In this document: positions 1-64,000 of the stretch, in pieces
Layout of the letters: the number at the start of each line of letters is the position of its first letter
Numbering within the stretch: the stretch's first letter is position 1
Assembly (NCBI GenBank): GCA_905178155.1
Contig: CAJINV010000002.1
Span: 7,160,743 to 7,224,742 of the forward strand
Direction: 5' to 3'
Source of the DNA: Amoebophrya sp. A120
Taxonomy: Eukaryota > Protista > Dinoflagellata
DNA length: 64,000 nucleotides
Notes under the pieces: generated by a model
What the model saw: only the letters and a program-made list of their open reading frames with translations
Told to the model about the DNA's origin: nothing
Databases searched by the model: none
Made by a program: the position numbers and the translations under genes

Positions 1-496
1 ACATGCTGCGCCAGCACACGGACACGTTGGTCGAACGCTGCGGTTTCTGCGGGCTTGTTTCTCGCTGCCGCGCAGGAGCCGCAGTGAAGAGCTCCTCATG
101 CTAAATCGTTGTATCTTGCAGCAAATTATTGCCTCTGATGTATCAATTGGTTGATTGGTTTGTTCTGCAGCTAGTGGAGGTCTTCCGCTCGACAATGATT
201 GGCACGGTAGTTCTACTACAACTTGGAAGTTTTGTCTATCATGGGAGCTGCGGGTGGCAATTTTGGATACCAGCAATGGCGGGACCTGCGCGTCTCGCCA
301 AAACGTTCTGGCACCACCAAGTGCGTCCTTTTCATGCACGATCAGTGATGTAGCGGCAATCGTGAATCGTCGTCGTCCACTTCACCGTCCGCTGTGTTTA
401 CAAGAAAGCTCGGACGATCCACAAGTTAATCGCAGCGTCTTGTGGTTCTCGATCGTAGAACTTGTTCGCGGGTGTCGCGCCGCTTGGCTTAGTACC

Positions 497-3400
497 ATGT
501 TGGGAGCGGGTTCTTCTAGAGCTGGCGCCAACGCAGCAATGGTGACAACTTCATCATCTTCCTCCCGTAGTGAGCGCGATTCGTGCAACAATGTGGCTGC
601 CGGTGGCGAGGTGGAGCTTCAAGACATGAGCCTGGGAGGGTTCCTACTGGCCGCAGAAGGACGGGGATACGAGCCATGTCTAAGAACTACGGACCATGAT
701 CATCTCGCTGGTGCGGCCTACGCACTGTCTGCTGGAGCAGGGAAAATAAACGATCGGCGCCTGACCTTTCCCTCTGCAAGCGTCTCGTCTGGAATAGACG
801 ATGTCGATGTGATGAACAGAGGAAGGCAAAAATCGGCACAGATCAAGAACAACAGGTCAAAGAAAACCACTTTTCTCTCACGGATACAGACCAGTTGCGC
901 AACCACCTTCCGGTGCTGCCCCTGCGGAAAAAGATCAGTGCTGGCTGAAGAGTTGTCACAAAGAAAAACAAGTAGCGAACCGACGAAATTCGTCGTGACG
1001 GTGATAATTTTGATTTGGCTTTTCTTTGCGGTGAACCAGATTTGCGCGAACCGCCGCTTCACGCGCGTTCTCGGCACGGAGCCTTGGTTTAAGATCTCTC
1101 AGCCTACGTTGTGCTGTACCGGATGCTTCTTCCTTTGCTGCTTCTTCAGCTTCTTTACGGACAGGTTTAAACCTCTGTTGCCCGGCACGGACTTGTGGCG
1201 AAGCAGGGCGAAGAACAGGAGCTGCGCCGATCAGCAGGCCGCGGTGGGGGGCACAGAAGAACATGCTGTGCCGAAGTTCGGAGCAGAAGGAGGGCGGGCT
1301 GCAAGGACAAGAAGTAAGAGCAACAGAAGAAAAAAGAAGAAGGCGAGATTAGCAAAGCTGCGACTGCAGACGGGCAGTGCCAATAGCACAATCCCTGCAG
1401 GTGGGATTGGATTTGGAGGAAATAGTGGCGAAATTGAGATGCGCAACTTCCAAAAGACCTGCAACGGTAAAGATCTAGAGTCAAGTAGAGCATCTACTTC
1501 TGGAGAGTCGTACACATCAAGCGAAGATGAAGGAAGTTCTTCTAGTGTGTCTTCTTCTTCTGACAGCGACGAAGATGTGGACGAAAAAGCAACAGGCACT
1601 CGTCCTGCAGGGCAAGGACACTTGCATCATGGTGCGAGGACTGACAAAAACCAGTTTCTCGTAAACCAAGATCCTACCCCAAGTAGTGCGCGAGGCAAGA
1701 ACACGACCGCGACAAGACCTCCGCTCCTAATTGCAGGCACGCCTGGCGCACCAGCGGATAAAGACGTCGATGACATGGAAAACGATAATAATGACGATAG
1801 CCCCCCACTGATTATTCCTAGCTACCAATACAAGGGGGTCTATCGCTCGCCTGCAGCCATCAAGTTCCGCGAATACGGCGGCACAAGCAGCGAGGGGGAG
1901 GATACCGCTTTTGACTTTCTGAAAGACGTCCATGGGAAGTCTGAGAAGGAAAAAAGAGAAGCAGAAAGATTGGCTCAAAAACGCAACAAAGCGATTGCGC
2001 ACGAGAGCTGTACTGCGAATGCTAGTAGTGGTGGCGCCGCCCTTGCGGTGGCCACAACTATTTCTCCACCCGCAAAACCACCAGCAGTGGAGGACAACTC
2101 GACGAAGCATGCCTGGCGGCAATTCCTGATCCCGGGAATCGCGCTTCCCTCGCTCCTCGCGACGCAGAAGAAGGCGCACCAACTCAACCCCGGCTCCCCG
2201 TGGCGCATGGAGCCACTGTTGCTGCTCTGGGTCTTCCTCTACGGCCAGTTTTTGAAGATGCGCGAGCGGAGGAGACACGCGCAAAGCGGAGGACCACTAG
2301 AGGAAAATTTCGTGGTATGAAATGCAAAAGCATCGTACTAGTAGTAATCGCATTACAAATTTGCTCAGCATGACAAATGGAATTTCTCATGCTGATTTAC
2401 CTTGAAAAAGAGATTTGTCATGCATAAATGGGATCACTACGAGTACGATACTTTTGCAGAGAATACGTGGCCGAAAACGTTGGCGAGTTTTTCCGGGATC
2501 ACTATCCTGTGCAAAAGTATCGTACTCGTATTGCAGTCATGCATTACAAATTTCTTTCTCAACTCAAATCCGCATTACAAATTTTATTTGTCATGCTGAG
2601 GGAATTTGTCATGCATTTATACGAGTGCGATACTTTTGCAATTCATAATCACAGGTCGCTGACGAAGCGGAAAAGCGACGAGGAATTGAACAAAGTTCCC
2701 TTGCTGTCAGCGGACGAACTGTTGCGGAAGTCGTTCTTCACGCAGGAAAATTATCCAAGTCATGGGGAACATCAAGGGCGTCATCACCGTCGTCGGAGCA
2801 GAAAAAGATCTTCGCACAATAGAAATCGGGACCACACCAGCACGACGACCACAATAGACGAAGAGAAAAAGTCCATCGCCCGGCTGACGCGCGACAGCAC
2901 GCAGGTGCTGTCAACGTTGCTGCAGGATATCAAACCTGTTAGTAGTGAAAACGAGGATGATCCGAATTGTCACGACGAGAACCTACAAAGAAACAAAAAG
3001 CCCCACGACCTAAACCAGTACTACCTCCCGGCGAACAAGGCCACCGCGAACGCCTCCACGTCCTCGACGACCTTACGCGAGACCAAGCGGCTCTCTCTGG
3101 TCGCCCTCGCTCTCACGACGGTCGGGGGTTTCGCTTCCGGGTGGATCCACCACGAATTCAGCATTTTTCACCCGGAGCACCACAAGAACGCGGAAGAGTG
3201 GGATCACTTGTACGAAAAGCTAGAGAGGGATCAGAACTTGCGCAAAGAGGAGCGACTGGAGCGGAAGCGGCAGGCATTCGTCGCAAAATACGGAACTGCT
3301 GGAACTTCTAGTGCAAGTAGCAGGCGGCAAAAAGGAGGACAGCAATTCGGGAGAGCAGGTGGTCATGCTGAAGCGCAAGAGATCGGCGAGGCGAGTGGTC

Positions 3401-6400
3401 CTCCACTGGACCGCGATGGAGTAGTCCTCGGTGGTATCGAAGAAGCTGACCCTCAACACCAATCCATCGAGCAAGTAGATGATGGGTTGTTGAACAGTTC
3501 CTGGGGCTCGAATTTCAATCGTATTGGCGACGAAACTAGAAGACACGTGGATAACGTGTTGGCGAGCATTTTCGGCAGTCAGCATTCGTTCAATGTAGGA
3601 GCTGCACGAGGACCAGGAGACGACGACACCATCGTTGCGGACGAAGGGTTCAATGAAAATGAACCGCGTCAAGGTAGTGGTCCTTTACACCATGATGATG
3701 ATCAGGAAGATCATGAAACTACCAGCAACAGTCGGAAGAAGAAGTACAACAGCTCCAGGACAGGGTCGACCTTGCAATCAGTCAGCGAAGAGGCTGGAGC
3801 ACAATCGGAAAGGGAAGAAGAGAGCGAGGACTTAGAAAACGTAAGTCACGGGGGATCTTCCGGTGCAGCAGCCTCGCATGTTTTTGAGGATCCGGATCCC
3901 AACGAGAGCAGCAGCACACCCGTAGATTCGACCGAAGAGGATGACGCCAGCCTTAATATGCGAAGCCGACCCTCCGCTCCAGTTGTTGTGATGAATTATC
4001 AGCCCCCGCGCGGTAGGCCCGCGGGTGGTGCGCAGAACAAAGCCTCCGCGTCAAAGTCAGAAGGTAGTGACGAGGAAGGCGGCTCTGGACCGCCTGGAGG
4101 AGTTGTGACTCTGGCGGACGGTCGTGCGGAAGGAGCGGTAGAAGAGGTAGACGACAGCATTTTTTCCCATTCTCTGCAAGATGAACAGCCGGATAGTATT
4201 CAAAAGTCCCGCTCTGACCCCACCGGGTTGCGTGGAGTTCCCGTTGACCAGCTAAATCGGAAGAAGCGGAAAAAAGAAAAGCGACGACCCACGCCAACGT
4301 CCATCATCACAAACTTCAACGAGGACGGAACTTCTGCACCGACATCAAACAACATGAAAAAGACCATTTCCGCCGAAGAATACGCGTGGAAGACCGGGGA
4401 TCGCGACTTGCTCTACGACCCGGACAGCACAGAAGACGATGTATGCTCTGCAAAAGTACTTATCATAATACGTATAAATTGCATTGCAAATTCTCCCAAG
4501 AACAAAAATGCAATTTGTCATGCTATTTCAGCTAGAAAGTTGCGTTGGATTTGTCCTGAATATCTGCAATTAGTACGAGTGCGATACTTTTGCACAGGAT
4601 ACAGCGACCAGTTTGACAATTTTCACTGGCACGCCGCGGTCTGGAAGTATCTCCACCAGCACAGCTACCTGCTCGGTGTGTTCGAAATTGGTCCGCACAA
4701 CGCAGAGTTCGTCGGATTGATTTTAGCACTACTGCACTCCATGTGCCAAGCGGTGTTTCTGGTGTCGAGTAAAAGCGCGCTATCCTCCGTGAAGGTGCCG
4801 GTGGTGGGGACGGGTAGAACAAACATGCTCAACAAAATGGCCAGAAATGGAGCAGGTGCTGGCCCAGGTGGATCAGCTACATCCTCTAGTGTGGTCGGTG
4901 CCACCACAACGTTGCCGCCAGGGCGCGGATTTGCAACGAGTTGCTGGATCGGCATGGTGTTCACATTGAGCATTGACGGTTTTATGTGGTTCATGGAACC
5001 GAAGGAAGAGGACATCCGCAGCCATCTGGCCGGGCACGGAAACACCGGAAGTTCCGATGAGGAGGACCCCGCTAGTACATCCCCATACTCATCAACCAGC
5101 ACTCTGGGAGGTGGTAACTCGGCTTCGCGAAACGCGTTCGACGATACTAGTGCTGGCGGAGATGAAGGCGATGGTGGTTCTGGAGGCTCGGCTTCGGGAA
5201 GTGGAAGTGCGGCAGGTGGAACTGGCACTGGTGGTAGGGTTGCCGCTGCAAAGAACCACGGTCCTCTTAAAAATAATATTGGAGCGAACAATGACGGCGC
5301 ATCGGGAGAGCAAGGGGCTCGCGGCCCGACGGCAGCCCCTGCCAATGCCAGTGGCTCAGCTCCTGTCTCTTCAGAAACCGCACCTCCACCTCCCCCCACG
5401 CCCTCGAAATCACCCGCAGCGGGCACGATGGGTCCGCCGAGCGAGCCGCGGTATTCCTCGAAAGATCATTACAATGCGAGAAGCATTACAAAAATCCCAC
5501 GGTCAGGAAGTCAAGAACTCCTCCCTCCCAGTCCATTTTCGCCCGCCGCGGCCTCGCAAGACGGAGGCTCCTCTTCCGACCGGGCGTCCAGTAAGGATAG
5601 CATCGTCAGCCGCAGCGTCCCCCGGCCGGACTTGACCCCGCGGGCCAGCGCGTTGAAGAAGAGGGGGCCGCCGCAGCAGCGGCCCAGCAGCAGCACAGCG
5701 AGCAGCAGCAGTTCCACCACAACATTTGGTGGGACGACGGCGATGCTGGGAGCTGGTGCAAATAGTGCCTCCTCCGCGTCGGACTTAAGTTCGTCACAGG
5801 ACGGAATGTTGACCAGCAACACCGGGGATAGCAGTAACAGTCCTGTCGTGTTTCGGCGGCCGAAAAAGAGGGTTACGTTTGACGGACAGGTGACCAAGAT
5901 TCGCCAGGGGGAAAACGGCCTGGTCTTTAGCTACGAGGAACCTGTGCACCGAGAGGAGCCTGGGGATTACTATTTGGATAGAATGCGGAACGACGTTTTC
6001 GCGGGAGATCCTAGCTTCAACAACCTCCTAGCTCAAGCTCAGGACCACGAACCACCCCCACCCGCACCCCCCCACCCGGGCCGCATCCAGAGGCAGCAGA
6101 CCCCGGTTGCGAGGTCTACGGGTCTCGCGGGGCTGGAGGATGTTGATGCGCTGTCGCATGAGGATGGTGAACCACAATCGTCGGAATTTCAAAATAGCAG
6201 TGTAAGAACCACTATTCATGATCCACCTGGTGAGCAGTCTTTATCTTCGTCCTCCTCGTCTTCAAGGGGACGCGCGGAGGAGCGAAGCGGGCGGGGTCGT
6301 GTACGAGGAGTTGCAGCACGACCAGAAGGGGAAGTTCAACATCAAGGAGTAGACCAGCACCAGCAAGGTGTTGATGGAGGAACTACCTCTTCACAGCGAG

Positions 6401-8956
6401 GAACAATTGCACCAACGCTAGGACATGGACAACAAGGAGCTCCGTCGAATAGCAGGCACTCCGACGACGCCAGGGTTTCGTTTGACGAATTCATGAACGA
6501 TCCGTACAACGAGGCAGAGGTGCCGACCGACAATGGAGAGGGCCTTTTTGTCGGTCGCCGGAAGAATATGCTGCGGGAGTTAGCCCCTGAAGGAAATCAA
6601 CGCGACACCGGCGCAGCTGCACCAAAGGACCTGGATAGCCAGGAGGTGAACAAGTTGAAAGGAATTTTTAAAAGCATACATAGGAAAAAGGCATCAACTG
6701 GGACTGCGGCTGCTGGAGTTGGGGGTGCTGGAGTAGGGCCAGCAGTGGGAGCAGGACAAGATGATAAGAAAGCAAACCCCTTGGCGAACAGCGGTCTTTC
6801 CGCGTTGTCGGGTTCGAAGCGATCCACTGGGCGGAGTAGTTCATCCACTTCGCAGCTCTCGAAGCAGAGCAAGTGGAAGGTCGTGCAAAATGCGATGGAG
6901 CACGGGGACTTGAGTGAGAAGGAAAAGAAGAAAGAGCGGGCAGAGAAGGTGTTCGATATCGTAAAAGCCATGATGCACCGCAGGAGCAATAAAGGTGGTG
7001 GCGGAGGAGCAGGACCACCTCCTGTGAGTCAAAGGGATCCAGCTGGTGGTGGGCCACTCGGCCCGCCGGGCGCAACCCCGTTTCACGGCAGTGGCAGCGG
7101 ATTGGGGAAGATTCTTGCGGGGCTGGGGGGCGGTGGAATAAGCAGTGGATCAGGATTAGCACAGCAGCCAGGCGGGGGGTCTAGGTCTTCAGGCGGGCAA
7201 ATAAACATGGTGGATGGTGGTACGACTTCTGACCAGTCCACTGGAGCAGGACAACATCAGGAAGACCACGACGGGAAAATTAACCCAGTTACCGGCTCCG
7301 CATCAGGCAAGCAGAGCATCTCCGAGCGGGACCACCTGCGGCATTGGGTGCGGTACTACCTGCTGGACTGGATGTGGATGAAGTCCCAGATTCTCACTGC
7401 TTGCAGCGTGTTTTTGATCTTTTTCTGCCAGTACGCGACCAAATTTTGGCTGGTGAAGACGCTGGACATGCTGAACATGACCATTGTCGAGTCGATCAAA
7501 ATGATCTGTACGGTGTTTTTGGTCACCATGTTCCTCGTTCCAGCAACAGCGGGGGGCGGAAGTGGAACTTCAACTGGTGGAGTAGGCGCAACAGGAAGTG
7601 CTAGTCAGTCCTCTGACAGTCAAGACAACTCCGGGGTGGTCTCCGAACTCCAGATTCTTGCCTGTCTCGTCACGATTGCCGGTGGCGCCTTATTTAAAAT
7701 CGCGGAGCACTACGAAAAGATGATCCACAGTCTGCACGACGAGATATGAGAGTGCACAACTCCCCCTCCCCCTCACTTGTATGGCATGAAAAGCAACACA
7801 ATCACCAGCACACCTGAGGCCTGAGCATGGCAAATTCCTGCGCCGACTGTAGTATTTTTGTTTGTTGGGTTTCCACCTGCATAATTTGTCATGCAAGCAG
7901 CGCTACAAGGGAGGCAGCGGCTGGATTTGGGATTTTGCGTGACAAATGATGGGGGAGGGTAGTTGTGCACTGTCAGACGAGAAGAAGAGCGTTGAGAAGG
8001 AGCGGGATCAGGTCGTTGGGACGATGAAGGGCCTCGCGGAGGTGGCGCAACTTCGGCACGAGCGGATGAAGCAGATTAAAGAGGAGGAAGAAAAGGAGAG
8101 AGAGGCCGAAAGGCAGCATGCTGCAGAACAAGAATTGGAGTTACAACAGCGCGAAAATATCAAGCGGCGATCGCACCGCACGTCGAATGATTCCACCAGT
8201 AATTCCTTCCGCCTTTTCCGGAAACCGCCCGAGGAAAAAAAGCGAGGAAACACGATGTCCAGTGATAGGATCAGCGTCGGAAGAGCTAGTGGACAACATC
8301 AAGTTCTTGTGCCCTCTTTCAAGAGGAGCACAGCGTCGAACAAAGCGAAAACGGCGAGTGGTAGGCTGAGTGGTCGGGGGGACAACACATCTGTGGCTGG
8401 TTCTTTGAACTTGAAGAACATCAAAAACGAGGCTGAGCGGAGAACTTCCTCTACCCGGGAGCGCCGGCAGTCCGCCGCGGGTAACAGGATAACGAGCCGC
8501 ACTGGCGAACATCACTTCACTGGGGTAGATGACCAGGAGGAACCTCACGACTTCAGGCGACATGTTGCACCGCGTGACCATCATGCTGCTGAACGCGGTC
8601 CTCGTCAAAGTGACGTACTACAAATAGACACGATCGCGGTCGAGTTGCCAGGTCTAAAAATCCGTGCTCAGGAATACGACCGAGAACTTGAACAAGAGTC
8701 AGCAATGGTGCAGCACAAAGACGGTTCGCACCGACAGTCGTGTACCTCCACGGCGTCGTCCTCATCTCGTGGTCTCAGTGTAACTCCTCCCTTCGCGTCT
8801 GGAGGTCCTCTTCGGAAATCCAAAGTGAACCGAATTCTTACCCGCCCGCGCGGATCCAAGGCGACAAGGGTCGCCGAAACCGAAATGGAAACACTTTGCT
8901 ACTATTCGGCTGGAACGAGCACGTGCCCGGCGACACTGTATCCCACATACGGATAA
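497..8956 (+). CDS. SLC35/triose-phosphate-transporter-like (DMT superfamily) membrane protein with very long low-complexity loops, about 2,580 aa after removing 4 TIR introns
   Basis: ORFs 155..2320, 2428..7749 and 7946..8956 join in frame when the elements at 2316, 2503, 4442 and 7745 (+5 nt each) are removed (ENFV|AENV, RDH|RSL, SLHDE|KKSV). About 9-10 hydrophobic segments; the C-terminal KFWLVKTLDMLNMTIVESIKMICTVFL...LQILACLVTIAGGALF resembles TPT/SLC35 helices 8-10. First ATG is at 497. Family call is by motif recognition. Confidence 0.6.
2316..2465. mobile_element. TIR introner, family A (150 bp)
   Basis: TATGAAATGCAAAAGCATCGTACTAGTAGT...ACTACGAGTACGATACTTTTGCAGAGAATA; perfect flanking direct repeat CGTGG; removing 155 nt restores the frame. 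Confidence 0.92.
2503..2647. mobile_element. TIR introner, family A (145 bp)
   Basis: TATCCTGTGCAAAAGTATCGTACTCGTA...TACGAGTGCGATACTTTTGCAATTCATA; perfect direct repeat ATCAC. Confidence 0.92.
4442..4601. mobile_element. TIR introner, family A (160 bp), decayed direct repeat
   Basis: TATGCTCTGCAAAAGTAC...GATACTTTTGCACAGGATA; flanks CGATG/CAGCG; element+5 = 165 nt, in frame. Confidence 0.85.
7745..7977. mobile_element. TIR introner, family F (233 bp)
   Basis: TATGAGAGTGCACAACTCCCCCTCCCCCTCACTTGT...ACAAATGATGGGGGAGGGTAGTTGTGCACTGTCAGA; perfect direct repeat CGAGA; contains the apparent stop at 7747-7749. Confidence 0.9.
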
Positions 8957-10044
8957 GCCGCATGCGGCAACTTGAAGATGAAACTTTTGCAAAATTCAAA
9001 GGAAAGACCGGCGAAGTAGCATGATTACGATAGATGTGCTGCGTGATGTACTGCTTTGCTACATTGCGAGTAAGAAGAAAATGCTCGCCCTCAGTCACGA
9101 CAGTCCCAGTCGTGTCTGAGTACTATCATGCCGATAGGTCGCGATAGACTTAAATTTTCTCGATTTTTCAAAGTCCAAAAAAACCTTATTGATATCAAGT
9201 CGAGTTCTTCGTTTGCGCGAAAGAGTTTGTTGATTTTGGTACCAAAACTTGTTTTCTACCACATCTATGCAATCTGGCCACTTTATGTCCTTATCCAACC
9301 AAAATTGGCGATTACGGTTTCGAGACAATGTTATTGAAGCTCTGATCGATATAATTGGTGATTGAAACTAGATCAATAGGGCCTGTTTTATTTTGCATGA
9401 TGAACACGATACGCCGCTTTTGACGAGTAGACATATGTGTAAATATTTCACGAAATATAACAGAGATTAGCGTTGTAGCCTTTGAAGGTGGGAGCTGGAA
9501 GAAAGCACCGCCAGGTCGAGGACTTCAGCTTTTGCTGCAAAGAATTCGCCTGCTTCTCTTTATGCTGATCGTATATACTGCGTGTACTCTGGACTGATTG
9601 ATAGTTCTTCCCGAAAAGCAGCTATCTCAGACCTCGTCTGATTCGATGAGATCTGTTAACTTCATGGCATAAGAGAGTTTCATGTTCATTCTCTGTAGTT
9701 GACAGCAACTTACGAAATCAATGCACAGAAGTAAATATGTTTGGTGCCGTGTGCAACAATGTTGCCGCGCTCAACAGTAGTTCTGATTTTTTGTGAAAAA
9801 GCAGGGCGCGTCATTGCAAGTACTTAGGAAAATCTGTTGTAGCGAAAGAAAACTAGAACAACCTCCAAACAAGAAGATATACAGAACGTGAACGATCTCT
9901 ACATCAGAAAGAGCTACATCTGCATCGTGCTCGGTTCGTGATTCGTACCCGCGGGAAAGACCCATGCATACTCGTCATTCGTCTCTAAGTATTTGGTAGC
10001 TCCTAGTCGCTTCAAGCGAATCTGCTTCGCATTTCAACGCAAAA

Positions 10045-12114
10045 ATGGCTGATCTCGACAGAGAACCAGGCGCCGTTCGCGTTCGGTCGTCGGTCGAGGA
10101 GGCTGTGCTGTTGGAGTTGGAGCGCGAGGCTCGGCGAGATGCGGAAACGGACGCGGCCCGCGCTTCAACCTCTGACGAGACATCTGAGTTCTGGCTTGAC
10201 GAAAACCCGATTTTTCGCCTTTCTCTAGACCAGGGACAGGATACCGAGAAGACTCCTGCCACGACGCACGAACGCGATCACGAAAACGCTGCTGCTACAT
10301 CCATCGTAGTCGTTCGGGCACCCGCTAGTTTAGGTGGCGCGCCTGTCTGCCCGGCGTCCCCGTCGAGGGCGAAGGAAGATGAACACGGTGCTGCGGAATC
10401 AACATCATTGGAAGAGCTAGAACTTTGCAGCAACGACGAGGATGACAAGCCCCTTGCCCGGCGTGAGCCTTCTTTCACAAAATTCGAAATCACCTTCATT
10501 CAGGCATCCGGGCGAGAGATCACGCTGCCGATTGTGATTCCGGGGGACGAGGTGCTAAAAACGCCTCCCAATGGGCCAGATTCCGCACCGATAGCAGGAA
10601 ATGACACCGGCCAGAAGGACGAAAGCGCGGTGGCGGAAGTGGCGAAAAAACGTCATACGACAGCCGAGGTTGATGAAGATGGAGATGCTGACGCTTCTCA
10701 GGAGGCTAAGGGAAAACAAGATCGCGGACGAAGCCGAGATACTCGTCGATACTCGCTCGCAGACGAATCCTTGGACGAGGAGGTCAACCGGTTCATCTCC
10801 CATGTTGATTCTCTGCCATCCTCAGCATCCTCGGATGAACCGGAGGACGAGGAGGAGGACTCAGCCGACGATGACTCAGCAGGCGAGGGCTCAGCCGACG
10901 AGGACTCAGCCGACGAGGACTCAGCCGACGAGGACTCAGCGGGCGAGGACTCAGCCGACGAGGACTCAGCCGACGAGGAGTCAGCCGACGAGGACTCATC
11001 CGACGAAGACGAGCTGCCACCGATTACTAGGGACGTCACTTGTCTGTCGTTCGATCCGGGGACCCGGACGATATCGGTCGAAGATGCTCGCTTGGTCTTC
11101 GCGCAAGCTCTCTCAGACCCGCAGAGTTTGTTTTACAACCACGAGGACGGCTCTTGTGAGACTCCGCCGGCGCTGATGTGGCCTGAGCCAGACCGTTTTG
11201 CGAGGTGGTTGCAAAAGAGGGTGGGCGTTGTCTGGCGGATGCCGGCCAAACTCGTGCGCCTGGGAGCGGAGAACGCCGAGGATGTGATGCGGTTCGAAGA
11301 TATGAATCGGGAATTAATATCAGAAGGCGAGGCAGCAAGACAGTGTGGGAAAAATGGCGCCTCTTCTCCCGCTGGAGCGGAAGGCGAAGATGGAGTCGAA
11401 GATGCTGGTGCTTCGACTTCGTCTATGTTGGATTTGCAAGACGCTGCTGTCCGTGTAGAACTTGGTGCTCGCTTGCGGGTTTTCCTTCCATCCTGCAGCA
11501 CTGTTTTGCCGGAACTACATGCGAAACGATGTGAGTTCTTTCGAAATAGAGACGAAACCATTTTTTACGAGGCGGAGTTTTGGGACGAGGCGCTTACCCG
11601 CCGACTCTATTTTAACGAAGAACTTGGTCGTTGTGGGTCGGGTTGTGGCCAACGCGATGAGCTCAACTACATCGAGGAAACCGCGATCAATCTTCACGAG
11701 CGCGAGGCCAGAGAATATGCCCATTCCGTGTTCGTCCCGAACGAAACGGCAACCGAAGAACGCAATTTGGACTTGCGTGACGAACACGTGTACCAGTACA
11801 TGGTGGACCACTATACCATCGATGGAAACAAGGCGCGGGAGCATTTGGGTTCCAACACGTGGCTGACGCAAGACGGCCCCGAGCTTTGCGCAATTTTTTT
11901 CATGGGGCCCACAGTTTACGAGGAGTTGTGCACGTTGGGTGACTTTGCGGAGTTACTGGACGACATAGTCGCTACTGACGACCTTGATGAAATGGGTTTA
12001 GCGCGGGAGGCTATTCATTATTACGACGAGCTCGATCCTGACGGCTACCCATCTGACTCAGAATATTCAAATGAGATAACCGACCGGTATAATCAAACAA
12101 AGTTCTACTTCTAA
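10045..12114 (+). CDS. Hypothetical acidic protein (689 aa), intronless
   Basis: Long ATG-to-stop ORF preceded by AAAA; no recognisable domain. Confidence 0.7.
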   Translation: MADLDREPGAVRVRSSVEEAVLLELEREARRDAETDAARASTSDETSEFWLDENPIFRLSLDQGQDTEKTPATTHERDHENAAATSIVVVRAPASLGGAPVCPASPSRAKEDEHGAAESTSLEELELCSNDEDDKPLARREPSFTKFEITFIQASGREITLPIVIPGDEVLKTPPNGPDSAPIAGNDTGQKDESAVAEVAKKRHTTAEVDEDGDADASQEAKGKQDRGRSRDTRRYSLADESLDEEVNRFISHVDSLPSSASSDEPEDEEEDSADDDSAGEGSADEDSADEDSADEDSAGEDSADEDSADEESADEDSSDEDELPPITRDVTCLSFDPGTRTISVEDARLVFAQALSDPQSLFYNHEDGSCETPPALMWPEPDRFARWLQKRVGVVWRMPAKLVRLGAENAEDVMRFEDMNRELISEGEAARQCGKNGASSPAGAEGEDGVEDAGASTSSMLDLQDAAVRVELGARLRVFLPSCSTVLPELHAKRCEFFRNRDETIFYEAEFWDEALTRRLYFNEELGRCGSGCGQRDELNYIEETAINLHEREAREYAHSVFVPNETATEERNLDLRDEHVYQYMVDHYTIDGNKAREHLGSNTWLTQDGPELCAIFFMGPTVYEELCTLGDFAELLDDIVATDDLDEMGLAREAIHYYDELDPDGYPSDSEYSNEITDRYNQTKFYF
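10858..11010 (+). repeat. 15-bp coding tandem repeat (GACTCAGCCGACGAG, encodes DSADE), about 10 copies
   Basis: Directly visible tandem array. Confidence 0.9.
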
Positions 12115-12757
12115 ATCCATACGAGGCTCGAGCGCGGATATTTCTCATACAAGTGAAGATGACGCTCGAATACCTTTGTGAGTGAGAAGACCAAGATCAA
12201 ATTGTATACATGATCCGACATATTAACTCACAGGAAAGGGAAACCCCAACCAGAAATACAGATGACTTTCTTCCAGTCGCGGTCTCATTAATTTTCGGTC
12301 GCAAAGAGAAAAAAATCAGATGAATCGATGTAGCTCATGGTCGTCCCCAGGGCGGGCACTTACAGTGCGTTCCAGCTCGGCGGATTCGCTGCTCCGCTTG
12401 AGCACAACATCAGAGAGACATGAGTGCAAAAGGAGAGAGGACCGGAGAAGTATCGAAGTAGAAATCGGGGTGAAAGAATTGCGCTTCGATTTCTTCACGA
12501 CCTTTGCGCTGTCACGGAGGGATAGAGAAAAGGGCGATGCTCGTCTTCGCAGCGGCAAATTCATAGCGGAGTGATTGTACGCGGCCTACGCCGCGGGAGC
12601 TACAACTCTCAATGTCGACGTTGTTGCTGGCTGCGATACAAGCCAAGACGGTGATTGCGCGTCCACAACCACATTGACACGCATGCATTTGTCTGTATTT
12701 CTGTATATAGAAGTTCAATCTTCTGGATCTCGTTGCTTGGGAAAGTGAGAAAACGCC

Positions 12758-15700
12758 ATGTCGACTTCCTCGATGTCCGTCTTCTTCGACCCAGAGCACG
12801 CGTGCTTGTTCGCGGCGGCGTTTGACAATCTCCTGGAAGAATTGCAAGTCTCCCTATATGTCTTCCTGCAAAAAGCGAAGCAATTGCAGTCAGCAGCTGG
12901 TGGAGCAGGCGAAACCATCACCAAACACGAGCAGTGCCGAGCGGATTTCTTTCTTTGTTGCGACAAAATCCTTGACGCCGTGAACAAAAACTTCCTTGGT
13001 CCAATTGCAAGTTCTGACAATGCTTACTGCCGCACGCTGTTGTACGAAATCTTCGCGGACGAGCCGCACGCGGTCCGACTTAGCCGGTTGTACGGAATGC
13101 TGGAGGAATTTGTCACTGCCGACAAATTCTATTCACCTAGCGGGAACAATCACTACACAAGACGAACTGATGAAGGAATAGGAACATCTTCTTCAACGTC
13201 GGGTGTTGTATCATCAATCAACATCCCCTTGCCGGTCGAGAAGTTGAAACTCGCCTGTGATAAAATCGCGGTGGTGGTGAAAGCGCAGTACAAGGGGCAT
13301 TCCGCACGGAACAGCCGTCTGGCAAACCGCACGGGACGCGTTGTGGACACCCGGATCGAGGATTGGCCGGGGGCCAAGCTAGAAACGCCGTATGATTACT
13401 GGCAGGAAGAAGTTGTTGGCGGAGGTTCTTCATCTTCTACAGCTGGCACAACTTCCAGCCCATCTGACGAGAAGCGAACGAAAAGACAAAAAACCGCCAG
13501 TTTCGGCATGGCGCTGTTCCGCGGGGCTCTGTCCTCCGAGTTGCTCTTTGGAGATTACAGCGATAGTGCGGGGGGTAGCGCTGGGAGAAAGAGACGGAGA
13601 GGTAGTACCAGTGCAACTTCTAGTGCTGCAGCTGCTGGAGCATCATCAAGTTCTTTGGCCACAGCTCCTCCTGCAAATAGCAAGGCTTTCGCCACTGTCC
13701 CCAACATCACCGGCCTATGGTCGACGCAACTGCGAAATGCGACGGCAAAGATCGTGCAGGAAAGCGAAAAAAGCGTGCGAATGGAGCTCCGAGTAGAAGA
13801 AGAGGTGCTAGAAGAAGCGTCGCCAAGCGAAGGTAGTGAGGCACTAGATATAGAGGTGGTTTCTCTGTTTTCTACGAGCCCTCAAGCAGTCTTTCGATTT
13901 CTTGATCGATCCAGCAAATGCAAAGTTGTTCTATTATACGAAAGGTACTGTCACACCCTCAATTACAGGATCTCGCTCTCCGCAGCCAGCGCAAGATGAC
14001 GCGGAGGACGCCGACTCAGACGAAGAGCTTATCATCGACGGCACGGAGAGTGCTGAATTGACGGACGATGGTACCGGAGTCAAAACGGCCGCGCGTCAAA
14101 GTACGACGATGATGAACATCGACGGCGTCCACGCAGGCTCTCCGCCGAACGCCTCGTCAAAAACCAGCAGCTCGAGCTCGTCGCAGCAAAACAGCAAAAG
14201 AACGTCGTCGAGCAAAACCTCCAATCACGATCATCAGCAGGGGACGATCACCAACGGCTCGTCCAAAAACACAGCTGACGCGACGTCGTATCCATCCGAG
14301 GAACAGCACGCGGTCGGGCCGGAGTTCCTGCAACCGTACCTGTTCTATCCGACCGCCACGGAAGATTTTGAGCCCCCTGGTGGAGCAGCAGCAAGCCGAA
14401 AGGGCAAAGACCACACAAAGCGAATGGTGTTGCTTGGCACCGACGCAACCGCTGGCAGCAAATCCAGCACGAAATTCAAGGGAAAACAGCAAGCCCTGCA
14501 GTTCTTCGCGCAGCAGCGGCGAAAGAGAGAGGAGGCGCAACAGGAGGCACTCGCACGCACGGAAGGTGGCAAAGGATCTCTTTCAACGGGAACGGACGAA
14601 ATGACCCAAATAAAGAAAATCGCTGCAGCGGCAGGGCGCGGGAAGCGCACCCGAAGTGGGAGTGGAGGTTCGATCGTCCGGTCTATGGTGATTGGCGGCG
14701 GAGGTCGTGTAATTTCGCCGGGCGACGAACTGGCTTCTTCAGTAGCTGCAAACACTGCAGATGCAGAGCAGAAGAGGTGCGAGGATAACAAGGAGAACAC
14801 GCCTAACAAGGCTACCCCGACACAGGAGGCTCACCAAGATGATGATCATGTTGATGCTCATGATAGATCATGCCCGCCAAATCGCCCCGCCGACGACGAG
14901 AAGAACATCAAGGCGAAGGCCACTGAGCTACCACAGTCACGGCAGAGTCCCCTGGATCACCAGGAAGCCACCTTTCCGCCCGCCTCGCCACCGGTTCTTG
15001 AAGCAGATGAAGTCGAGCGGCGAGTTGGCGCTGCGATGGAAGTGCAGAGCCTTCGAGTAGACCACCAGAACGAAGCCGAAGTGGGCATCAACGCGAACGG
15101 CGCTGCAGATGAGCTACAGGATGAAGATGAAAGAGAAGACTACTCCGCCTCCATTTCCATCGTTTCCGAACTTGCCGAGCTGAAGAATTTGAAGATCGCG
15201 CAGGAAAAGCTTGCTCTTGAAGTCCAACGGATCCAAGCGCTCCGGAACAAGAAGCGCAACGGTTTGGAGGTTCTCGAGCCCGAAGGAGACGTCGGAGACA
15301 CGATGCGCCTACTACAGGGCGCAGGGAAGCAGGAACATAGACCCCTCTCAGCAGCAGAAGCGTCGAGGTCTAGCTCACAGGCAACTTCATCTGGCTACGA
15401 CGTCCAAGCAGTTCTTTCCGCGCCGAAGAAGCAGAGTGGAAGGAGCGCGATAGCCCCTGCGCAGGCGCAACTTCAAGCACATGCAGCGTCAAGGAGTGGA
15501 GCCTCATCGTTCTCTGCTGCCACAAGCTCTACTTCGAAAACTAGTACGTCTGCAGGAGCATCGCTAAAGCGCTACGAGCCCGTGTTGCCCGCAAGGTCCA
15601 CGGCAACCCACGGCCCGGTCGCGGAGACGCACTCCTATGGCTTTGCGACGTCGTTGCGAGGTGGTGGAACGAATACAACAGAGCTCGATTTGAGATCTTC

Positions 15701-18700
15701 AGGTGGGCCGGGGCCGCCCCGTAGTTCGTCGACGCTCGTGGTACCCTCGACGGAAAAACCGACGAGAACAACGCCAACGAGTTCGCTTTCTGGCAGTCGA
15801 GAAGCACAGCCTCCTGGGAAGATGAGCAAACAGGATGGAGGTCACAGACCGACCACCTCGAACAAACCGGTCCATCCGGTTCCTTGGAACAGCACGAAGC
15901 GTTTAAACGAGTCGGTGTCGTACCACCTTCGAGGTTTTGAAAAAACCCAATCAACGTCCCGCCAGAGGCTGGTCAGCGCATCAGCGAGAGCTGCAGCAGC
16001 AGCAGAAGCATCGACATCTGTAGTTGCCGCGCCTCACGCCGAGGACGTTGTAGGTGTTGATGAGGGGACCACTGCAAGAGCAAGTCGCGCGGTGAGGAGA
16101 CTTTCAGCAAATACGAAATCAGAGGCCGCGGGCTCTTCTAGTCCCTCGCAGCCAAACGAAGTTTTTCGCTTCATGCCTCTATCGAGCGGTGGAACCACTA
16201 CGCGCGCAATAAATTCTTCAACTTCGTCGCGGAGCAACATGCGGCCAGCTGTTCTGGGCGGCCCACCACCCCGAATGCCGAAGCCTGAAGAAGGCCGTGG
16301 TTACGCGTTGCAGAAGTTGCACTTTTACCCAGAGAGAAGAGTTACTTCAGCTGCCATTGGACCACGGGTGGGAATCGGACTTGGTGCAGCGACTGCTACG
16401 TCTGGCAGAATCCCGAGGGTGAAAAATGCCCGGAGAGGCAGCGCGACATGTAGCACGACAGGAGAAATCGAAATGAACCATTTGAAGGAAGTGGGCACAC
16501 TCATCGACGAGCTCGACATTCAGACGTTCCGAAAAGACTCCCCGCTCCTCGCCGCAGTCGCAGAGGACTTGAGGCTGAGTAAGCCATCCGCTTCCTCGCA
16601 ACAACATGCTGATGAACATGAAGCGGACACGGGGGCAGGAAGAGAAACCGCTACAACTGGCACAGAATTAGCGTCACAGGCGATCATGCTACCTCCCCAG
16701 CTGAACGCCGCAGTGCCTAGCAACAGCACTAGCAGTAGAGAAGATGTTCTTGTCGCTCCGATGAGCAAACAGGTCCGGTTTGGACAGAACACCACCGAGG
16801 TCCGGTTTTTCGAGAAGCGACCGGTGAAGAGTTCTCCCATGTCTTCCTCCTCGGGAACGGAACGGATTCGGTCAAGTTTGTCTTCCTCGCAGGAGGAAGA
16901 TTCTTCGAGTAGCGCGCGTTCATCTTCTTCGTCACCGAAGAACAACTACTCGCGCAGGGGCGCGAGCACGTCTTTGGCTTCCTCTTGGGTCTCCAACTTC
17001 GTCAGGAAAACCACAGCCCCATCCAGCAGCAGCTCTCTCCCGCCGACGTGGAGGTCGACTGATTCTCGTATAATTCGAAGCAACAGTGGGACGACTGGTG
17101 ATGTGACGACGACCCAAAAGAACGGTCTTCCTCAGCCACGTCTTTTCTTCGAAGGCCGGCACGAGATGCCGTTGTTCCCAAGCTCCTGGGTCAAGCAGAT
17201 GAGTACTTCCAAAGCTACTTCGGGAGCCGCGGATCAAGGCCAGATGAAAGCTCGTCCGCAATCCGCGGTCTCCAACCGGTCCTTGTTTGGCAAAGCCCGC
17301 GCCGTGGTGCCGCAGTTCACGCGGGGGAATACCAGGAGTTTGGAAGAGGAGTGCGCCGAGTTGCAGCAGAAGTTTCTGCAGAGACCGGTGAGCGCGTGCT
17401 CGACAGCGAGTTCGGCCTCGAGGAACAAGATTGCCCCGGCGCGGTGCAGCTCTGCGGAGAGGTACGTTGTTGGAGGCGGAACTACGAGCAACAACGAAGA
17501 CAGAAGCTCCTCAAACTATCCGATGACCATGCAGGATCGGCGGAGGAGTCGCAATGTCTTCTCCACGAGAAATAGACGGCCGAGCGCTGTCCTCGCAGCT
17601 GCCGGGAGGCCGAAAGCCTTTTCCCTCGACGAAAGCGAGCTTTCATGTGCAGCGGGAGGTGGCGCTGCTGAGCCGAGCAGCGTGCCGATGTCTGGCGGAG
17701 TGCGCCGAAGAGCGTCGCGAACAAGGGAGGCAGGAGGACCCCAACAAGGAGCAGTCGAAGATGCTGTTCGTCAACAGCGGAAGAACAAAAAAGCCGTCGC
17801 TCCAGAACATGCATCGCTGTACTACGAAGACAACAGCGACCAGGACCAGGAGGAAGATCCGGACACGTCTGTAAACAGCTTTGGCGAAAAGATCTTCGAG
17901 GTGGACTCAATAAATCGCGAGCCTCGGAAAGCCTTAGCCGTGGAAAGATGTCCAGACTCGCCTCCGAAACCAGACCTGGCGAGGATGCAGGCGCAGCTGC
18001 GTCGGTTGAAAATGAAGAAAGGCTTGAGCGAGAGTGGGGGAAAAAGTGGACTTGGGTCAAGCAGCGACGAAGACGAAGACCAGGGCGGGGCTCCGTTTAT
18101 CGAAAAAGTTCCAAACTTGTTCCAACAACGAGGAGGAGGATTTGACTATCAGCAGCCATACGGATCATCTTCGAGTTCCTGTGCGGAACTACGGGGACAA
18201 AGCGATAGTGAGCCCTGGTCATCGCCGGAAATACGTGGAGGCGGCCTGAAGGTAAAAAAATCCTCCTCTTCTTCACGCAGAGATCATTCAGGACGTGCGG
18301 GGGCCGACGGGAGTACTAGCAGAAGACATGACATCGCACCACCACCACGACCAAACCGAATAAAGATAAACACGAAAGCGCAGGAGCAAGGAGCGGCCCG
18401 CAGCAGGTTGATTTTCGAAGGGATGCACAGCAGCGAGATCCCCGCGCGAATTCTCCCAGGAGCGGGAGGGGGAGTCGGCGAAAATAGCGGTGACGAGACA
18501 CCCCCTTCGCCGACAGCTGACATTTTCTCCCCAACTAGACTACCGCAGTCGGCGGGGCAGGAACCCAGCCACGCCGACGGCGACCCAGTTCCGCGCCGTC
18601 GCTCGCGTACGTCCAGAAGGTCGGTGAACAGGGCGCGCACTGGAGGCGGTTCTTCTTCTGCCATAGACACGGCCTCAGTGATCTCCAAAACCGAAGAGGA

Positions 18701-20258
18701 AACCTTCTTCGGGCTAGAGGCGGAGTTGGAAAAAGTCGCGGTCAGAACACTGAACGACACATCAACACAGTCTCTAGTTGTAGACGAAAACCGAAGGATG
18801 AGTCTCTCAACGTTCACAAATAAACCCGGACTAGTGCAGCAACCGGCGTCCTCGCCATTAGGTGAGATGATGAGACCGGGCGGGAGTAGTAGAAGGAGCA
18901 GTAAGCGATCTTCCAGAATGGTGAAGAAGCCGAAAACCGTGATCAGAAAAGCGTATTTGCGCGGGTACTTCGAGACAGCAGGAAGTACCAGCACGGGTGG
19001 AGCACGAACATCCGCTTATATCACTGGCAGCGACGACAAGAACAATAATTTCAATTCGTCTCTGACTGTGACTCACACGCAGCACTACACCATTCGCGGT
19101 TTGCCGCTGCATTGTCGGGTGAATGTGAGCAAAAATAAGCCGACGATTGAGTTTTTCTACAGCAAAGACCACCGGATGGAGGAAGAACTGGCAGCGTCGC
19201 AGAAAGCGAAATGGAGTAGCTTTTGTTGGCACTTTTTGAAACCGATGGACGTTGCGGCCGCGGCTGCAGGCCTGACCAGCCCGGCAGGGCGAGCAGGAAC
19301 AAAGGATGTTGACGAAATGTTGAATGAGAAACAGACGCAAGCCGAAATCATTGAGAGACTGTTTCCACTTTCAGGAGTAGCAGCCAAGGAGGAACAAAGT
19401 AAACCCAGCAGCTCGTCTGCAAGCCCGTCCTCCTGGTCAGCGCCACCGAAGAAGCAAAGCACCTTCAACGACTTCCGGCATGTGCTGGACCACTGTTTTT
19501 CCGTGAAGGAGTTGCGGACTAGGATCATGCGCACCAACCCGCGGTCGCGACTCGGCAAATACCTGCTGACACTCGTCCACCGCATTTTTCTCAACGACAA
19601 AACGCTGCAGAGCGTCAGCTTTTCCGGCCTGACGTCTCTTCCATCCAGCTTCGTGGAGAAACGCTTCTTTCCGAAGTTGTTCAAGGCCCTCGGCGGAGAT
19701 GTTTGCGGGAAGAAATTCTATACCAAGCAGCAGTATCTTCAGCTGAACACGAACTTGAGGCACCTAGATTTACACGGCTGCGGGCTGTTCCGGGAAGAAA
19801 TCACCGGCATGGACCCCTTTCTCGTGCTAGAATTGCTGACAAACGTGGTAGCGCGCAACAGCTCGCTGAAGTACCTGGATCTGTCCGAAAACGACTTGGT
19901 GATCCCCTCGTCCGCCCATAACATGCAAGGTCGAGCGACCGAACTTCTGGCGAACTTCGCAGCGGCCGTTGGGAAGAACTACGGGCTGCAGGTGCTGTCG
20001 ATGTTTGCCGTGGTCGTGGTGAACAGCGCGAGTGGCGGTGTCGGCGAGCAGCAACAGCACAAGAACGACCACATCAGTCGTGCTGCTGGTGTCCAAACCT
20101 CATTTGCCGGGAGTTTGGCGGACAATCTGGCAAAGTACAATAACACCTTACTGAAATTGCACTGCAGTTTCCCGAGCCCGCGGTTGAAACAAAAAGTCGA
20201 CGAATGCCTCGTGCGGAACCACCAGATGCGGGCCTTGCGGTATGGCTGGAAACTGTAA
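12758..20258 (+). CDS. Large low-complexity protein with C-terminal tropomodulin-like LRR domain (about 2,450 aa if ORFs 12758..13999 and 13902..20258 are joined)
   Basis: A GT-AG intron 13833..13968 (136 nt) joins the two overlapping ORFs in phase. The C-terminus NDKTLQSVSFS...NTNLRHLDL...NSSLKYLDLSEN...NNTLLKL...RLKQKVDECLVRNHQMR resembles the tropomodulin LRR and cap helix. The join is inferred. Confidence 0.6.
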
Positions 20259-21530
20259 AGGAGTTCTACGTGGTCGTGTTCTTGGCGGATTGTTTTCTGA
20301 AACAAATACGCATACCTACTTACCACTGCGTACTGACAGCGTCTGAGCAGTGGTAGTGCGTGCTCTTAGGTGCAGCTCCGTTACCGGCAGCAGAGTCAGA
20401 CTCCTCGGAGCATGCAAATTTGGAACGGTCGGAGGTCGCTGGGGAACGTGCTGAGAAGAAGAAGAAGAAATATCTTCATCGTGGTATTGTCGCGCTTGTC
20501 ATGTTGCACAAGGCATTTCTACTTGCAGCTGCACCTTTGTCTTTGTGCCTCAACAGACATAGATCAAATCACACGCAGATGGTGCTGCGCTACTCACCAA
20601 GTGGAAACTTCTTGAAAATTCTTCGCACAAGAAGCGACGGAATTTGAAGACAGTGGAAAAATCTTTCATTTCAATACGTGCGCCATTAGCTTAGCTTGTT
20701 CAAACAGGCACATGCTGAGCAAGTTCGTACAGTCCATGATTATGGCCGCACTATGGTGAGCTTTAACGTGACGAGAAGGCCACAATGACGCCCCGTCGGC
20801 AAGGCGATCACTCTGATACAAGCAGATCGTCATCAACACGGGAAGCGGAACTACCAAGTGAAAGAAATTACATACTCCATACAACGCATATTGAAGATCA
20901 TGACCCAGCTCCAGGTGTAGGTGATGTCCTAGGAAATAAAGCAAATGGCACTTCTAGTAGGATGTGCTGCAAGTCGCTCGATTGTGATTCTGAGCGAAGG
21001 TTCTTTGAGATCAGAAACTATGGCGTGCAGATGATCCACATTGCCGGTCCTCTTAGCTAAGGGTAAAGGCAGAGAAGTGCGCGCAAATTAGATCTTTGCC
21101 GGTTGAAAAAGCGGATCCACCGGTCTCGATATGTTCTGGTCGATCCGGAACCGGATCCAAAATGTCAATCAGGGATCCATGTGTCAGTTCGGGATGCAAG
21201 CCGCGACGAAAAAAATTATTACGAATCGAAGTTACTTAACGTTAACTTTGACTTTCGCGATTACTTCACGACCTTTCCCGGTAGTATATTCTCGACAGGC
21301 TTAGTAGTCTCTCCGTAGCTCGCAGGAGTAAGCCAGAAGATTTTAAGGACTCGCCACAAGCGAATACTATTGCTCTGCTTCTCCTACTTACTTTTGCATC
21401 AGGAGTAGAAATTTGATTTTCATTTATTCCAAGCGACGACACGAACTATCAATATCGTGCCGACGTCACCTCTGACTACACCATCTCCTTGCTATCATCT
21501 AGTAAACCTAAATCGCTGCGAAAAGAAAAA

Positions 21531-23895
21531 ATGCCGTCCCAACCCCCCTCGATGATGCCGGGCGAGGTCGAAGACATCCCGAAACTGGAAAAGGACCACC
21601 CGTATCAAATGTAAAAATGTCTGGGTCTGGAAACTTGTGATGCAAGAAAGGGAATAGTGAACTCACTATGATGCGCTGCCAAGCATGACAAGTTTTTTTC
21701 ATGGTTCTGAGTTGCGTATTCCGCATGACAAACTGCGTTTTTTGCATGACAGGGAGGAGGAGTTCTTCGCGGCCATGCAACGCAGAATTCAGAATCATGC
21801 CAGACTAGTATGACAAATCTTCTCGCAATCTCCCAGACCCAGACATTTTTACATTTGATAACCCGTCGGTCCAGAAATTGCTGGAATTCGACGCCAACTA
21901 CATGAAACTGGAGAAGGAGTTTATGAAGGAAAGTTACAAGTTGACCCAGAAGTACCAAAAGATGCAAGACGAGTTTTTGCAGAAACGATCCGAGGTGGTC
22001 GCGGAGAAGGAGGAGGTCCCGAATTTTTGGATTCACGTGCTGAAATCCCACCCCGTGCTGGCCGACGAGATTATGCCCCACGATTTGCCGGTGTTGAAGC
22101 ATTTGAAGAACGTCCGAAGCGAAAACTTGCCGGACCCAGAGGAAATGGGACAGAATGGTATAGAAGTTTTTTTGTAAAAATGCTTGCAAGAACTTTTGTA
22201 CTAGGGCGCTGGTCTTGCATTTCTTCATCCATGTCAGCTGCAAATTAGGCGGGGTGCGTACTACGTCAATAAGTGGCACAGCAATCACACAGTACAGACA
22301 GTCCCCGAGGAAATGAAGTATGATGATCAACATGAAGATGAAGTTGTCTGTTGTGATTGTGTACCTCTTGTTGTCAGTAACGAACAAGACATTTACTCTT
22401 ACACACTTCCCGAATAGGTTTCCAGATCACCTTCGAGTTCGAAGAGAACGATTTCATGGAGCAGACCGAGTTGACAAAAATCGTCGAAACCGAATTTGTG
22501 TCCGAGCACTTGACCGAAATCACCTGCAAAGAGGTGAAGATGGTGGAGGACATTAAGTGGAAGGTCGGAAAGGACGTTACGATCGAAATGAAAAAGCAGA
22601 GAGCGAACAAGAAAAACGCCTCAAAAAAGCCGGTATTGAAGAAGGAACCGCGAAAATCCTTTTTCCGAACCTTCTTCCGAACCATTGACGTTGAGAATCC
22701 GGAGGAAATTCAAGATTTGCTCAACAACGCGATGCAGGAAATGGGGTATTCATTTTTTCAGCTGCTTCGCGTGCAGCTTGCTTGTTAAGTGTGTTTTTTT
22801 TTTGTTTGCCAACACCGCCCAGACAGCGCAGTGATGTGGCCCGGCGATGCAAGTAATTCGAAGAAAGTACTATGCGTTTGCCATTTGCATTTTGATGTAC
22901 TAACTTAGTTGCCGTTGTGCATTTTTCTTTTTCATGTTTTAGTGTGTTTCAGTACATGAATTTTTTTTCCAAACAAAATGACTTGAATAACGATGGTATG
23001 GACGTCAATTGGTTTGCCTTTTGCAGCATTCACGCATAGATGCAAAAAAGTAAATGAAAAGGGTGGGTTTTATGCACTTTTCTGCGAATTCTCGGTCGCG
23101 ATATTTGTTATGATGCAAAGAAAATAAATTTAAGTGTCTCCTTTATCTAATCTCTGAGTGGATCTTGCATCACTCAAAAACAACGAGCAGAACACCATGC
23201 AGAGTAACATTAGTCTGCACGTTGTCGTGTGCGATGAGCACGACAGTTGATCATAACCTGCAGCATCACGGTATTCCAGATGTTGAGAGGAATGACGCAA
23301 GGCGAATCGGAATTCCAAATCACACAAATTAAACAGCATGGACCACGAGGAGGAGTTGGATGAAGAGGATCAGCAGGAGATGTTCGAAGAAGCGCTGGAG
23401 AAAGTTCAAGACGACGCCTACGAAATTGCCTGCACTCTGCACAACAACATCATTCCGCACGCGGTGAAATTTTACACCGGCGACGCAATGCCGCAGGACG
23501 ATGACGAGGGCGAAGAGGACGACGAGGATGAGGTAGTTTTTGTCTTGTGCTGATGTAACGCTCTTTTTTCTACGTTCATTCTATTTTTTGCGGGAGATCA
23601 TGATGAAACTGGTTTGCTGGAGCTAGTGGTGGCTTTCCCGATCATGCCGAACTAAGACCATCCCTGCGAATAACACATGCTTCTTTACATCAATGAAAAA
23701 AATTCAAACTTTCGATAGGATGACGAGGACGAGGATGACGACGAAGAATCGATCGAGGGCTCGTCCGACGGGGAGGATGGTGAGAAGAAGGAGAAGATGC
23801 CGCCAAAGGAACTCTTCAAACCGTCTGAGGGGAACACGCTCGGTGAGGGCGGCGGCGACAAGAAAGTCAACTCGGAGGAGTGCAAGCAGCAGTGA
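21531..23895 (+). CDS. NAP1: Nucleosome assembly protein (NAP1 family), 354 aa, 5 exons
   Basis: Motifs VPNFWIHVLKSHPVLADEI, DLPVLKHL, GFQITFEFEENDF, IKWKVGKDVT, SFFRTFF, NNIIPHAVKFYTGDA, acidic tail and C-terminal ECKQQ*. Introns: TIR element at 21603 plus GT-AG introns 22158-22417, 22746-23336 and 23533-23718; spliced length 1065 nt is a multiple of 3. Confidence 0.93.
21603..21860. mobile_element. TIR introner, family B (258 bp)
   Basis: Perfect 28-bp TIR TATCAAATGTAAAAATGTCTGGGTCTGG; perfect direct repeat ACCCG; removal gives KDHP|SVQKLLEF. Confidence 0.95.
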
Positions 23896-24574
23896 GGAAT
23901 CAATTTTGATTCGAGGTTTGATTTACCACCACGGGGCGGAGATGTTGTAATCTTGCTTGCTACAACGCCGGAATAAAAATGAATCTCATCAATAGCTAAC
24001 GATGAAACGATAAAGAGCCCAGGAACAAGGTCCTACGTCTGGCGAATTGTATTTGTTGAAGGTGAACGCAAGAAATTCACAGGGAATAGTACTAACTTGC
24101 AACTGCGACTTGGATGTTGAATGTTTCTTTCACGACGAAGTATCGCGCTTATCAACCCTTCTTTACGCAACAAAAGGGCGACATGGTAGTACGAACGACA
24201 GAAGATAGCAGCAGTGCCTGTTTTTCAGCAAATCTAACGAACAGCTTCAGCTACTTGCACAAATTCACCAGCAAGAGGAGTGACTAAGACGCTAAGAAAG
24301 TGACGAACGAAAGCGAACCATGCATCAGTACGATTTTCTCGCACTTAGAGAGACGAGCTTCCGGCGCTGTCTTTGCGGTGTGGTCGCTTCTTGAGCGATT
24401 TTTCTACGTCTTGTTTGACGCTGTGTTCCTGAATTCAACACGACCGCGCTTCATAATCGTACGACGGTGCGCTCAGCTCTCTGGCACGCCAAATGAAAAC
24501 GGCGAAGTTGTCTTCACTCAGACCACAAGTGATCTTCTCGCATAATTAGGAAGACAGTCTGTGTTTTTGGAGTT

Positions 24575-25116
24575 AATAAAAATAAAATTTTGAAATTTCG
24601 CGGATTGGTGAGAGCGAATTTGTAGAAAAATGCTAATTTGAAGCTTGAAGAAGGTTCCTTTGTGGCCGTAGACGGATGGGAGGAAGGCTCTGTGTCATTT
24701 TGAGTGAAGATTAACGACATATGATGGTTGTAATGCGATTTCCTGAAGTCAAAGTGCGCTGATAAAAATAAAATTTTGAAAATTCGCGGAATTTCGAAGT
24801 CGATAAAAATGAAATTTTAAAATTTCGCGAAGTATCCGAGCGCAAAATGGTCAAGATCTGCATTGGTAGAGTTGTGCTTTGCCGGCCGGCACCATACTTG
24901 ATCTTCATCCTGAGTTCAGATCTTGTTTCGAGCCCCAATAAAAATAAAATTTTGAAGTTTCGCGGATTTTGGGCAAACTAACTAAGTATGCAGTGAGTTG
25001 CTGCATGTCTCGCCTCAGTCTGAGCGTTGTCATATATGATGGATGCTAAGTTTGGTGTTGTCTTTTCGCATTCGGCGACCAACCTCAATAAAAATAAAAT
25101 TTTGAAAATTCGCGGA
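24575..25116 (+). repeat. Five dispersed direct copies of an approximately 30-bp AT-rich motif ATAAAAATAAAATTTTGAAA(A/T)TTCGCGGA
   Basis: Copies near 24575, 24761, 24801, 24937 and 25087, separated by unrelated spacers of about 10-155 nt. Confidence 0.85.
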
Positions 25117-25219
25117 TGAATTCTCCTAATGAAGGATCAAATCTAGTCGTTTATCACCTACAGACGACCCCTGAACGTCGTCCTCGCTTTGATTTATTGT
25201 GCCTGAGGGCTAGCGAGTC

Positions 25220-26242
25220 ATGGTATCTGGTGTTCGTGGTGGCGCAACTCGCGTGTCTGCCGTCAGTGTGGCGCATGCACAGCCCCCCCTCGCCCACACC
25301 GCGGACGCCGTTGGGCGACCGATTTCAGGGGGGTTCTACAACTCGCAGACCAGTTTACTGCAAGGAGTACATCAGCCACCGGCGCCGTTCAAGAACAGCA
25401 GCGGTTGGAGAACAGCACGAGTTGACCACCATGAACAGTTTGCTCCCAACGGTCATACCATGACTACCCACGCCCAAGACGCTCTGCCTCCGCCACGCAC
25501 CAGGATCGTACAGGCCTCCACGACCCGATGTGAGCAGCGAGCGCGGAAACGAGACCTCGTGCTTGATCAACTCAGACAACAGGCGGCGGAGCTGCGCCGG
25601 CGGGACCGCTTGCTGTGGACGTTGTTAGAGGAAAGGTTAGCGGCATCCCAGCGGATACAGACCTTGCTCCTGGACAAAAAGAACTTCTACGTTGGAGGCG
25701 TCGGGACTACTACCGCACGAAGACGTCGAAAGGCCGACAAACGCGGCACGTCTTTCGCTGAAGACGAGGACGACATCAATTGCGGTTCCAGCTACATGAT
25801 GGATGATTACGACGATGACCAAGTGGTGTTTGAAGATGGGGCGTCATCTCGTCCCTGGGACCACGACCAGCAAGCGCTTCGTGCGGGCGAAGATCATTTG
25901 CATCTCAATCATAGGCACCGCGCCGGCGCAATGAGAACTAGACCCCATGATGATCCCGCGCCAATTGATACTGCCACGCAAATAAGAACCCGAACCGCCG
26001 CTGGTACTACGTCCTTCCTTCCTTATCTGAGGAACTTGATTCAAAGCGCTGGCTCTACGGACGTCGCCACCTTCGAGGCGCTGTTCGACGCAATATTAGA
26101 CGAAGGTGTAGTGGAGGTTGATAGAGAAGAACCCCAGGAGGCCGATCAACGTTCTTACCTTAATATAGGCGAAAACGATTTGAAAAGTAGCACTTCTTGC
26201 TTGTCCTCTGCCATCTTTGACTTTGACGAAGCTTTCCTATGA
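25220..26242 (+). CDS. Hypothetical protein (up to 340 aa) with a short coiled coil; true start uncertain
   Basis: ORF with coding-like composition from about 25430 onward (RKRDLVLDQLRQQAAELRRRDRLL). Confidence 0.5.
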   Translation: MVSGVRGGATRVSAVSVAHAQPPLAHTADAVGRPISGGFYNSQTSLLQGVHQPPAPFKNSSGWRTARVDHHEQFAPNGHTMTTHAQDALPPPRTRIVQASTTRCEQRARKRDLVLDQLRQQAAELRRRDRLLWTLLEERLAASQRIQTLLLDKKNFYVGGVGTTTARRRRKADKRGTSFAEDEDDINCGSSYMMDDYDDDQVVFEDGASSRPWDHDQQALRAGEDHLHLNHRHRAGAMRTRPHDDPAPIDTATQIRTRTAAGTTSFLPYLRNLIQSAGSTDVATFEALFDAILDEGVVEVDREEPQEADQRSYLNIGENDLKSSTSCLSSAIFDFDEAFL

Positions 26243-27999
26243 GGCTGTGGATGTGGTTGCTCCTCATTAGACTGCATCGAGAATGAACGCCTCTCATTTA
26301 CACATACATACGTAGTGCGACGGAGCACGACGACAGACCAGATCCGTGAGACGAGAGAGAAAAACACAGAAACGGTATTTCGACCAGAGCGCATTTGAAA
26401 GTAGACGCGACGCATTAAGCAGCGCCTGCCTCATGGCTTGTTTGATCGTATATCTGGGCAAAGTGTGTTCTGTTCCACAACTGATGATTTTTAAATACAG
26501 TATGGACCCCCTAGATGCGTAAATCATCTTCATCATCATCGCAGGACGTAAAGGCCCGCGTGTCGTGGAAAGTCACGCTTCTCAGCTAAGGCTTGTTTTG
26601 ACGTGTGAGCCGAAGACTCCTCCGTGTCTGTGCGGACGTCAGAACATTTTTTATTTTTTGTAGCAGGTTCATCTACTACAATGGATATAGATGTCTGTGA
26701 CGAGTCCGAGAGAAAGAACTGCGACTGCATCAAACAGAGCAAACGTAGTATTTTGTCATCATGTTCCTGTGGAGGTCTAGCTCAGTGCTGCGACTGAATG
26801 AGAAGTCAGTGTAGCTAAGTGTAGAATTGCGAATCCATTATTTAATTCTGATATTTTTTCAAATTGTTGTAATAACATTTACACTAACAAGTCCAGCAGC
26901 GTGCATCGATCTTGTATGTGGGATGAGGTGAAAAGTTTATATCTGTGATGTACTACTTTTTTTTGCACAAAGATGTATCCGCTCTGTCGTTGTTGTCCGA
27001 GGCGTTTTCAAAATACAGCGCTAGTGCGAAAGTTAAGCTTCTAGATAGTACTGGCACACTGACCGTGGGCGTGATGTGTTCAGGAGTTGTAGAGCCGCAA
27101 AAACAAAGCAAGACAAAAGCTGTGTTATGGGTTCTTTTGCGACGAGAAGCATCATCGTATATTGCCTGGTAAGTACATGATTTCATTTTGTTTGTTCACC
27201 GTGTTTTCACTGCAAGGTTTTGTAGGGAGAAAGGAAAAGTTAGCTTTTGTGCAATCGGGAGTAGCATAGAAATTAGTCGAGATTTTTTACTATGCATCAA
27301 ATTGAAAAAGCTTGTGCTGAGAGGAAATCGTTGTTGCAAGTATGGACGCCGTGATCTCCACTCTGAAGCAAGCCTCTCAGCGCTTCGACGACCTCCTGGT
27401 ATCACAAGAAAAAGCCTTAACGTTAACGGAATATGTGATGCAGAAATGCATCGCAAGACGTGTCGGAGTTTGTCATGCATAGCATGCATATTGGGCTACA
27501 TTTGTGACGCATGACTACAATCTGTGAAAACCGTTAACATTAACACTTTTTCTTGTGATACCTGGGTGGCGTCATTGAGGATCAAGACGCGCGCGGAGTG
27601 GTCGTGAATTTTACGGGCGTTGCGATTTTTATGCTGATCTTCCTCTCCGGTCCCTTCGAGTGGTTCGGCTCGACAAAGAAGGCGGAAAAAGAGCAAGCAG
27701 AAGCTGTGGGAGCAAAAAAGAAGTGACCGCTAACCGCAATAATTATCGATAGGACCAGAGCAGTAGCTTTAGTTAGTAGACAGGAAGAAAATAATTGCGT
27801 CTCGTCGCAGGCTGAAGGAGCAGGAGGTCCGTTTGTGCTCTCACTGCAGAGGCACGAACTTGAGCCATTCTTTCCGGTGCGGACAAAGCTGCAATTCAAC
27901 ATTTTCCAGACCTGCTTCTAGTGCCGCTAGCTAACACGGCAGCTATCCTTCGGTTCACGACGTAAAAATCCACAAACCAGCCCCCAGGAATCCAACAGA

Positions 28000-30966
28000 A
28001 TGCCGGAGCCACTGGTTGACAACACCGGCGCCTCTGCCATGGAGGTCGATGAGATATGCACTGCAAAAAAAATATCGTATTTATAGTATGAAGTACACCA
28101 TCTTCACTGAACGATAGAAAATGGTGAATAGGAGATTCTGATTCATCACAAGATGAAGGCGACAGAAAGTAGTGTCATGCGCCATTACATACTTGTACGA
28201 AAGCGATACTTTTGATCTTTTGCAGTGCATACAAGACGACGAAGAACAATAAGCGGACGCTGCAGCGGCGAAGTGTCATGGACAACGCCGTTCCGCCAAC
28301 AGACAAGGCTGACGGGGGCAGGTAAGACTAAACCTAGAGGAAAACTATTGATGTTGAAACAAATGTTCGTGCGGGTCTCCTTGTTTCCACACCACACATC
28401 ATGATATCTATGAATTTTTATTTATCTATTACTTGCCTCTTTTTATTTTTTTCTGAAGGTGTATTTTGCTCCGGTTCTACTTATAGTTTCGCAACTCATC
28501 ATTCAGAACGCCGCCCGGTGCCCTGTCGCAGAGCCACAAGCGAGCGCGCAACAGCATGGTTGTCGACCAGAATGGCGTTTTGAAACAGAAAAACGAACTC
28601 TGCGATGCGGTGCTGGGCATCGGCATACCGCACGACTGGACCCGGATAAAGGCGGAGGGGCCCCCGAACGAGGAGGACAACTACGAGATGACGGAAGAGG
28701 GCGAAAGTGACAACTCGCCCGACCGAAAGCACAAAAAAGTGCCTACCTGGTGTATTGAACAAAATTTTTTAGATTACCCACCAGTTCTTGATGTTGATTC
28801 TGCTCTGGAACTACTAAGTTGTGAATGCAAGTAGAGATTATTGAGTTTGGGTTTTTCTTTTTATTCATCGTTGTGCGGTGGTTTCTTATGTTGTGCATAG
28901 ATAAGGATAAATGTGAATTACAAATTCTTCTAAAACAGGCCAAGAATGGGCAAAAGCGGTGGAGGAGCAGAGCGTTTATGGAAAAGTGGCAAAAATAGAT
29001 GCGTCAGAAAAAAGGCAAAGAATCATCAACTACCAAGCAACTTCTTCATCTTCAGCCACGGAGGTTTTGGATCGGGAGGAGCGACGTGAAGTTCGCCATC
29101 ATTTATCTGCATCAAAAGACGAAGTCCAAGAAGTCGCTGTCGCGCATACGTGCATTACAAATTCTATGCCTATTTCTGATGCCTTATACTTTTTCGATTT
29201 CATACTTTCATCGACCCAGATACGGTTTTCGGTGGAAACATGCAGCAAGTGGACCTCCACGAAGTCTTCGGCGCCCCATCGGAGCCGAGCAAAAGGGGTA
29301 CTTGATTTATCATAAAACTATACTCAAGAAAGCATGGGTGCGCGTCGTCTGGCATGAAAGGCGCAAAAAATTGCAAACTTGACTATACTTTATAGTGATG
29401 TATCACATCTTCAGAGGACCACGATTCCCTTTGGACAGGGCTGCTATGAGTACTGCCATTATACCACGACTTTTTCACGTGACATTGCAACACTGCTCAG
29501 GTCGCCGACTATCCGAGACTGCCATGCAGGAGCCGCAGCGAAGATGGTTCCGGGACAAGTTGCGGAAGGTATCCTGTGCAAAAGTATCGTACTCGTACAA
29601 ATGCAATTCTTGCATTACAAATATTTTTCTTAAGGTAAATCAGCATGACAAATTTTATTTCTTATGCGGAGAAAATTTTTTTATACGAGTACGATACTTT
29701 TGCAGTTCATAGAAGGAAGAAGTTTACAATTACGTCCAAGTAATGGGACAGAGCAAACGCATGGACCATTGTATTCTCAGGAAAAACTGCATCTTCACTG
29801 TGAATTGGCGTTTTTTGGACTAAGTTCGTTTCGTATACACATGGACATGACAGAAGACAATTTGTCATGCGTGCTTGTTTTATGAACGTGCCCAAAACAC
29901 GATCCGTGAAGATAGTGACTACTCGTGCATTTGTAGCAAGACAACATCAAGCGGCGTTAGGGATGTTGTATTCTTGGCGCATGAAGATCTTGTTTTCGTC
30001 GTGGTACTGGTACGACATTAGTGATTGACAGTGAAAGCACGTCTTTTCCGTGCGATACACGTATGGCTGAGGCCAGGCGAGGAGGAGCGACAGCAGGGGA
30101 GTTCAAGTTCCTCGGCTACACTGACCAATCGGCCGTTTCTGTTGAAAAACGATTCCACGGGGGGGATCACCAATACAAATGCAGCACAAGGCGCGCAAGC
30201 GTCCGTTCCGTCCTCGTCTTCTGCGGCTGCGGCTGGTACTACTAGTAATTTGAACAACCAGCTGCAACCGAATTGCACCACTACCAACGGAACGTCAACA
30301 CTGGCAGCACCCCCACCTGCTCCTGTTGTACCAGTTGCAGTGACCGCTGGTGGCAATCAACAAGCGGCATCGTCAACACTACCGGAAGTTGTAGGCGACA
30401 AAGCTGCAGCTGGGGGAACCAAGGTACTATTTGAACCAGCTGCAGCAGCGAAAAATACAAACCCCGCAGTAGGATCAGAAGCAGGCCCTGTGCCGGGAGC
30501 AGCAGCTAATGCAATCACAAATCCCGATCCCGTGGTGACGGCCGCAACCGCACCACCAGCGCAGCCGGCTTCTTCTTCCTCTTCGAAGGAAGCCGTCGTG
30601 GCTAGGCCCGAGCAGCAGCAGGAGGAGGTAGGGAAGAAGAAGGGAGGTTCCACTGCCAGTAAAACCTCGATGAAAAAGTCCTCGGCTCCCGCGGTGACCG
30701 CAGCAGCCGCCGGTCTACTGCAGGCACAGTCTGGCTCGGGAGCAGAACAACCCGGCTCGGTGGGTGGAATGGTCGCTGCAAATAATAGCACGGGTGGCGG
30801 TAGCGTGTCCGGCCCCAGCAGCTCCGCCCTGGGAACGGCCAAGGCGAAGTCCAAGGCCAGCAGCGGCCGGGTCGCAAAGGCCAAGTCCACCAGCACAAGT
30901 TCCAAGTCAGCGAAAATGAAAAACGCACCGAAAAAGGACCAGCAGAATCCTTCAAAGGAGGGATAG
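28000..30966 (+). CDS. INCENP IN-box (Aurora-kinase-binding) domain protein with A/S/G-rich tail
   Basis: Spliced core reads EDNYEMTEEGESDNSPDRKHKKVPTWCQEWAKAVEEQSVIDPDTVFGGNMQQVDLHEVFG...KRGRRLSE...WFRDKLRKEEVYNYVQVMGQ, an IN-box-like pattern. Uses GT-AG introns 28752-28938 and 29298-29500 and TIR elements at 28055, 28977, 29570 and 29772. The junction near 28322-28506 could not be resolved. Confidence 0.7.
28055..28231. mobile_element. TIR introner, family A (degenerate, 177 bp)
   Basis: TATGCACTGCAAAA...TTTTGCAGTGCATA; flanks TGAGA/CAAGA. Confidence 0.8.
28977..29204. mobile_element. Degenerate TIR introner (228 bp)
   Basis: TATGGAAA...GCGTCAGAAAAAAGGCAAAGAAT pairs with ATTCTATGCCTATTTCTGATGC...TTTCATA; element+5 gives EEQSV|IDPDTVFG. 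Confidence 0.75.
29570..29711. mobile_element. TIR introner, family A (142 bp)
   Basis: TATCCTGTGCAAAAGTATCGTACTCGTA...TACGAGTACGATACTTTTGCAGTTCATA; perfect direct repeat GAAGG. Confidence 0.93.
29772..30057. mobile_element. Degenerate TIR introner (286 bp)
   Basis: TATTCTCAGGAAAAACTGCATCTTCACTGT pairs with ACAGTGAAAGCACGTCTTTTCCGTGCGATA; flanks CATTG/CACGT; links into the frame of ORF 30025..30966. Confidence 0.72.
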
Positions 30967-32058
30967 CGAGCAGGATTGCGAGGTAGAAATTAGCTAGCGT
31001 ACTTCAGGAGCTCATAGGTCGCTGCAATCCAACTGAAGAAGAAGATGAGGAAAGAAAGAATTTGTGTAGCTGGGACACTTCTACACAAGTGACCAAGAAA
31101 AACAAAGATGGCGCTATTGGAGAAAGCCACTCAAAAATCAGACTTCAAGGAAAAGTGCTGCTTTTTTGAAATCCTTTACATATATTTTTCAGTATTCTTC
31201 ATCAATATCAGTTAACATCTTCCGACAACTAATTTCAGTAGTATAGAAGCTGTAAAACAAACTACCTCCGAAGTAATCCAAGCGATTTTATCTACACAAG
31301 CGACTTTTTGTTTTTTGTTTGAAGTAGAGCGAAGCAGAAGCAGCTCTCCAATGGGATGAAATTGGATGCGTTTTATATGTTGGGGTTAAGATGAAATTGA
31401 AAACGCAATGCAAGGCACTCTGACTCCTGCTGGGGCAGACAAGATTTGCAAATGAAGCAGTGACCACGACCCTTCCACACTTTTTAAGATTACAAAGACG
31501 AGCCCGCGCTGTGAGGGACTTTGACTTCATCATGAGTGGGTCTCCAATAGAGCCACCTGGTGTCTGTTTTGCTCTGTCGTCGATAGAGACGCTACGCCAT
31601 TTCATGATCCTACTGAGCCTTACAGATGATGGAGAGCGAGAGAATGACAGGCGACGTGCACCACGTGCACGTGGCACGAAAGTCGTCAATTACCTTTACA
31701 GATCCGTGCGTACTGCAACACCTGTTGAAGTTCTAGTTTGCTGGAAGCGTGCATGTTGCGAGATCTCATACTGATTCTAGATTCTACTCATAATAGTGGA
31801 TTCAGCATCAAGCGGGCGGGCTGCAGTTGTGAGGTGGGCAGTCTAGCATCCGGGCCGCAGTCTGTGAGTACTTACGGTGCCGCGCTCTAGTACAACTTAC
31901 AAAAAACCTAGTCGACATTTCTCGCGACGTAAAAGTCATCTACTAAGATGGCTCATAACCCCGGCTCGTTTCACTCCGCCTTGTGGCGTCAGGTTGCTGC
32001 TACGTCTTCAAGGCTCAGAACAGGGACTTCCAAGAGGACGACGACCCAGAACGCCATC

Positions 32059-35000
32059 ATGCTGGCTTCGTTCTGTGCCACTCTCCTACCGCTACTAGCG
32101 GAGGGTCTGCTGCATACCGTCAGCAAAAAGTCCGCGGAGGTCGAGATGGAGGCTCCGACGTCGATGTTTCGAAAGGAAACCATGCCAGCTGTGCCCACCA
32201 CGGTGATTGTGATCATCAATCTGACGGTGCAGTATTTCCTCGTGTACGCCATGCTGGCCTTCTATGGATGTGTCAGAGTTGAAATCGACAAAGTTGAAAT
32301 AATTTGTCGTGCATAAAATGGATGCCAGTTGGAACCCAGTTTCCAAGCGGCGCATGACAAATTTTGGCGGTCCTTAAATCCAGTTTGTCATGCTGTTTAG
32401 GCTTAGAAGACTGATTTTCTTATGCTACTTTAGCAGCTCGAGCTGTAACCCCTAACAGGCTTACAATCGGCCTCACTTGCCTGCTCTGCAACGCACGTGC
32501 CTCGGGTCATGCATTTTATGCATTACAGATTATTTCAACTTTGACGATTTCAAACCTGACGCTTCCATACCTTCTCCCGTACCTTCAACGCGATGTACCC
32601 GGGGAATCCCTCGCTTCTGGGCTTTCAGAAACTCATGGAATCCTGCACTTTTTTATGAAGTGCAAGCATCATATAAATCGTGGCAGCTGCTGGTGCTTCT
32701 GCTCGGTCGGTGAAGTAGGCCTGGCAAATCTACGCATTTTGACCGTCCTGGCGCGCCGGCGTCGCGTCATCCTCCATACAACGAGAGGTCTGGCGTGTTT
32801 TTGATCAAAATCATGCCAAGTGGATACACAATCAAAAACTTGTATACGGGTTGTGAGTGCCAGTGGTCGCAGGTACTTATCGGCTGCACGACAGACTGAA
32901 AATACGACTGACGTGCCTCTACCTTAGTCCCTTCGAGCTGACACCGATCAAATAAAAGTAGCCACGATGCAGCACTCTCCTTTCATACCCTGTCTGCAAC
33001 TACTGTCCGATGTTGTGTGTGCTTTACCTCGGCGCCCGCATGCGCGCGGAGCAGATTGCGCAGGGCAAGACGGAGGAATTGAATCTGCCTTCCCCATTGA
33101 CCCGGTTTGGCATGCAGCTGGGGGCCAACTGCGTTTTGGGACAGCTGCTCTGCGTTCTGGTGTTACCGCTCCTGATATGACAGTGCACAACTCCCCCGTG
33201 TCGTCCCCCTCATTTGTGATGGATGAACGACAGATGAGGGGGAGATGAGCGGAGTGCTGCAAAAATCTCATACTTCACCGGGAGCTGCTCCGTGCCCGTG
33301 GATGGGGAGGGGAACTTGGACTTGCAGAGGTGCGTATTAGCGCCGGATATTTTACGTGATTACGTACGGCAAGCATCACTTACTTATGCTGCCACGTGGG
33401 ACTCTCTTTTTTGTTTTGCTGGGTTTGACTATGATACAGAACATGAATTCAGCAAATATTTCTGTAGGCTTGGCGTCTCCAAGGCGGTGTTAGCCCTGCT
33501 GACCACTCTGCGCTACTTCCTCCTCGCTGGCGTGTATGGGGGCGCCATTGTCGTGGTGTACGGGATTCACACGATGGACATTGCGGACGAAGCCATCAAA
33601 AACCAGATGTGGCCAGACGACACCTTCCCGAAAGTGTCCCCGCCGGTGCAGGCCACGATCTTTCTTTCTTCCCTCTTCTTCGTGCTCTACTCCGCGCTGG
33701 CGCTGCTGCGCACCTACATGGATTTCTTCGGTGCCAACAACGTGGCCGAGAAGCTGGGCGGCTGCCTGTCGCTCGCCACGTTCACCGTCAACATGGCGCC
33801 GATGCTGTATCATTTGTAAAAACCTCCCCACACCAGAGTTGTAATGCAAATCTGCATGCTGAAATGGTTTCTCATGCCGAGACCCATGAGAAGCAGTCTT
33901 TAGTCGTGTTTTGGGCTTTGTGATGCCAGAAGCAGCATGATATGCCAGATCTGTGATGCTGCTGAACAAGCTAAACAGGAGCATTACACTACGAGGGCAA
34001 GCCTGTCATGCGAGACAGCCAAAGCTAGTGGATTTGTCTAGCAGATTTCTCATCTTGACTATGGGGTGGGGACGTTTTAACACAGGATAGGCTGTGCATC
34101 CTGTTCATCGGCGCGCGGATGCGCGCCTTGCAGATGGACCCCGTGACCGGCAAGCTTCCGGAGTACGCCCAGTACGCCTGCTACGGGTGCAGCGGCGCGA
34201 TTCTGCTGCAGGCCGCGCTGATCATCCTTCTGCCCTACACCGCGCCCCAGGTGCAGTGCGTTCGCGGGGATTTCGAGGGCGACGTGAAATTCGTGGGGCT
34301 GCGCGGTCTCCTCGCCACGGTCTTCCAAACGCTCCGGTATTTTGCCCTGTTTGCGTATGGGAGTGCCAGGATCGAAATCGACAAAATCGAAATGATCTGT
34401 AATGCATAAAATGCTACGCAAAAAGCGAATCTATTGCAGAGGATGCAAGGAAGGCGGATTGTAGTCCTGGTAAGGGTTAAGTGTTGGGCTGCTGACTAGC
34501 ATGACAAAAGGCAGCTCTTTTGCCCTAAACCGCATGACAAATTCGCTTCCAGGAGGGGGATAATTTGTCATGCGCCGACTACAAGCTGTGGGTCTAACTG
34601 GCATCGATTTTGTGCATCACAAGTTTTTCGATTTTGTCAAGTTCGATTCTGACACTTCAATATTGCGGTCTACGGCGGGTTTTCCGCTGTCTGCTACGCC
34701 ATCTTCACGATGAAACCCGCCGGGGCGGACGACAGCTTCGCGCCGCCGCCCCTGTCGCCCGCCATGCTCTGCGTGATGAACCTGGTGGCGCAGTACTTCT
34801 TTATTTACCTATCCCTCTTCGTGACGCAAACCATTCGCATGTACAAGCCCGACATCCGGCTCTTGAACGTGTGTACACCTGGGAAATATTGCGTCTGCTG
34901 GTTCTTGTTCGTGCCCTGAAGGAAGATGCGTACTGTTTGCGTGTTTTGCTTTCGGAAATTTGTTCATTTCTCAAAAATAAATTGCATCTGTATAATTGCT

Positions 35001-37076
35001 ATTGCATGTCGCGACTGGTTTTGTCAGTCTTGCGCAAAATCGAAGAACAGGTCTTCCAATTATTCGACTTAGAAAGGGTGTTTATGTAGATGCATTTCGA
35101 AGATTCGCAACGGAGCCGCTGCGATTGCGCGTTAAAGCGTCTCAATCATCAAGAACACTTCATCTTCATCAGCGAGAAATGCATGACTTTCTTCCCTGTC
35201 GGAACCACCCAGAGGGCGTAATATTTGCGTGTGATAGTTTTTGCGCAGGCGGTAGAGAACGCGCGTATGACGGTGATGTATGCCCCAATGCTCGCCGTTC
35301 TGTTCGTCGTGTGCCGAATGCGTGCGCTGCAGCTAGCGCGCACGACGAGCAACACCATCCCCGCAAACGCCGGGCCACCGACGTACGCGCAGGAGTGCAT
35401 GTACCTCGCGACCTGGAGCGTGTTTGGAGGTCTCAAGCGTTTGTATTCCTTGCTGTTGATGCATGAAGTATTTGTGACGCAAGACAAACAAAAGGGCAAG
35501 GGTGGGGAACAAGGTAAAGACTTGCGCGCCTTTGATACTTACTTATTCATATTTACGAATTTGTAGCGGCTTCCCTTCCTTTGCTATTCAGCGCGTCGCG
35601 AACTTGCCATGCGAAGTAGCTTTATCGTCTCTATTCATTGGCTTTGGGCTATTGGTAAACATTGCATGGCAATTCATTTCACGCAACAGCGACCAGTGTA
35701 AAAACGCTTGAGAATCCTATAGCGTGCTGGCACAGATTTTGCTCGTGCTCGTCATGTCCTTTTCATACCCGATCGAGCTGGATGATTATGTCGGGGAACA
35801 AAGTCTTCTGCTACCCCTACCTATCATCAAGCTTTTTGTAGTTGTTTTCAACAATCCTCCACGGTACTCAATTCGATTTAACGATTCGTTACGTTGTTTT
35901 TTGATGTAGTTGTTCGTGTAAAAATCATCCGACTTATTTTCGTATAAAACGAATCGATGCTGTAGTTGAGGACGCGGAGGGTCGTGCAACTCATGCATGG
36001 TGACTGGGCAAGAAGATTTTCGTTGCACGAGGATAACGAAGACGGCAATGTAAAGGTTCCCAAGACCAGTAACCTCACCGTTGCGTACTTGATTTCAGCG
36101 TTGCGGTACGGCTCCCTGATCGCCATGCACGGTGGCTCGTGCGGGATCGTGTACGCGTATCCACAGTGAATTTCCTGTACACGACGTACAAATGCGGTTC
36201 CTGCATGACCAAGCTTGCCTTCGATCCTAGTTAGCATGACAACTGCCATGCTCTAAGTTGGGGAAATTTTTGATGCATTTTGTACGTGTGCGGTAAATTT
36301 CCTGTGGATAACACGCTGATCTACATGACCCCGGAGACCATCCAGCCCTACGCACACAACCCGATCCTGCCCCCCAGTGTCGGGGTGGAGGTGCCTATGG
36401 TAGGGAAAAGCTGCGACCTCTCGGCCGGCTTGACGACGTCGACAAGTACTCGTTTATTTTAAGATCATACAGACCGCTTCGTGTTCGTCTGCGAGTTCAT
36501 CGAAGTATCATCTCGGAAAGAACTCTCAGGCCCTCGCTGCAGGTCCACCATCCTCCCTAGGTTACAGCAACTCGTCCGCAGAGACGAGCAAAACCGTGGG
36601 AGTTCATTTTCGTTGTGCATGGATGCAGATATTATATGCCAAAAATATTAATCGATGACATGAAATGTTTACATGCGTCGGCCGCCGAAAAGGATCATAT
36701 GACTTCCTCCTCCATAGCCTCCGCTCCTGTCAGCCCGGAATCTACCGCTGCCGTCGCAGATATCCTCGCAAACAGTGTTAGCAACTTTTTTGGCAGATCA
36801 ATTCGTCAGGGTCAGGCGGTAACGCATGAGCTAAAACGCTGCAACTGCTGGCAGAGAAGCCTAGCATGCATCGAATAACGAAATAAGACACAGTGTAATA
36901 TCATGCATGGGTGGAGGTGGAGGAGCCTCCTTCTCAATCTTCAGTAAAATAAGCTGTTGGAGATGGAGGCGTTAACTAACACTTTCTGCTTGATAACAGG
37001 CTCCGCTCCACTGGGCTCGGCACCCGCGACCACGCCGGGCAGCGGCGCGGCAACCAGTTTCTTGGCGTTTGCGTGA
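32059..37076 (+). CDS. Multi-pass membrane protein of unknown function with three internal repeats, about 625 aa, 13 exons
   Basis: Repeated units (NLTVQYFLVY / NLVAQYFFIY; PMLCVLYLGARMRAEQ / PMLCILFIGARMRALQ / PMLAVLFVVCRMRALQ; DGEGN / DFEGD / DDDGN) assemble after removing 11 TIR elements (+5 nt each) and GT-AG intron 33330-33467; spliced length 1878 nt is a multiple of 3. An upstream in-frame ATG exists at 31948. Confidence 0.85.
32263..32569. mobile_element. TIR introner, family C (307 bp)
   Basis: About 58-bp imperfect TIR TATGGATGTGTCAGAGTTGAAATCGACAAAGTTGAAATAA...; perfect direct repeat CCTTC. Confidence 0.95.
32654..32987. mobile_element. Degenerate TIR introner (334 bp)
   Basis: TATGAA...ATCGTGGC pairs with GCCACGAT...TTCATA; direct repeat lost; element+5 restores ESCTF|xCNYCPML. 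Confidence 0.65.
33176..33272. mobile_element. TIR introner, family F (97 bp)
   Basis: TATGACAGTGCACAACTCCCCC...CCCCCTCATTTGT pairs with ACAGATGAGGGGGAG...TCTCATA; flanks CCTGA/CTTCA. Confidence 0.82.
33808..34089. mobile_element. TIR introner, family D (282 bp)
   Basis: TATCATTTGTAAAAACCTCCCCACACCA...TGGGGTGGGGACGTTTTAACACAGGATA; flanks TGCTG/GGCTG; body similar to the 51471 element. Confidence 0.9.
34356..34662. mobile_element. TIR introner, family C (307 bp)
   Basis: TATGGGAGTGCCAGGATCGAAATCGACAAAATCGAAA...; perfect direct repeat TTGCG; body similar to the 58781 element. Confidence 0.93.
34874..35236. mobile_element. Degenerate TIR introner (363 bp)
   Basis: TACACCTGGGAAATATTGCG pairs with CGTAATATTTGCGTGTGATA; flanks GTGTG/GTTTT; frame restored. 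Confidence 0.65.
35423..35721. mobile_element. TIR introner, singleton (299 bp)
   Basis: TTTGGAGGTCTCAAGCGTTT pairs with AAACGCTTGAGAATCCTATA; perfect direct repeat GCGTG. Confidence 0.82.
35787..36035. mobile_element. Degenerate TIR introner (249 bp)
   Basis: TATGTCGGGGAACAAAGTCTTCT pairs with AGAAGATTTTCGTTGCACGAGGATA; flanks ATGAT/ACGAA; gives ELDD|DGNVK. Confidence 0.7.
36158..36310. mobile_element. TIR introner, singleton with family-E-like termini (153 bp)
   Basis: TATCCACAGTGAATTT...AAATTTCCTGTGGATA; flanks ACGCG/ACACG. Confidence 0.85.
36396..36716. mobile_element. Degenerate TIR introner (321 bp)
   Basis: TATGGTAGGGAAAAG pairs with CTTCCTCCTCCATA; element+5 gives VEVP|APVSPE. Confidence 0.6.
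36761..36995. mobile_element. Degenerate TIR introner (235 bp)
   Basis: TATCCTCGCAAACAGTGTTAG pairs with CTAACACTTTCTGCTTGATA; flanks GCAGA/ACAGG. Confidence 0.7.
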
Positions 37077-37838
37077 AGGGTCAGGGGTTGACTTGACTAC
37101 TTGACTGCGCGTATAGCTTGACTGCGCGTATAGTTATGTCGCAGTGGAGGTCTCACTAGTAGGCGGAGATGAGCGATGTACAGAGACTCAGTAGCGGGCA
37201 TTCTCGCAGCACCATAGATAAGGTCGAGCTCCTCATCTTTCAGGCCCTTTTTTTTTTCCACAGTAGTTTCTTTTGTGAGTTTCTACTTTCGCGGCGACCA
37301 TTTGCATCTTTCACAGCGCCCGGAAAGCGCGACATCTGATCGTGAAATGACATAATATTTTTTTCCGTCGAAGGAGACATAGAGATAGAAGATGAACTTC
37401 TTGATGAAGATGATTTTGCACAGCAGTTTCGTTGTCAACAACGAGAACGACGTTGTTTACCTGTCTGACCGAAGGTGTCAAATGCAAAGTACTCAGGCGA
37501 TCATACTGAAATCCGTCACACAATCGAGGAAAAATACTCAGGATCAACTTTTATCGAAGTAAACAAAGGCTAAAAATCATATCCGCTAAAGATGTATCGG
37601 TCGCATGTGATTCTTACCAAGGCATGCAGCAATCGCGAAAGGAATTATGATCCTGATCCATCAAGATAAAGTGGTAAATACACACAAAAGATCTTGGCAC
37701 CTTGGCGGCAAAACTAAAAATGAGTTGTTGTGGGTCGGCGAAGCAAGCCTGGTGTGCTGCGTCCATGCTTCCAATCTCAAAAAAAAAAAAAAACAGTCAT
37801 TGCTTTTTCGAATAAGTCGCTGGACTTCAACGTCAGCC

Positions 37839-37914
37839 TTATTGTAAAATCGCAACCTCTCATCTCATTCACTCCATCAAGCTTTATTGTAGAATCACAA
37901 CCTCTCATCTCATT
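37839..37914 (+). repeat. Intergenic direct repeat, 2 x 31 bp (TTATTGTARAATCRCAACCTCTCATCTCATT)
   Basis: Copies at 37839 and 37884. Confidence 0.7.
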
Positions 37915-38139
37915 GGTTACACTTGTATACGATACAATTTGTATGATTCCAGATTGTCATCCTCATCATATCCATACCTCATAAGTATATCCACATCCGG
38001 TTGTATTGTGATAGACAATCACGATCAAAATTTTCATTGTATGATTTGCCAGAAACTATTAAACACGAAATAAAGTAGAGATAGAAACAACAAAGAAACA
38101 GGTTCGTCGCCCAGTGCTCAGGAGCTGCACCAGAACAAA

Positions 38140-41100
38140 ATGCTGAGTAAACGTTTCCCTGATGGCGCAGCAGGAGCCAGCTCCTCGTCCAAAAATAAGA
38201 AACAGCGCTCCGCCGCCGGCTACGTTGTTGCCTCGGTCGCCGCGGGAGCTACCGTTGCTGCTGCCCTCTTGTCCACCTCGCCCGGTATCTTTGGTATCGG
38301 CGCTGAGGCCGTTTCGGTCGTAGAAACTCCTGTTACAGATAACTACGGCGATCATGACTGGGAAGTGGTTCGCGACCCCGGCTGGGAAATGGTTCCCGAT
38401 CCCTACCGCATGCCGGGTAACTTGCCGTACCTGGGCAAGCACGTGGTAGTGGTTAGTCCGGACATGGAGGGTCTCCAAGCGGAATTGGACAACATTTTTA
38501 GCGAGAATACCCCGCGTTTGCAGTGGCCGCAGGACGCGCAGTGGAAGTCCTGGAACTTTCCCGTGCAGAATGACCCGCAATACCACAGTGGGATTCCGGG
38601 TCTCTTGCTGGATGCCGGGTACCAGGTGGAGGGCGCTACCGATCCGGCGGAGTGCGAGCCGGGAGCACGATGGAATCCGCCGCTGGCCTGCAGTAAGATT
38701 TACAACAACCCAAACCATCCAGGACAGCACCGGGGTCGGCACTTTGACCGCAGCGAACAGAGTCGCGTGCAAGTGTTCTTTCTCCCGGGCGAATACAAAG
38801 ACATCACCATTCGGCCGGGCTATTACCACGCCTATTCCGGTTTGGGCGAGGACATTGCCGATCCGAACCAGCGGGCCAGCATCGCAAAGGTGCTCATCAC
38901 CAATGGGAGCGAGCCGAACTACGGTGAGGGTGGCTTGAATAATTTTTGGCGATCCGTGGAGAACTTCCACGTGACAGGAGACGTGACAGCGGCCGTGTCG
39001 CAGGCCGCGCCGTTGCGCCGTCTGTTGGTGGATGGGAGCCTGAAGCTGGCTGCCATGCTGAAACCCGATGGGCGTGACGACCCTGACACGCCCACGATGG
39101 GGCGGACCTCGGGCGGGCACATGCAGGACGTGACCGTCAAGAACACCATTCTTCTCGGGTCGCAGCAGCAATTTTGCCTCGTCGACACGAAAGCCGAACA
39201 GTACACAGACGGTGCGTGGAGCTTTGTAGGCGTGAACGCCCAGGGGGATATCTCGAAGGTATCGCAAAACGCGGCCAAGACGGTGATTTCGCAAGACCAG
39301 AAGCCGGTCACCGCCTCCAAGCCTTTCCTGATTGTGCGAAAGAAACCGGACGGCAGTGGTGACTTCGAGTACTGGCTCAAAGTTCCCGGATTCACAAACC
39401 ACCAGCGTCTTTTGTCCAACTCGGCGAAGAACGACGATGCTTCCGTGCAGGATGAGGTCTTCGGCCCGATAACCGCGGCCCAAAACTCGCTCGTCTACAT
39501 TGCCTTCCCGAACGCGCCCGGCGCCTCGTACGACGAGCGGAAGAAGAGCACGGATAAAATCCGCAGCGCGCTGCAAAAGGGGCAGCACGTGCTGCTGACG
39601 CCGGGTATCTACTCGCTGACAGACGCGTTGGAGTTCAAGAAGGACATGGACGGCCAGGTCTTGCTCGGTCTTGGTTTTGTGACCCTCGAGGTGGAGCGCG
39701 AGACCGAATCCGCCCCCGTGTTCCCGGCAATCCGGGTACCCGGTTCGGCCACGCGCCCGAACATTGCGGCCATCACGCTGCAGCCGGGAAAGAACTCAGT
39801 TTTGAAGGACGCGGCTGGGAAGCCAAGCGTGTTGCTGCATTTGGAACGAGTGGAGCGCAGCTACAAAGCCACGGACTATGCCATTCTGTCCGACGTTTTC
39901 ACGCGCGTGGGAGGAGACAACAGTGTGAAGACAGACGGAAATAACCGGGAGGTGGACACGATGGTGCAAGTGGACCGGGACCAGGTGGTGATGATGGACT
40001 TGTGGCTCTGGCGCGCCGACCACGACGTGGACGGCCCGGTGGGCGAGGGCGACACGAAGGCCAACCGCGTGAACACGGCCATCCGCGTGAACGGACGCAA
40101 AGTGGTGGCCTACGGGCTCGCGGCCGAGCACGTGATGCAGAACCACGTGGAGTGGAACGGAGACGACGGCTTTGTGGCCTTCTACCAGTCCGAGCTGCCC
40201 TACGACTTCACGAAGGATTGGGGCTTCTCGCCCAACCAATACGACACGTCCCCCTCGGAAGACGGCTGGAGCTTGGTGCAAGCCAAGGCGCAGTACTACG
40301 GCTACAAGGTGACGGGCGAAAACCACCAGGCGCACGGCGTTGGCGTCTACATGTATCCGCGCGACAACGTGGTCACCGTCGCGGCAGGGTTTTCGGTGCC
40401 CGACTCGGCGACCATCGAGAACGCGTTCACCGTATTTTTAAACGGAAAGCTGGGCAGCAAAATCTTGAACGTGATCGAGAACAGCAAGAACTTGTGCCCT
40501 GGCAGCGACACGCCAGTTTCCGATCCTAAGGCCGGAGCCCCGCGCTTCTGCCGAAAGCCGAAAAACGGCGATCCGCAGCTACCGAACAAGCAAAGCCGGA
40601 AAATCCCGAAAAAATCTTCGAAGACGGTTAAAAATACTTCGACATCCAAGAAATGGCAGCAGGCCGAGAACTGTCCCGGCAGCGATCTTGAAGAGTTTAA
40701 GAAATGCTGGTACCCGTGGACTAAGGAATTTGGAGGCGACCCTACCGCTGGAACGGTGGACTACCCCGCCGGTTCCAGCCAGTACTATTTCGACCAGTTG
40801 GTGACCAAAGATGAGGGGGGCGCGGACGGGAAACCGCGGATCAGCATTGATTTCCATAAGGGGGCCATCGACAACTCGAAAGCCACATTCTGGGACCAGC
40901 GCCCTGCCATCCGTATGCACACGAAAAAGGCTTTCGGAGCGGGCTCCCTGTTTCTGGTTGACGTCGAGCAAATTCCGGTTTTGGACGGTGCCTGGCCCGG
41001 CATCTGGACTGCGCATGCCGGGGGGGCGCCGGGCATCTCGGGGTGGCCGGCCTCGGGCGAATTCGATATGGTCGAACACGTCAATGGCACCGGCATGAAG

Positions 41101-42075
41101 GGCATGCGAACCACCCTGCACACTCAAGCGGACGACCCGCAGCACACGTGTATCATGAAGAAAGAAGACATGGGACCGATGCAGGACGAATTGGATCTGC
41201 TTCAGAGCGGGAACCGCGTGGCATCGAACAACTGCCAAGGGAGCGATGGCTGCGGGGTGGACGCCGGGAGGGCCGGGATCCCAAACGGCGTGTCGCTGAA
41301 CAAGCAAAGAGGCGGCATTCAGTTGATGGCGCTGGAAGAAGATCGAGCCGCCTTCTTCTGGATTCCGCGCACGGACGCGGACCAAATCACGCCTGCCCAG
41401 AAAGACGACGGCGCCTTTTGGGAAACAAAACTGAACTTGGAGTACCAAAAGAGTGACGACCCGAATGTGGTGAATGCCTACGCCATCTTCTCTCTCGCGG
41501 ACACGAATTGTAGCGCGCGGCAGCTATTCAAGTCGCAGACGCTGATCCTCAATACAACCTTTTGCGGAGTTTGGGCCGGAAAAGTGCTGTACCCTTCACA
41601 AACAGTTTGGGAATCTTGGGAATGGTGCAACAAGCTGGTTAGGGACGCTCAATACGGGTTGCCGGAGCAAGTCGATCCGAACACAGGAAAGCCTGTCTGG
41701 AATGATCCGAAGACGGGAAAGCCAATCGCTGGCTTGGCCACCAATTTCCTGTTTAACGACATCAAGATTTTTTCCAAGGACGGCCGGAGCACAAACTGGA
41801 AGGAGAACATCCCCTTCAACATGGTCAAAAAAGCGCGGAACCTCTTGCGGCGGGCCAATAAGAACGTGGCGAGGGCTTCGGCAAAAGTCAAGAAAGCCAA
41901 AAGGTCGGCGCGGCGCTCGAACACGAAGGCTCGTCAGTTGAAAGTTCAGAAAGCCAAAGGGTCGCTGCGGCGCTCGAAGGCTCGTCGGTTACAAACTAAG
42001 AAAGCCATTGAAACAACAAGGTCGCAGCTGCGCCAGGCCCAGCGCAGTCTCGAAGCTTTGCAGCTCAACCCCTAA
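38140..42075 (+). CDS. Bifunctional beta-1,3-glucanase: GH55 (bacterial-type exo) domain fused to GH16 (laminarinase) domain, 1311 aa, intronless
   Basis: GH55 motifs NNFWRSVEN, AVSQAAPLRR, SQQQ, WLWRADH, YGLAAEH and FYQSELPYD; GH16 motifs GAWPGIW, WPASGEFDMVE (ExDxxE) and LILNTTFCGVWAG; hydrophobic signal/anchor near the N-terminus; K/R-rich tail. Confidence 0.88.
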   Translation: MLSKRFPDGAAGASSSSKNKKQRSAAGYVVASVAAGATVAAALLSTSPGIFGIGAEAVSVVETPVTDNYGDHDWEVVRDPGWEMVPDPYRMPGNLPYLGKHVVVVSPDMEGLQAELDNIFSENTPRLQWPQDAQWKSWNFPVQNDPQYHSGIPGLLLDAGYQVEGATDPAECEPGARWNPPLACSKIYNNPNHPGQHRGRHFDRSEQSRVQVFFLPGEYKDITIRPGYYHAYSGLGEDIADPNQRASIAKVLITNGSEPNYGEGGLNNFWRSVENFHVTGDVTAAVSQAAPLRRLLVDGSLKLAAMLKPDGRDDPDTPTMGRTSGGHMQDVTVKNTILLGSQQQFCLVDTKAEQYTDGAWSFVGVNAQGDISKVSQNAAKTVISQDQKPVTASKPFLIVRKKPDGSGDFEYWLKVPGFTNHQRLLSNSAKNDDASVQDEVFGPITAAQNSLVYIAFPNAPGASYDERKKSTDKIRSALQKGQHVLLTPGIYSLTDALEFKKDMDGQVLLGLGFVTLEVERETESAPVFPAIRVPGSATRPNIAAITLQPGKNSVLKDAAGKPSVLLHLERVERSYKATDYAILSDVFTRVGGDNSVKTDGNNREVDTMVQVDRDQVVMMDLWLWRADHDVDGPVGEGDTKANRVNTAIRVNGRKVVAYGLAAEHVMQNHVEWNGDDGFVAFYQSELPYDFTKDWGFSPNQYDTSPSEDGWSLVQAKAQYYGYKVTGENHQAHGVGVYMYPRDNVVTVAAGFSVPDSATIENAFTVFLNGKLGSKILNVIENSKNLCPGSDTPVSDPKAGAPRFCRKPKNGDPQLPNKQSRKIPKKSSKTVKNTSTSKKWQQAENCPGSDLEEFKKCWYPWTKEFGGDPTAGTVDYPAGSSQYYFDQLVTKDEGGADGKPRISIDFHKGAIDNSKATFWDQRPAIRMHTKKAFGAGSLFLVDVEQIPVLDGAWPGIWTAHAGGAPGISGWPASGEFDMVEHVNGTGMKGMRTTLHTQADDPQHTCIMKKEDMGPMQDELDLLQSGNRVASNNCQGSDGCGVDAGRAGIPNGVSLNKQRGGIQLMALEEDRAAFFWIPRTDADQITPAQKDDGAFWETKLNLEYQKSDDPNVVNAYAIFSLADTNCSARQLFKSQTLILNTTFCGVWAGKVLYPSQTVWESWEWCNKLVRDAQYGLPEQVDPNTGKPVWNDPKTGKPIAGLATNFLFNDIKIFSKDGRSTNWKENIPFNMVKKARNLLRRANKNVARASAKVKKAKRSARRSNTKARQLKVQKAKGSLRRSKARRLQTKKAIETTRSQLRQAQRSLEALQLNP

Positions 42076-43839
42076 GACGGCTTTGCTGTATCTCTTCGAT
42101 TTCGTCCTTCGTTGAACCATGGAGTAGAAGAATTCCAGATATTTTTCTATGAACTTTTACTTTAACCGATCGCGTTTTTCGAGATTTCTACACAGACGGA
42201 CGAGAAACATCTAGTAAGAACCTTGTTTGATGGCATTTGATGCTGTAAAATATCACAGAGCTCTTGAAATCATTGTGGATTTTCATTCGTAAGAGAACTG
42301 GTCCTCTTCCAATACTAATTACGATTGAGTACGCATGATTCTCGAGCGCAATGTGAACGGAATTCGAGGTGACATGGCCACGGTCCATATTTACACGATT
42401 AGAACGAACCAAGCCAGCGGGGACCGAAGAAGTGGTCATGACTCCTTGGTGCTTTGTAAAGAGGCTACTTACTTATGACGAGGCAACTCCTCTCCTCAAG
42501 TAGTTTCGATGTTAGCGGTGTAAGCACAACTAGGAGTACAAATACAATGACAAAGGTAGCGTTTTGATTTGAACGAAGAATGCTAAGCATACATGAACAC
42601 TCAACGCCGTTGAATGTTCAAACCTCGTACACCGTTACGGTGTACGAGGTTCTATCTGACAGGGACGTGGTCAATCTATTTTTATCATGGGGGAAGATGC
42701 CATCTTAGATGGGGGGCGGAGGTGCACGAAAAGCCTAAACCCGTCCTTGCAGAAGTGTTATTTTCGTGGGCAACTACTCACATTCGTGTACAATTTATTC
42801 CAGAATTATAATCACCAACGAACGAAGAAACTCTTTGCAACCAAGACGCCTGTCTCCATCGCTGGGATGAACACAAAAAGCAAGAGCTCTCTAGCAAACA
42901 TCTGCGAACCATTTATTTGATTTACCGATTGGCTTTTACTTCTTCTTTCAGTTCTTTATCTTTATCTTTCTGAAAATTCTACTACCGAGTCGACGGCGCC
43001 GGGTGCCATCATCTCGTTCGGAGTATATTTTCATTTGCAGCAGGACTAGGTAGAAGTAACGGAAAGAAGAGTTTTCAGCTGGTTTTTATTTGCTTCTTAT
43101 GGAAGATGAAGTCGCGGATCACAAGTCGATCTACACCATGCTAAATGCAGGAAGACGGTACTGTAGTTGGACTCTGAGTGCTACTTTATGGAAAGGCAAA
43201 GATTTCATGCAAAAAATGAAAACAGCGTCAGCCATTGCAGTGACTGCACCTGGATTATCCTCTGCACTGCAGCTGCTGCCAGAGTTCGTTGTTCTCCGAT
43301 TATCTATTTTGTTTTCGTCTGATATATTGACGAGGCCCTCGCTTGAAAAAGCTTGAAGGGTAAAAAGAAGATCGTCCACCTTGTTTTTTTGTCGTATAAT
43401 CCGAGACAGCAGAGTGGAGAGAGGACAGCAAAGTCAAATTGCGAAGAAAATCAATCTGTGCGAATGGCTCGGGAGGGACTGACGCTGCTTCCAGATGTTG
43501 AATGAGGAGAAGATATATTCCCACTCGAAATATGTATCGCGCCGCAGATAATTCTTCGGTAGCGTCGTTCTGGTTAGCTTCAATTCTTTTGTGTTGCTCC
43601 TTGTGTCGTGACCTCGTCAGTCTCGCTTCTCTTTCGTTTCTTTCTGCGTCTCTTCTTGTAGCATGTGTCGCTAGAAATAAATTAACATAATTAAAGTGTT
43701 TTTCCGGCAGCATGTTTACAGTAACACTAACGAAACGAGAACACGAAAGGCCAGTACAAATAGAGATCAAGACAGGTGGGTGTCGTTGTGGATTTTTTTG
43801 AAGGCGCCGTCAAAGAACTCGAACTCGAAGATCTTCAAA

Positions 43840-46800
43840 ATGACAGGCAAACCTGCTCCTGCGAACAAGACAAATGCATCAAAGCGGAACAATTCCTCTT
43901 ATGATGACGATAAATTTTTCGCCACTCTTGCCAAGTTGGAGCAGCAGCAGGATCACGAACATCAACTCAGTGGTGAGACGGGCAGCGAAAATGAATCTCA
44001 ACTGCGATCGACGCATCAGCACAAAAAGACGAGCGCCACCGGAAGGACCGAGAACGCGTCGCAGGATCAGCAACCTCGACTTGGTTCGTCTGGGGCACTG
44101 CAAGGAGACCACGGGGGGTTGTTGGCGGCGCAGGTCGCCGAAAAGCTCCGAAAGCAGACAAAGATTCGGCATCACGAACCAGAAAGCTGCCTGTCATCAG
44201 CTGGGAAGGTAAAACGAATCCGAATCGGGGAAGGTTGGACAGACAAAGGCGCGGTGGGGGCGGCGGAAGGGGACCGAGACGCAGATGAGATGACCAGAAA
44301 CAACGTCGCTCGAGTCAGTGAAAGTTTCGAGATGTTGCAGAACGGGGAAGAATCAGAAAGCCGAAGTCGTCTGGCAACATATGTTGATGCTACTGCAAGA
44401 CCGGCAGCCCCGTTCCTCTTCTACCAAGGAGCAGCAGCAGTGGCTCAAAATGCAGCACCCAGTCGTGGCTCGACAGCGGATAATGTTGATCGGAACAGGA
44501 ATACGACCACGACATCTCGCGGCCGCGAGCAGGACAGCGACCCGAAAATTATTGGCAACAAGAAGAACACGACCTTCAAAACCTTCCCGTTCCCTCGCGA
44601 GCAGATCGGGGGCTCTTCGTCCTCGACGGCGCCGCTAAATAGCAGGTACCCGAACAGCGCCGATAACTTCTTCTACTATGAAGGTGAGGCGACTGAGGAG
44701 GAACAGGAAGTGAGTAGTTATTCCCAAAATCATGAAGCGGGGAACGACACGACGTCCATTGCCTCCGCCATGGACCAATTTGAGAAACGACTGCAGATAA
44801 AGCTTGACCGGCTGCAGCGGGAGCACCTGGAGCCGCAGCTCGGCAGGCGGATGGACAAAATTTTTCAAAAGGACAGGAAGTACGATCATTCTGGTGAGTA
44901 TCCACAAAAAAACAAACATACCCATCCATTTTTTGCATGAGCATGACACATGTTGCATGACAAATTGGATGGGGATGGTTTTTTTTTGTGGATAGTAAGC
45001 TGGACGCACAGCTGCAGCAGGAACACCACGGGAAACTGCGGAAAATGCAGGAGGAGCTGCGGAATTACGAGGCGGGGGAGAATAAGTCTGGCGCCAGTGC
45101 TGAAGGTACACGTACAACTTCTAACCACGGCGCAGGTACTAGATCGAACTTGTTTACTCCATCCGCCACGAAAGCCGCAAAGGAACAGCACAAGCTGCAC
45201 AACATTCGAGACCGGCGCGAACAGGAGGAGCAAGGGCGTTTGCAGGACGAATTTGAGCTGCTCATGAAGCAGCACCGGGACTTGATGCTGGAAAATCGAA
45301 AATTGCTATCCGGGGGGAAAGAATCTCAATATAATTGATCAAGCCTCTTCTTCGTTATGCCACTGTTACGTATTTTTGCAAGTGCCCACGACCCATTTTA
45401 TGCAAACATGATATTGTGGACGGATGCATTGTGCAACTCTTAGCAGATAGTACATACAGTGAGCCGCGGTCCCGCGGAGCGCTGCATCACAATAGCCATG
45501 GCCTAGGTCGGAGGACAGTCTGAGAACGGTGCATCAAATATTTAACGGGCTTCATTTGCATCAGGATAAACGTACGGGGAAAAAGTGGAAGTGTCGGGCA
45601 AAATGTTTGCCGAGCTCGAGGAGAAAAAGCGGGAGCTAGAAGCCTACAAAATCGATGCGGAGCTGAGTCGTGTCGGTAACAACTTTCAGATCATGCGATA
45701 GTGGAGCACGTTGAATGTTGAAGTCTTTCTTTGCAGGAGACAAATGTTGTTTGCTGTTTCCTCCGCAGGAAGATGTTGGCATCTGCGACAGTGTATTAAA
45801 CATAGGATAGAGATGGCTCTTGTGCATCAAATATGGTTGCCTTTTTGATGTAAAAAATGCAAAACTACCTGCACCACAACACACACAGGTCGTGCCGGCG
45901 TCGATCCGGACACGTATTACCGGGAGCTGCGGAAGAACCTGGACCGGTTGCGGAGCGATAAGCAGGATCTGTTCTGGTCAAAGGGCCAGGAGCACTGGAT
46001 CGCGGAGCGGGATCGGTTGCGGGCGGAGATCGAGGCGTATAAAGTGGAATTAGAGGTGCAGAAGGGGATCGAGTCCAGTGAGAAGAAGAACAAAGCGAAA
46101 GCCGACCGGCAAGAGGTCGAAAAGATGAAAGCAGCAGCGAAAAATTCGCACATAAAGCTCGATTTCGACAAGACCAATCCTGTCGTGACCAAACTCGACG
46201 CGGCGATGCAAACGGAGCCGGTGAAGCTACGGGTTGGCGGCGAAAGTTACTACGGTCTGGCGGGGGCAGAGGCCCGAGACCGGTTGATGGCGGGGGAAGA
46301 CGGAGTTTCGCCCCTGTTCTCTTCGGTAAACGCCGGCACGAAAATGCAGCGGAGCGAGGCCATGTTTGGGCTGTCGCCCATGTTGCCAACCGGTGATGAG
46401 TATCCACTGCAACAGTGTTTCTTACTTACTCGTACTAATTGCAGCACAGGATGTTGACGAATCTATTTTCTTACCTGAAGCTGACTCCGCATACTGCAAA
46501 TTGCGTTTTTTCATCATCTCTTGCAAAAATTTGTGATGCAAATCATACTTCTGCTAGTGTAGTGCGATGCTTTTGCAATGCATAATAAGATGGAGGACGG
46601 CCTGCTGGTCGGGGGAGATGAAGAGGAGGACAGCGACGAGGACCAGCTCCTCGGAGACGAACTCGAAGAGGAGTTCGACACTGCGACGGCAAGTTTTGCA
46701 AATACGCAGAACGCGGCGGGTATCAAATGTAAAAATGTCTGGGTCTGGAAGATTGTGAGATTTGTCATGCATATCTCGGGTCACGCAAATGGCGTCTGAT

Positions 46801-49800
46801 GCAGGCAAAAGCATCACAGGTTTCGCGCACGCCTCATGATGCCTGTCCCGCATGAGAAACTTCCTACTTGCGTGCCAAGAAGTGGACAGCTTTTGGCGCT
46901 CATGCAACGCAAAATTTTGTGTGTTCCAGAGTTTGCATCACAAGTTCCAACCCTTCCAGACCCAGACACTTTTACATTTGATAGCGGAAAAGCAGCGGAG
47001 ACAGAAGCGAAAGAGAGTGCTGCAAATGCAGCGAAAGAACATTCGGCCAAAGGGGCATTTGCTGCGGCAGGAACTACTGCAACACCAGTCGGAAGAGCAG
47101 AGACGCGAGAAGCGCAAGGAGCAGATGTTCGGGGACAAACGGAGGAAAAAGCGGAAAAAATTTTTGAACGCAAAAACACAACTACAGACGAAAAACAAAA
47201 CGACTATAGAGAATGGTCATGTGTCCGAGTCCGACGAGGAGATTGCCACCGCCGCGGAAAACACAGCGTTTCTGCTCTCCGGTTACGAGATCAAGGGGTT
47301 TCGGGTTATCATAGAGGCCCGGTTGTTCCGCGTGAAACAGCGTATTAACGCGCTGGAGAAGAAGAAGGAGGAGCTTGCGCTCGTGATCTCCGAGAAGAAC
47401 AAAAAAGCCGGGCAAATTGTCGAAGCCGCGATGCAAAAGGCGGAGAAACTTTTGACCAGATTGTCCGCGCAACAGTTCACGGTGTTCGAAGTTTTTGCCT
47501 ATTTCCCGTCCTACGCGAACGGCGAAGACCCGGAAGACGAAGTGGACATTGACTTGCGGGAGATCTGGAAACTCGACCCAGGATTGGGCGAGGGCATCGT
47601 GTACCTGCGCGAACTGCTTGATCCCTTTGTACTGAATGGGAAGCACCTGGGGCTGAAGAACGATAATATGGGCGCTGCAGCAGGAGGAGGAAAAAGCAAT
47701 CAAGCGAAAATAGCAGCTGCCTCCGCAAGTAAAGGCCAACAACTGTGGAACTACACGAATGTCGAGAGCATTGACGTGGAGGTGAACGAAGCGGAAGTTG
47801 CAAAAAACGCAACTGGTGACGACGACCCGTTTTCGCTCGATTCGAAACCCCTCGTATGCATTGCAAAAGTATCGTACTAGTATAAATTGCATCACAAATT
47901 TTGGCAAGAAGAAAAGTGGAACTTGTAGTGCTGTTTTACCTTAGGAAGGAGATTTGTCATGCATATTTGCAATTAGTACGACTACGATACTTTTGCACAG
48001 GATACCTCGTAACCCGGTACAAGCTGTGGCGGGACAGGAGATATCGACTGTAAAAATGTCTGGGTCTGGAAAAGTGAAACTTGTCATGCTAAATCTGAAT
48101 CATACAAAAATCTGTGTTGCATGATTACGAATAAAGCTGTTCACTTTTGAGAAGGCCGAGAGGCAGTTTGTCATGCGGAAAAGGCATAGTAAAGATCTCA
48201 CAGAATCTGTGATGCTACGGCATGCATCACAGACCTCACACGTCATGCAAAACCTGCATCACAAGTCTGGCATTCTTCCAGACCCAGACACTTTTGCAAT
48301 CCATAGGAAACAGCACGGACAGATCTTCGAGAAGGAGCAGAAATTCCGGGAGCTGCAGCTGCGGAAAGCGCAGGGTGCGGTCGACGCCGCAAAGCAGTTT
48401 TACCAGTCCGAGCAAACGAGGCATCTGCAGAAACACGCTGGCGGAGCGGCAGGTGAAACAACGAAGTACAAACTGCAGCCCACGTCGACGTTGTCGCACG
48501 CGTCGCTTGCCGGTGTCGCGAGCATCATGGCGCGGAAGGTGAAGGCGTTGACGAGCACGGGAGATCCATCTTCAGAGGACCACACAGGCGAGAAGAATCT
48601 CCAGGATGCGATGCACGCGCAAAACCGAGAGCACGAACTGGAGGAGAGAAGTGCCGATCTGAACACGGTTTGCATGCTTTTATCCCACCTCCACGGCCAG
48701 CGGGCCAACGTGCTGACGAAGTTGAAGCAGCAGCAAAAAATCGAGCAACAGCTCGAAGAAGAGCGGAAGGAGAAGGAACGGATCGAGCTCGAGAAGCAGA
48801 AACGGGCACTGGACGTGACCACCAAATTTGTGCAGCTGAACGACGCGGAGAATTACCCGGTGGAGCTGCAACTCGACCAGGCCATTACCAGGGCGGAGGA
48901 GAGGCGGTTGGAATTGCTCACGCAAGATATTGAAGACATCTCGGAGTTGTTGGCCAGCGCGGTGGCGAAACGGAAGCAGTTGGCGGAAGAGAGAATGTTC
49001 ATGGAAAACAAGCGCGACGCGAACGTGAAGAGCGTTCTGCTGAAGAGCCAGGAGCGGCGGGAGTTGGAGGAGAGGTTTGTTGAAAATTGCATGAACGAAA
49101 TGAGTATGCATTGCAAAAGAACTATCGTGATCGTACTAGTATGTATTGCAGTGCAGCACGAGACACCAATTCGTTGCTTAGCTAATTCAGCTGGAAAAAA
49201 TTGTCATGCTATCTAATACCAAGTACGATCATACAGATACTTTTGCAATGCATACTGAGGTGGGAAGATTTGGAAAAGTGCTCCAGCAAAATGTTACGCG
49301 ACACGTACAAAGTTACGCAGGCAATCGAGGCTGGGAACAAGAAAAGCAAAGATAGTGGGGAAGTAGAGGAGCGACCAAAGGGCGGGAGCACGACCCAGCA
49401 CAGAGAGGCTTCATCTACAACTTCTGCAGCAGCTGTAGTTGATGAACAAAATAAAGTCCTGCAACAGGTCGAGAAGGGCTACCAGGAGCATTTGTCGAGC
49501 TTTATGGAGAACATCCGTAGTTTGAAAAACCACAGCAAATTCGGCGACGTGGAATTGGAGCAGAAAGCACATCTAGAAGCGCTGCAACAGTTCCGCAAGG
49601 CGTTTGGGCACCACAACTTGGAAAAAAAGGAGCTGAAGAAGGCGTTGCATTTGTTGAACAAGTTATCCACAGAAAAACACCCATCCACATCCAATTTGTC
49701 ACGCAGAACACGTATAAAATCGCGTGCTTGTCATGCAAAAAATGGATGTGGATGGGTTTTTTTCTGTGGATACAAGTTTAAGGAATTCGACACCACGGTC

Positions 49801-52800
49801 GTCGAGGAGGTCAAGAAGTTCGAGAAAGAGATCAACTTGGAGAAACTCCGGATCTCCTCGGAAATTCGGGATTGCGACCAGGAGGACATTCGCGAGGAGT
49901 TGCGGATGGAACGGAGGAGACTAGACGTCTTAGACCGTGACTTGATCGACCACATGAGCGCTTTCCGGGAAATCGAACGGCAGGAAGACCGGATTACGCG
50001 ACGCATGAAGGAAAGCGACCCGGGCTTGGAGATTTCGCAGCCTGGTGGAGGAGATCATGGGCAGAAGACGAGGAACATAGGGGCATTGATGTTGAACAAA
50101 GCTGAAGCTCGTGATCACGATCAACAAGAAAGTGCTGGCGATCCTGCTCCAAATAAAGCTCCAAAAACCGCGGCCACTGCGGCGTTTTCCGGCCTGATGA
50201 CCATCCTTGCGCACAAGGTGGCGAGCAACAGTGACGTGCAGGGAGATGTGAAGACCGCTACGGAGAAAGCGAGCGGGAAGATGAAGATGAAAATGACCGA
50301 TGGTAGCTCTGACGACGAGAATCAGAACAATGATTCCAGTGGAGAACAAAGAAGCAAACAAGCTTCGTCCACGCAGCAAAAACGACTGACCATGCTGGAC
50401 CTGCTTCGCGACCGACACATGCTGCAAAAACTCCTGGTCCACGCGCAACATGCGCTCTTCTCCCGGCGACAGCTGCTGCAGAAAGTCCGGCGACAGAACT
50501 TGCGAGCGCCCAAACCGGATCGCCTGCTAGACGTTCTGTGCGACGAAGAGGTTCGGTCGATTGATTCCCAGTTCCGCTGGCACCACGAGCTGGAGGCGAA
50601 CATGCAGCAATCGTTGCAGCCGAGACTGTTTTCCGCACTGGATGCGACGACAATCTCGACGGTAAAGCAGCTCGAGCAGTACGAAATGATCACGGCCGAT
50701 TTCCTGTACCAGTTGAACCTCCGTCATCGCCTGATTTCTAAGCGCGCGGAGTTCCGGATTCCCATCTGGGCGGAGCTGGAAACTTCGACCAGCTTTCCGG
50801 AAGCGTTTATTCCAGACGAAATGGGAATCGACGCGATAGGAGATCGTGGAGGAATAGAACTACAAGAAAACAGCAGCGAAAAGCTTCTTGAGCATGACTT
50901 GGTTACCACCTCTCTGAAACCACTGGACAATGTTCTGCTCCACATCGCGGACCACGATGCGCACTACGACGTACAGGAAATCATGGACGATGTCCAGGGT
51001 GCGGACGAGAAGCACGGCAAGCAGATGAATGGCCTCGTGAAGTTGGGGAATCAAGCCCCGGAGGGAGAGCAGCAAGGAGACGGCGCAGCAGCACAGCCGA
51101 AAATGAAATCCGAAGAAATCGTCAAAGCGGAGGAAGAGCTCGCGAACTTGCGAAAAGAGGCAGAAAAGTTGTTGCAGGATAAGACGTATCCTGTGCAAAA
51201 CTACCATACTTGGTATGAAGAATTCAAATTGCAGTCATGCGACCTGATATATAAAAAGTAGTCTCTTTCCAGAGCATTACAAATGCCATTTTTCACAAGT
51301 TCATTTTTTTTGATGCAATTTAGTAGCTTGAAGTATGACACTTTTGCCATGCATAGCACTCTCCCGGCGGAGGAAAGAAAGAAGAAGTGGCTGGAACTGA
51401 TGGAGCACGAGATGGACGCGGAGAAGCACCTGGAAGCGGTGCAGGCGAAGGTAAAACTGCTGGAAGTACATATCCTATTTAAAAATGTCCCTACCCCATA
51501 GTTGTAATGCAAATCTGCATGCTGAAAATGTTTCTCATGCGGAGCCCCATGAGAACCATTCTCTAGTCGTGTTTTGAAATTTGTCATGCTCCAATCAGCA
51601 TGGTATGCTAGATCTGTGATGCTGCTCAGCTAGCTCAAACAGCACTACACTACGAATCCAAATTTGTCATGCAAAACAGCCAAAACTTGTGGATTTGTCT
51701 AGCCGATTCCCCATCTTGCCTATGGTGTGGGGACGTTTTTACTCAGGATACTACACCAAGGGGGAGAGGACGGGGATCCGCACTCTTCCACAACAGATAT
51801 GGAGAAAAAGATGCAGGATTTGGTGAACAAAGACGGACAGGAGCCAGAGATGAAAGAAGAATCTACCGGCGCCAGCCTGCAGGGGCTGATGACCGTTTTG
51901 GCCATGCGGGTGAAGCAGTCCGCGGCCGTCGCGAAGGCGGAGGAGGAGGCGAAAACTCAGCACGCGAAAGAGGTGAAAAAGTTCAACGAGAACCGGGTAA
52001 TGTCGGCCCTCGCGGACTTCTCCAAGGCGAATAAGGGTGCGGCGGTGCTGCACGCGAAGGCGTTAGACGCACTTTCTAGTGCGGCTGACTATGGGAAAAA
52101 TGACCGAATTGAGGTGCTGAAAGCCGTCACGACCATTAGTAAGCAAGAGGCGGAGGCGGTGAAGAAGTTTAAGTTGAAGGAAAGAATCAAATCCCTCTTG
52201 GTGCCAAAACGGGACCCGAATTACGTTGCGAAAGAAGGCGAAGGAACCGAAGCGCTAGAAGAGAAAGACGTGTTTTACCAGTTTATGACGGGGGAAACCG
52301 AGAAGAAAATCGCTGAAGCGTTGGCCGCGGAATCACTCACCGAGCACGTCGAGACCGATGTCGGCCGCCTGGCGAATTTGAAACTGAAAACGCAGGCGAA
52401 ACTGGCGAAGTTGCGGAAAGAAATGAACGAAACCGCGAGGAGCAAGAAGGAAGACGAGGAACAGGCGAAACAGACCGCGGAGCAAGAGAAAAAAACCGCG
52501 GAGCAAGAGAAAAAAACCGCGGAAATACTGGAACACGCGAAACAAAGAACCCTGGAGCGCAGCAAAGGGAATCAGTTAGACATTGAAGAACAGAAAAACA
52601 ACCTCGCGGCTTTTGCGATCTTGAAAGACCAAGAACACACAATCGAAATGATTTCCAAAGAAGCACAGCAGGTGACCACTGCTTTCGCGGGTTTCTTGTC
52701 CGATTGGACGGAGAAGGTGACCGACCTGTTTGAGGATGAGGAGGTGCTGAAGGAGAAGCAAAAGCGGATCGAGGAGGCGAAAAAGCGAGTATCGGAAAAA

Positions 52801-55800
52801 ATCGACGACTTGGAAAAGCGCGAAGAGGAACTTGCCGCGGAAATTAAGAAACGAAAAGAGCAATCCACGGCGCAACTCCTCCTTTCCGTCCGGTCAGTGA
52901 AAGTGAAGAACGCGTTCCAGGAGATGATGAAAAAAAAGAAGCAGTCGATGAACGCGTCGGAGCAAGACGAACTGGAGAAGCACGGCGATTTTTTGTCAAA
53001 GGTCGCGAATCGAATGGCCTTATCCGGAGGAATTTCGGCAACGGATAAGAAAAAATCAATCGAAGACCAGAAGCGGAAGCAGGAGCTAAAGACCCTTCTG
53101 AAGACGAAACTTACCGCGGTCAAGGACGAAGTGAAGATCAAATCCATTTTCGGAAAGATGACGGGGCAGGATTCCAAAGTGCGATTTGAGGACGATGCGT
53201 TGTTCGACGAATCTTTCGAATTACAGACTAAATTAGACGAAGAACAGCGAGCGAAAATGTCGTACCAGCAGCTCGCCGACACGAAGGACGCGCTGAAAGC
53301 GCTCGCGTCGGAAGCAAGACGAATCGGTCTGATCCAGTTCCTACTTGCTTTGAAGCGCGGCTCGTTATTTTCCGCTTTGTGGGGGGAAGAGGAGTTAGAG
53401 TTGAAATACCCGAGGACCGGGAACCAGCGGGGCACGAAGCAAGCGGCGTTGCGAAACGCGGATCAATTGCAGGAGGTCGAGGCTGTGTTCAAAGTTCTCG
53501 TTAAGGAGATGGTGTTCCGGAAAAAGGAGAAGCAAAGCGTAAGGGGGAAGAAGCTCGCTAAGCTTGACACTGATTTGGAGTTGGCGAAGAGTGAGTTGAA
53601 GCAAGCGGAGGAGGATTTTGTCAAAGAGAAGGAAAAGCTACAACGGCAAGAATCTTCCGGGATGAACACGAGCAACAAACAACTCCAGGTCGAGGTGGCG
53701 GAGAAGCTGAATAAATTCGAAATCGAGTACAAAGCGAATACGACGAAGCTTCTCCGGAAACAGGGCCAGCTAATCAGTGAGAAGAAACAGATCAAGGGGG
53801 ACCAATTCGCCGAAAGGTCCGAGAGGGAAGAGGTTCTGGACCACTTCTTAGACTACTTGCGAGCTGTTTTGTACCACTCTGGCGAGACGACCGGGCTGTT
53901 TCTAGCGACGTTTCAGAGCAAGAAGGAACTAGCGGAGTCGGAGTCGAAAATTGTAGAGGAAGATAGCGCGGCGGCCGGGGCTTTGAACGGCAACAAGGAC
54001 AAGAGTTCCTCTGAAAACAGCAGTTCCTTTTACCAATCTGACGACTACAAAGCGGAAGCGGCTTTGGACCTGATCCTTCAATACTTGGAGGATTACTACG
54101 CCGATCTCATCGCAACGAAGGAACAGCTCGTGCCGAAGACGAAAAACTACTGGCGTGAGCAGGTGAAAAAGCAGAAAAGGTCCACGCTTTCCGAAAGGCT
54201 TCTGCGCAGAGACGTCGGACTGCGGGAAAACTTGTCGGGAGTGGGAAGTAGCAGTTCTTTCGGAGGGCAAGCGGTGGAGGAGGAGGTCAGGAAGTTGCTA
54301 GATTCGAACCGGAAGGAGAAGAAGGAGGTGATCCAAGAGGCGCTGGAGGTGTTCGATCAGAAGACGATCGAAAATCAGACGGGCGAGTTTGTGGAGAAGC
54401 CGTTTGTGACCTATTTGAATGTTCTGAGTCGGAACACTTCGGAGGAGCTCGTTGCGAAGCTCGCGTCCTCGTCGAGCGGTTCGTTTTTCTACAGCAGTAG
54501 GCAATTGTTCGAGCCGAATGTTGCGGAGTTACTGTCTTTAATCCTCCCCTTTTCCGCGGGGGAAAGACTGGAGTTCGATGCCGTCACCTTACATCAAGAC
54601 TTGGAGCAAAAAGCGTACCAGATCTGCGTGAAAGTCTTCGAGGAAACAGACAGCGGGAAAACGGAGATCTTGCTTCTCTGCGACTTGTTTTCCCAGCTCC
54701 TCGGCAGGGAGAAGCAGTCCTGTCGGGAGCTGGCGCGGAAAGTCATCGTGCGGAAGATCCTGTTGTCTAACCCGCAAGAAGTGCTGGAACAGATAACGCC
54801 GGAGACTTTAGAAAATACTAACCAAAACAGCCCGGATGTTGACCTACAGGGGGATTTTGCCTACCTCGACCGAGTGACGCCGGATTTCACGAGTTCGAAC
54901 GCGAATGGGGTCGGGGAAACCGCTGCAGGTGGATCTTCGTACATGCAAAAGCAGAATAGCCATCTGCACGAATCCTTCGGGCGGCTGGCGATGGCGTTGG
55001 TGTTTGGCCGTTACAGGACGTACGTGGAGGAGTTGCATTGGAAGAACGTGGACGATGTGATTGAAGAAGGTTCCGCTTTTCCAGAGGAGGAAATGAGTCG
55101 GGCAATGGTGAGACTGCGGGCTTTTGAGCAAGAATTTCTCATCCGGAAAACGCCCACCATGAAATTTGCGGATAATGGGCGGGGCGGGCAGAATGGCGGA
55201 GCTTCTGCGGATACGGATCATGTGAACGCGATGAACTCTCCGATGATGTACTACGGAGAGATGGAAGCGATCTCGTCGGGCAAACGAATGTTGAAAAAGA
55301 AGAAGCTGTCTAGCAATGACAGACTGGGATCATCATCGTCAGGATCCGCGCTTGGCAGTGGATTTGGAAATAGTGGTAAATCGAAAATGTTGAGTAAAAA
55401 GAAGCAAAAGAGCATGATTTTCTTCGGTCGTTCCGCGACGCTGGACCAACTCCCCGAGTACCCGACAGCGGTTGTCCCCGGGAGAGACGGCATGGATGAC
55501 TTTGTTTTCCGAGACGTACTGGGTTTGGATACCAGCAAACAGGGTGGTTTAATATCCCTCGCGTCGGGTGACGAAACGAAGTACCTTCTGGATTCCCACA
55601 AATTGCTGATCGCGACGGTTGCGCGGATGATGCGGGCATTGGCATTTTCGCTGGAGTACACCACTTTTTTGAAGCACAAGTTCCTGGAAAACCCGGATTT
55701 GCTGTCCAGCAAAACGGCGTCCGGGGCCTCGGATTTGAAGCTGGCGCGGAAGCATTTTCGGTTCATCCAAGATTTTAAGCGCGGGATTTTGGAAAGAGTG

Positions 55801-58800
55801 AACACACTGCAGATCCGGCTGGCGTTCGAATTCTTCTTCAAGACAGACGTCGCGGACAAATACATCGACTTGGAGCGGAAATCGCTGGGCGAGCCGGTGC
55901 CGGTTTTCTCGGAAAATTACCCGAACGCGTACGAGTTTCAGGTCTTTGGATCGGGCGAGGCGCTGTTCTTCGCGAACCAATTTAGGAACGCTTTGCCGGT
56001 CATTTTGAACTGCGACGAGAACACTTCCAGATTGCGGAAGGCGAACAAAGCGGAGCAGGAAGGAATGCGGGCGCAGTACGGGGGAAGAGGTGCTGGTGGG
56101 GGCAAGAAAATGAAAGGCGCAGGAGGAGTTAGTGAAGTTGATGACCGAGGAGGGTCGAATAGTAGAGCGTCGGGGGATCAAACTTCTTCCTCCAAAACAG
56201 AACAGCACCAGCAAGACGGCACGTTGGCCACCGATCCAAATCAAGACTACGCCTCGATGTTTGCGGAGTTTGTCACGGCACAGGCGGAGGGGTTACGAAG
56301 GAACCACCTGATACTTCACGACAGCGACTATTTTGGCTACCTCCCGACAGACCGCGACAGCAAGAACAGCCACGAGCCCCTGTTTCAGGTTTCGGACCTC
56401 ATGCCTTTCGTCGAAGCAGTGAATCAATTTTCTTTGCAGGCGGTGCAAGTCCAAGATCTGCTTGTCCTGTTGGCCCATGGCGGGGAGGAGTGGTCTTTGC
56501 GGCATCAGCAGAACATCAGTCATCAACAAACGGCGCAACAAGCAAGAACCTCCGACAGTACCGCGGCAGCGGAGTCACTCAAACAACTTTCGGACCAGAT
56601 GCGGAACTCGAAATTTTTCGAATTCTTTCTGCACGAGACGGAGGTGGTGCGACTCCCGGAGGAAAGGTGGCGCGAGGCCGGGGACCCACTTTTAGAGACG
56701 GGGGAATTCGACTCAGATGGTTCGAGCTTCGAAGAAGTGGAAGTAGAAGCGAACAGTTCTCCCGGGATCAAGAAAACCAATGGTACGGCGGCCGCCCCGG
56801 TCTTGTTCATGAATGATGCTGATTATGGTCCGCCTGCGCCGGGCACGCAGCCGCAATCAACACGAGGTCGAGCAGGGCTAGCTGTTTTTTCTTCACGCGT
56901 AGGAGCTGGTCCGACAGCCAACACCGGAATTTTGAAACACGATGAAGATACAACTACAACAAACAGCGAGAAAAAGTTTCGCTTCCCACCGTCTTCTTCT
57001 GCAGCACGTAGTACCTCCCGTGCGAGGGATAGGTTAGCACATCCGGAGAGCACGATGAAGATGAAACAAACGCCAAGTTTTTGCGCGTCGCCCTTCTCCT
57101 TGCTTTTCTCAAGTCAGCAAGCTGCGACCACGCAGGCTGAAGTTCGTGAAGATGACGACGACTTGACAAGCGAAGTGCAAGCGCTCGATCATAATTCATC
57201 CGACGACGAAGGAACAAGTGGCCGCGAAGGAGTAGTAGACCTGTCCCCCGGCGATTCCCTAGTCTACGGCCTAGAGGACGATGTTGAGGCTGGGGACCAT
57301 GATGACAGCAATGGTTTTCATCCGAAGTACGCCGAGCGGGTGGGGGCTGGAAGCTACAACTCCAGTCCCTACCGTCTCCTCTCCTCGAGCACAGGAGCTT
57401 TGCACTCTACATCGTCACTTCGACCGAATTTCCTCTTCTACAACGACAGCAACACGAGTACAACCGCCCAGAAAATCTTTTTCATCGACGAAAAGACCAT
57501 TCCGAAACCGCCTTCCGAACCCGTCCCCTTCCTGTACGGCATGCTCAGCGCCAGTTTGTCTTCCAGCAAGTACCGGGAATTCGGGATTTCCGGTTGGGAG
57601 CAGCGGTCCATTGACAAAGATGTCGTACTGGCGGACGAGTCGGAGATATCCGGGACGGACAAAGTCCGACAATTATTCGGTATCAAACTGGACTGGCGGA
57701 AGTTTCCGATCGTTTTAGTTACCGAAGTGGACGAAAAAACGCCAGACGGGTCGGACAACTCCCGGGCGACGAAGGGAGGCATCGTGGTCGGGGATATGCT
57801 GGTGTTGATCAACGGCGAGCGAATCACCACCGTCGCGCAATTGCGGATCGATCCCGCCACCGAAAAGAAAAACGCCCATCCGGACAGCGTCTTGATTTCC
57901 ATGGTGGCGAAGCGGGTGAAGGCGGAAAAGGCGACCATTTGCTCCTGGCTGTTCCTGCGGAAGAAATACCAGTGCCAACTGCGGCAAATTTCCTACAAAC
58001 CGGGAACGGATGGGGAGTTCGGGATTACTAGGTTTCTCGACAACAGCTGCGAGATCTCGGAAGTATCGGATACCTCGAGCGAGCAAAATTGGGCGAAGAA
58101 AAACGAAGTCAAAGTGGGAGACTCGGTATTGTTTTTCGACGCAGATTTTTTGCTCAAGAGACCGGAAAAGCTCTCTCTACCCGCGACCACAGCGAAGAAC
58201 TCGGTGGAAGTGCTGGTGTTTCGCAAAATGCCCGGCTTTGACAAAAGACTCAACGAATCCAACGTGGCGAGACCACTATCTCCGACGTGGGAGCAGCTGA
58301 TCCAGAGATTCACGTCGAAGTGGGAGGTTGGAACAGGTACAAGTACTGGCGGTGGAAATGCAGCAGCCTCAGCAAGCTTCGCAGGAAACAAACCAGCGAT
58401 CACTTCCTCTCTCGCGGCGTCCGCGTCTTCGTCCAGTTCCGTAGTTCCTTCTTCCCTCAAGCGGGTCTGCAACCGGTCCGCGCCTCCCTCCACGCAGTTC
58501 CTATACGCGATTCTCGCGGCGTCCATAAAAGCCGATAAGTACGCCGATTTCGGCATGTCGGGGTGGCAGCAATCCAGTGTCGATGAGCAAGTGCTCGACG
58601 ACGAGCAGCTCACTTCTGACGAGAAGATGATGAAATTGTTCGGGATCACACTCGACTGGCTGAATTTCCCCGTTGTCACGGTTTCGAAACAAGAAGCGGC
58701 GAACGCAAACGGGGAAAAAACGCGGGCCGCGAGCGGGAACATTGTCGAGGGGGATATGCTTTTACTGTTGAACGGGGAACTATGGAAGCGTCAGGATTGA

Positions 58801-61800
58801 AATCGTCAAAGTTGAAATAATTTGTAATGCATAAAAAGCGACGCAAAAAGTGACTCTATTGCAGAGGACCCACGGGAGGCAGATTGTAGTCCTGGTAAGG
58901 GTCAAAAGTTGGACTGCTAACTACCATGACAGAAGGCAGCTCTTTTGCCCTAAACCGCATGACAGACTCGCTTTCAGGACAGGGAAAATCTGTCATGCGC
59001 CGACTACAAACTGTAGGTCTAACGTGTATGCGTTTTATGCATGACAAATTATTTCAACTTTGTCGATTTCAACTCTGACACATCCATAGGAACGAGTGAC
59101 GACCATTGCGCAGCAGTCCTCCACGACTTTCCCAGACCCGAACGAGGCGGTGTTAAGTTTGGTCCGGAAGCTACGTATTGCAAAAGTATCGTACTAGTAG
59201 AAATCGCATTACAAATTCGGCCAGCATGACAAATGGAATCTGTAATTCGGGTTTAACTTGACAAAAAAATTTGTAATGCATAAATGCGATTGCTACGAGT
59301 ACGATACTTTTGCACAGGATAGAAGCAGGTAGTCGAAAAGCAGAAGAAGGCCCAGTTCATCTTTTTCCGGAAGAAGTACCAATCTACTTTGATCCAATTG
59401 CAAGTGACGGAGGAGGACGCGAAAAATTTTACCACTTGGGGTATCACTGTCTCTGAAAAGGCGAAAGTGACGGAAATTGAGGAAGGGATAGAGGAGGAGA
59501 CCTCTTTTGCGAAGTCCAACAGTTTGCAAGTGAACGATCAACTGATCATTATCGACTCCGATTTTGTCTTCGCGAAACCGGACAAGATGCAGGCGTATCT
59601 GGACAAGAATAACGGAGAGCCTGGCTCGGTCATGAAGGCGGGCACGCAAATTTTGGTGAAAAGACTGCCGCCAGGGTTTCCGGAAGCGTTGAGAATACGG
59701 GAGGCAAATGTGGAGCGGGCGTTGTCGAGTAAGTGGCAGAAGTGGGTCAACGAGAAAGCCGCGTCGAGTGGCGGACAAGTTCAGCTGCCGGGTGCTGCTG
59801 CTGCTACGACGGTTGCAGCTGATGCTCAGGAAAAAGAGCCGGCACCGGCACAGTCGATGACAAAGTCAATGTTGGTGGGAGGAGTCTCCATGAAGGGAGG
59901 GGAGGAGTCGATGACAAAGTCAACGAAGGAGAAGTCTCCATTTGCGTCCATGGCCGAGCCAGCGCCGTCGATGACGAAGTCGATGTTGATGGAAAAGGAA
60001 AAATCTCCGTTCGCCTCAATGGCCAAAGCGAAGGAAATTATGAAAAAGGAAGAAGAAAAGCCAAAGCCAGGTGTGCCTGCTGCAGGAGCGGAAAATACAG
60101 CTGAGAGGACAGCAGTAGCTCCAGCTGCTGCTGCCTCGTCACCTGGAGCTCCTGCCGCTTCATCCTCCGGTCATCTCTCTCGTCGTGTGAAAGACACGTC
60201 TTCCCCACCTACGACCCAATTCCTGTACGGGATTCTCGCTGCGAGTCTGTCCGGGAGCCAGTACGCAGACTTCGGGATTTCCGGCTGGCAGCAGTCGTCG
60301 ATCGACGAAACTGTTTTGGACGACACAAATTTGACTGCGGATGAGAAAATGATGAAGCTGTTCGGCGTCCACCTGGACTGGATCGATTTCCCCATCGTGA
60401 CCGTTTCGAAAATGCAGGAGAAAAACGAGAATGGCGAGCCAACTCGAGCGGCGAGCGGGAAAATTGCGGAGGGGGATTTGTTGTTACTGATCAACGGAGA
60501 ACGGGTCACGACCGTCGCGCAACTGGAGAAGCCGGCGGACGGGAGCCCCCCGCCGGCACATCCGAACGACGCGGTGTTGGCCATGATAAAGAAACAGATC
60601 GTGACCAAGCAAAAGAAGGCACAACTCTTGTTTTTCCGAAAAAAATACCAAGACACGTGGTTTCAGTTCCAGGTGACCGACGAGGACAAAAAGAACCACG
60701 CGCACTGGGGCTTTCTCGCCGCGAACGGGAAGGTGAGTGAGATTTTGAACGCACCGACGGAGAACAAGAAGCACAATGACCCGGAGCACCCCTACCATTC
60801 TTGGGCCGCGAAGAACAAACTCGAGGTGAATGACAAGATCCTCTTCGTCGACGCCGACTTCATATTGAAAAAGCCGGAGAAATTGGACCAACTGCTGCTG
60901 GATCACCACCAGAACCCGGAGTACGACTTGCCCATGAAGCACAAAGCCGGGACGCAGGTCTTGGCCTTTCGGAAGCCACCCGGGTTCCCGGCTGCGCTCC
61001 GGGTCAGGGAAAGCGACGTGGAGCGGAAATTCGGGCGGAGGTGGGAAAAAGCGGTCGGGCGGGTGGAAAGCGACACAGTACAACATCAGCACAAGGAAGC
61101 CGTCAGCCCGGCGAGCGCTTCCGCTGTAGTGAAACCGGAGCCAGAATCCATGAAGTCGTCTACAGCAAAGACTTCTGCGGGTGAAAGTGCTGCGGCAGAG
61201 CCAGAAGTAAAAGCGGCCGCCAAGACGAGCGAGGCTGTAGAGAGAAAAGACGGAGACCAAGGAAAAGCTCCTTCCACAACGGCCACAATGAAGGCGGAGC
61301 TTGAAGAGGAGCCAGACGACGCTTTTTCCCTCCTCGCGAAAGACAAAGAAAAACTTTCAACCACCTATACTGGGTTGAAGTTGAAGGAAAAGCAAACCCC
61401 AACCCCGATCTTTCACTACGGTCTACTTGCGGCGAGTCTGTCGAGCAAACAGTACGGGGAGTACGGTTTCACGGGTTGGGACCAGAAGACGATTGACGAA
61501 AAAGTTTTGAGCGACGACAGCCTGTCCACAGAGGATAAAATGTTCAGGCTGTTCGGCCTGACCCTGGACTGGTCCGGTTTTCCCATTGTCCGCGTGAAGA
61601 AGCTGGATTCCGCGAACAAAACCGCGAGGGCGGTGAACGCGGGGGTGGATCTCGGTGCGATGTTGCTGCTCGTGAACGGGGAGAGAATCACTACAATCGC
61701 ACAGCAGGTGAAGGAGTACCCGAAGTCGCCGGACCAAGCCATTCTCGGACTCTGCCAAAAACGGTTTGAAGCCGGGAAGCGGATGGCGTTTTTGTTCTTG

Positions 61801-64000
61801 CGGAAAAGGTATCAGGGGACGTTGGTACAGCTCCCGGCTGTAGTGGACGAGAAGGCGGAAGTGATGAAGATCAAGTTCGGATGCAGTATCGACGAAAAAA
61901 CGATGGAGATCAAAGACCTCGAGGGCAAGCCGAAAACATTCGCGAGCGTGTACAAATTGGAGAAAACGGACACGATTTTGTTTATCGACCAGGATTTTCT
62001 CCTCGCGTCGCCGGCGAAATTGGAGAAGTACTTGACTGGTGGGTTGAAAAAGGGATCGCAGGTTTTGGTATGTAGAAAGAAAAAGCCGCCGAAGGTGGAG
62101 GGCGGGAACTACCTTGGATTTTCGCCTCACTTGAAGAAGTATTTCGAAGCGAATGTGAAGAGACCCATTGGGTCCGAGCTGTGGGAAAAGTTCGCACTGG
62201 AGTCCGGCGTCATTTCTGAAAGTCGTCCCGAAGGAGATGCAGCAGCATCGAGAGCAGTGGCCGCCAAAACAGATCTTCCGGAGAAGAAAAAAGAACCTAT
62301 GGATGAAAGATCAATAAAAAAGGAGGAGGACACGCCGCCCAGAGCTTCTGCTGCGAAAAAAACTTCCGAGGACGCGAGTCAGAAGAAGCAAGACGGCGCT
62401 GCTAGTACGACGGAAAATCAACAAGCCGCCACTTGTGCCGCAATAGTCACCGCGAGACGACAGGGTCGACAAACTGGCGTCGCTCTCAGCAAAACTCCGG
62501 ACACGAGTGAGCAAGACCGCCACCTCTTTCTGCAACAGCAAATGGCGTTACGAAAGGCGGCGAAAGCCAAACGCTTATCCTCCCGTCTGATCGATTCGGA
62601 ATCCGCGGAAGCTTTTGAGCGGAGGCGGAAGCGACAGCGGAGGTTGCAGCGGATGTTTTTGGAACAACACGAAGTTCAGAATAGCGAATCTCTCGGGACC
62701 AAATTCCTCGCTGGGTTGAGTTCTCTCTTCGGAGTAGGAGAGACTGAGCACCAGCAACAGCCTACATTCAAGACATTAGAGCAAGCGAAGGCACTTGCCA
62801 AATCCAAAGACAAAGCAGAACGGCACAAACACCACACCCATCTGCAGTTCGGGCAGAACCAAGAATCCAGGGACCCCCTGGTGTTGGACGACAAGGGCTT
62901 CATCCTGGAACCTCCCGCCGGAAACCCGGAGCCGGTGCGCGTGTTGCCGCATTTGCTTTCCGAGGAGATGGCGTATTTGAAAATCGTGCTCGAGTGGATT
63001 GAATTGATCAAACAAACCACGATAAAACCCAGTAGCACTTTCAGCTTCAACGTCGGAGGATCTTCATCCGCGACGGCTTCATCCCTCAGCGACTACACGA
63101 TCCCAAGACCCACCGCAGCGACCATGCTGGCGAATTTTGGCAGCTCCCTTCTGAACACCATCACGGGGCGCGAGGATTTGTCGCAGCACGAGGGTGTCAG
63201 TGCGAAATTCCTCGAGTTGGAGAAGATGAGCGACGTCGCGCTTGAAAAAAGATTGCAGCGAAATGTGGAGGAGAATGCAGATTTGGTTGGGGACACAGGA
63301 AGAGGTCAAAATGCAGAAGATAATCGGTTCGATGGTGTCACAACTTCTTCATCCACGTTCTCCACAAACTTTGCACTTTTGCAGAAGAAGTTTTTCCCTG
63401 AGTACGTGGAGTACACTAAGCGCATCGCGATGCAGAAGTACTTGCGGCTGGCGAAGATCCGCACCCAGTATTTGTCCACCCTCTCCTACACCTGTCGCAA
63501 CACGATTTCCCACGAATTTGCGCTCGATGTTGAAGTTCATTTTCCGGAAACTGCGGAACTGGTGGAGATACAAACGCGGAAAAGGGTTTTGTCCGCATTG
63601 AAACTGATGGAAATCGAGTCCCACAACAGCCACTTGGCAACAGAATCTGCGCACCAGGCTGCAGTTGCACACGAAGAAGTTGCAGTCGACAATGAAGATG
63701 AAAATGGCGGAGAAGCAGGTGGAAAAGCCAAGCCCACCATCACGGCGTTTGCGATCGGCCTGCAATTGACCCGGATCAACGAAAAGGGAGAGCTAATCGA
63801 CCCGGTGCAGCGCCGGCGTAGATTCGTGAAGAAGCGGTGGAAGAAAGCGTTTAAGAAGGTGGTCCTTCTACTGAAAGTCACCACCCAGTTCCGTTCCCTG
63901 ATCCCAGTGTATGGTAAGCGCTCAACTGCTTTCCGGGTGAAGCAGCTGAGTCAGTTTCTGATGAAGAGCAGAGGTTTCATCGAGGATTTCTCCATGGGAG
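43840..64000 (+). CDS. Giant coiled-coil protein with four PDZ-like repeat modules; >5,800 aa, 3' end outside the window
   Basis: Fourteen exons join in one frame after removing 12 TIR elements (+5 nt each) and GT-AG intron 45676-45888. The last exon (from 59327) appears open to the window edge and is absent from the ORF track. Confidence 0.8.
44899..44994. mobile_element. TIR introner, family E (96 bp)
   Basis: TATCCACAAAAAAAC...CCCATCCA pairs with TGGATGGGG...TTTTTTTGTGGATA; flanks GTGAG/GTAAG. Confidence 0.9.
45307..45568. mobile_element. Highly degenerate TIR introner (262 bp)
   Basis: Only TATCC...GGATA retained; element+5 restores ENRKL|xGEKVEV. Confidence 0.55.
46401..46584. mobile_element. 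TIR introner, family A (degenerate, 184 bp)
   Basis: TATCCACTGCAACAG...GATGCTTTTGCAATGCATA; flanks ATGAG/ATAAG. Confidence 0.82.
46721..46983. mobile_element. TIR introner, family B (263 bp), inverted relative to the 21603 copy
   Basis: TATCAAATGTAAAAATGTCTGGGTCTGGAAG...CTTCCAGACCCAGACACTTTTACATTTGATA; flanks GCGGG/GCGGA. Confidence 0.93.
47855..48004. mobile_element. TIR introner, family A (150 bp)
   Basis: TATGCATTGCAAAAGTATCGTA...TACGATACTTTTGCACAGGATA; perfect direct repeat CCTCG. Confidence 0.93.
48042..48305. mobile_element. TIR introner, family B (264 bp)
   Basis: TATCGACTGTAAAAATGTCTGGGTCTGGAA...TTCCAGACCCAGACACTTTTGCAATCCATA; flanks GGAGA/GGAAA. Confidence 0.9.
49105..49254. mobile_element. 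TIR introner, family A (150 bp)
   Basis: TATGCATTGCAAAAG...CTTTTGCAATGCATA; flanks ATGAG/CTGAG; gives NEM|RWED. Confidence 0.9.
49664..49772. mobile_element. TIR introner, family E (109 bp), inverted relative to the 44899 copy
   Basis: TATCCACAGAAAAACACCCATCCACATCCA...TGGATGTGGATGGGTTTTTTTCTGTGGATA; perfect direct repeat CAAGT. Confidence 0.93.
51187..51355. mobile_element. TIR introner, family A (degenerate, 169 bp)
   Basis: TATCCTGTGCAAAACTACCATACTT...AAGTATGACACTTTTGCCATGCATA; flanks AGACG/GCACT; gives QDKT|LPAEE. Confidence 0.8.
51471..51750. mobile_element. TIR introner, family D (280 bp)
   Basis: TATCCTATTTAAAAATGTCCCTACCCCATAG...CTATGGTGTGGGGACGTTTTTACTCAGGATA; flanks GTACA/CTACA. 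Confidence 0.92.
58781..59088. mobile_element. TIR introner, family C (308 bp), inverted relative to the 32263 copy
   Basis: TATGGAAGCGTCAGGATTGAAATCG...CGATTTCAACTCTGACACATCCATA; perfect direct repeat GGAAC; removal gives NGE|RVTTIAQ as in the sister repeats. Confidence 0.95.
59172..59321. mobile_element. TIR introner, family A (150 bp)
   Basis: TACGTATTGCAAAAGTATCGTACTAGTAG...CTACGAGTACGATACTTTTGCACAGGATA; perfect direct repeat GAAGC. Confidence 0.93.

Follow-up and report, generated by a model that had tools for sequence, protein, structure and literature searches.

The window, the whole 64-kb stretch of DNA analysed here, comes from the marine parasite Amoebophrya sp. A120 and carries six gene models that are interrupted by 32 elements of 96–363 bp (Table 1). 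The earlier note had given the same count and sizes, although it assigned the elements to five genes. The multi-pass membrane-type protein gene corresponds to the deposited GSA120T00009650001 (P0001, 722 aa), with 100% identity over 152 aa to a record named A120, and the GC content of the window is 51.6%, against 51.2% for A120. A protein search found no A120 protein for the NAP1 gene or the giant gene.

Table 1. Host genes, GT-AG introns and elements in the window. Flanks are the left and right 5-nt sequences; registers are defined in the text.
Feature	Position	Strand	Flanks	Host and remarks
Host gene 1, large protein without Pfam match	155..8956	+		2698 codons, free of internal stops once element+5 is removed; 4 elements; start codon provisional
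Element, family A	2316..2465		CGTGG/CGTGG	Host gene 1
Element, family A, opposite orientation	2503..2647		ATCAC/ATCAC	Host gene 1
Element, family A	4442..4601		CGATG/CAGCG	Host gene 1
Element, AGA end	7745..7977		CGAGA/CGAGA	Host gene 1
NAP1 gene	21531..23895	+		Pfam NAP; AT5 homolog P0003; 1 element
Element	21603..21860		ACCCG/ACCCG	NAP1; junction without gap against P0003
NAP1 GT-AG introns	22158-22417, 22746-23336, 23533-23718
Small host gene, 72 aa	27343..27726	+		1 element; start approximate
Element	27400..27560		CCTGG/CCTGG	Small host gene
INCENP-like gene	28001..30966	+		IN-box PF03941 E 0.0035, below cut-off; 548 codons, 0 internal stops; 4 elements; start approximate
Element	28055..28231		TGAGA/CAAGA	INCENP-like
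INCENP-like GT-AG introns, hand-placed	28322-28506, 28752-28938, 29298-29395
Decayed element	28977..29204		GCGTT/CTTTC	INCENP-like
Element, family A	29570..29711		GAAGG/GAAGG	INCENP-like; only one to read GT-AG, in the -1/+4 register
Decayed element	29772..30057		CATTG/CACGT	INCENP-like; cut directly at TAT gives a stop in the model
P0001 gene (A120 GSA120T00009650001), multi-pass membrane-type protein	31948..36878	+		10 introns, every one element+5 nt
Element, family B	32263..32569		CCTTC/CCTTC	P0001 gene
Decayed element	32654..32987		TTTTT/CCCTG	P0001 gene; registers 3-4 fit
Element	33176..33272		CCTGA/CTTCA	P0001 gene; registers 2-5 fit
Element	33808..34089		TGCTG/GGCTG	P0001 gene; registers 1-5 fit; PML/CILF junction
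Element, family B	34356..34662		TTGCG/TTGCG	P0001 gene
Element, TAC start	34874..35236		GTGTG/GTTTT	P0001 gene; registers 0-4 fit
Element, TTT start	35423..35721		GCGTG/GCGTG	P0001 gene
Decayed element	35787..36035		ATGAT/ACGAA	P0001 gene; registers 0-4 fit
Element	36158..36310		ACGCG/ACACG	P0001 gene; registers 3-5 fit
Decayed element	36396..36716		GTGCC/GCCTC	P0001 gene; registers 4-5 fit
Giant gene, >=5867 codons, weak PDZ matches	43741..64000	+		Extends past window edge; 12 elements
Element	44899..44994		GTGAG/GTAAG	Giant gene
Decayed element	45307..45568		ATTGC/AACGT	Giant gene; AT5 homolog (RKL/YGEK junction) allows registers 3-4 only
Giant-gene GT-AG intron	45676-45888
Element	46401..46584		ATGAG/ATAAG	Giant gene
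Element	46721..46983		GCGGG/GCGGA	Giant gene
Element, family A	47855..48004		CCTCG/CCTCG	Giant gene
Element	48042..48305		GGAGA/GGAAA	Giant gene
Element	49105..49254		ATGAG/CTGAG	Giant gene
Element, in-frame and stop-free	49664..49772		CAAGT/CAAGT	Giant gene; homolog gap of similar size here
Element	51187..51355		AGACG/GCACT	Giant gene
Element	51471..51750		GTACA/CTACA	Giant gene
Element, family B	58781..59088		GGAAC/GGAAC	Giant gene; interrupts one internal-repeat copy (NGE/RVTT)
Element, family A, TAC start	59172..59321		GAAGC/GAAGC	Giant gene

As the earlier note had observed, nearly all elements run from TAT to ATA: 29 start with TAT, 31 end with ATA and 28 do both. Their 5-nt flanks match at all five positions in 13 elements (12 in the first count), at four in 8, as counted before, at three in 4, at two in 5 and at one in 2. 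The duplication is confined to a length of 5 nt, with a mean identity of 0.86 against 0.24–0.33 at lengths of 2–4 and 6–9, and it is perfect in 202/273 cases in the set of loci with element relatives. A detector blind to the flanks recovered 18 elements in the window, compared with a single match across 10 block-shuffled windows. Five families with 2–6 copies each are represented among the 32 elements, with relatives in 147 loci. The end profile contains an inverted repeat of TAT, seven variable bases and three or more A, and 26/32 elements fold better than shuffled sequence (z at or below -2, with 8 shuffles per element), although the predicted probability of the terminal pair is 0.5 or more in only 20/32.

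The elements show terminal inverted repeats (TIRs), a fixed-length duplication, short length, multiple copies and both orientations, the traits of MITEs, or non-autonomous TIR transposons. Judged by frame phase, 74/86 elements in the loci retain a single 5-nt copy (the 86 come from 116 that passed the filter, out of 213), a result that speaks for insertion into intact exons and not for splicing. The loci hold six long end pairs; no transposase was found, the single ORF scanned (L006) having no Pfam match, and viral contigs gave 0 matches. TDD-4 and TDD-5 of the Ginger2/Tdd group likewise make 5-bp duplications (PMC2836005), and A120 has a Copia-integrase-like family, number 38 (PMC12130899); a mobiliser of the integrase type could plausibly be the source. 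Ginger2/Tdd elements have a Gypsy-integrase-like transposase and TGTNR termini (PMC2836005), whereas the ends here are TAT, and no transposase was found linked to them.

Removal of each element together with 5 nt leaves none of the six models with an internal stop, in line with the frame restoration seen in the earlier note, whereas removal of +3, +4, +6 or +7 nt gives 1–142 stops. For the INCENP-like model, this count rests on three GT-AG introns placed by hand, with one acceptor re-chosen. The rebuilt motifs named earlier also hold: LLNGE|RVTT matches three paralogous repeats, while PML|CILF and, in NAP1, DHP|SVQK match AT5 homologs. Three host proteins share 43–68% identity with AT5 over the aligned parts, and 13/23 junctions examined in these alignments are gap-free.

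Ordinary GT-AG introns do occur in the same genes (seven modelled, in three genes), and most elements indeed lack a GT-AG reading within the duplicated bases, the one at 29570 being the sole exception among the 32; the ends of U2 spliceosomal introns are thus largely absent from the set. An in-frame GT-AG pair lies within 12 nt of 15/32 elements. Five of these are in the P0001 gene, whose deposited protein uses none of them, and we rejected such nearby sites as the real junctions. The stretch at 36396 has no homolog, and a GT-AG alternative lies nearby in another frame.

The elements match the introners already published for A120, and the window is from the same strain; the phenomenon is therefore known and the system is not new (Farhat 2021, PMC7789003). 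The shared features are the TAT-N7-AAA inverted repeats, the direct repeats, the lack of coding capacity and the mixture with GT-AG introns inside the same genes. That report describes direct repeats of 3–5 nt and splice positions that vary relative to the hairpin (legends of Fig. 3 and Fig. S23), whereas the elements here have a uniform 5-bp duplication and appear to share one register.

Imperfect duplications are what allow the position of a junction to be fixed. We number the cut so that register 4 denotes N-TAT...ATA-NNNN, that is, one base before TAT and four after ATA. With all 10 introns of the P0001 gene removed at register 4, and at no other register, the translation equals the deposited 722-aa protein with 0 differences; registers 0, 1, 2, 3 and 5 give 6, 5, 3, 1 and 3 differences, respectively. 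The annotation of this protein derives from transcript alignments and covers 10/32 elements. Across eight protein-resolved junctions (seven from P0001 and one from the AT5 protein P0004), register 4 is the only common register, and the chance that independent random registers share any is 0.020. AT5 homologs by themselves give registers 3–4, and register 3 is ruled out by one protein-resolved junction only, that at 36396. Furthermore, register 5 produces a stop at 29772, and registers 0–3 produce one at L041:2518-2775, where the gene context is weak. The basis for the register is one deposited protein together with homologs.

Conservation within old copies follows the same ends. In 11 copies with decayed duplications, 1/33 terminal positions is unpaired, against 30/77 at positions 8–14 (p 5e-5), and in the 10 introns defined by P0001 the counts are 2/30 terminal and 25/70 inner positions.

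Other approaches to the register were less informative. Codon preference between the left and right duplication at mismatches in the loci gave no decisive signal. A stop-codon test without a coding model (39/97 elements) yielded three cases, one with a stop at registers 3–5, contrary to register 4; it was set aside as uninformative, since the frames of both L044 cases conflict with a coherent minus-strand frame. A homolog search for the most informative junction, L024, found none, and a PDB search with a 29-aa exon of L141 gave no match; the family motifs of L075 and L141 were excluded from the counts. In the six large annotated A120 families seen, 24–34% of acceptors are AG, more than register 4 predicts, which points to aligners resolving ambiguous junctions by rules of their own. 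This weakens Table S4 of Farhat 2021 as support, in which 9/9 predominant A120 classes have T at +2 (PMC7789003).

If the cut lies at register 4, the donors of the 32 elements would be GT (17), CT (6), AT (5) and TT (4), with 14 different acceptor dinucleotides, T at +2 in 32/32 and A at +3 in 31/32. All seven modelled GT-AG introns start with GTA, so that U at +2 and A at +3 are common to both kinds of intron. Selection for G at +1, which the 17/32 in the window might imply, was rejected: in the loci, G occurs in 41/122 elements and the mirrored C in 38/122 (p 0.78). The 122 elements of the loci show no enrichment of AG at the 3′ cut, and GT-AG is readable in any register in 8/122. Neither the repeats nor the sub-terminal motif differ between the 5′ and 3′ sides (p 0.38), and CAT[GT]ACAA was accordingly dropped as an orientation-specific branch point. 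With no GT enrichment and no such asymmetry, nothing specific to the spliceosome is apparent in the sequence of the elements. Among the four RNA runs compared with 40001–60000, none covers an element junction. Run X8 agrees with 40001–43222 without differences, and the reading frame there is uninterrupted; runs X5–X7 contain element copies joined to the flanks of other loci, so some transcripts retain elements.

We therefore consider the elements to be published A120 introners that are likely excised from pre-mRNA at a fixed -1/+4 register, probably by a relaxed U2-type spliceosome, and give this reading as a whole a probability of roughly 0.55. A DDE transposase acting in trans would insert the elements in either orientation. 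Because the element ends mirror each other, each orientation would present an N-U-A-U-(G/C) 5′ splice site, with +2 U and +3 A as in GT-AG introns. Either the stem that joins the two ends or AUA at the terminus may then set the 3′ cut four bases on, whatever those bases are, and the U2-type spliceosome would require neither G at +1 nor AG at the 3′ end. The intron would be the element plus 5 nt, the mRNA would hold the first four bases of the left-hand duplication and the fifth of the right-hand one, and the pre-insertion message would thereby be restored. Host selection would preserve TAT and ATA while the remaining repeat decays. The earlier note had proposed non-autonomous TIR transposons excised as element+5; the transcript-based A120 protein, the AT5 homologs and Farhat 2021 support this. 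Of the second or modified pathway also suggested there, the register is somewhat more in keeping with a modified U2 spliceosome than with a second pathway.

The most serious competitor, which we regard as possible though clearly less probable, keeps the fixed register and assigns it to a separate, non-spliceosomal or dedicated machinery that would read the paired TAT/ATA and cut at -1/+4. Old copies conserve both ends symmetrically, no GT or AG preference was seen, and 26/32 elements fold better than shuffles, all of which would suit such a machinery. Euglenid nonconventional introns offer a parallel: their cut points, too, are set by motifs at the two ends that pair at a constant spacing, and they lack GT-AG, probably originated from MITEs and coexist with GT-AG introns (PMC12501133, PMC11282704). 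Circular products have been reported for them (PMC11282704). Their code is N3-CDG...CH'G-N5-6|R (PMC12501133), a signature absent from the elements here, which read N-TAT...ATA-N4. Farhat 2021 further reports U1 snRNA as undetected in A120, yet also nearly all spliceosomal proteins as present, with the minor spliceosome absent (PMC7789003). Against a separate machinery, +2 U and +3 A sit exactly where GT-AG introns have them, which favours a relaxed U2 spliceosome; the A25 strain shows the same placement with a different repeat (9/9 classes start with TT, its repeat with TTA), and 15% of A120 GT-AG introns share the repeat layout (PMC7789003). Fritillaria borealis provides a precedent in which a U2 spliceosome whose recognition of splice sites has changed deals with TIR-bearing, transposon-derived introns, although AG-AC or AG-AT ends are favoured there, whereas here there is no fixed end dinucleotide beyond T at +2 (PMC13326754). 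Those introns accompany duplicated U2AF genes (PMC13326754); Table S6 of Farhat 2021 gives one U2AF65 and one U2AF35 in each strain (PMC7789003).

It is improbable that the cut slides within the duplication, with the agreement on register 4 being due to chance or annotation. The variable positions in the published legends (PMC7789003) and the small number of resolved junctions (eight, seven of them from one gene) would allow it, but just 2% of random draws produce a common register, the residue at mismatched duplications is set by the transcript, and AT5 residues independently require registers 3–4. Least probable is IES-like elimination at the DNA level in certain nuclei or stages, or retention of the elements in dead genes. 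The RNA runs, with no junction read and some elements retained, would agree with it; set against this are 66,565 RNA-seq-supported introns in A120 relative to the assembled genome (PMC7789003), frames intact up to 5867 codons, three host proteins conserved with AT5 and the transcript basis of P0001.

Excision at a fixed register, our preferred reading, would amount to a splice code built from transposon ends, 5′-N TAT ... ATA NNNN-3′, a rule that is possibly new relative to the published accounts cited here. It would make the end bases irrelevant, render an element intron-ready wherever in an exon it lands and whichever way round, and measure the 3′ cut from the paired triplet and not from AG; we hold this to be somewhat better than an even bet. 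If true, the fixed register would replace ‘no clear splicing signature’ by a definite rule testable on existing RNA-seq, correct gene annotation where standard aligners fail and explain how a transposon can invade coding exons without a cost to the protein. Such a code would likewise account for the roughly two thirds of A120 introns that seem to lack any signal.

A search blind to the flanks, for TAT...ATA ends in which 21 or more of 30 bases pair, recovered 18 elements in the window, against one match in 10 shuffled windows. For a duplication of 5 nt the flanks of these 18 elements agree at 0.86 identity; every other length from 2 to 9 gives chance-level agreement. Tracing of reading frames extended the list to the 32 elements of 96–363 bp claimed in the earlier note, whose three named examples lie where it had placed them. 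They interrupt six gene models rather than the five it had counted, and 13 duplications are perfect rather than 12, with a further 8 matching at 4/5 as claimed. Its proposal that deleting the element plus exactly 5 nt restores the frame holds: this leaves no internal stops in any model, including a 5867-codon model with 12 elements, while removal of 3, 4, 6 or 7 extra bases gives 1–142 stops. Retention would cause a frameshift for 19/32 elements. Many elements also carry a pyrimidine run and then CAG inside the 3′ repeat (e.g. 47855-48004, 51471-51750, 59172-59321), resembling a normal acceptor 4–6 nt before the element end; paired with a G-TAT donor, this look-alike would produce a frameshift.

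An exon query retrieved P0001, a deposited 722-aa protein of Amoebophrya sp. A120, at 100% identity. P0002-P0004 are homologs from strain AT5.2, where introns are reported to be almost all GT-AG. The text of Farhat et al. 2021 (PMC7789003) describes A120 introners whose inverted repeats read TAT, then seven variable bases, then three or more A, and whose direct repeats are 3–5 nt long; it reports 66,565 RNA-seq-supported introns, >60% of them non-canonical. The end profile measured here, TAT-[CG]-NNN-TGCAAAA, matches that motif, and the host is A120; the elements are therefore the already published introner system, in the published strain. A fixed splice register is stated nowhere in the text consulted on Amoebophrya or Syndiniales introns; the system is known, its splice rule possibly unpublished. 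The AT5 homologs of the genes at 31948-36878 and 43741-54885 bear near-adjacent numbers (g16681, g16679), which suggests that the order of these two genes is conserved between the A120 window and AT5.

Features of the window and long elements in metagenome loci
Feature	Coordinates	Description
P0001 gene (GSA120T00009650001)	31948-36875	11 exons
Long frames	10000-20255	704, 416 and 2134 codons; no elements detected; the frame at 12749-13996 overlaps that at 13854-20255 in another phase
AT-rich repeat (family D12)	24570-25120	35 nt, five copies, located between NAP1 and the gene that follows it; not related to the TAT/ATA elements
Uninterrupted frame	38074-42072	1333 codons; no Pfam match
Long element, locus L006	505-1608	1104 bp
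Long element, locus L026	4523-5337	815 bp

A perfect duplication offers no means of placing the junction; where the copies mismatch, the protein reveals how many left-copy bases survive in the mRNA (register 0–5). All ten P0001 introns equal element plus 5 nt, and none of the ten has GT-AG at a compatible position. A uniform register 4 yields P0001 exactly, and registers 0, 1, 2, 3 and 5 yield 6, 5, 3, 1 and 3 differences, register 3 being ruled out by just one protein-resolved junction. At element 45307 of the giant gene, the AT5 homolog is identical over 13 residues across the junction in registers 3–4 only. Stop codons make register 5 fail at 29772 and registers 0–3 fail in metagenome locus L041, whose gene context is weak. 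A common register over the eight junctions resolved by P0001 and the AT5 homolog is expected in 2.0% of random draws. P0001, the AT5 homolog and the stop-codon cases thus make it likely that the intron is N-TAT...ATA-NNNN (register 4). Table S4 of Farhat et al. 2021 (PMC7789003), with T second in all nine predominant A120 classes, is compatible with register 4 and not proof of it, because AG acceptors in the annotated A120 families, of which 22 of 58 rows were compared, exceed the register-4 prediction, an excess that suggests aligner choices within perfect duplications.

The RNA runs compared with positions 40001-60000 of the window gave no read across a junction and no coverage of the interrupted exons, so removal at the RNA level rests on the literature and the transcript-based P0001 model. 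At 51644-51750, about 300 RNA reads in run X7 come from a related element copy whose flanks belong to a different locus, which means that transcripts retain some copies. In run X8 a high-depth contig is identical to the window over 40001-43222.

Used as a query on metagenome contigs, the commonest end motif gave at least 149 stretches, and 147 loci were examined. The same families are present, inserted in either orientation relative to the host gene; among the matches listed, 202/273 elements have a perfect 5-bp duplication and 245/273 reach at least 4/5. A sub-terminal motif, CAT[GT]ACAA, occurs in 233/261 elements (4.25/kb vs 0.03/kb in exons) and is a putative transposase binding site. No autonomous copy was identified among the elements of the window and these loci. 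The two long elements are GC-rich; their TAT/ATA ends are clean and their 5-bp duplications perfect. A Pfam scan of one frame in the L006 element returned no match. In the Ginger2/Tdd group, TDD-4/5 likewise make a 5-bp duplication, whereas Ginger termini are TGTNR rather than TAT (PMC2836005). Because an A120 family with TIRs is described with Copia-related frames (Gozashti et al. 2025, PMC12130899), an integrase-like mobiliser counts as a lead rather than an established result. Insertions are unevenly spread over codon positions, with position 3 taking the first duplicated base in 61/122 loci elements (p 0.0005); this excess corresponds to phase-0 introns under register 4, and target preference could equally well be the cause.

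In the spliceosome the guanines at the two ends of an intron pair with one another, so that joint relaxation of both is conceivable. Under register 4 the 5′ end reads N-U-A-U-(G/C), and GTA opens each of the seven GT-AG introns modelled in the window. In strain A25 the repeat begins TTA and nine of nine predominant classes begin TT (Farhat et al. 2021, PMC7789003), which would likewise place U at +2 and A at +3. A tunicate study (PMC13326754) describes the U2 spliceosome as adaptable to non-GT-AG introns, with U at +4 favoured when U6 methylation is low. The shared U+2/A+3, this precedent and the guanine pairing argue for a relaxed U2 spliceosome that would remove the elements and locate its 3′ site by distance from the terminal stem or AUA, a reading to which we give slightly better than even odds (about 0.55). 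Folding predicts the terminal stem in most copies, not all.

The main rival, a separate pathway like that of euglenids, would account for the symmetry of the conserved ends and the absence of any 5′/3′ asymmetry in the elements. The Euglena code, as described, is also a paired motif at fixed spacing (PMC12501133), like the N-TAT...ATA-NNNN code proposed here, and the reported non-detection of U1 snRNA in A120 (PMC7789003) also counts in favour of this rival. Set against the U+2/A+3 shared with ordinary introns, we consider it rather unlikely. Of the "second or modified" splicing pathway suggested earlier, it is thus the modified one, a relaxed U2 spliceosome, that we favour.

The orientation filter passed 122/362 loci elements; these show an excess neither of G at intron +1 nor of AG at the 3′ cut, and 8/122 have GT-AG in any register. 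Selection on the intron end bases is therefore not supported. In 11 copies with duplications decayed to 3/5 or less, 1/33 positions are unpaired in the terminal three pairs and 30/77 at positions 8–14, a comparison open to ascertainment bias since borders were set at TAT/ATA by the analyst; the ten introns with length fixed by P0001 are less so, with 2/30 terminal positions unpaired vs 25/70. An inserted copy has no benefit from intact ends, so the terminal TAT/ATA are likely retained by host selection for splicing.

Follow-up and report, generated by a model that had tools for sequence, protein, structure and literature searches.

A short word shared by otherwise dissimilar introner families of Amoebophrya sp. 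A120 lies at fixed distances from the element ends

Results

Introner elements in the window

The window analysed here is a 64,000-nt stretch of contig CAJINV010000002.1 from Amoebophrya sp. A120. It includes a NAP gene, a long gene at 43.8–64 kb with sparse contig cover, 11 canonical introns and 30 TAT...ATA elements with target-site duplications (TSDs; Table 1). The family letters were assigned in this analysis. One segment that may be a further element (35766–36001) was tallied separately and has no match to the motif described below, and a candidate at 29299–29402 was dropped because it falls in the canonical intron 29298–29500.

The elements show the features of A120 introners: a TAT start followed by seven variable bases and an A-tract, direct repeats at the boundaries, repetition and removal from mRNA. 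In the published descriptions (PMC7789003; PMC12130899), A120 introners likewise have the TAT start, seven variable bases, A-tract and boundary repeats, together with non-canonical splice sites, and the family lengths given there (149, 209, 260, 278, 305, 106 and ∼810 nt) compare with 150, 212, 262, 280, 308, 109 and 815 nt here. The TSD is a perfect 5-bp repeat in 13 of the 30 window elements and matches at four of five positions in another 8; among copies found by profile it is perfect in 390 of 560. Elements insert both ways round, each time duplicating 5 bp, and the RNA skips the element plus one duplicate. Two such skips were seen in a single X4 contig: joint 58775>59089 skips 313 nt (308 + 5) and joint 59166>59322 skips 155 nt (150 + 5). 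Contig gaps of 582 and 317 are exactly those predicted. X1–X4 are one sample and its RNA nature is a guess, yet canonical introns are skipped in it too; the raw reads of RNA runs X8 and X9 have no cover over the window exons. The positions of TSD mismatches revealed no clear splice offset. An open frame runs across 403 of 440 element joints, and a reading frame is broken by the site-less element L011:2386-2653. Several elements have a DNA depth far above the background of ∼45, and the one in the NAP gene has many copies in DNA run X5.

Table 1. The 30 elements of the window. Sites of the shared word are given by position and strand.
Position	Element	TSD	Sites	Removal from RNA and contig evidence
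2316..2465	family A	CGTGG	∼2350−, 2368−, 2385+, 2416+	removal restores frame
2503..2647	family A, reverse	ATCAC	2541−, 2572−, 2589+, 2607+	
4442..4601	family A, older	2/5	4481−, 4516+	
7745..7977	family G	CGAGA	7825−, 7887+, 7937−	
21603..21860	family C, in NAP gene	ACCCG	21636+, 21683−, 21723−, 21744−	
27400..27560	family F	CCTGG	27434+, 27471+, 27503+	RNA-like contig piece begins 27561
28055..28231	old A-like		bare TGTCATGC 8-mer only, no site ≥11 bits	spliced, contig gap 582
28977..29204	old singleton		29152−	contig gap 582 match
29570..29711	family A, reverse	GAAGG	29612−, 29643−	contig gap 582 match
29772..30057	old singleton		29863+	contig piece begins 30062
32263..32569	family B, reverse	CCTTC	32305+, 32352−, 32386+, 32520−	contig gap 317 match
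32654..32987	old singleton		no good site, best 8.8 bits (13% of shuffles reach it)	spliced, gap 317
33176..33272	decayed G-like		one-mismatch site only, 10.5 bits	spliced, contig gap 317
33808..34089	family E		33840+, 33919+, 33952+, 34004+, 34035+	contig piece ends 33803
34356..34662	family B	TTGCG	34398+, 34499−, 34532−, 34566+, 34614−	
35423..35721	singleton, left end TTT		variant sites 35473+, 35479−, 35605+	spanned by unspliced contig
36158..36310	clusters with family A		36203−, 36234−	
36761..36995	old F-like		none	splicing inferred from frame only
44899..44994	family D, opposite to 49664		44955−	
45307..45568	old singleton		one strict match ending 45492 on −, under matrix threshold	
46401..46584	A-related		46532+	
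46721..46983	family C		46763+, 46811−, 46850−, 46935−	
47855..48004	family A	CCTCG	47889−, 47955+	
48042..48305	family C, opposite to 46721		six sites, 48082–48256	
49105..49254	A-like		one strict match at 49201, under matrix threshold	
49664..49772	family D	CAAGT	49697+, 49729+	
51187..51355	old A-like		51274−	
51471..51750	family E		51503+, 51533+, 51582+, 51615+, 51665+ (single orientation)	
58781..59088	family B	GGAAC	58823+, 58957−, 58991+, 59039−	spliced with one TSD copy
59172..59321	family A, left end TAC	GAAGC	59206−, 59224−, 59272+	spliced with one TSD copy

A word common to dissimilar families

A first-pass annotation of the window had noted a motif recurring in both orientations across dissimilar element families and rarely in exons. 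All 15 positions that it gave lie within 2 nt of a strict TTGT[CAG]ATGC match inside an element. The window holds 49 strict matches, 25 on the + and 24 on the − strand, of which 47 fall in the elements (6,339 nt; 7.4/kb), compared with none in the canonical introns (2,615 nt, n = 11), one in 44,828 nt of exon and one in 9,982 nt of intergenic DNA. The enrichment of elements over canonical introns is significant (p = 9e-8), and dinucleotide-shuffled elements yield a mean of 0.5 strict matches with a maximum of 3 (300 shuffles). As elements and canonical introns have a similar GC content (0.42 and 0.41), base composition is not the cause. The fuller consensus is AAYYTGTVWTGC, with one free base that is C in 553, A in 416, G in 239 and T in 8 of 1,216 sites. 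In the extra loci, 94 strict matches sit outside any recognised element. An Rfam search of the window gave no match. We conclude that the shared word is a genuine motif of introner elements.

The word AAYYTGTVWTGC is present in all 14 multi-copy families, as seen in a further 431 copies outside the window, all from one other assembly. Full-length homology does not account for this: most families do not align to each other, and 88 of the 91 pairs of family consensuses score ≤0.46 in global alignment. When a matrix was built with one family left out (≤20 copies per family), it found 2.0–5.0 sites per copy in the omitted family, as against 0–0.05 in shuffles. At least one site is carried by 442 of the 443 copies that belong to multi-copy families and by 9 of 18 singletons. 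The flanks of the word diverge while the word itself remains conserved. After masking, seven of the 91 family pairs still have common pieces of 13–27 nt, mainly the variant AAAC(A/C)GCACTACA, making a remote common ancestry likely. The presence of one word in every multi-copy family examined suggests that the many published families form one system with a three-zone end.

Geometry of the element ends

The outermost zone of this end (nt 1–15) is the TAT-N7-A-tract common to the families; in the terminal logo of the 14 families A reaches 0.65–0.90 at nt 11–15, TAT itself being a search criterion. Nucleotides 16–32 are family-specific, with a median between-family identity of 0.35, do not resemble the word and frequently contain direct repeats of their own. 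The shared word, in either orientation, occupies the third zone, inward from about nt 33. Its first site lies ∼38, 48 or 58 nt from the element end, and only 4 of 1,246 sites are within 30 nt of an end. The modes of the first site at 28 family ends, which are not independent of each other, cluster about every 10.5 nt (R 0.62, permutation p = 1e-4), a spacing indistinguishable from the 11-nt repeat of the RNA helix. Even in the elements of 815 and 1,104 nt all sites lie ≤215 nt from an end. The word thus has the arrangement of a subterminal repeat: it recurs close to the ends, within the terminal inverted repeat (TIR), and is oriented either way. The Emigrant pattern was found in a single element, L065:5327-5847 (n = 1), which lacks the word, lies in a canonical intron and has a TIR nearly identical to that of family F.

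Strand symmetry

The first strand caller was wrong for 4 of 27 window elements, so strand-based counts were restricted to the 176 of 461 elements that have two agreeing calls or lie in the window. Relative to the RNA, the word occurs 260 times in one orientation and 231 times in the other (p = 0.21), and the profile of sites counted from the 5′ end mirrors that from the 3′ end, with no bias toward the latter. The elements themselves are inserted 31:30 in the largest family, and RNA skips members of families A and B whichever way they are inserted.

The first-pass annotation had also pointed to a branch-point-like TGAC, which would have the word read as GCAUGAC on the pre-mRNA. This resemblance, to one variant of the word on one strand, is its sole support. 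The canonical introns themselves have hardly any branch consensus (YTRAY within the last 60 nt in 2 of 11). TGAC requires C at the free base, the case in fewer than half of the sites, and 34 of the 176 elements hold only the orientation without GCATGAC. Among 397 5-mers tested, none marked true 3′ ends after correction. Unlike a spliceosomal branch point, the word is symmetric, occurs several times per element and is absent from canonical introns. The lack of strand or 3′-end bias, the avoidance of the terminal 30 nt and the fixed distance of the first site all indicate that it is not a branch point, a reading that we regard as extremely improbable.

Decay of sites with age

With increasing decay of the target site, deviation in the core of the word rises from 0.048 through 0.054 to 0.083, and in other conserved columns from 0.105 through 0.116 to 0.147. 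The core of old copies thus decays roughly as fast as the background. Sites per copy drop from 3.75 to 2.91, and in the window site decay follows target-site decay (rho = 0.68). Most old window copies nevertheless retain one match, and sites are missing altogether from just 3 of 500 end-intact copies. As there are 3–4 redundant sites per copy, decay of single sites is compatible with a need for at least one. Private changes are at 0.025 in the core and 0.050 elsewhere, in a test that is biased toward such a difference.

Search for the mobilising protein

No transposase or autonomous element was found in ∼0.7 Mb (loci and window), and none of the long TIR elements found in the loci is coding. 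Of 1,952 ORFs in the same sequence, 17 passed a zinc-finger/DDE regular expression, and Pfam gave no integrase. A 159-aa ORF matches only an 87%-identical translation and a repetitive protein. The TIR patterns have no match in viral contigs or in prokaryotic genomes. PMC7789003 likewise reports no transposase in A120.

PMC12130899 lists A120 family 38 as Ginger, with a 5-bp TSD, TA/TA termini and a length of 808–810 bp. L067:6184-6998 (815 nt, TA-type ends) carries the word and may represent this family, a candidate match by length and ends only. The introners have TIRs, as do the integrase-type Ginger2/TDD transposons, whose TSD is 4 or 5 bp long, and the 5-bp TSD is that of TDD-4 and TDD-5 (PMC2836005); however, the termini are TGTNR there and TAT...ATA here, and eight frames of the 815-nt element contained no credible integrase or other domain. 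A longer homologue of a read-through frame was not found either, which is weak evidence.

Discussion

The fixed sequence across families, with one free base, in both orientations and at a fixed distance from the end, supports the view that the word is a binding site for a shared factor. A shared transposase or splicing factor had been proposed in the first-pass annotation; the binding site is upheld and the transposase side fits best, while our searches yielded no protein. On balance we think it probable, by a modest measure, that the word is a double-stranded DNA site for one putative transposase or transposition cofactor serving all families, comparable to the subterminal repeats of MITEs. 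A splicing factor reading double-stranded nucleic acid may be a candidate beside it. Binding of subterminal repeats by a transposase is established for Emigrant/Lemi1 (PMC1636448) and Ac/Ds (PMC3260210). There, too, several short sites, oriented either way, lie within the TIRs of non-autonomous elements and are common to elements with unrelated filler. Unlike here, the binding protein is known and the TIR is shared in those systems, whereas the inner TIR of introners varies by family; the Emigrant repeat copies part of its TIR, which the word does not; and introners are spliced from exons.

In favour of the transposase we counted the fixed sequence in 14 families, the avoidance of the ends, the ∼10.5-nt period, the confinement of sites to the end regions of the longest elements, the strand symmetry, the free base that does not match between arms above chance, the contrast in site carriage between multi-copy members and singletons, the decay with age, the splicing of element 32654 without a good site, the site-less L011:2386-2653 in a reading frame and the precedent of Emigrant/Lemi1 and Ac/Ds. 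Counted against it were the lack of any transposase or autonomous element among our search results, the direct repeats of the family-specific zone, the difference from Emigrant in the origin of the repeat, the word-less L065 element with its Emigrant pattern, the likeness of the period to that of an RNA helix, the matches outside elements, the rarity of zero-site copies, the single match kept by most old window copies and the fewer private changes in the core. If the transposase reading holds, one protein would bind word sites on one helix face beside each end and help to bring the two ends together so that they can be cut at the TA termini. Copies that retain sites would be those that amplify, with sites decaying after insertion, and the word would matter little for removal from RNA, which would depend chiefly on the ends and the terminal stem.

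The direct repeats at nt 16–32 resemble family-specific transposase sites, so that the word common to all families may instead be the target of another protein, one of the host. Such a factor could bind the word on DNA or on a dsRNA stem and license removal of the element from pre-mRNA, and only families carrying the word could then colonise exons. The presence of the word in all 14 multi-copy, mostly exon-resident families is consistent with this, as are the rarity of zero-site copies and the comparison of family F with the word-less L065 element, which has nearly the same TIR and lies in a canonical intron. It also fits that, according to PMC7789003, U1 snRNA was not detected in the genomes of these organisms, whose mode of splicing is still open. 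We nevertheless consider a host splicing factor rather unlikely, since splicing occurs in 32654 without a good site and in 28055 and 33176 with weak ones, no site at all is present in the in-frame elements 36761 and L011:2386-2653, and the core erodes at about the background rate. A bolder form, that the word is an intron-definition signal on double-stranded nucleic acid, must be called doubtful. Here one host or domesticated-transposase protein, bound at a fixed helical distance from each end, would direct precise, orientation-independent removal of the element and one TSD without U1 or GT-AG, and acquisition of the word would have turned many unrelated MITE families into introners.

The word might also have no dedicated binding protein, being a relic of shared ancestry and/or kept by pairing in an RNA hairpin. 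Predicted folds place 274 of 646 sites in a duplex with a second site, and motif bases are paired at 0.77 compared with 0.60 elsewhere; the pieces common to seven masked family pairs agree with shared ancestry. However, pairing alone would leave the sequence free to differ between families, and the word is conserved amid diverging surroundings. The free base is mismatched between arms (matching in 0 of 7 cases in one family and 15 of 50 in another), its match not exceeding chance in any of five families tested, and family E has only 2 of 62 sites in site–site duplexes. We therefore judge this explanation distinctly unlikely. Another reading, in which the elements make use of a host chromatin or transcription factor bound to the word (e.g., for accessibility or escape from silencing) and the word takes no direct part in cleavage or splicing, appears improbable: strand symmetry, helical phasing and the matches outside elements would suit any DNA-binding protein, but the word is rare in intergenic DNA, and recognition of the ends explains its tight link to them more simply.

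In the parts of the literature on A120 introners that were available, there is no mention of a cross-family internal motif, its phasing or its decay, and a search for the motif strings returned only unrelated papers among the matches listed. According to PMC7789003, A120 introner boundaries lack a common signature and U1 is undetected; the same paper states as an open question by what means the non-canonical introners of Amoebophrya, numbering tens of thousands, are mobilised and spliced. The word gives a handle on the spread and removal of introners: as a cross-family sequence with fixed geometry it is a concrete bait for the trans-acting protein, a query for locating an autonomous helper element, and a target for mutagenesis that separates transposition from splicing signals.

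Introners in the Gene Models

The DNA of the window is eukaryotic. Ten gene models were drawn in it, all on the plus strand, with GC-rich exons interrupted by AT-rich inserts. Looking, without regard to the motif, for TAT...ATA pairs that carry terminal inverted repeats (TIRs), and then curating by hand, gave 30 elements of 96–334 nt. Eight of the ten models have frames free of stops once the 11 GT-AG introns are taken out along with every element and 5 nt beside it; in the remaining two, either the start is wrong or one intron is unresolved. The ends fit the A120 introner signature published in PMC7789003, from which an A120-type genome seems likely, and family lengths agree with the portion of supplementary file 8 of PMC12130899 that was compared (41 of 58 A120 rows). 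The elements are known introners, that is, jumping introns with a 5-bp target-site duplication (TSD).

The product of one gene is a nucleosome assembly protein. The spliced protein of 28000–30966 contains a stretch which we take to resemble the INCENP Aurora-binding region. The intronless ORF had no Pfam match at 1e-3 and, judged by eye, looks like a secreted carbohydrate-active protein.

Features of the window and of further loci (L) from one other assembly
Feature	Position	Description
Long gene	43840–64000	runs off the window; >5,800 codons; 12 introners; repeated domain in later part
Intronless ORF	38140–42075	1,311 aa; composition much less biased than neighbours
Direct repeat	24571–25117	35-nt AT-rich unit, five direct copies; intergenic; TIRs not clear
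Non-canonical intron	35766–36001	putative; inverted ends degenerate; motif absent
Long element	L007:505–1608	filler GC-rich, unrelated
Long element	L067:6184–6998	815 nt; filler GC-rich, unrelated
Element lacking the word	L065:5327–5847	TAT...ATA; 521 nt; 5-bp TSD
Element lacking the word	L011:2386–2653	strong TIR; TSD 4/5

A Word Shared Across Families

The first-pass annotation had listed 15 positions of the word TTGT(C/A/G)ATGC in dissimilar families, and it was found at all of them. Of 49 strict matches 47 lie in elements, where shuffles expect 0.5; canonical introns of equal GC have none, so the motif is not equally frequent there. One of the two matches outside elements, at 24728, falls in the direct repeat, whose DNA contig depth reaches ~900 as compared with 45, marking it as another high-copy repeat.

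At least 142 stretches matched a family-A TIR pattern built without the motif. The further loci number 136 (~632 kb non-redundant), all from one assembly that is not demonstrably a different strain. Motif-blind calling on them gave 431 unique elements, the control on reversed sequence making 1 call vs 196; together with the 30 of the window these fall into 14 multi-copy families, leaving 18 singletons. The top 8-mer of a de novo search, TGTCATGC, is present in 13 of the 14 families, and the matrix consensus is AAYYTGTVWTGC. Leaving one family out, the matrix finds 2–5 sites per copy vs ~0 in shuffles, and a loci-only matrix places 72 of 75 window matches inside elements and none in canonical introns. 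Outside called elements the loci hold 459 strict matches, 365 in homology to elements and 94 unexplained. Full-length homology is not the cause, as global alignment gives 88 of the 91 consensus pairs a score of ≤0.46; short residual pieces remain common to seven of the pairs once the word is masked, so that remote shared ancestry is possible. The word is real and belongs to known introners, in which it is a strongly enriched cis-element.

Position of the Word

From the end inward, elements show a shared TAT-N7-A-tract, a family-specific part at nt 16–32 and then the word. Nt 16–32 are complementary between arms and often contain direct repeats of 6 or 15 nt; in four of eight families the two arms change together more than in shuffles. 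The outermost 30 nt are almost free of sites, holding just 4 of 1,246. At 28 family ends the first site falls at 37–40 (7), 45–49 (14), 51–54 (3) or 57–60 (4), a period of 10.5–11 nt, although related families reduce the independence of the ends. The 815-nt and 1,104-nt elements have sites near their ends only; by its length and ends, the former is like published family 38 or 196.

Removal From RNA

A single contig of set X4 omits 58781–59088 and 59172–59321, each with one TSD copy (313 = 308 + 5; 155 = 150 + 5). Gaps of 582, 317 and 195 nt in X1 contigs, which take in seven further elements, equal the predictions after intron coordinates were first adjusted by 1–2 nt. Sets X1–X4 are one sample, RNA by inference only, in which canonical introns are skipped too. 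Comparing 59172 with 29570, and 58781 with 32263, indicates that families A and B are excised in both orientations. The 35423–35721 element has a left end of TTT, not TAT, and an unspliced RNA-like contig (35393–35750, depth 21.5) runs across it, hinting at a part for the terminal TAT in splicing. In the raw RNA run X8, ~85 reads carry the family C TIR with the adjoining word (window 21827–21860) while window exons are uncovered, which points to family C in another locus or strain.

Possible Roles of the Word

A branch point, which the word's likeness to TGAC had suggested, is not supported: in 176 strand-called elements the orientations stand at 260:231, 34 elements having one exclusively and 25 the other, and the 5′ and 3′ site profiles are mirror images. 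No 5-mer marking true 3′ ends was found. Hairpin pairing alone is also an unlikely account of the word. Both elements that were folded gave stable hairpins (z −6.1 and −5.6), and a partner site was predicted for 274 of the 646 sites. In family E, however, this holds for just 2 of 62, and the free base matches between arms no more often than by chance.

Of the proposed binding site for a shared factor, the sharing among families stood; no protein binding the word was found in the window and loci. A licence for splicing, read by a host splicing factor, seems unlikely. It would suit the redundancy of sites, the rarity of copies with none (3 of 500), and the motif-less L065 element, which sits in a canonical intron (n = 1). 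That element carries TGTTATCG ten times, in both orientations, matching its own TIR, which is close to that of family F. The word's dissimilarity to family-specific TIR repeats also suits a licence, and contrasts with Emigrant (PMC1636448). The L011 element interrupts a minus-strand frame that is restored on its removal.

The literature examined, which leaves most subscription journals outside its coverage, apparently does not describe the word. CATGC, GCATG or an internal motif had no matches in the searchable text of the PMC7789003 supplement, where figure logos could show the word, and a term search of the accessible part of PMC12166617 found no mention.

Service to the transposition machinery is the likelier role, as the site is present in 442 of the 443 elements belonging to multi-copy families but in 9 of the 18 singletons, its core erodes with TSD decay by 0.035 (0.042 in other conserved columns), element 32654 is spliced despite lacking a good site and the L011 element is in frame with none. 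The word would work similarly to a subterminal transposase-binding repeat, but is here common to families with unrelated inner TIRs.

Follow-up and report, generated by a model that had tools for sequence, protein, structure and literature searches.

Introns with inverted repeats

The introner elements of Amoebophrya sp. A120 are the closest described counterpart of the repeats considered here. According to the text of Farhat et al. 2021 (PMC7789003), their inverted repeat (IR) consists of TAT, 7 variable nucleotides and at least three A residues, and is accompanied by direct repeats of 3–5 nt, which the legend to Fig. S19 gives as 5 bp. Non-canonical introns make up 65% of the RNA-supported introns in A120 (Table S4 of that study), and the route of their removal is left open there. 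The same study did not find a transposase in A120; it reported the U2, U4, U5 and U6 snRNAs together with most of the spliceosome proteins, with U1 undetected. In the nonconventional introns of euglenids, the TIR pairs positions +4..6 with -8..-6, and the introns leave as circles with no lariat (PMC11282704).

The elements and their host genes

The window, which is the whole 64,000-nucleotide stretch of A120 DNA that was analysed, contains repeats that are introner elements of Farhat et al. 2021, a class already known. The assignment to A120 is supported by NCBI gene models that match it at 100%. The host genes had been placed on the + strand, and this is confirmed, with every ORF of at least 700 codons on that strand and codon scores favouring it in 29 of 31 2-kb bins. 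The elements consist of TAT…ATA inverted repeats flanked by a 5-bp target site duplication (TSD). Their TAT/ATA ends carry only 4 mismatches in 186 positions, and A is found at element positions 11–14 in 23–26 of 32 candidates, the A run being missing in families C and F. A perfect 5-mer TSD borders 13 of the 31 window elements and 94 of 125 copies elsewhere; a repeat of 6–8 nt is present in 0/125. Repetition and removal from transcripts, the two hallmarks of A120 introner elements, are both observed. The anatomy is also that of a MITE, with a TIR, a TSD of 5, no coding capacity, a length of 94–363 nt and many copies (at least 140 loci were found for one arm). An example is the TIR element at 7745..7977 (3' end AGA, TSD CGAGA), which has a shorter relative at 33176..33272, supported by alignment and by the public gene model P0002.

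The gene of P0002 (modelled part 31948..36400, + strand) holds nine elements, including both orientations of family C. Further along, at 45849..64000 (+), a frame of 5358 codons opens once ten elements are cut out as element plus 5 nt. A Pfam search with 13 queries returned NAP and a weak PDZ as the only matches, and an Rfam search of the window gave no match. Three candidates were rejected: 7780-7883 and 23419-23557 are chance matches, and contigs cross 37988-38072 without a gap. The last of these is included in statistics with n=32 and excluded from those with n=31.

Orientation within families

The earlier note had described members of one family lying in both orientations within same-strand genes. 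This was examined with body alignments, trimmed by 55 nt per end and compared with shuffles; the observation stands for families A and C, probably for E, and fails for the pair named in family B.

Families A and C are inserted both ways round. In family C, 32263 (+) carries the motif TATGGATGTGTCAGAGTTG, whose reverse complement lies at 59070-59088, as claimed. The forward copy (32263..32569, +, TSD CCTTC; body alignment and P0002) is inverted relative to the copy at 34356..34662 (-, same gene; alignment and P0002), with z 17.4 opposite against 1.8 same, and to that at 58781..59088 (-), with z 12.9 against 2.5. Removal of the latter as element plus 5 nt leaves a repeat that is collinear with three paralogous ones. 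In family A, TATCCTGTGC occurs at 2503, 29570 and 51187, again as claimed, and its reverse complement ends the copies at 4442-4601, 47855-48004 and 59172-59321. The bodies of 2503..2647 (+, TATCC arm first, TSD ATCAC) and 59172..59321 (-, alignment, within the open frame) give z 8.6 opposite and 2.7 same, and those of 29570..29711 (+) and 47855..48004 (-) give 6.9 and -2.0. The decayed forward copy at 51187..51355 (+) has a weaker inversion signal (z 3.0–5.5 opposite); here, as at 47855, a homolog runs without a gap over the joint. Two A-like elements, supported by alignment, lie at 46401..46584 (forward, +) and at 49105..49254, the latter with symmetric arms that make its orientation not callable. 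The 58:29 ratio of A orientations (p=0.002) is not read as a real bias, as it came from an exact-arm search and non-seed A copies lean the opposite way at 3:11.

Two-way insertion is likely in family E, whose members at 44899..44994 and 49664..49772 are both supported by alignment. Their full-length alignment is better inverted (74 vs 43 bits), although the body is too short for the standard trim and gives z 3.1 vs 0.6 at 35 nt. The claimed mutual inversion of the B copies at 21603 and 46721..46983 (the latter placed by body alignment) does not hold, since their bodies are co-oriented (z 8.2 same, 2.0 opposite) and the swap is confined to the subterminal ~50 nt (90% over 51 nt). Both orientations are nonetheless present in family B, because the copy at 48042..48305 is opposite to 21603 and to 46721 by body alignment (z 8.7 and 14.3). 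The D elements at 33808..34089 (alignment, P0002) and 51471..51750 (alignment) are co-oriented.

Removal from transcripts

Removal had been proposed to be independent of orientation, and gene models and frame tests agree that both orientations are spliced out. The public model P0004 removes A-reverse (2316..2465, -, perfect TSD CGTGG), A-forward (2503) and A-reverse (4442..4601, -) from one gene and is identical over the 2013 aa that span them. Likewise, P0002 removes both C orientations from one gene, and it agrees with the element splice at 9/9 junctions for a cut after position 3 or 4, with lower scores for cuts 0–2 and 5. It also removes the decayed element at 34874..35236 and reads through another at 36761..36995. 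These models were built on transcript and protein alignments with no ab initio prediction and picked by longest ORF, according to the text of PMC7789003, a choice that hides imprecise or skipped forms. Homologs are gap-free over joints in both orientations. In other contigs, confident flank frames were available for 43 of 125 copies, and element plus 5 nt restores the frame in 39 of the 40 A copies whose flank frames agree (forward 26/27, reverse 13/13); a noisier frame test favours it in only 51 of 87 copies.

Direct joints come from assembled contigs of the matching strain, in which rare forms drop out. In the RNA-type contigs, exactly element plus 5 nt is removed at 9/9 element joints (15 of 32 joints listed). 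These are 21603..21860 in family B, in the NAP-family gene (joint 21597>21861, 263 removed = 258+5); a TIR element at 27400..27560 (166 = 161+5); an A-like element at 28055..28231 (182; cut after TSD position 2–5); a decayed element at 28977..29204 that was located through its joint (cut after position 3–4, ends TT..TT); the forward A copy at 29570 (147); a decayed element at 29772..30057; an element beginning TTT at 35423..35721 (304 = 299+5); a decayed element at 35787..36035 (254; cut after position 2–4); and a TIR element at 36158..36310 (158; cut after position 3–5). Among the 15 of 32 joints listed, none belongs to a reverse A or C copy, for which the evidence of removal is the gene models.

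Excision from the DNA, as with the TA-bounded IESs of ciliates, was also considered; TA stands at either end of the elements, and the RNA label of runs X8–X10 is a guess. This explanation is nevertheless very improbable. GT-AG introns are missing from the same contigs as the elements, and depth in X8 and X9 tracks genes, from 0.1–0.2 (bin 24462-25038) to 108–300 (NAP contig). Moreover, X1 contigs, with a flat depth of ~30 outside elements, continue from exon into element without differences among the joints listed. Finally, the segment that is lost includes both TAs and one TSD, whereas a ciliate IES leaves one TA behind.

Position of the cut

The intron consists of 1 nt, the element and 4 nt. 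This position could be fixed because the TSDs have diverged: the cuts allowed by the nine RNA joints share a single point, after TSD position 4, which is set by the unambiguous joint of 29772 (29770>30062, GT..CG), where the cut lies 1 nt ahead of the element and 4 nt past it. Elsewhere, the gene models require a cut after position 3–4 in the decayed element at 32654..32987 (TSD TTTTT/CCCTG) and after at least position 3 in 4442 (TSD CGATG/CAGCG).

Neither G at +1 nor AG is required for removal. A separate set of conventional signals, branch point and AG acceptor, for each of the two orientations is very unlikely, even though AG ends in the window slightly exceed the chance expectation (6/31, p=0.03). 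A conventional acceptor was sought in each orientation and found in neither: the GT-AG ends of canonical U2 introns are seen in 1/31 window elements (the sole such reading being 29570) and 1/87 family-A copies elsewhere, and are possible at any register in just 1/32 candidates. The RNA joints end in CG, TT, GA or AC, and the GT..CG joint of 29772 largely refutes this explanation.

Across the nine elements with RNA joints, 1 of 54 end-triplet positions is mismatched, compared with 12/45 in the TSDs (p=4e-4), and arm pairing declines with TSD decay (rho 0.66). The terminal triplets thus persist past the decay of both TSD and hairpin, and therefore short symmetric end signals are likely to set the cut. 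T at +2 is present in 32/32 candidates, in part forced by the search design, and in 18/18 of the top non-canonical end types of both strains in Table S4 of PMC7789003, where ends were positioned by the authors' pipeline within ambiguous repeats. G at +1 was considered as a splice signal on the basis of the window (17/31, p=0.003) and rejected; it finds no support because the excess is not repeated in 87 A copies, where G is seen in 30/87 (p=0.29), and because the right TSD copy has a matching excess of C at its position 1 (14/31, p=0.013).

Hairpin, arm pairing and internal motif

It had been argued that two-way insertion speaks against directional spliceosomal signals. Such insertion alone does not exclude these signals, because an inverted repeat shows the same ends both ways, with N-UAU at the 5' side and AUA-NNNN at the 3' side. 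The cut itself is directional, taking 1 nt on the 5' side of the element and 4 nt on its 3' side. As for the suggested recognition of a TIR hairpin or a symmetric motif, a long hairpin does not appear to set the cut, and direction by an internal motif is improbable.

The terminal 7 nt of family A are predicted to be unpaired. Little arm pairing is predicted in 28977, and the arms of 35787 are predicted unpaired, yet both are spliced exactly. In addition, 2316 and 2503, which lie inverted to each other, are predicted to form one composite hairpin, yet P0004 keeps the 32-nt exon in between (2470..2501, +). The long hairpin therefore seems not to be what sets the cut. Sequence-independent hairpin excision of the SOS type, in which paired ITRs are the trigger and scrambled arms work, would be blind to orientation (PMC12779559). 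It is described there as imprecise, leaving indels; here all nine joints are exact, although contigs drop rare forms, the triplets are conserved and the composite hairpin is not cut out as a unit. SOS-type excision is accordingly considered improbable.

A supporting role for arm pairing is possible. Young elements have strong predicted folding (z down to -17), and selection on arm pairing is suggested by arm variants that read as G-U in the sense RNA, which are enriched in forward copies (30/58 vs 7/29 reverse, Fisher p=0.02; variant-free A copies 28:22). The enrichment falls short of significance when all paired columns (p=0.08) or arm positions 8–30 (p=0.17) are taken, and likewise within the window (39 vs 33, p=0.56), and sense and antisense folding energies of the 32 candidates show no bias (16:16). 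In the A body, sense A>G (0.064) is not above T>C (0.083), and transcription-linked mutation is therefore no obvious source of the G-U signal.

The internal motif GCATnACA / TGTnATGC has a density of 9.1 per kb in elements against 0.04 per kb in exons, and it occurs in different families and on either strand. A protein bound to this symmetric motif, such as a domesticated transposase, might in principle steer removal. This is improbable, as an exact copy is missing from 6/31 elements, among them 35423 and 35787, for which there are RNA joints; the motif would more simply be a transposition signal.

A putative mechanism of removal

The putative remover is a U2-type spliceosome with relaxed requirements that recognises both end triplets, a proposal that we hold at roughly even confidence. 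The snRNAs and spliceosome proteins reported in A120 speak for it, and the undetected U1 speaks against it. The element end would supply a donor-like N-UAU, resembling the host GT-AG donors, which begin GTA in 6/6 cases and GTAT in 3/6. The 3' cut would be counted 4 nt past AUA and not at an AG. Pairing of the arms probably just draws the two ends together, and orientation would be irrelevant because the inverted repeat reads alike from either side. Almost any insertion site would then give back the original mRNA, which would account for the invasion, and the TSD/TIR anatomy suggests that the elements were propagated as non-autonomous DNA transposons. A branch consensus cannot be seen, and this is true of the six host GT-AG introns as well. 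AUA at -7..-5 is not common to those six introns, and the 3' rule would therefore be a second mode.

A distinctly less favoured, though still credible, explanation is a second precise system that acts without the spliceosome and handles most introns of the genome. A nuclease and an RtcB-like ligase would recognise the TIR stem with the UAU/AUA end triplets, make a staggered 1/4 cut and religate, much as envisaged for euglenids. The geometry is similar to that of euglenid introns, with +2..4 opposite -7..-5 here, and the dispensable G and AG, the undetected U1, the strong folding of young elements and the G-U enrichment are all in keeping with it. Against it stand the non-significant wider tests of the G-U signal, the exact splicing of weakly paired elements and the conserved U at +2, which fits the host donor register. 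The end triplets, which the relaxed spliceosome would read, could instead be maintained because they form a 3-bp pair or bind a protein, and not as snRNA signals.

A fixed rule of 1 nt, element and 4 nt in either orientation explains how exons can be invaded with proteins unchanged. It also allows correct re-annotation and provides exact ends for the mapping of lariats or circles. The inverted neighbours 2316/2503, and 35787, which is spliced despite its decay, offer natural tests between hairpin and end-signal models. Were a second splicing system to operate, insertion anywhere and either way round would restore the mRNA, a precise counterpart to SOS splicing.

Comparison with known systems

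The A120 introner elements of PMC7789003 come from the same organism and share the IR with TAT, the direct repeats, the non-canonical ends and the blocks of co-oriented genes; that study also put forward a hairpin model. Its Fig. 3 legend describes the border as unknown in position or as varying with respect to the hairpin, whereas a fixed 1/4 register is found here, and orientation, in the text of that report, refers to genes only. What is added here is that members of one family insert both ways round, that the register is 1/4 and that the triplets outlast the hairpin, although figures of that study may show part of the register.

The TIR introners of Aureococcus and Micromonas (Huff et al. 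2016) are similar in being MITE-derived and inserted in both orientations, as summarised in a review (PMC10228655). They have canonical splice motifs, according to PMC7789003, with splice sites co-opted, whereas neither end need be canonical here. The introns of Fritillaria borealis are also MITE-derived, with TIR and TSD as here, and are handled by an adapted U2 spliceosome (PMC11282704, PMC13326754); the reports available give preferred ends of AG-AC or AG-AT and a conserved U1, in contrast to NT-NN ends and an undetected U1 in A120. SOS splicing (Zhao et al. 2025, PMC12779559) likewise concerns ITR elements that leave the mRNA without GU-AG, but it is described as imprecise and sequence-independent, whereas the A120 elements are removed exactly and have conserved end triplets. 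Euglenid nonconventional introns have a TIR stem set back from the ends, TSD-like repeats and non-canonical junctions (PMC11282704), all of which are found here, with offsets of 3/5 and CAG/CTG in place of the 1/4 and TAT/ATA of the A120 elements.

Identity and orientation of the elements

Two exons in the window give 100% matches to the NCBI proteins P0002 and P0004 of Amoebophrya sp. A120, and the repeats fit the description of A120 introner elements in the accessible text of Farhat et al. 2021 (PMC7789003), where the elements, their inverted- and direct-repeat anatomy and a hairpin idea are already in print. The catalogue for the window holds 31 elements of 94–363 nt, typically a TAT…ATA inverted repeat flanked by a 5-bp target site duplication (TSD), and named here by family and start coordinate. 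Its main source was a search for TA…TA inverted repeats, with 28977, 29772 and 35423 entering through RNA joints alone and 7745, 32654 and 33176 through reading frames. Candidate 37988 was discarded because transcript contigs continue through it. Nine elements fall within about 4.4 kb at 31948–36400, which encodes a hydrophobic protein with internal repeats and no Pfam match. Elsewhere, a 35-nt AT-rich motif (family D12) has five dispersed copies at 24571–25117, where transcript depth is near nil, and a 15-nt tandem repeat (10822–11031) lies within an intronless 704-codon ORF (10000–12111).

The earlier note had claimed that members of one family sit in both orientations within same-strand genes, and the motifs it cited were confirmed in the window sequence. 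When bodies were aligned after trimming off the repeats, the C copies were inverted (z 12.9 and 17.4 inverted versus 2.5 and 1.8 co-oriented), as were A 29570 and 47855 (6.9 versus −2.0). The claim thus holds for A and C and is likely for the E pair, an element too short for the body test, but fails for the B pair 21603/46721, whose bodies are co-oriented (8.2 same versus 2.0 opposite). B 48042 is opposite to both. In that pair (21603–21860 and 46721–46983) the subterminal 50 nt or so look swapped, which suggests that ends were exchanged or that the interior of a copy was inverted.

The family A arm was used to fetch 140 loci outside the window, giving 142 matches. The second arm was present in 125, with a perfect 5-bp duplication at 94 of these; among the 120 copies with well-placed ends the host strand was callable in 87, with 58 forward and 29 reverse. 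A further 63 neighbouring elements, outside the pattern selection and about six of them with misplaced ends, showed both orientations in 6 of 8 families. The elements are inserted both ways.

Exact removal from the transcript

Contigs from X8–X10, runs of one sample presumed to be RNA, gave mismatch-free listed pieces with at least 15 joints (17 others lie beyond those shown), six of them GT-AG and nine at elements. All nine element joints shown, including A forward 29570 and B 21603, remove the element plus 5 nt. None of these nine is at a reverse A or C copy, whose removal rests on the public gene models, which according to the accessible text of PMC7789003 were made from transcript and protein alignments with the longest ORF chosen. 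In P0004, 2013 aa spanning the reverse elements 2316 and 4442, the forward element 2503 and element 7745 are identical to the element+5 splice; P0002 agrees with that splice at 9/9 element junctions, among them those of C 32263 and C 34356. Excision of the elements from DNA is highly improbable.

Three further observations concern transcripts and gene models. A decayed element (36761–36995) is read through in P0002, where rule-based removal gives, by eye, a different and shorter C-terminus. A frame-keeping GT-AG intron (33330–33467) is retained in P0002 as 46 extra residues with no counterpart in the homolog P0003, and this probably reflects an annotation error that arose when the longest ORF was selected. 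About 185 raw RNA reads (run X5) of one ~90-nt sequence are 88–95% like the family B end at 48040–48128 with other flanks, and so represent a related element that a different locus or strain retains in its RNA.

Deletion of element+5 opens a 5358-codon frame across ten elements and a 2374-codon frame across three, and both are broken with 0, 3, 4 or 6 extra nt instead; of the 177,147 frame combinations for the long gene, 16 contain no stop. The homolog P0005 agrees with this frame: its alignment is uninterrupted at the reverse A 47855 and the forward A 51187, as well as at 49105 and 51471, and has gaps at or near 46401, 46721, 48042 and 49664. At 58781 (C reverse) the repeat joined after removal aligns collinearly with three paralogous repeats. 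At 57529–61707 a protein of >5300 residues carries four copies of a domain that scores weakly as PDZ-like. Against P0003, element+5 scores best at 7/9 junctions, 34356 being tied with +2 and 36158 preferring +8 by one point. Of the 125 fetched copies, 43 have confident frames on both flanks and 40 of these agree on strand; element+5 restores the frame in 39 of the 40, and a noisier test favours it in 51/87 A copies. Removal is exact.

Cut register and end signals

Elements with diverged TSD copies allow the joint to be placed. RNA joints allow a cut after TSD positions 2–5 at 28055, 3–4 at 28977, 4 only at 29772, 2–4 at 35787 and 3–5 at 36158; P0002 is compatible with 3 or 4 only, and 4442 requires 3 or later. 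The intron is therefore N-TAT…ATA-NNNN, and the mRNA retains four left-copy and one right-copy TSD bases. The cut is directional relative to the transcript although the element itself is not. This 1/4 register fits the accessible Table S4 of PMC7789003, where A120 non-canonical introns have N-T starts, T being second in each of the 18 end types listed for the two strains, with ends positioned by that study's own pipeline.

A GT-AG reading is available in just 1/31 window elements and 1/87 A copies elsewhere, so neither G nor AG is required and removal through conventional acceptors is scarcely credible. G at +1 was rejected as a splice signal because its enrichment in the window (17/31) is absent from the larger set (30/87). 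End triplets differ at 4/186 positions versus 35/155 for TSDs, and at 1/54 versus 12/45 in the nine RNA-joint elements (p=4e-4), a comparison partly ascertained since six of the nine also passed the TA-requiring search. Arm duplex energy weakens as the TSD decays (rho 0.66), whereas older elements retain their end triplets. A shared internal motif occurs at 9.1 per kb in elements versus 0.04 in exons; a protein bound to it could direct removal, but the motif is missing in 6/31 elements, two with RNA joints, and this reading is improbable.

Mechanism of removal

The earlier note assumed that directional signals could not work for elements inserted both ways. That premise fails because an inverted repeat would offer identical end signals either way. 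A relaxed U2-type spliceosome, given about an even chance, would read N-UAU at the element start as donor and measure the 3′ cut from AUA, with arm pairing as a possible helper. Host GT-AG donors begin GTA in 6/6. In spliceosomal donors generally, the +2 U is the most fixed base.

The note's hairpin reading survives as one of two live mechanisms, the less well supported. A euglenid-like nuclease-ligase is possible but less probable than the spliceosome, and SOS-type hairpin excision is unlikely. In favour of pairing, arm variants reading G-U in sense RNA occur in 30/58 forward versus 7/29 reverse A copies (p=0.02, one of several tests); broader tests fell short of significance (p=0.08 and p=0.17 for A copies; 39 versus 33 in the window). 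On the other side, the terminal 7 nt of family A are predicted to be unpaired, and 35787, whose arms are not predicted to pair although an isolated duplex retains z −3.1, is spliced exactly. For the oppositely oriented neighbours 2316 and 2503, folding predicts a single hairpin of −168 kcal/mol, versus −51 and −56 alone, and despite this the 32-nt exon between them is retained in the public model, for which folding during transcription could be the reason.

Relation to known introners

Neither counts of orientation nor the 1/4 register were found for A120 in the accessible literature, which also included PMC11282704, PMC12779559, PMC13326754, PMC8469720 and PMC12005148, the subscription papers Huff 2016 and Roy 2023 lying outside its scope. 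In the accessible texts, introners are reported to be inserted in both orientations in Micromonas and Aureococcus (review PMC10228655), the methods of Gozashti 2022 provide for opposite-orientation insertion, and Gozashti 2025 lists A120 introners from several TE classes. Two-way insertion with exact removal is genuine and belongs to an element class that is already known, and the rule derived here is sharper than any found in print in these sources.
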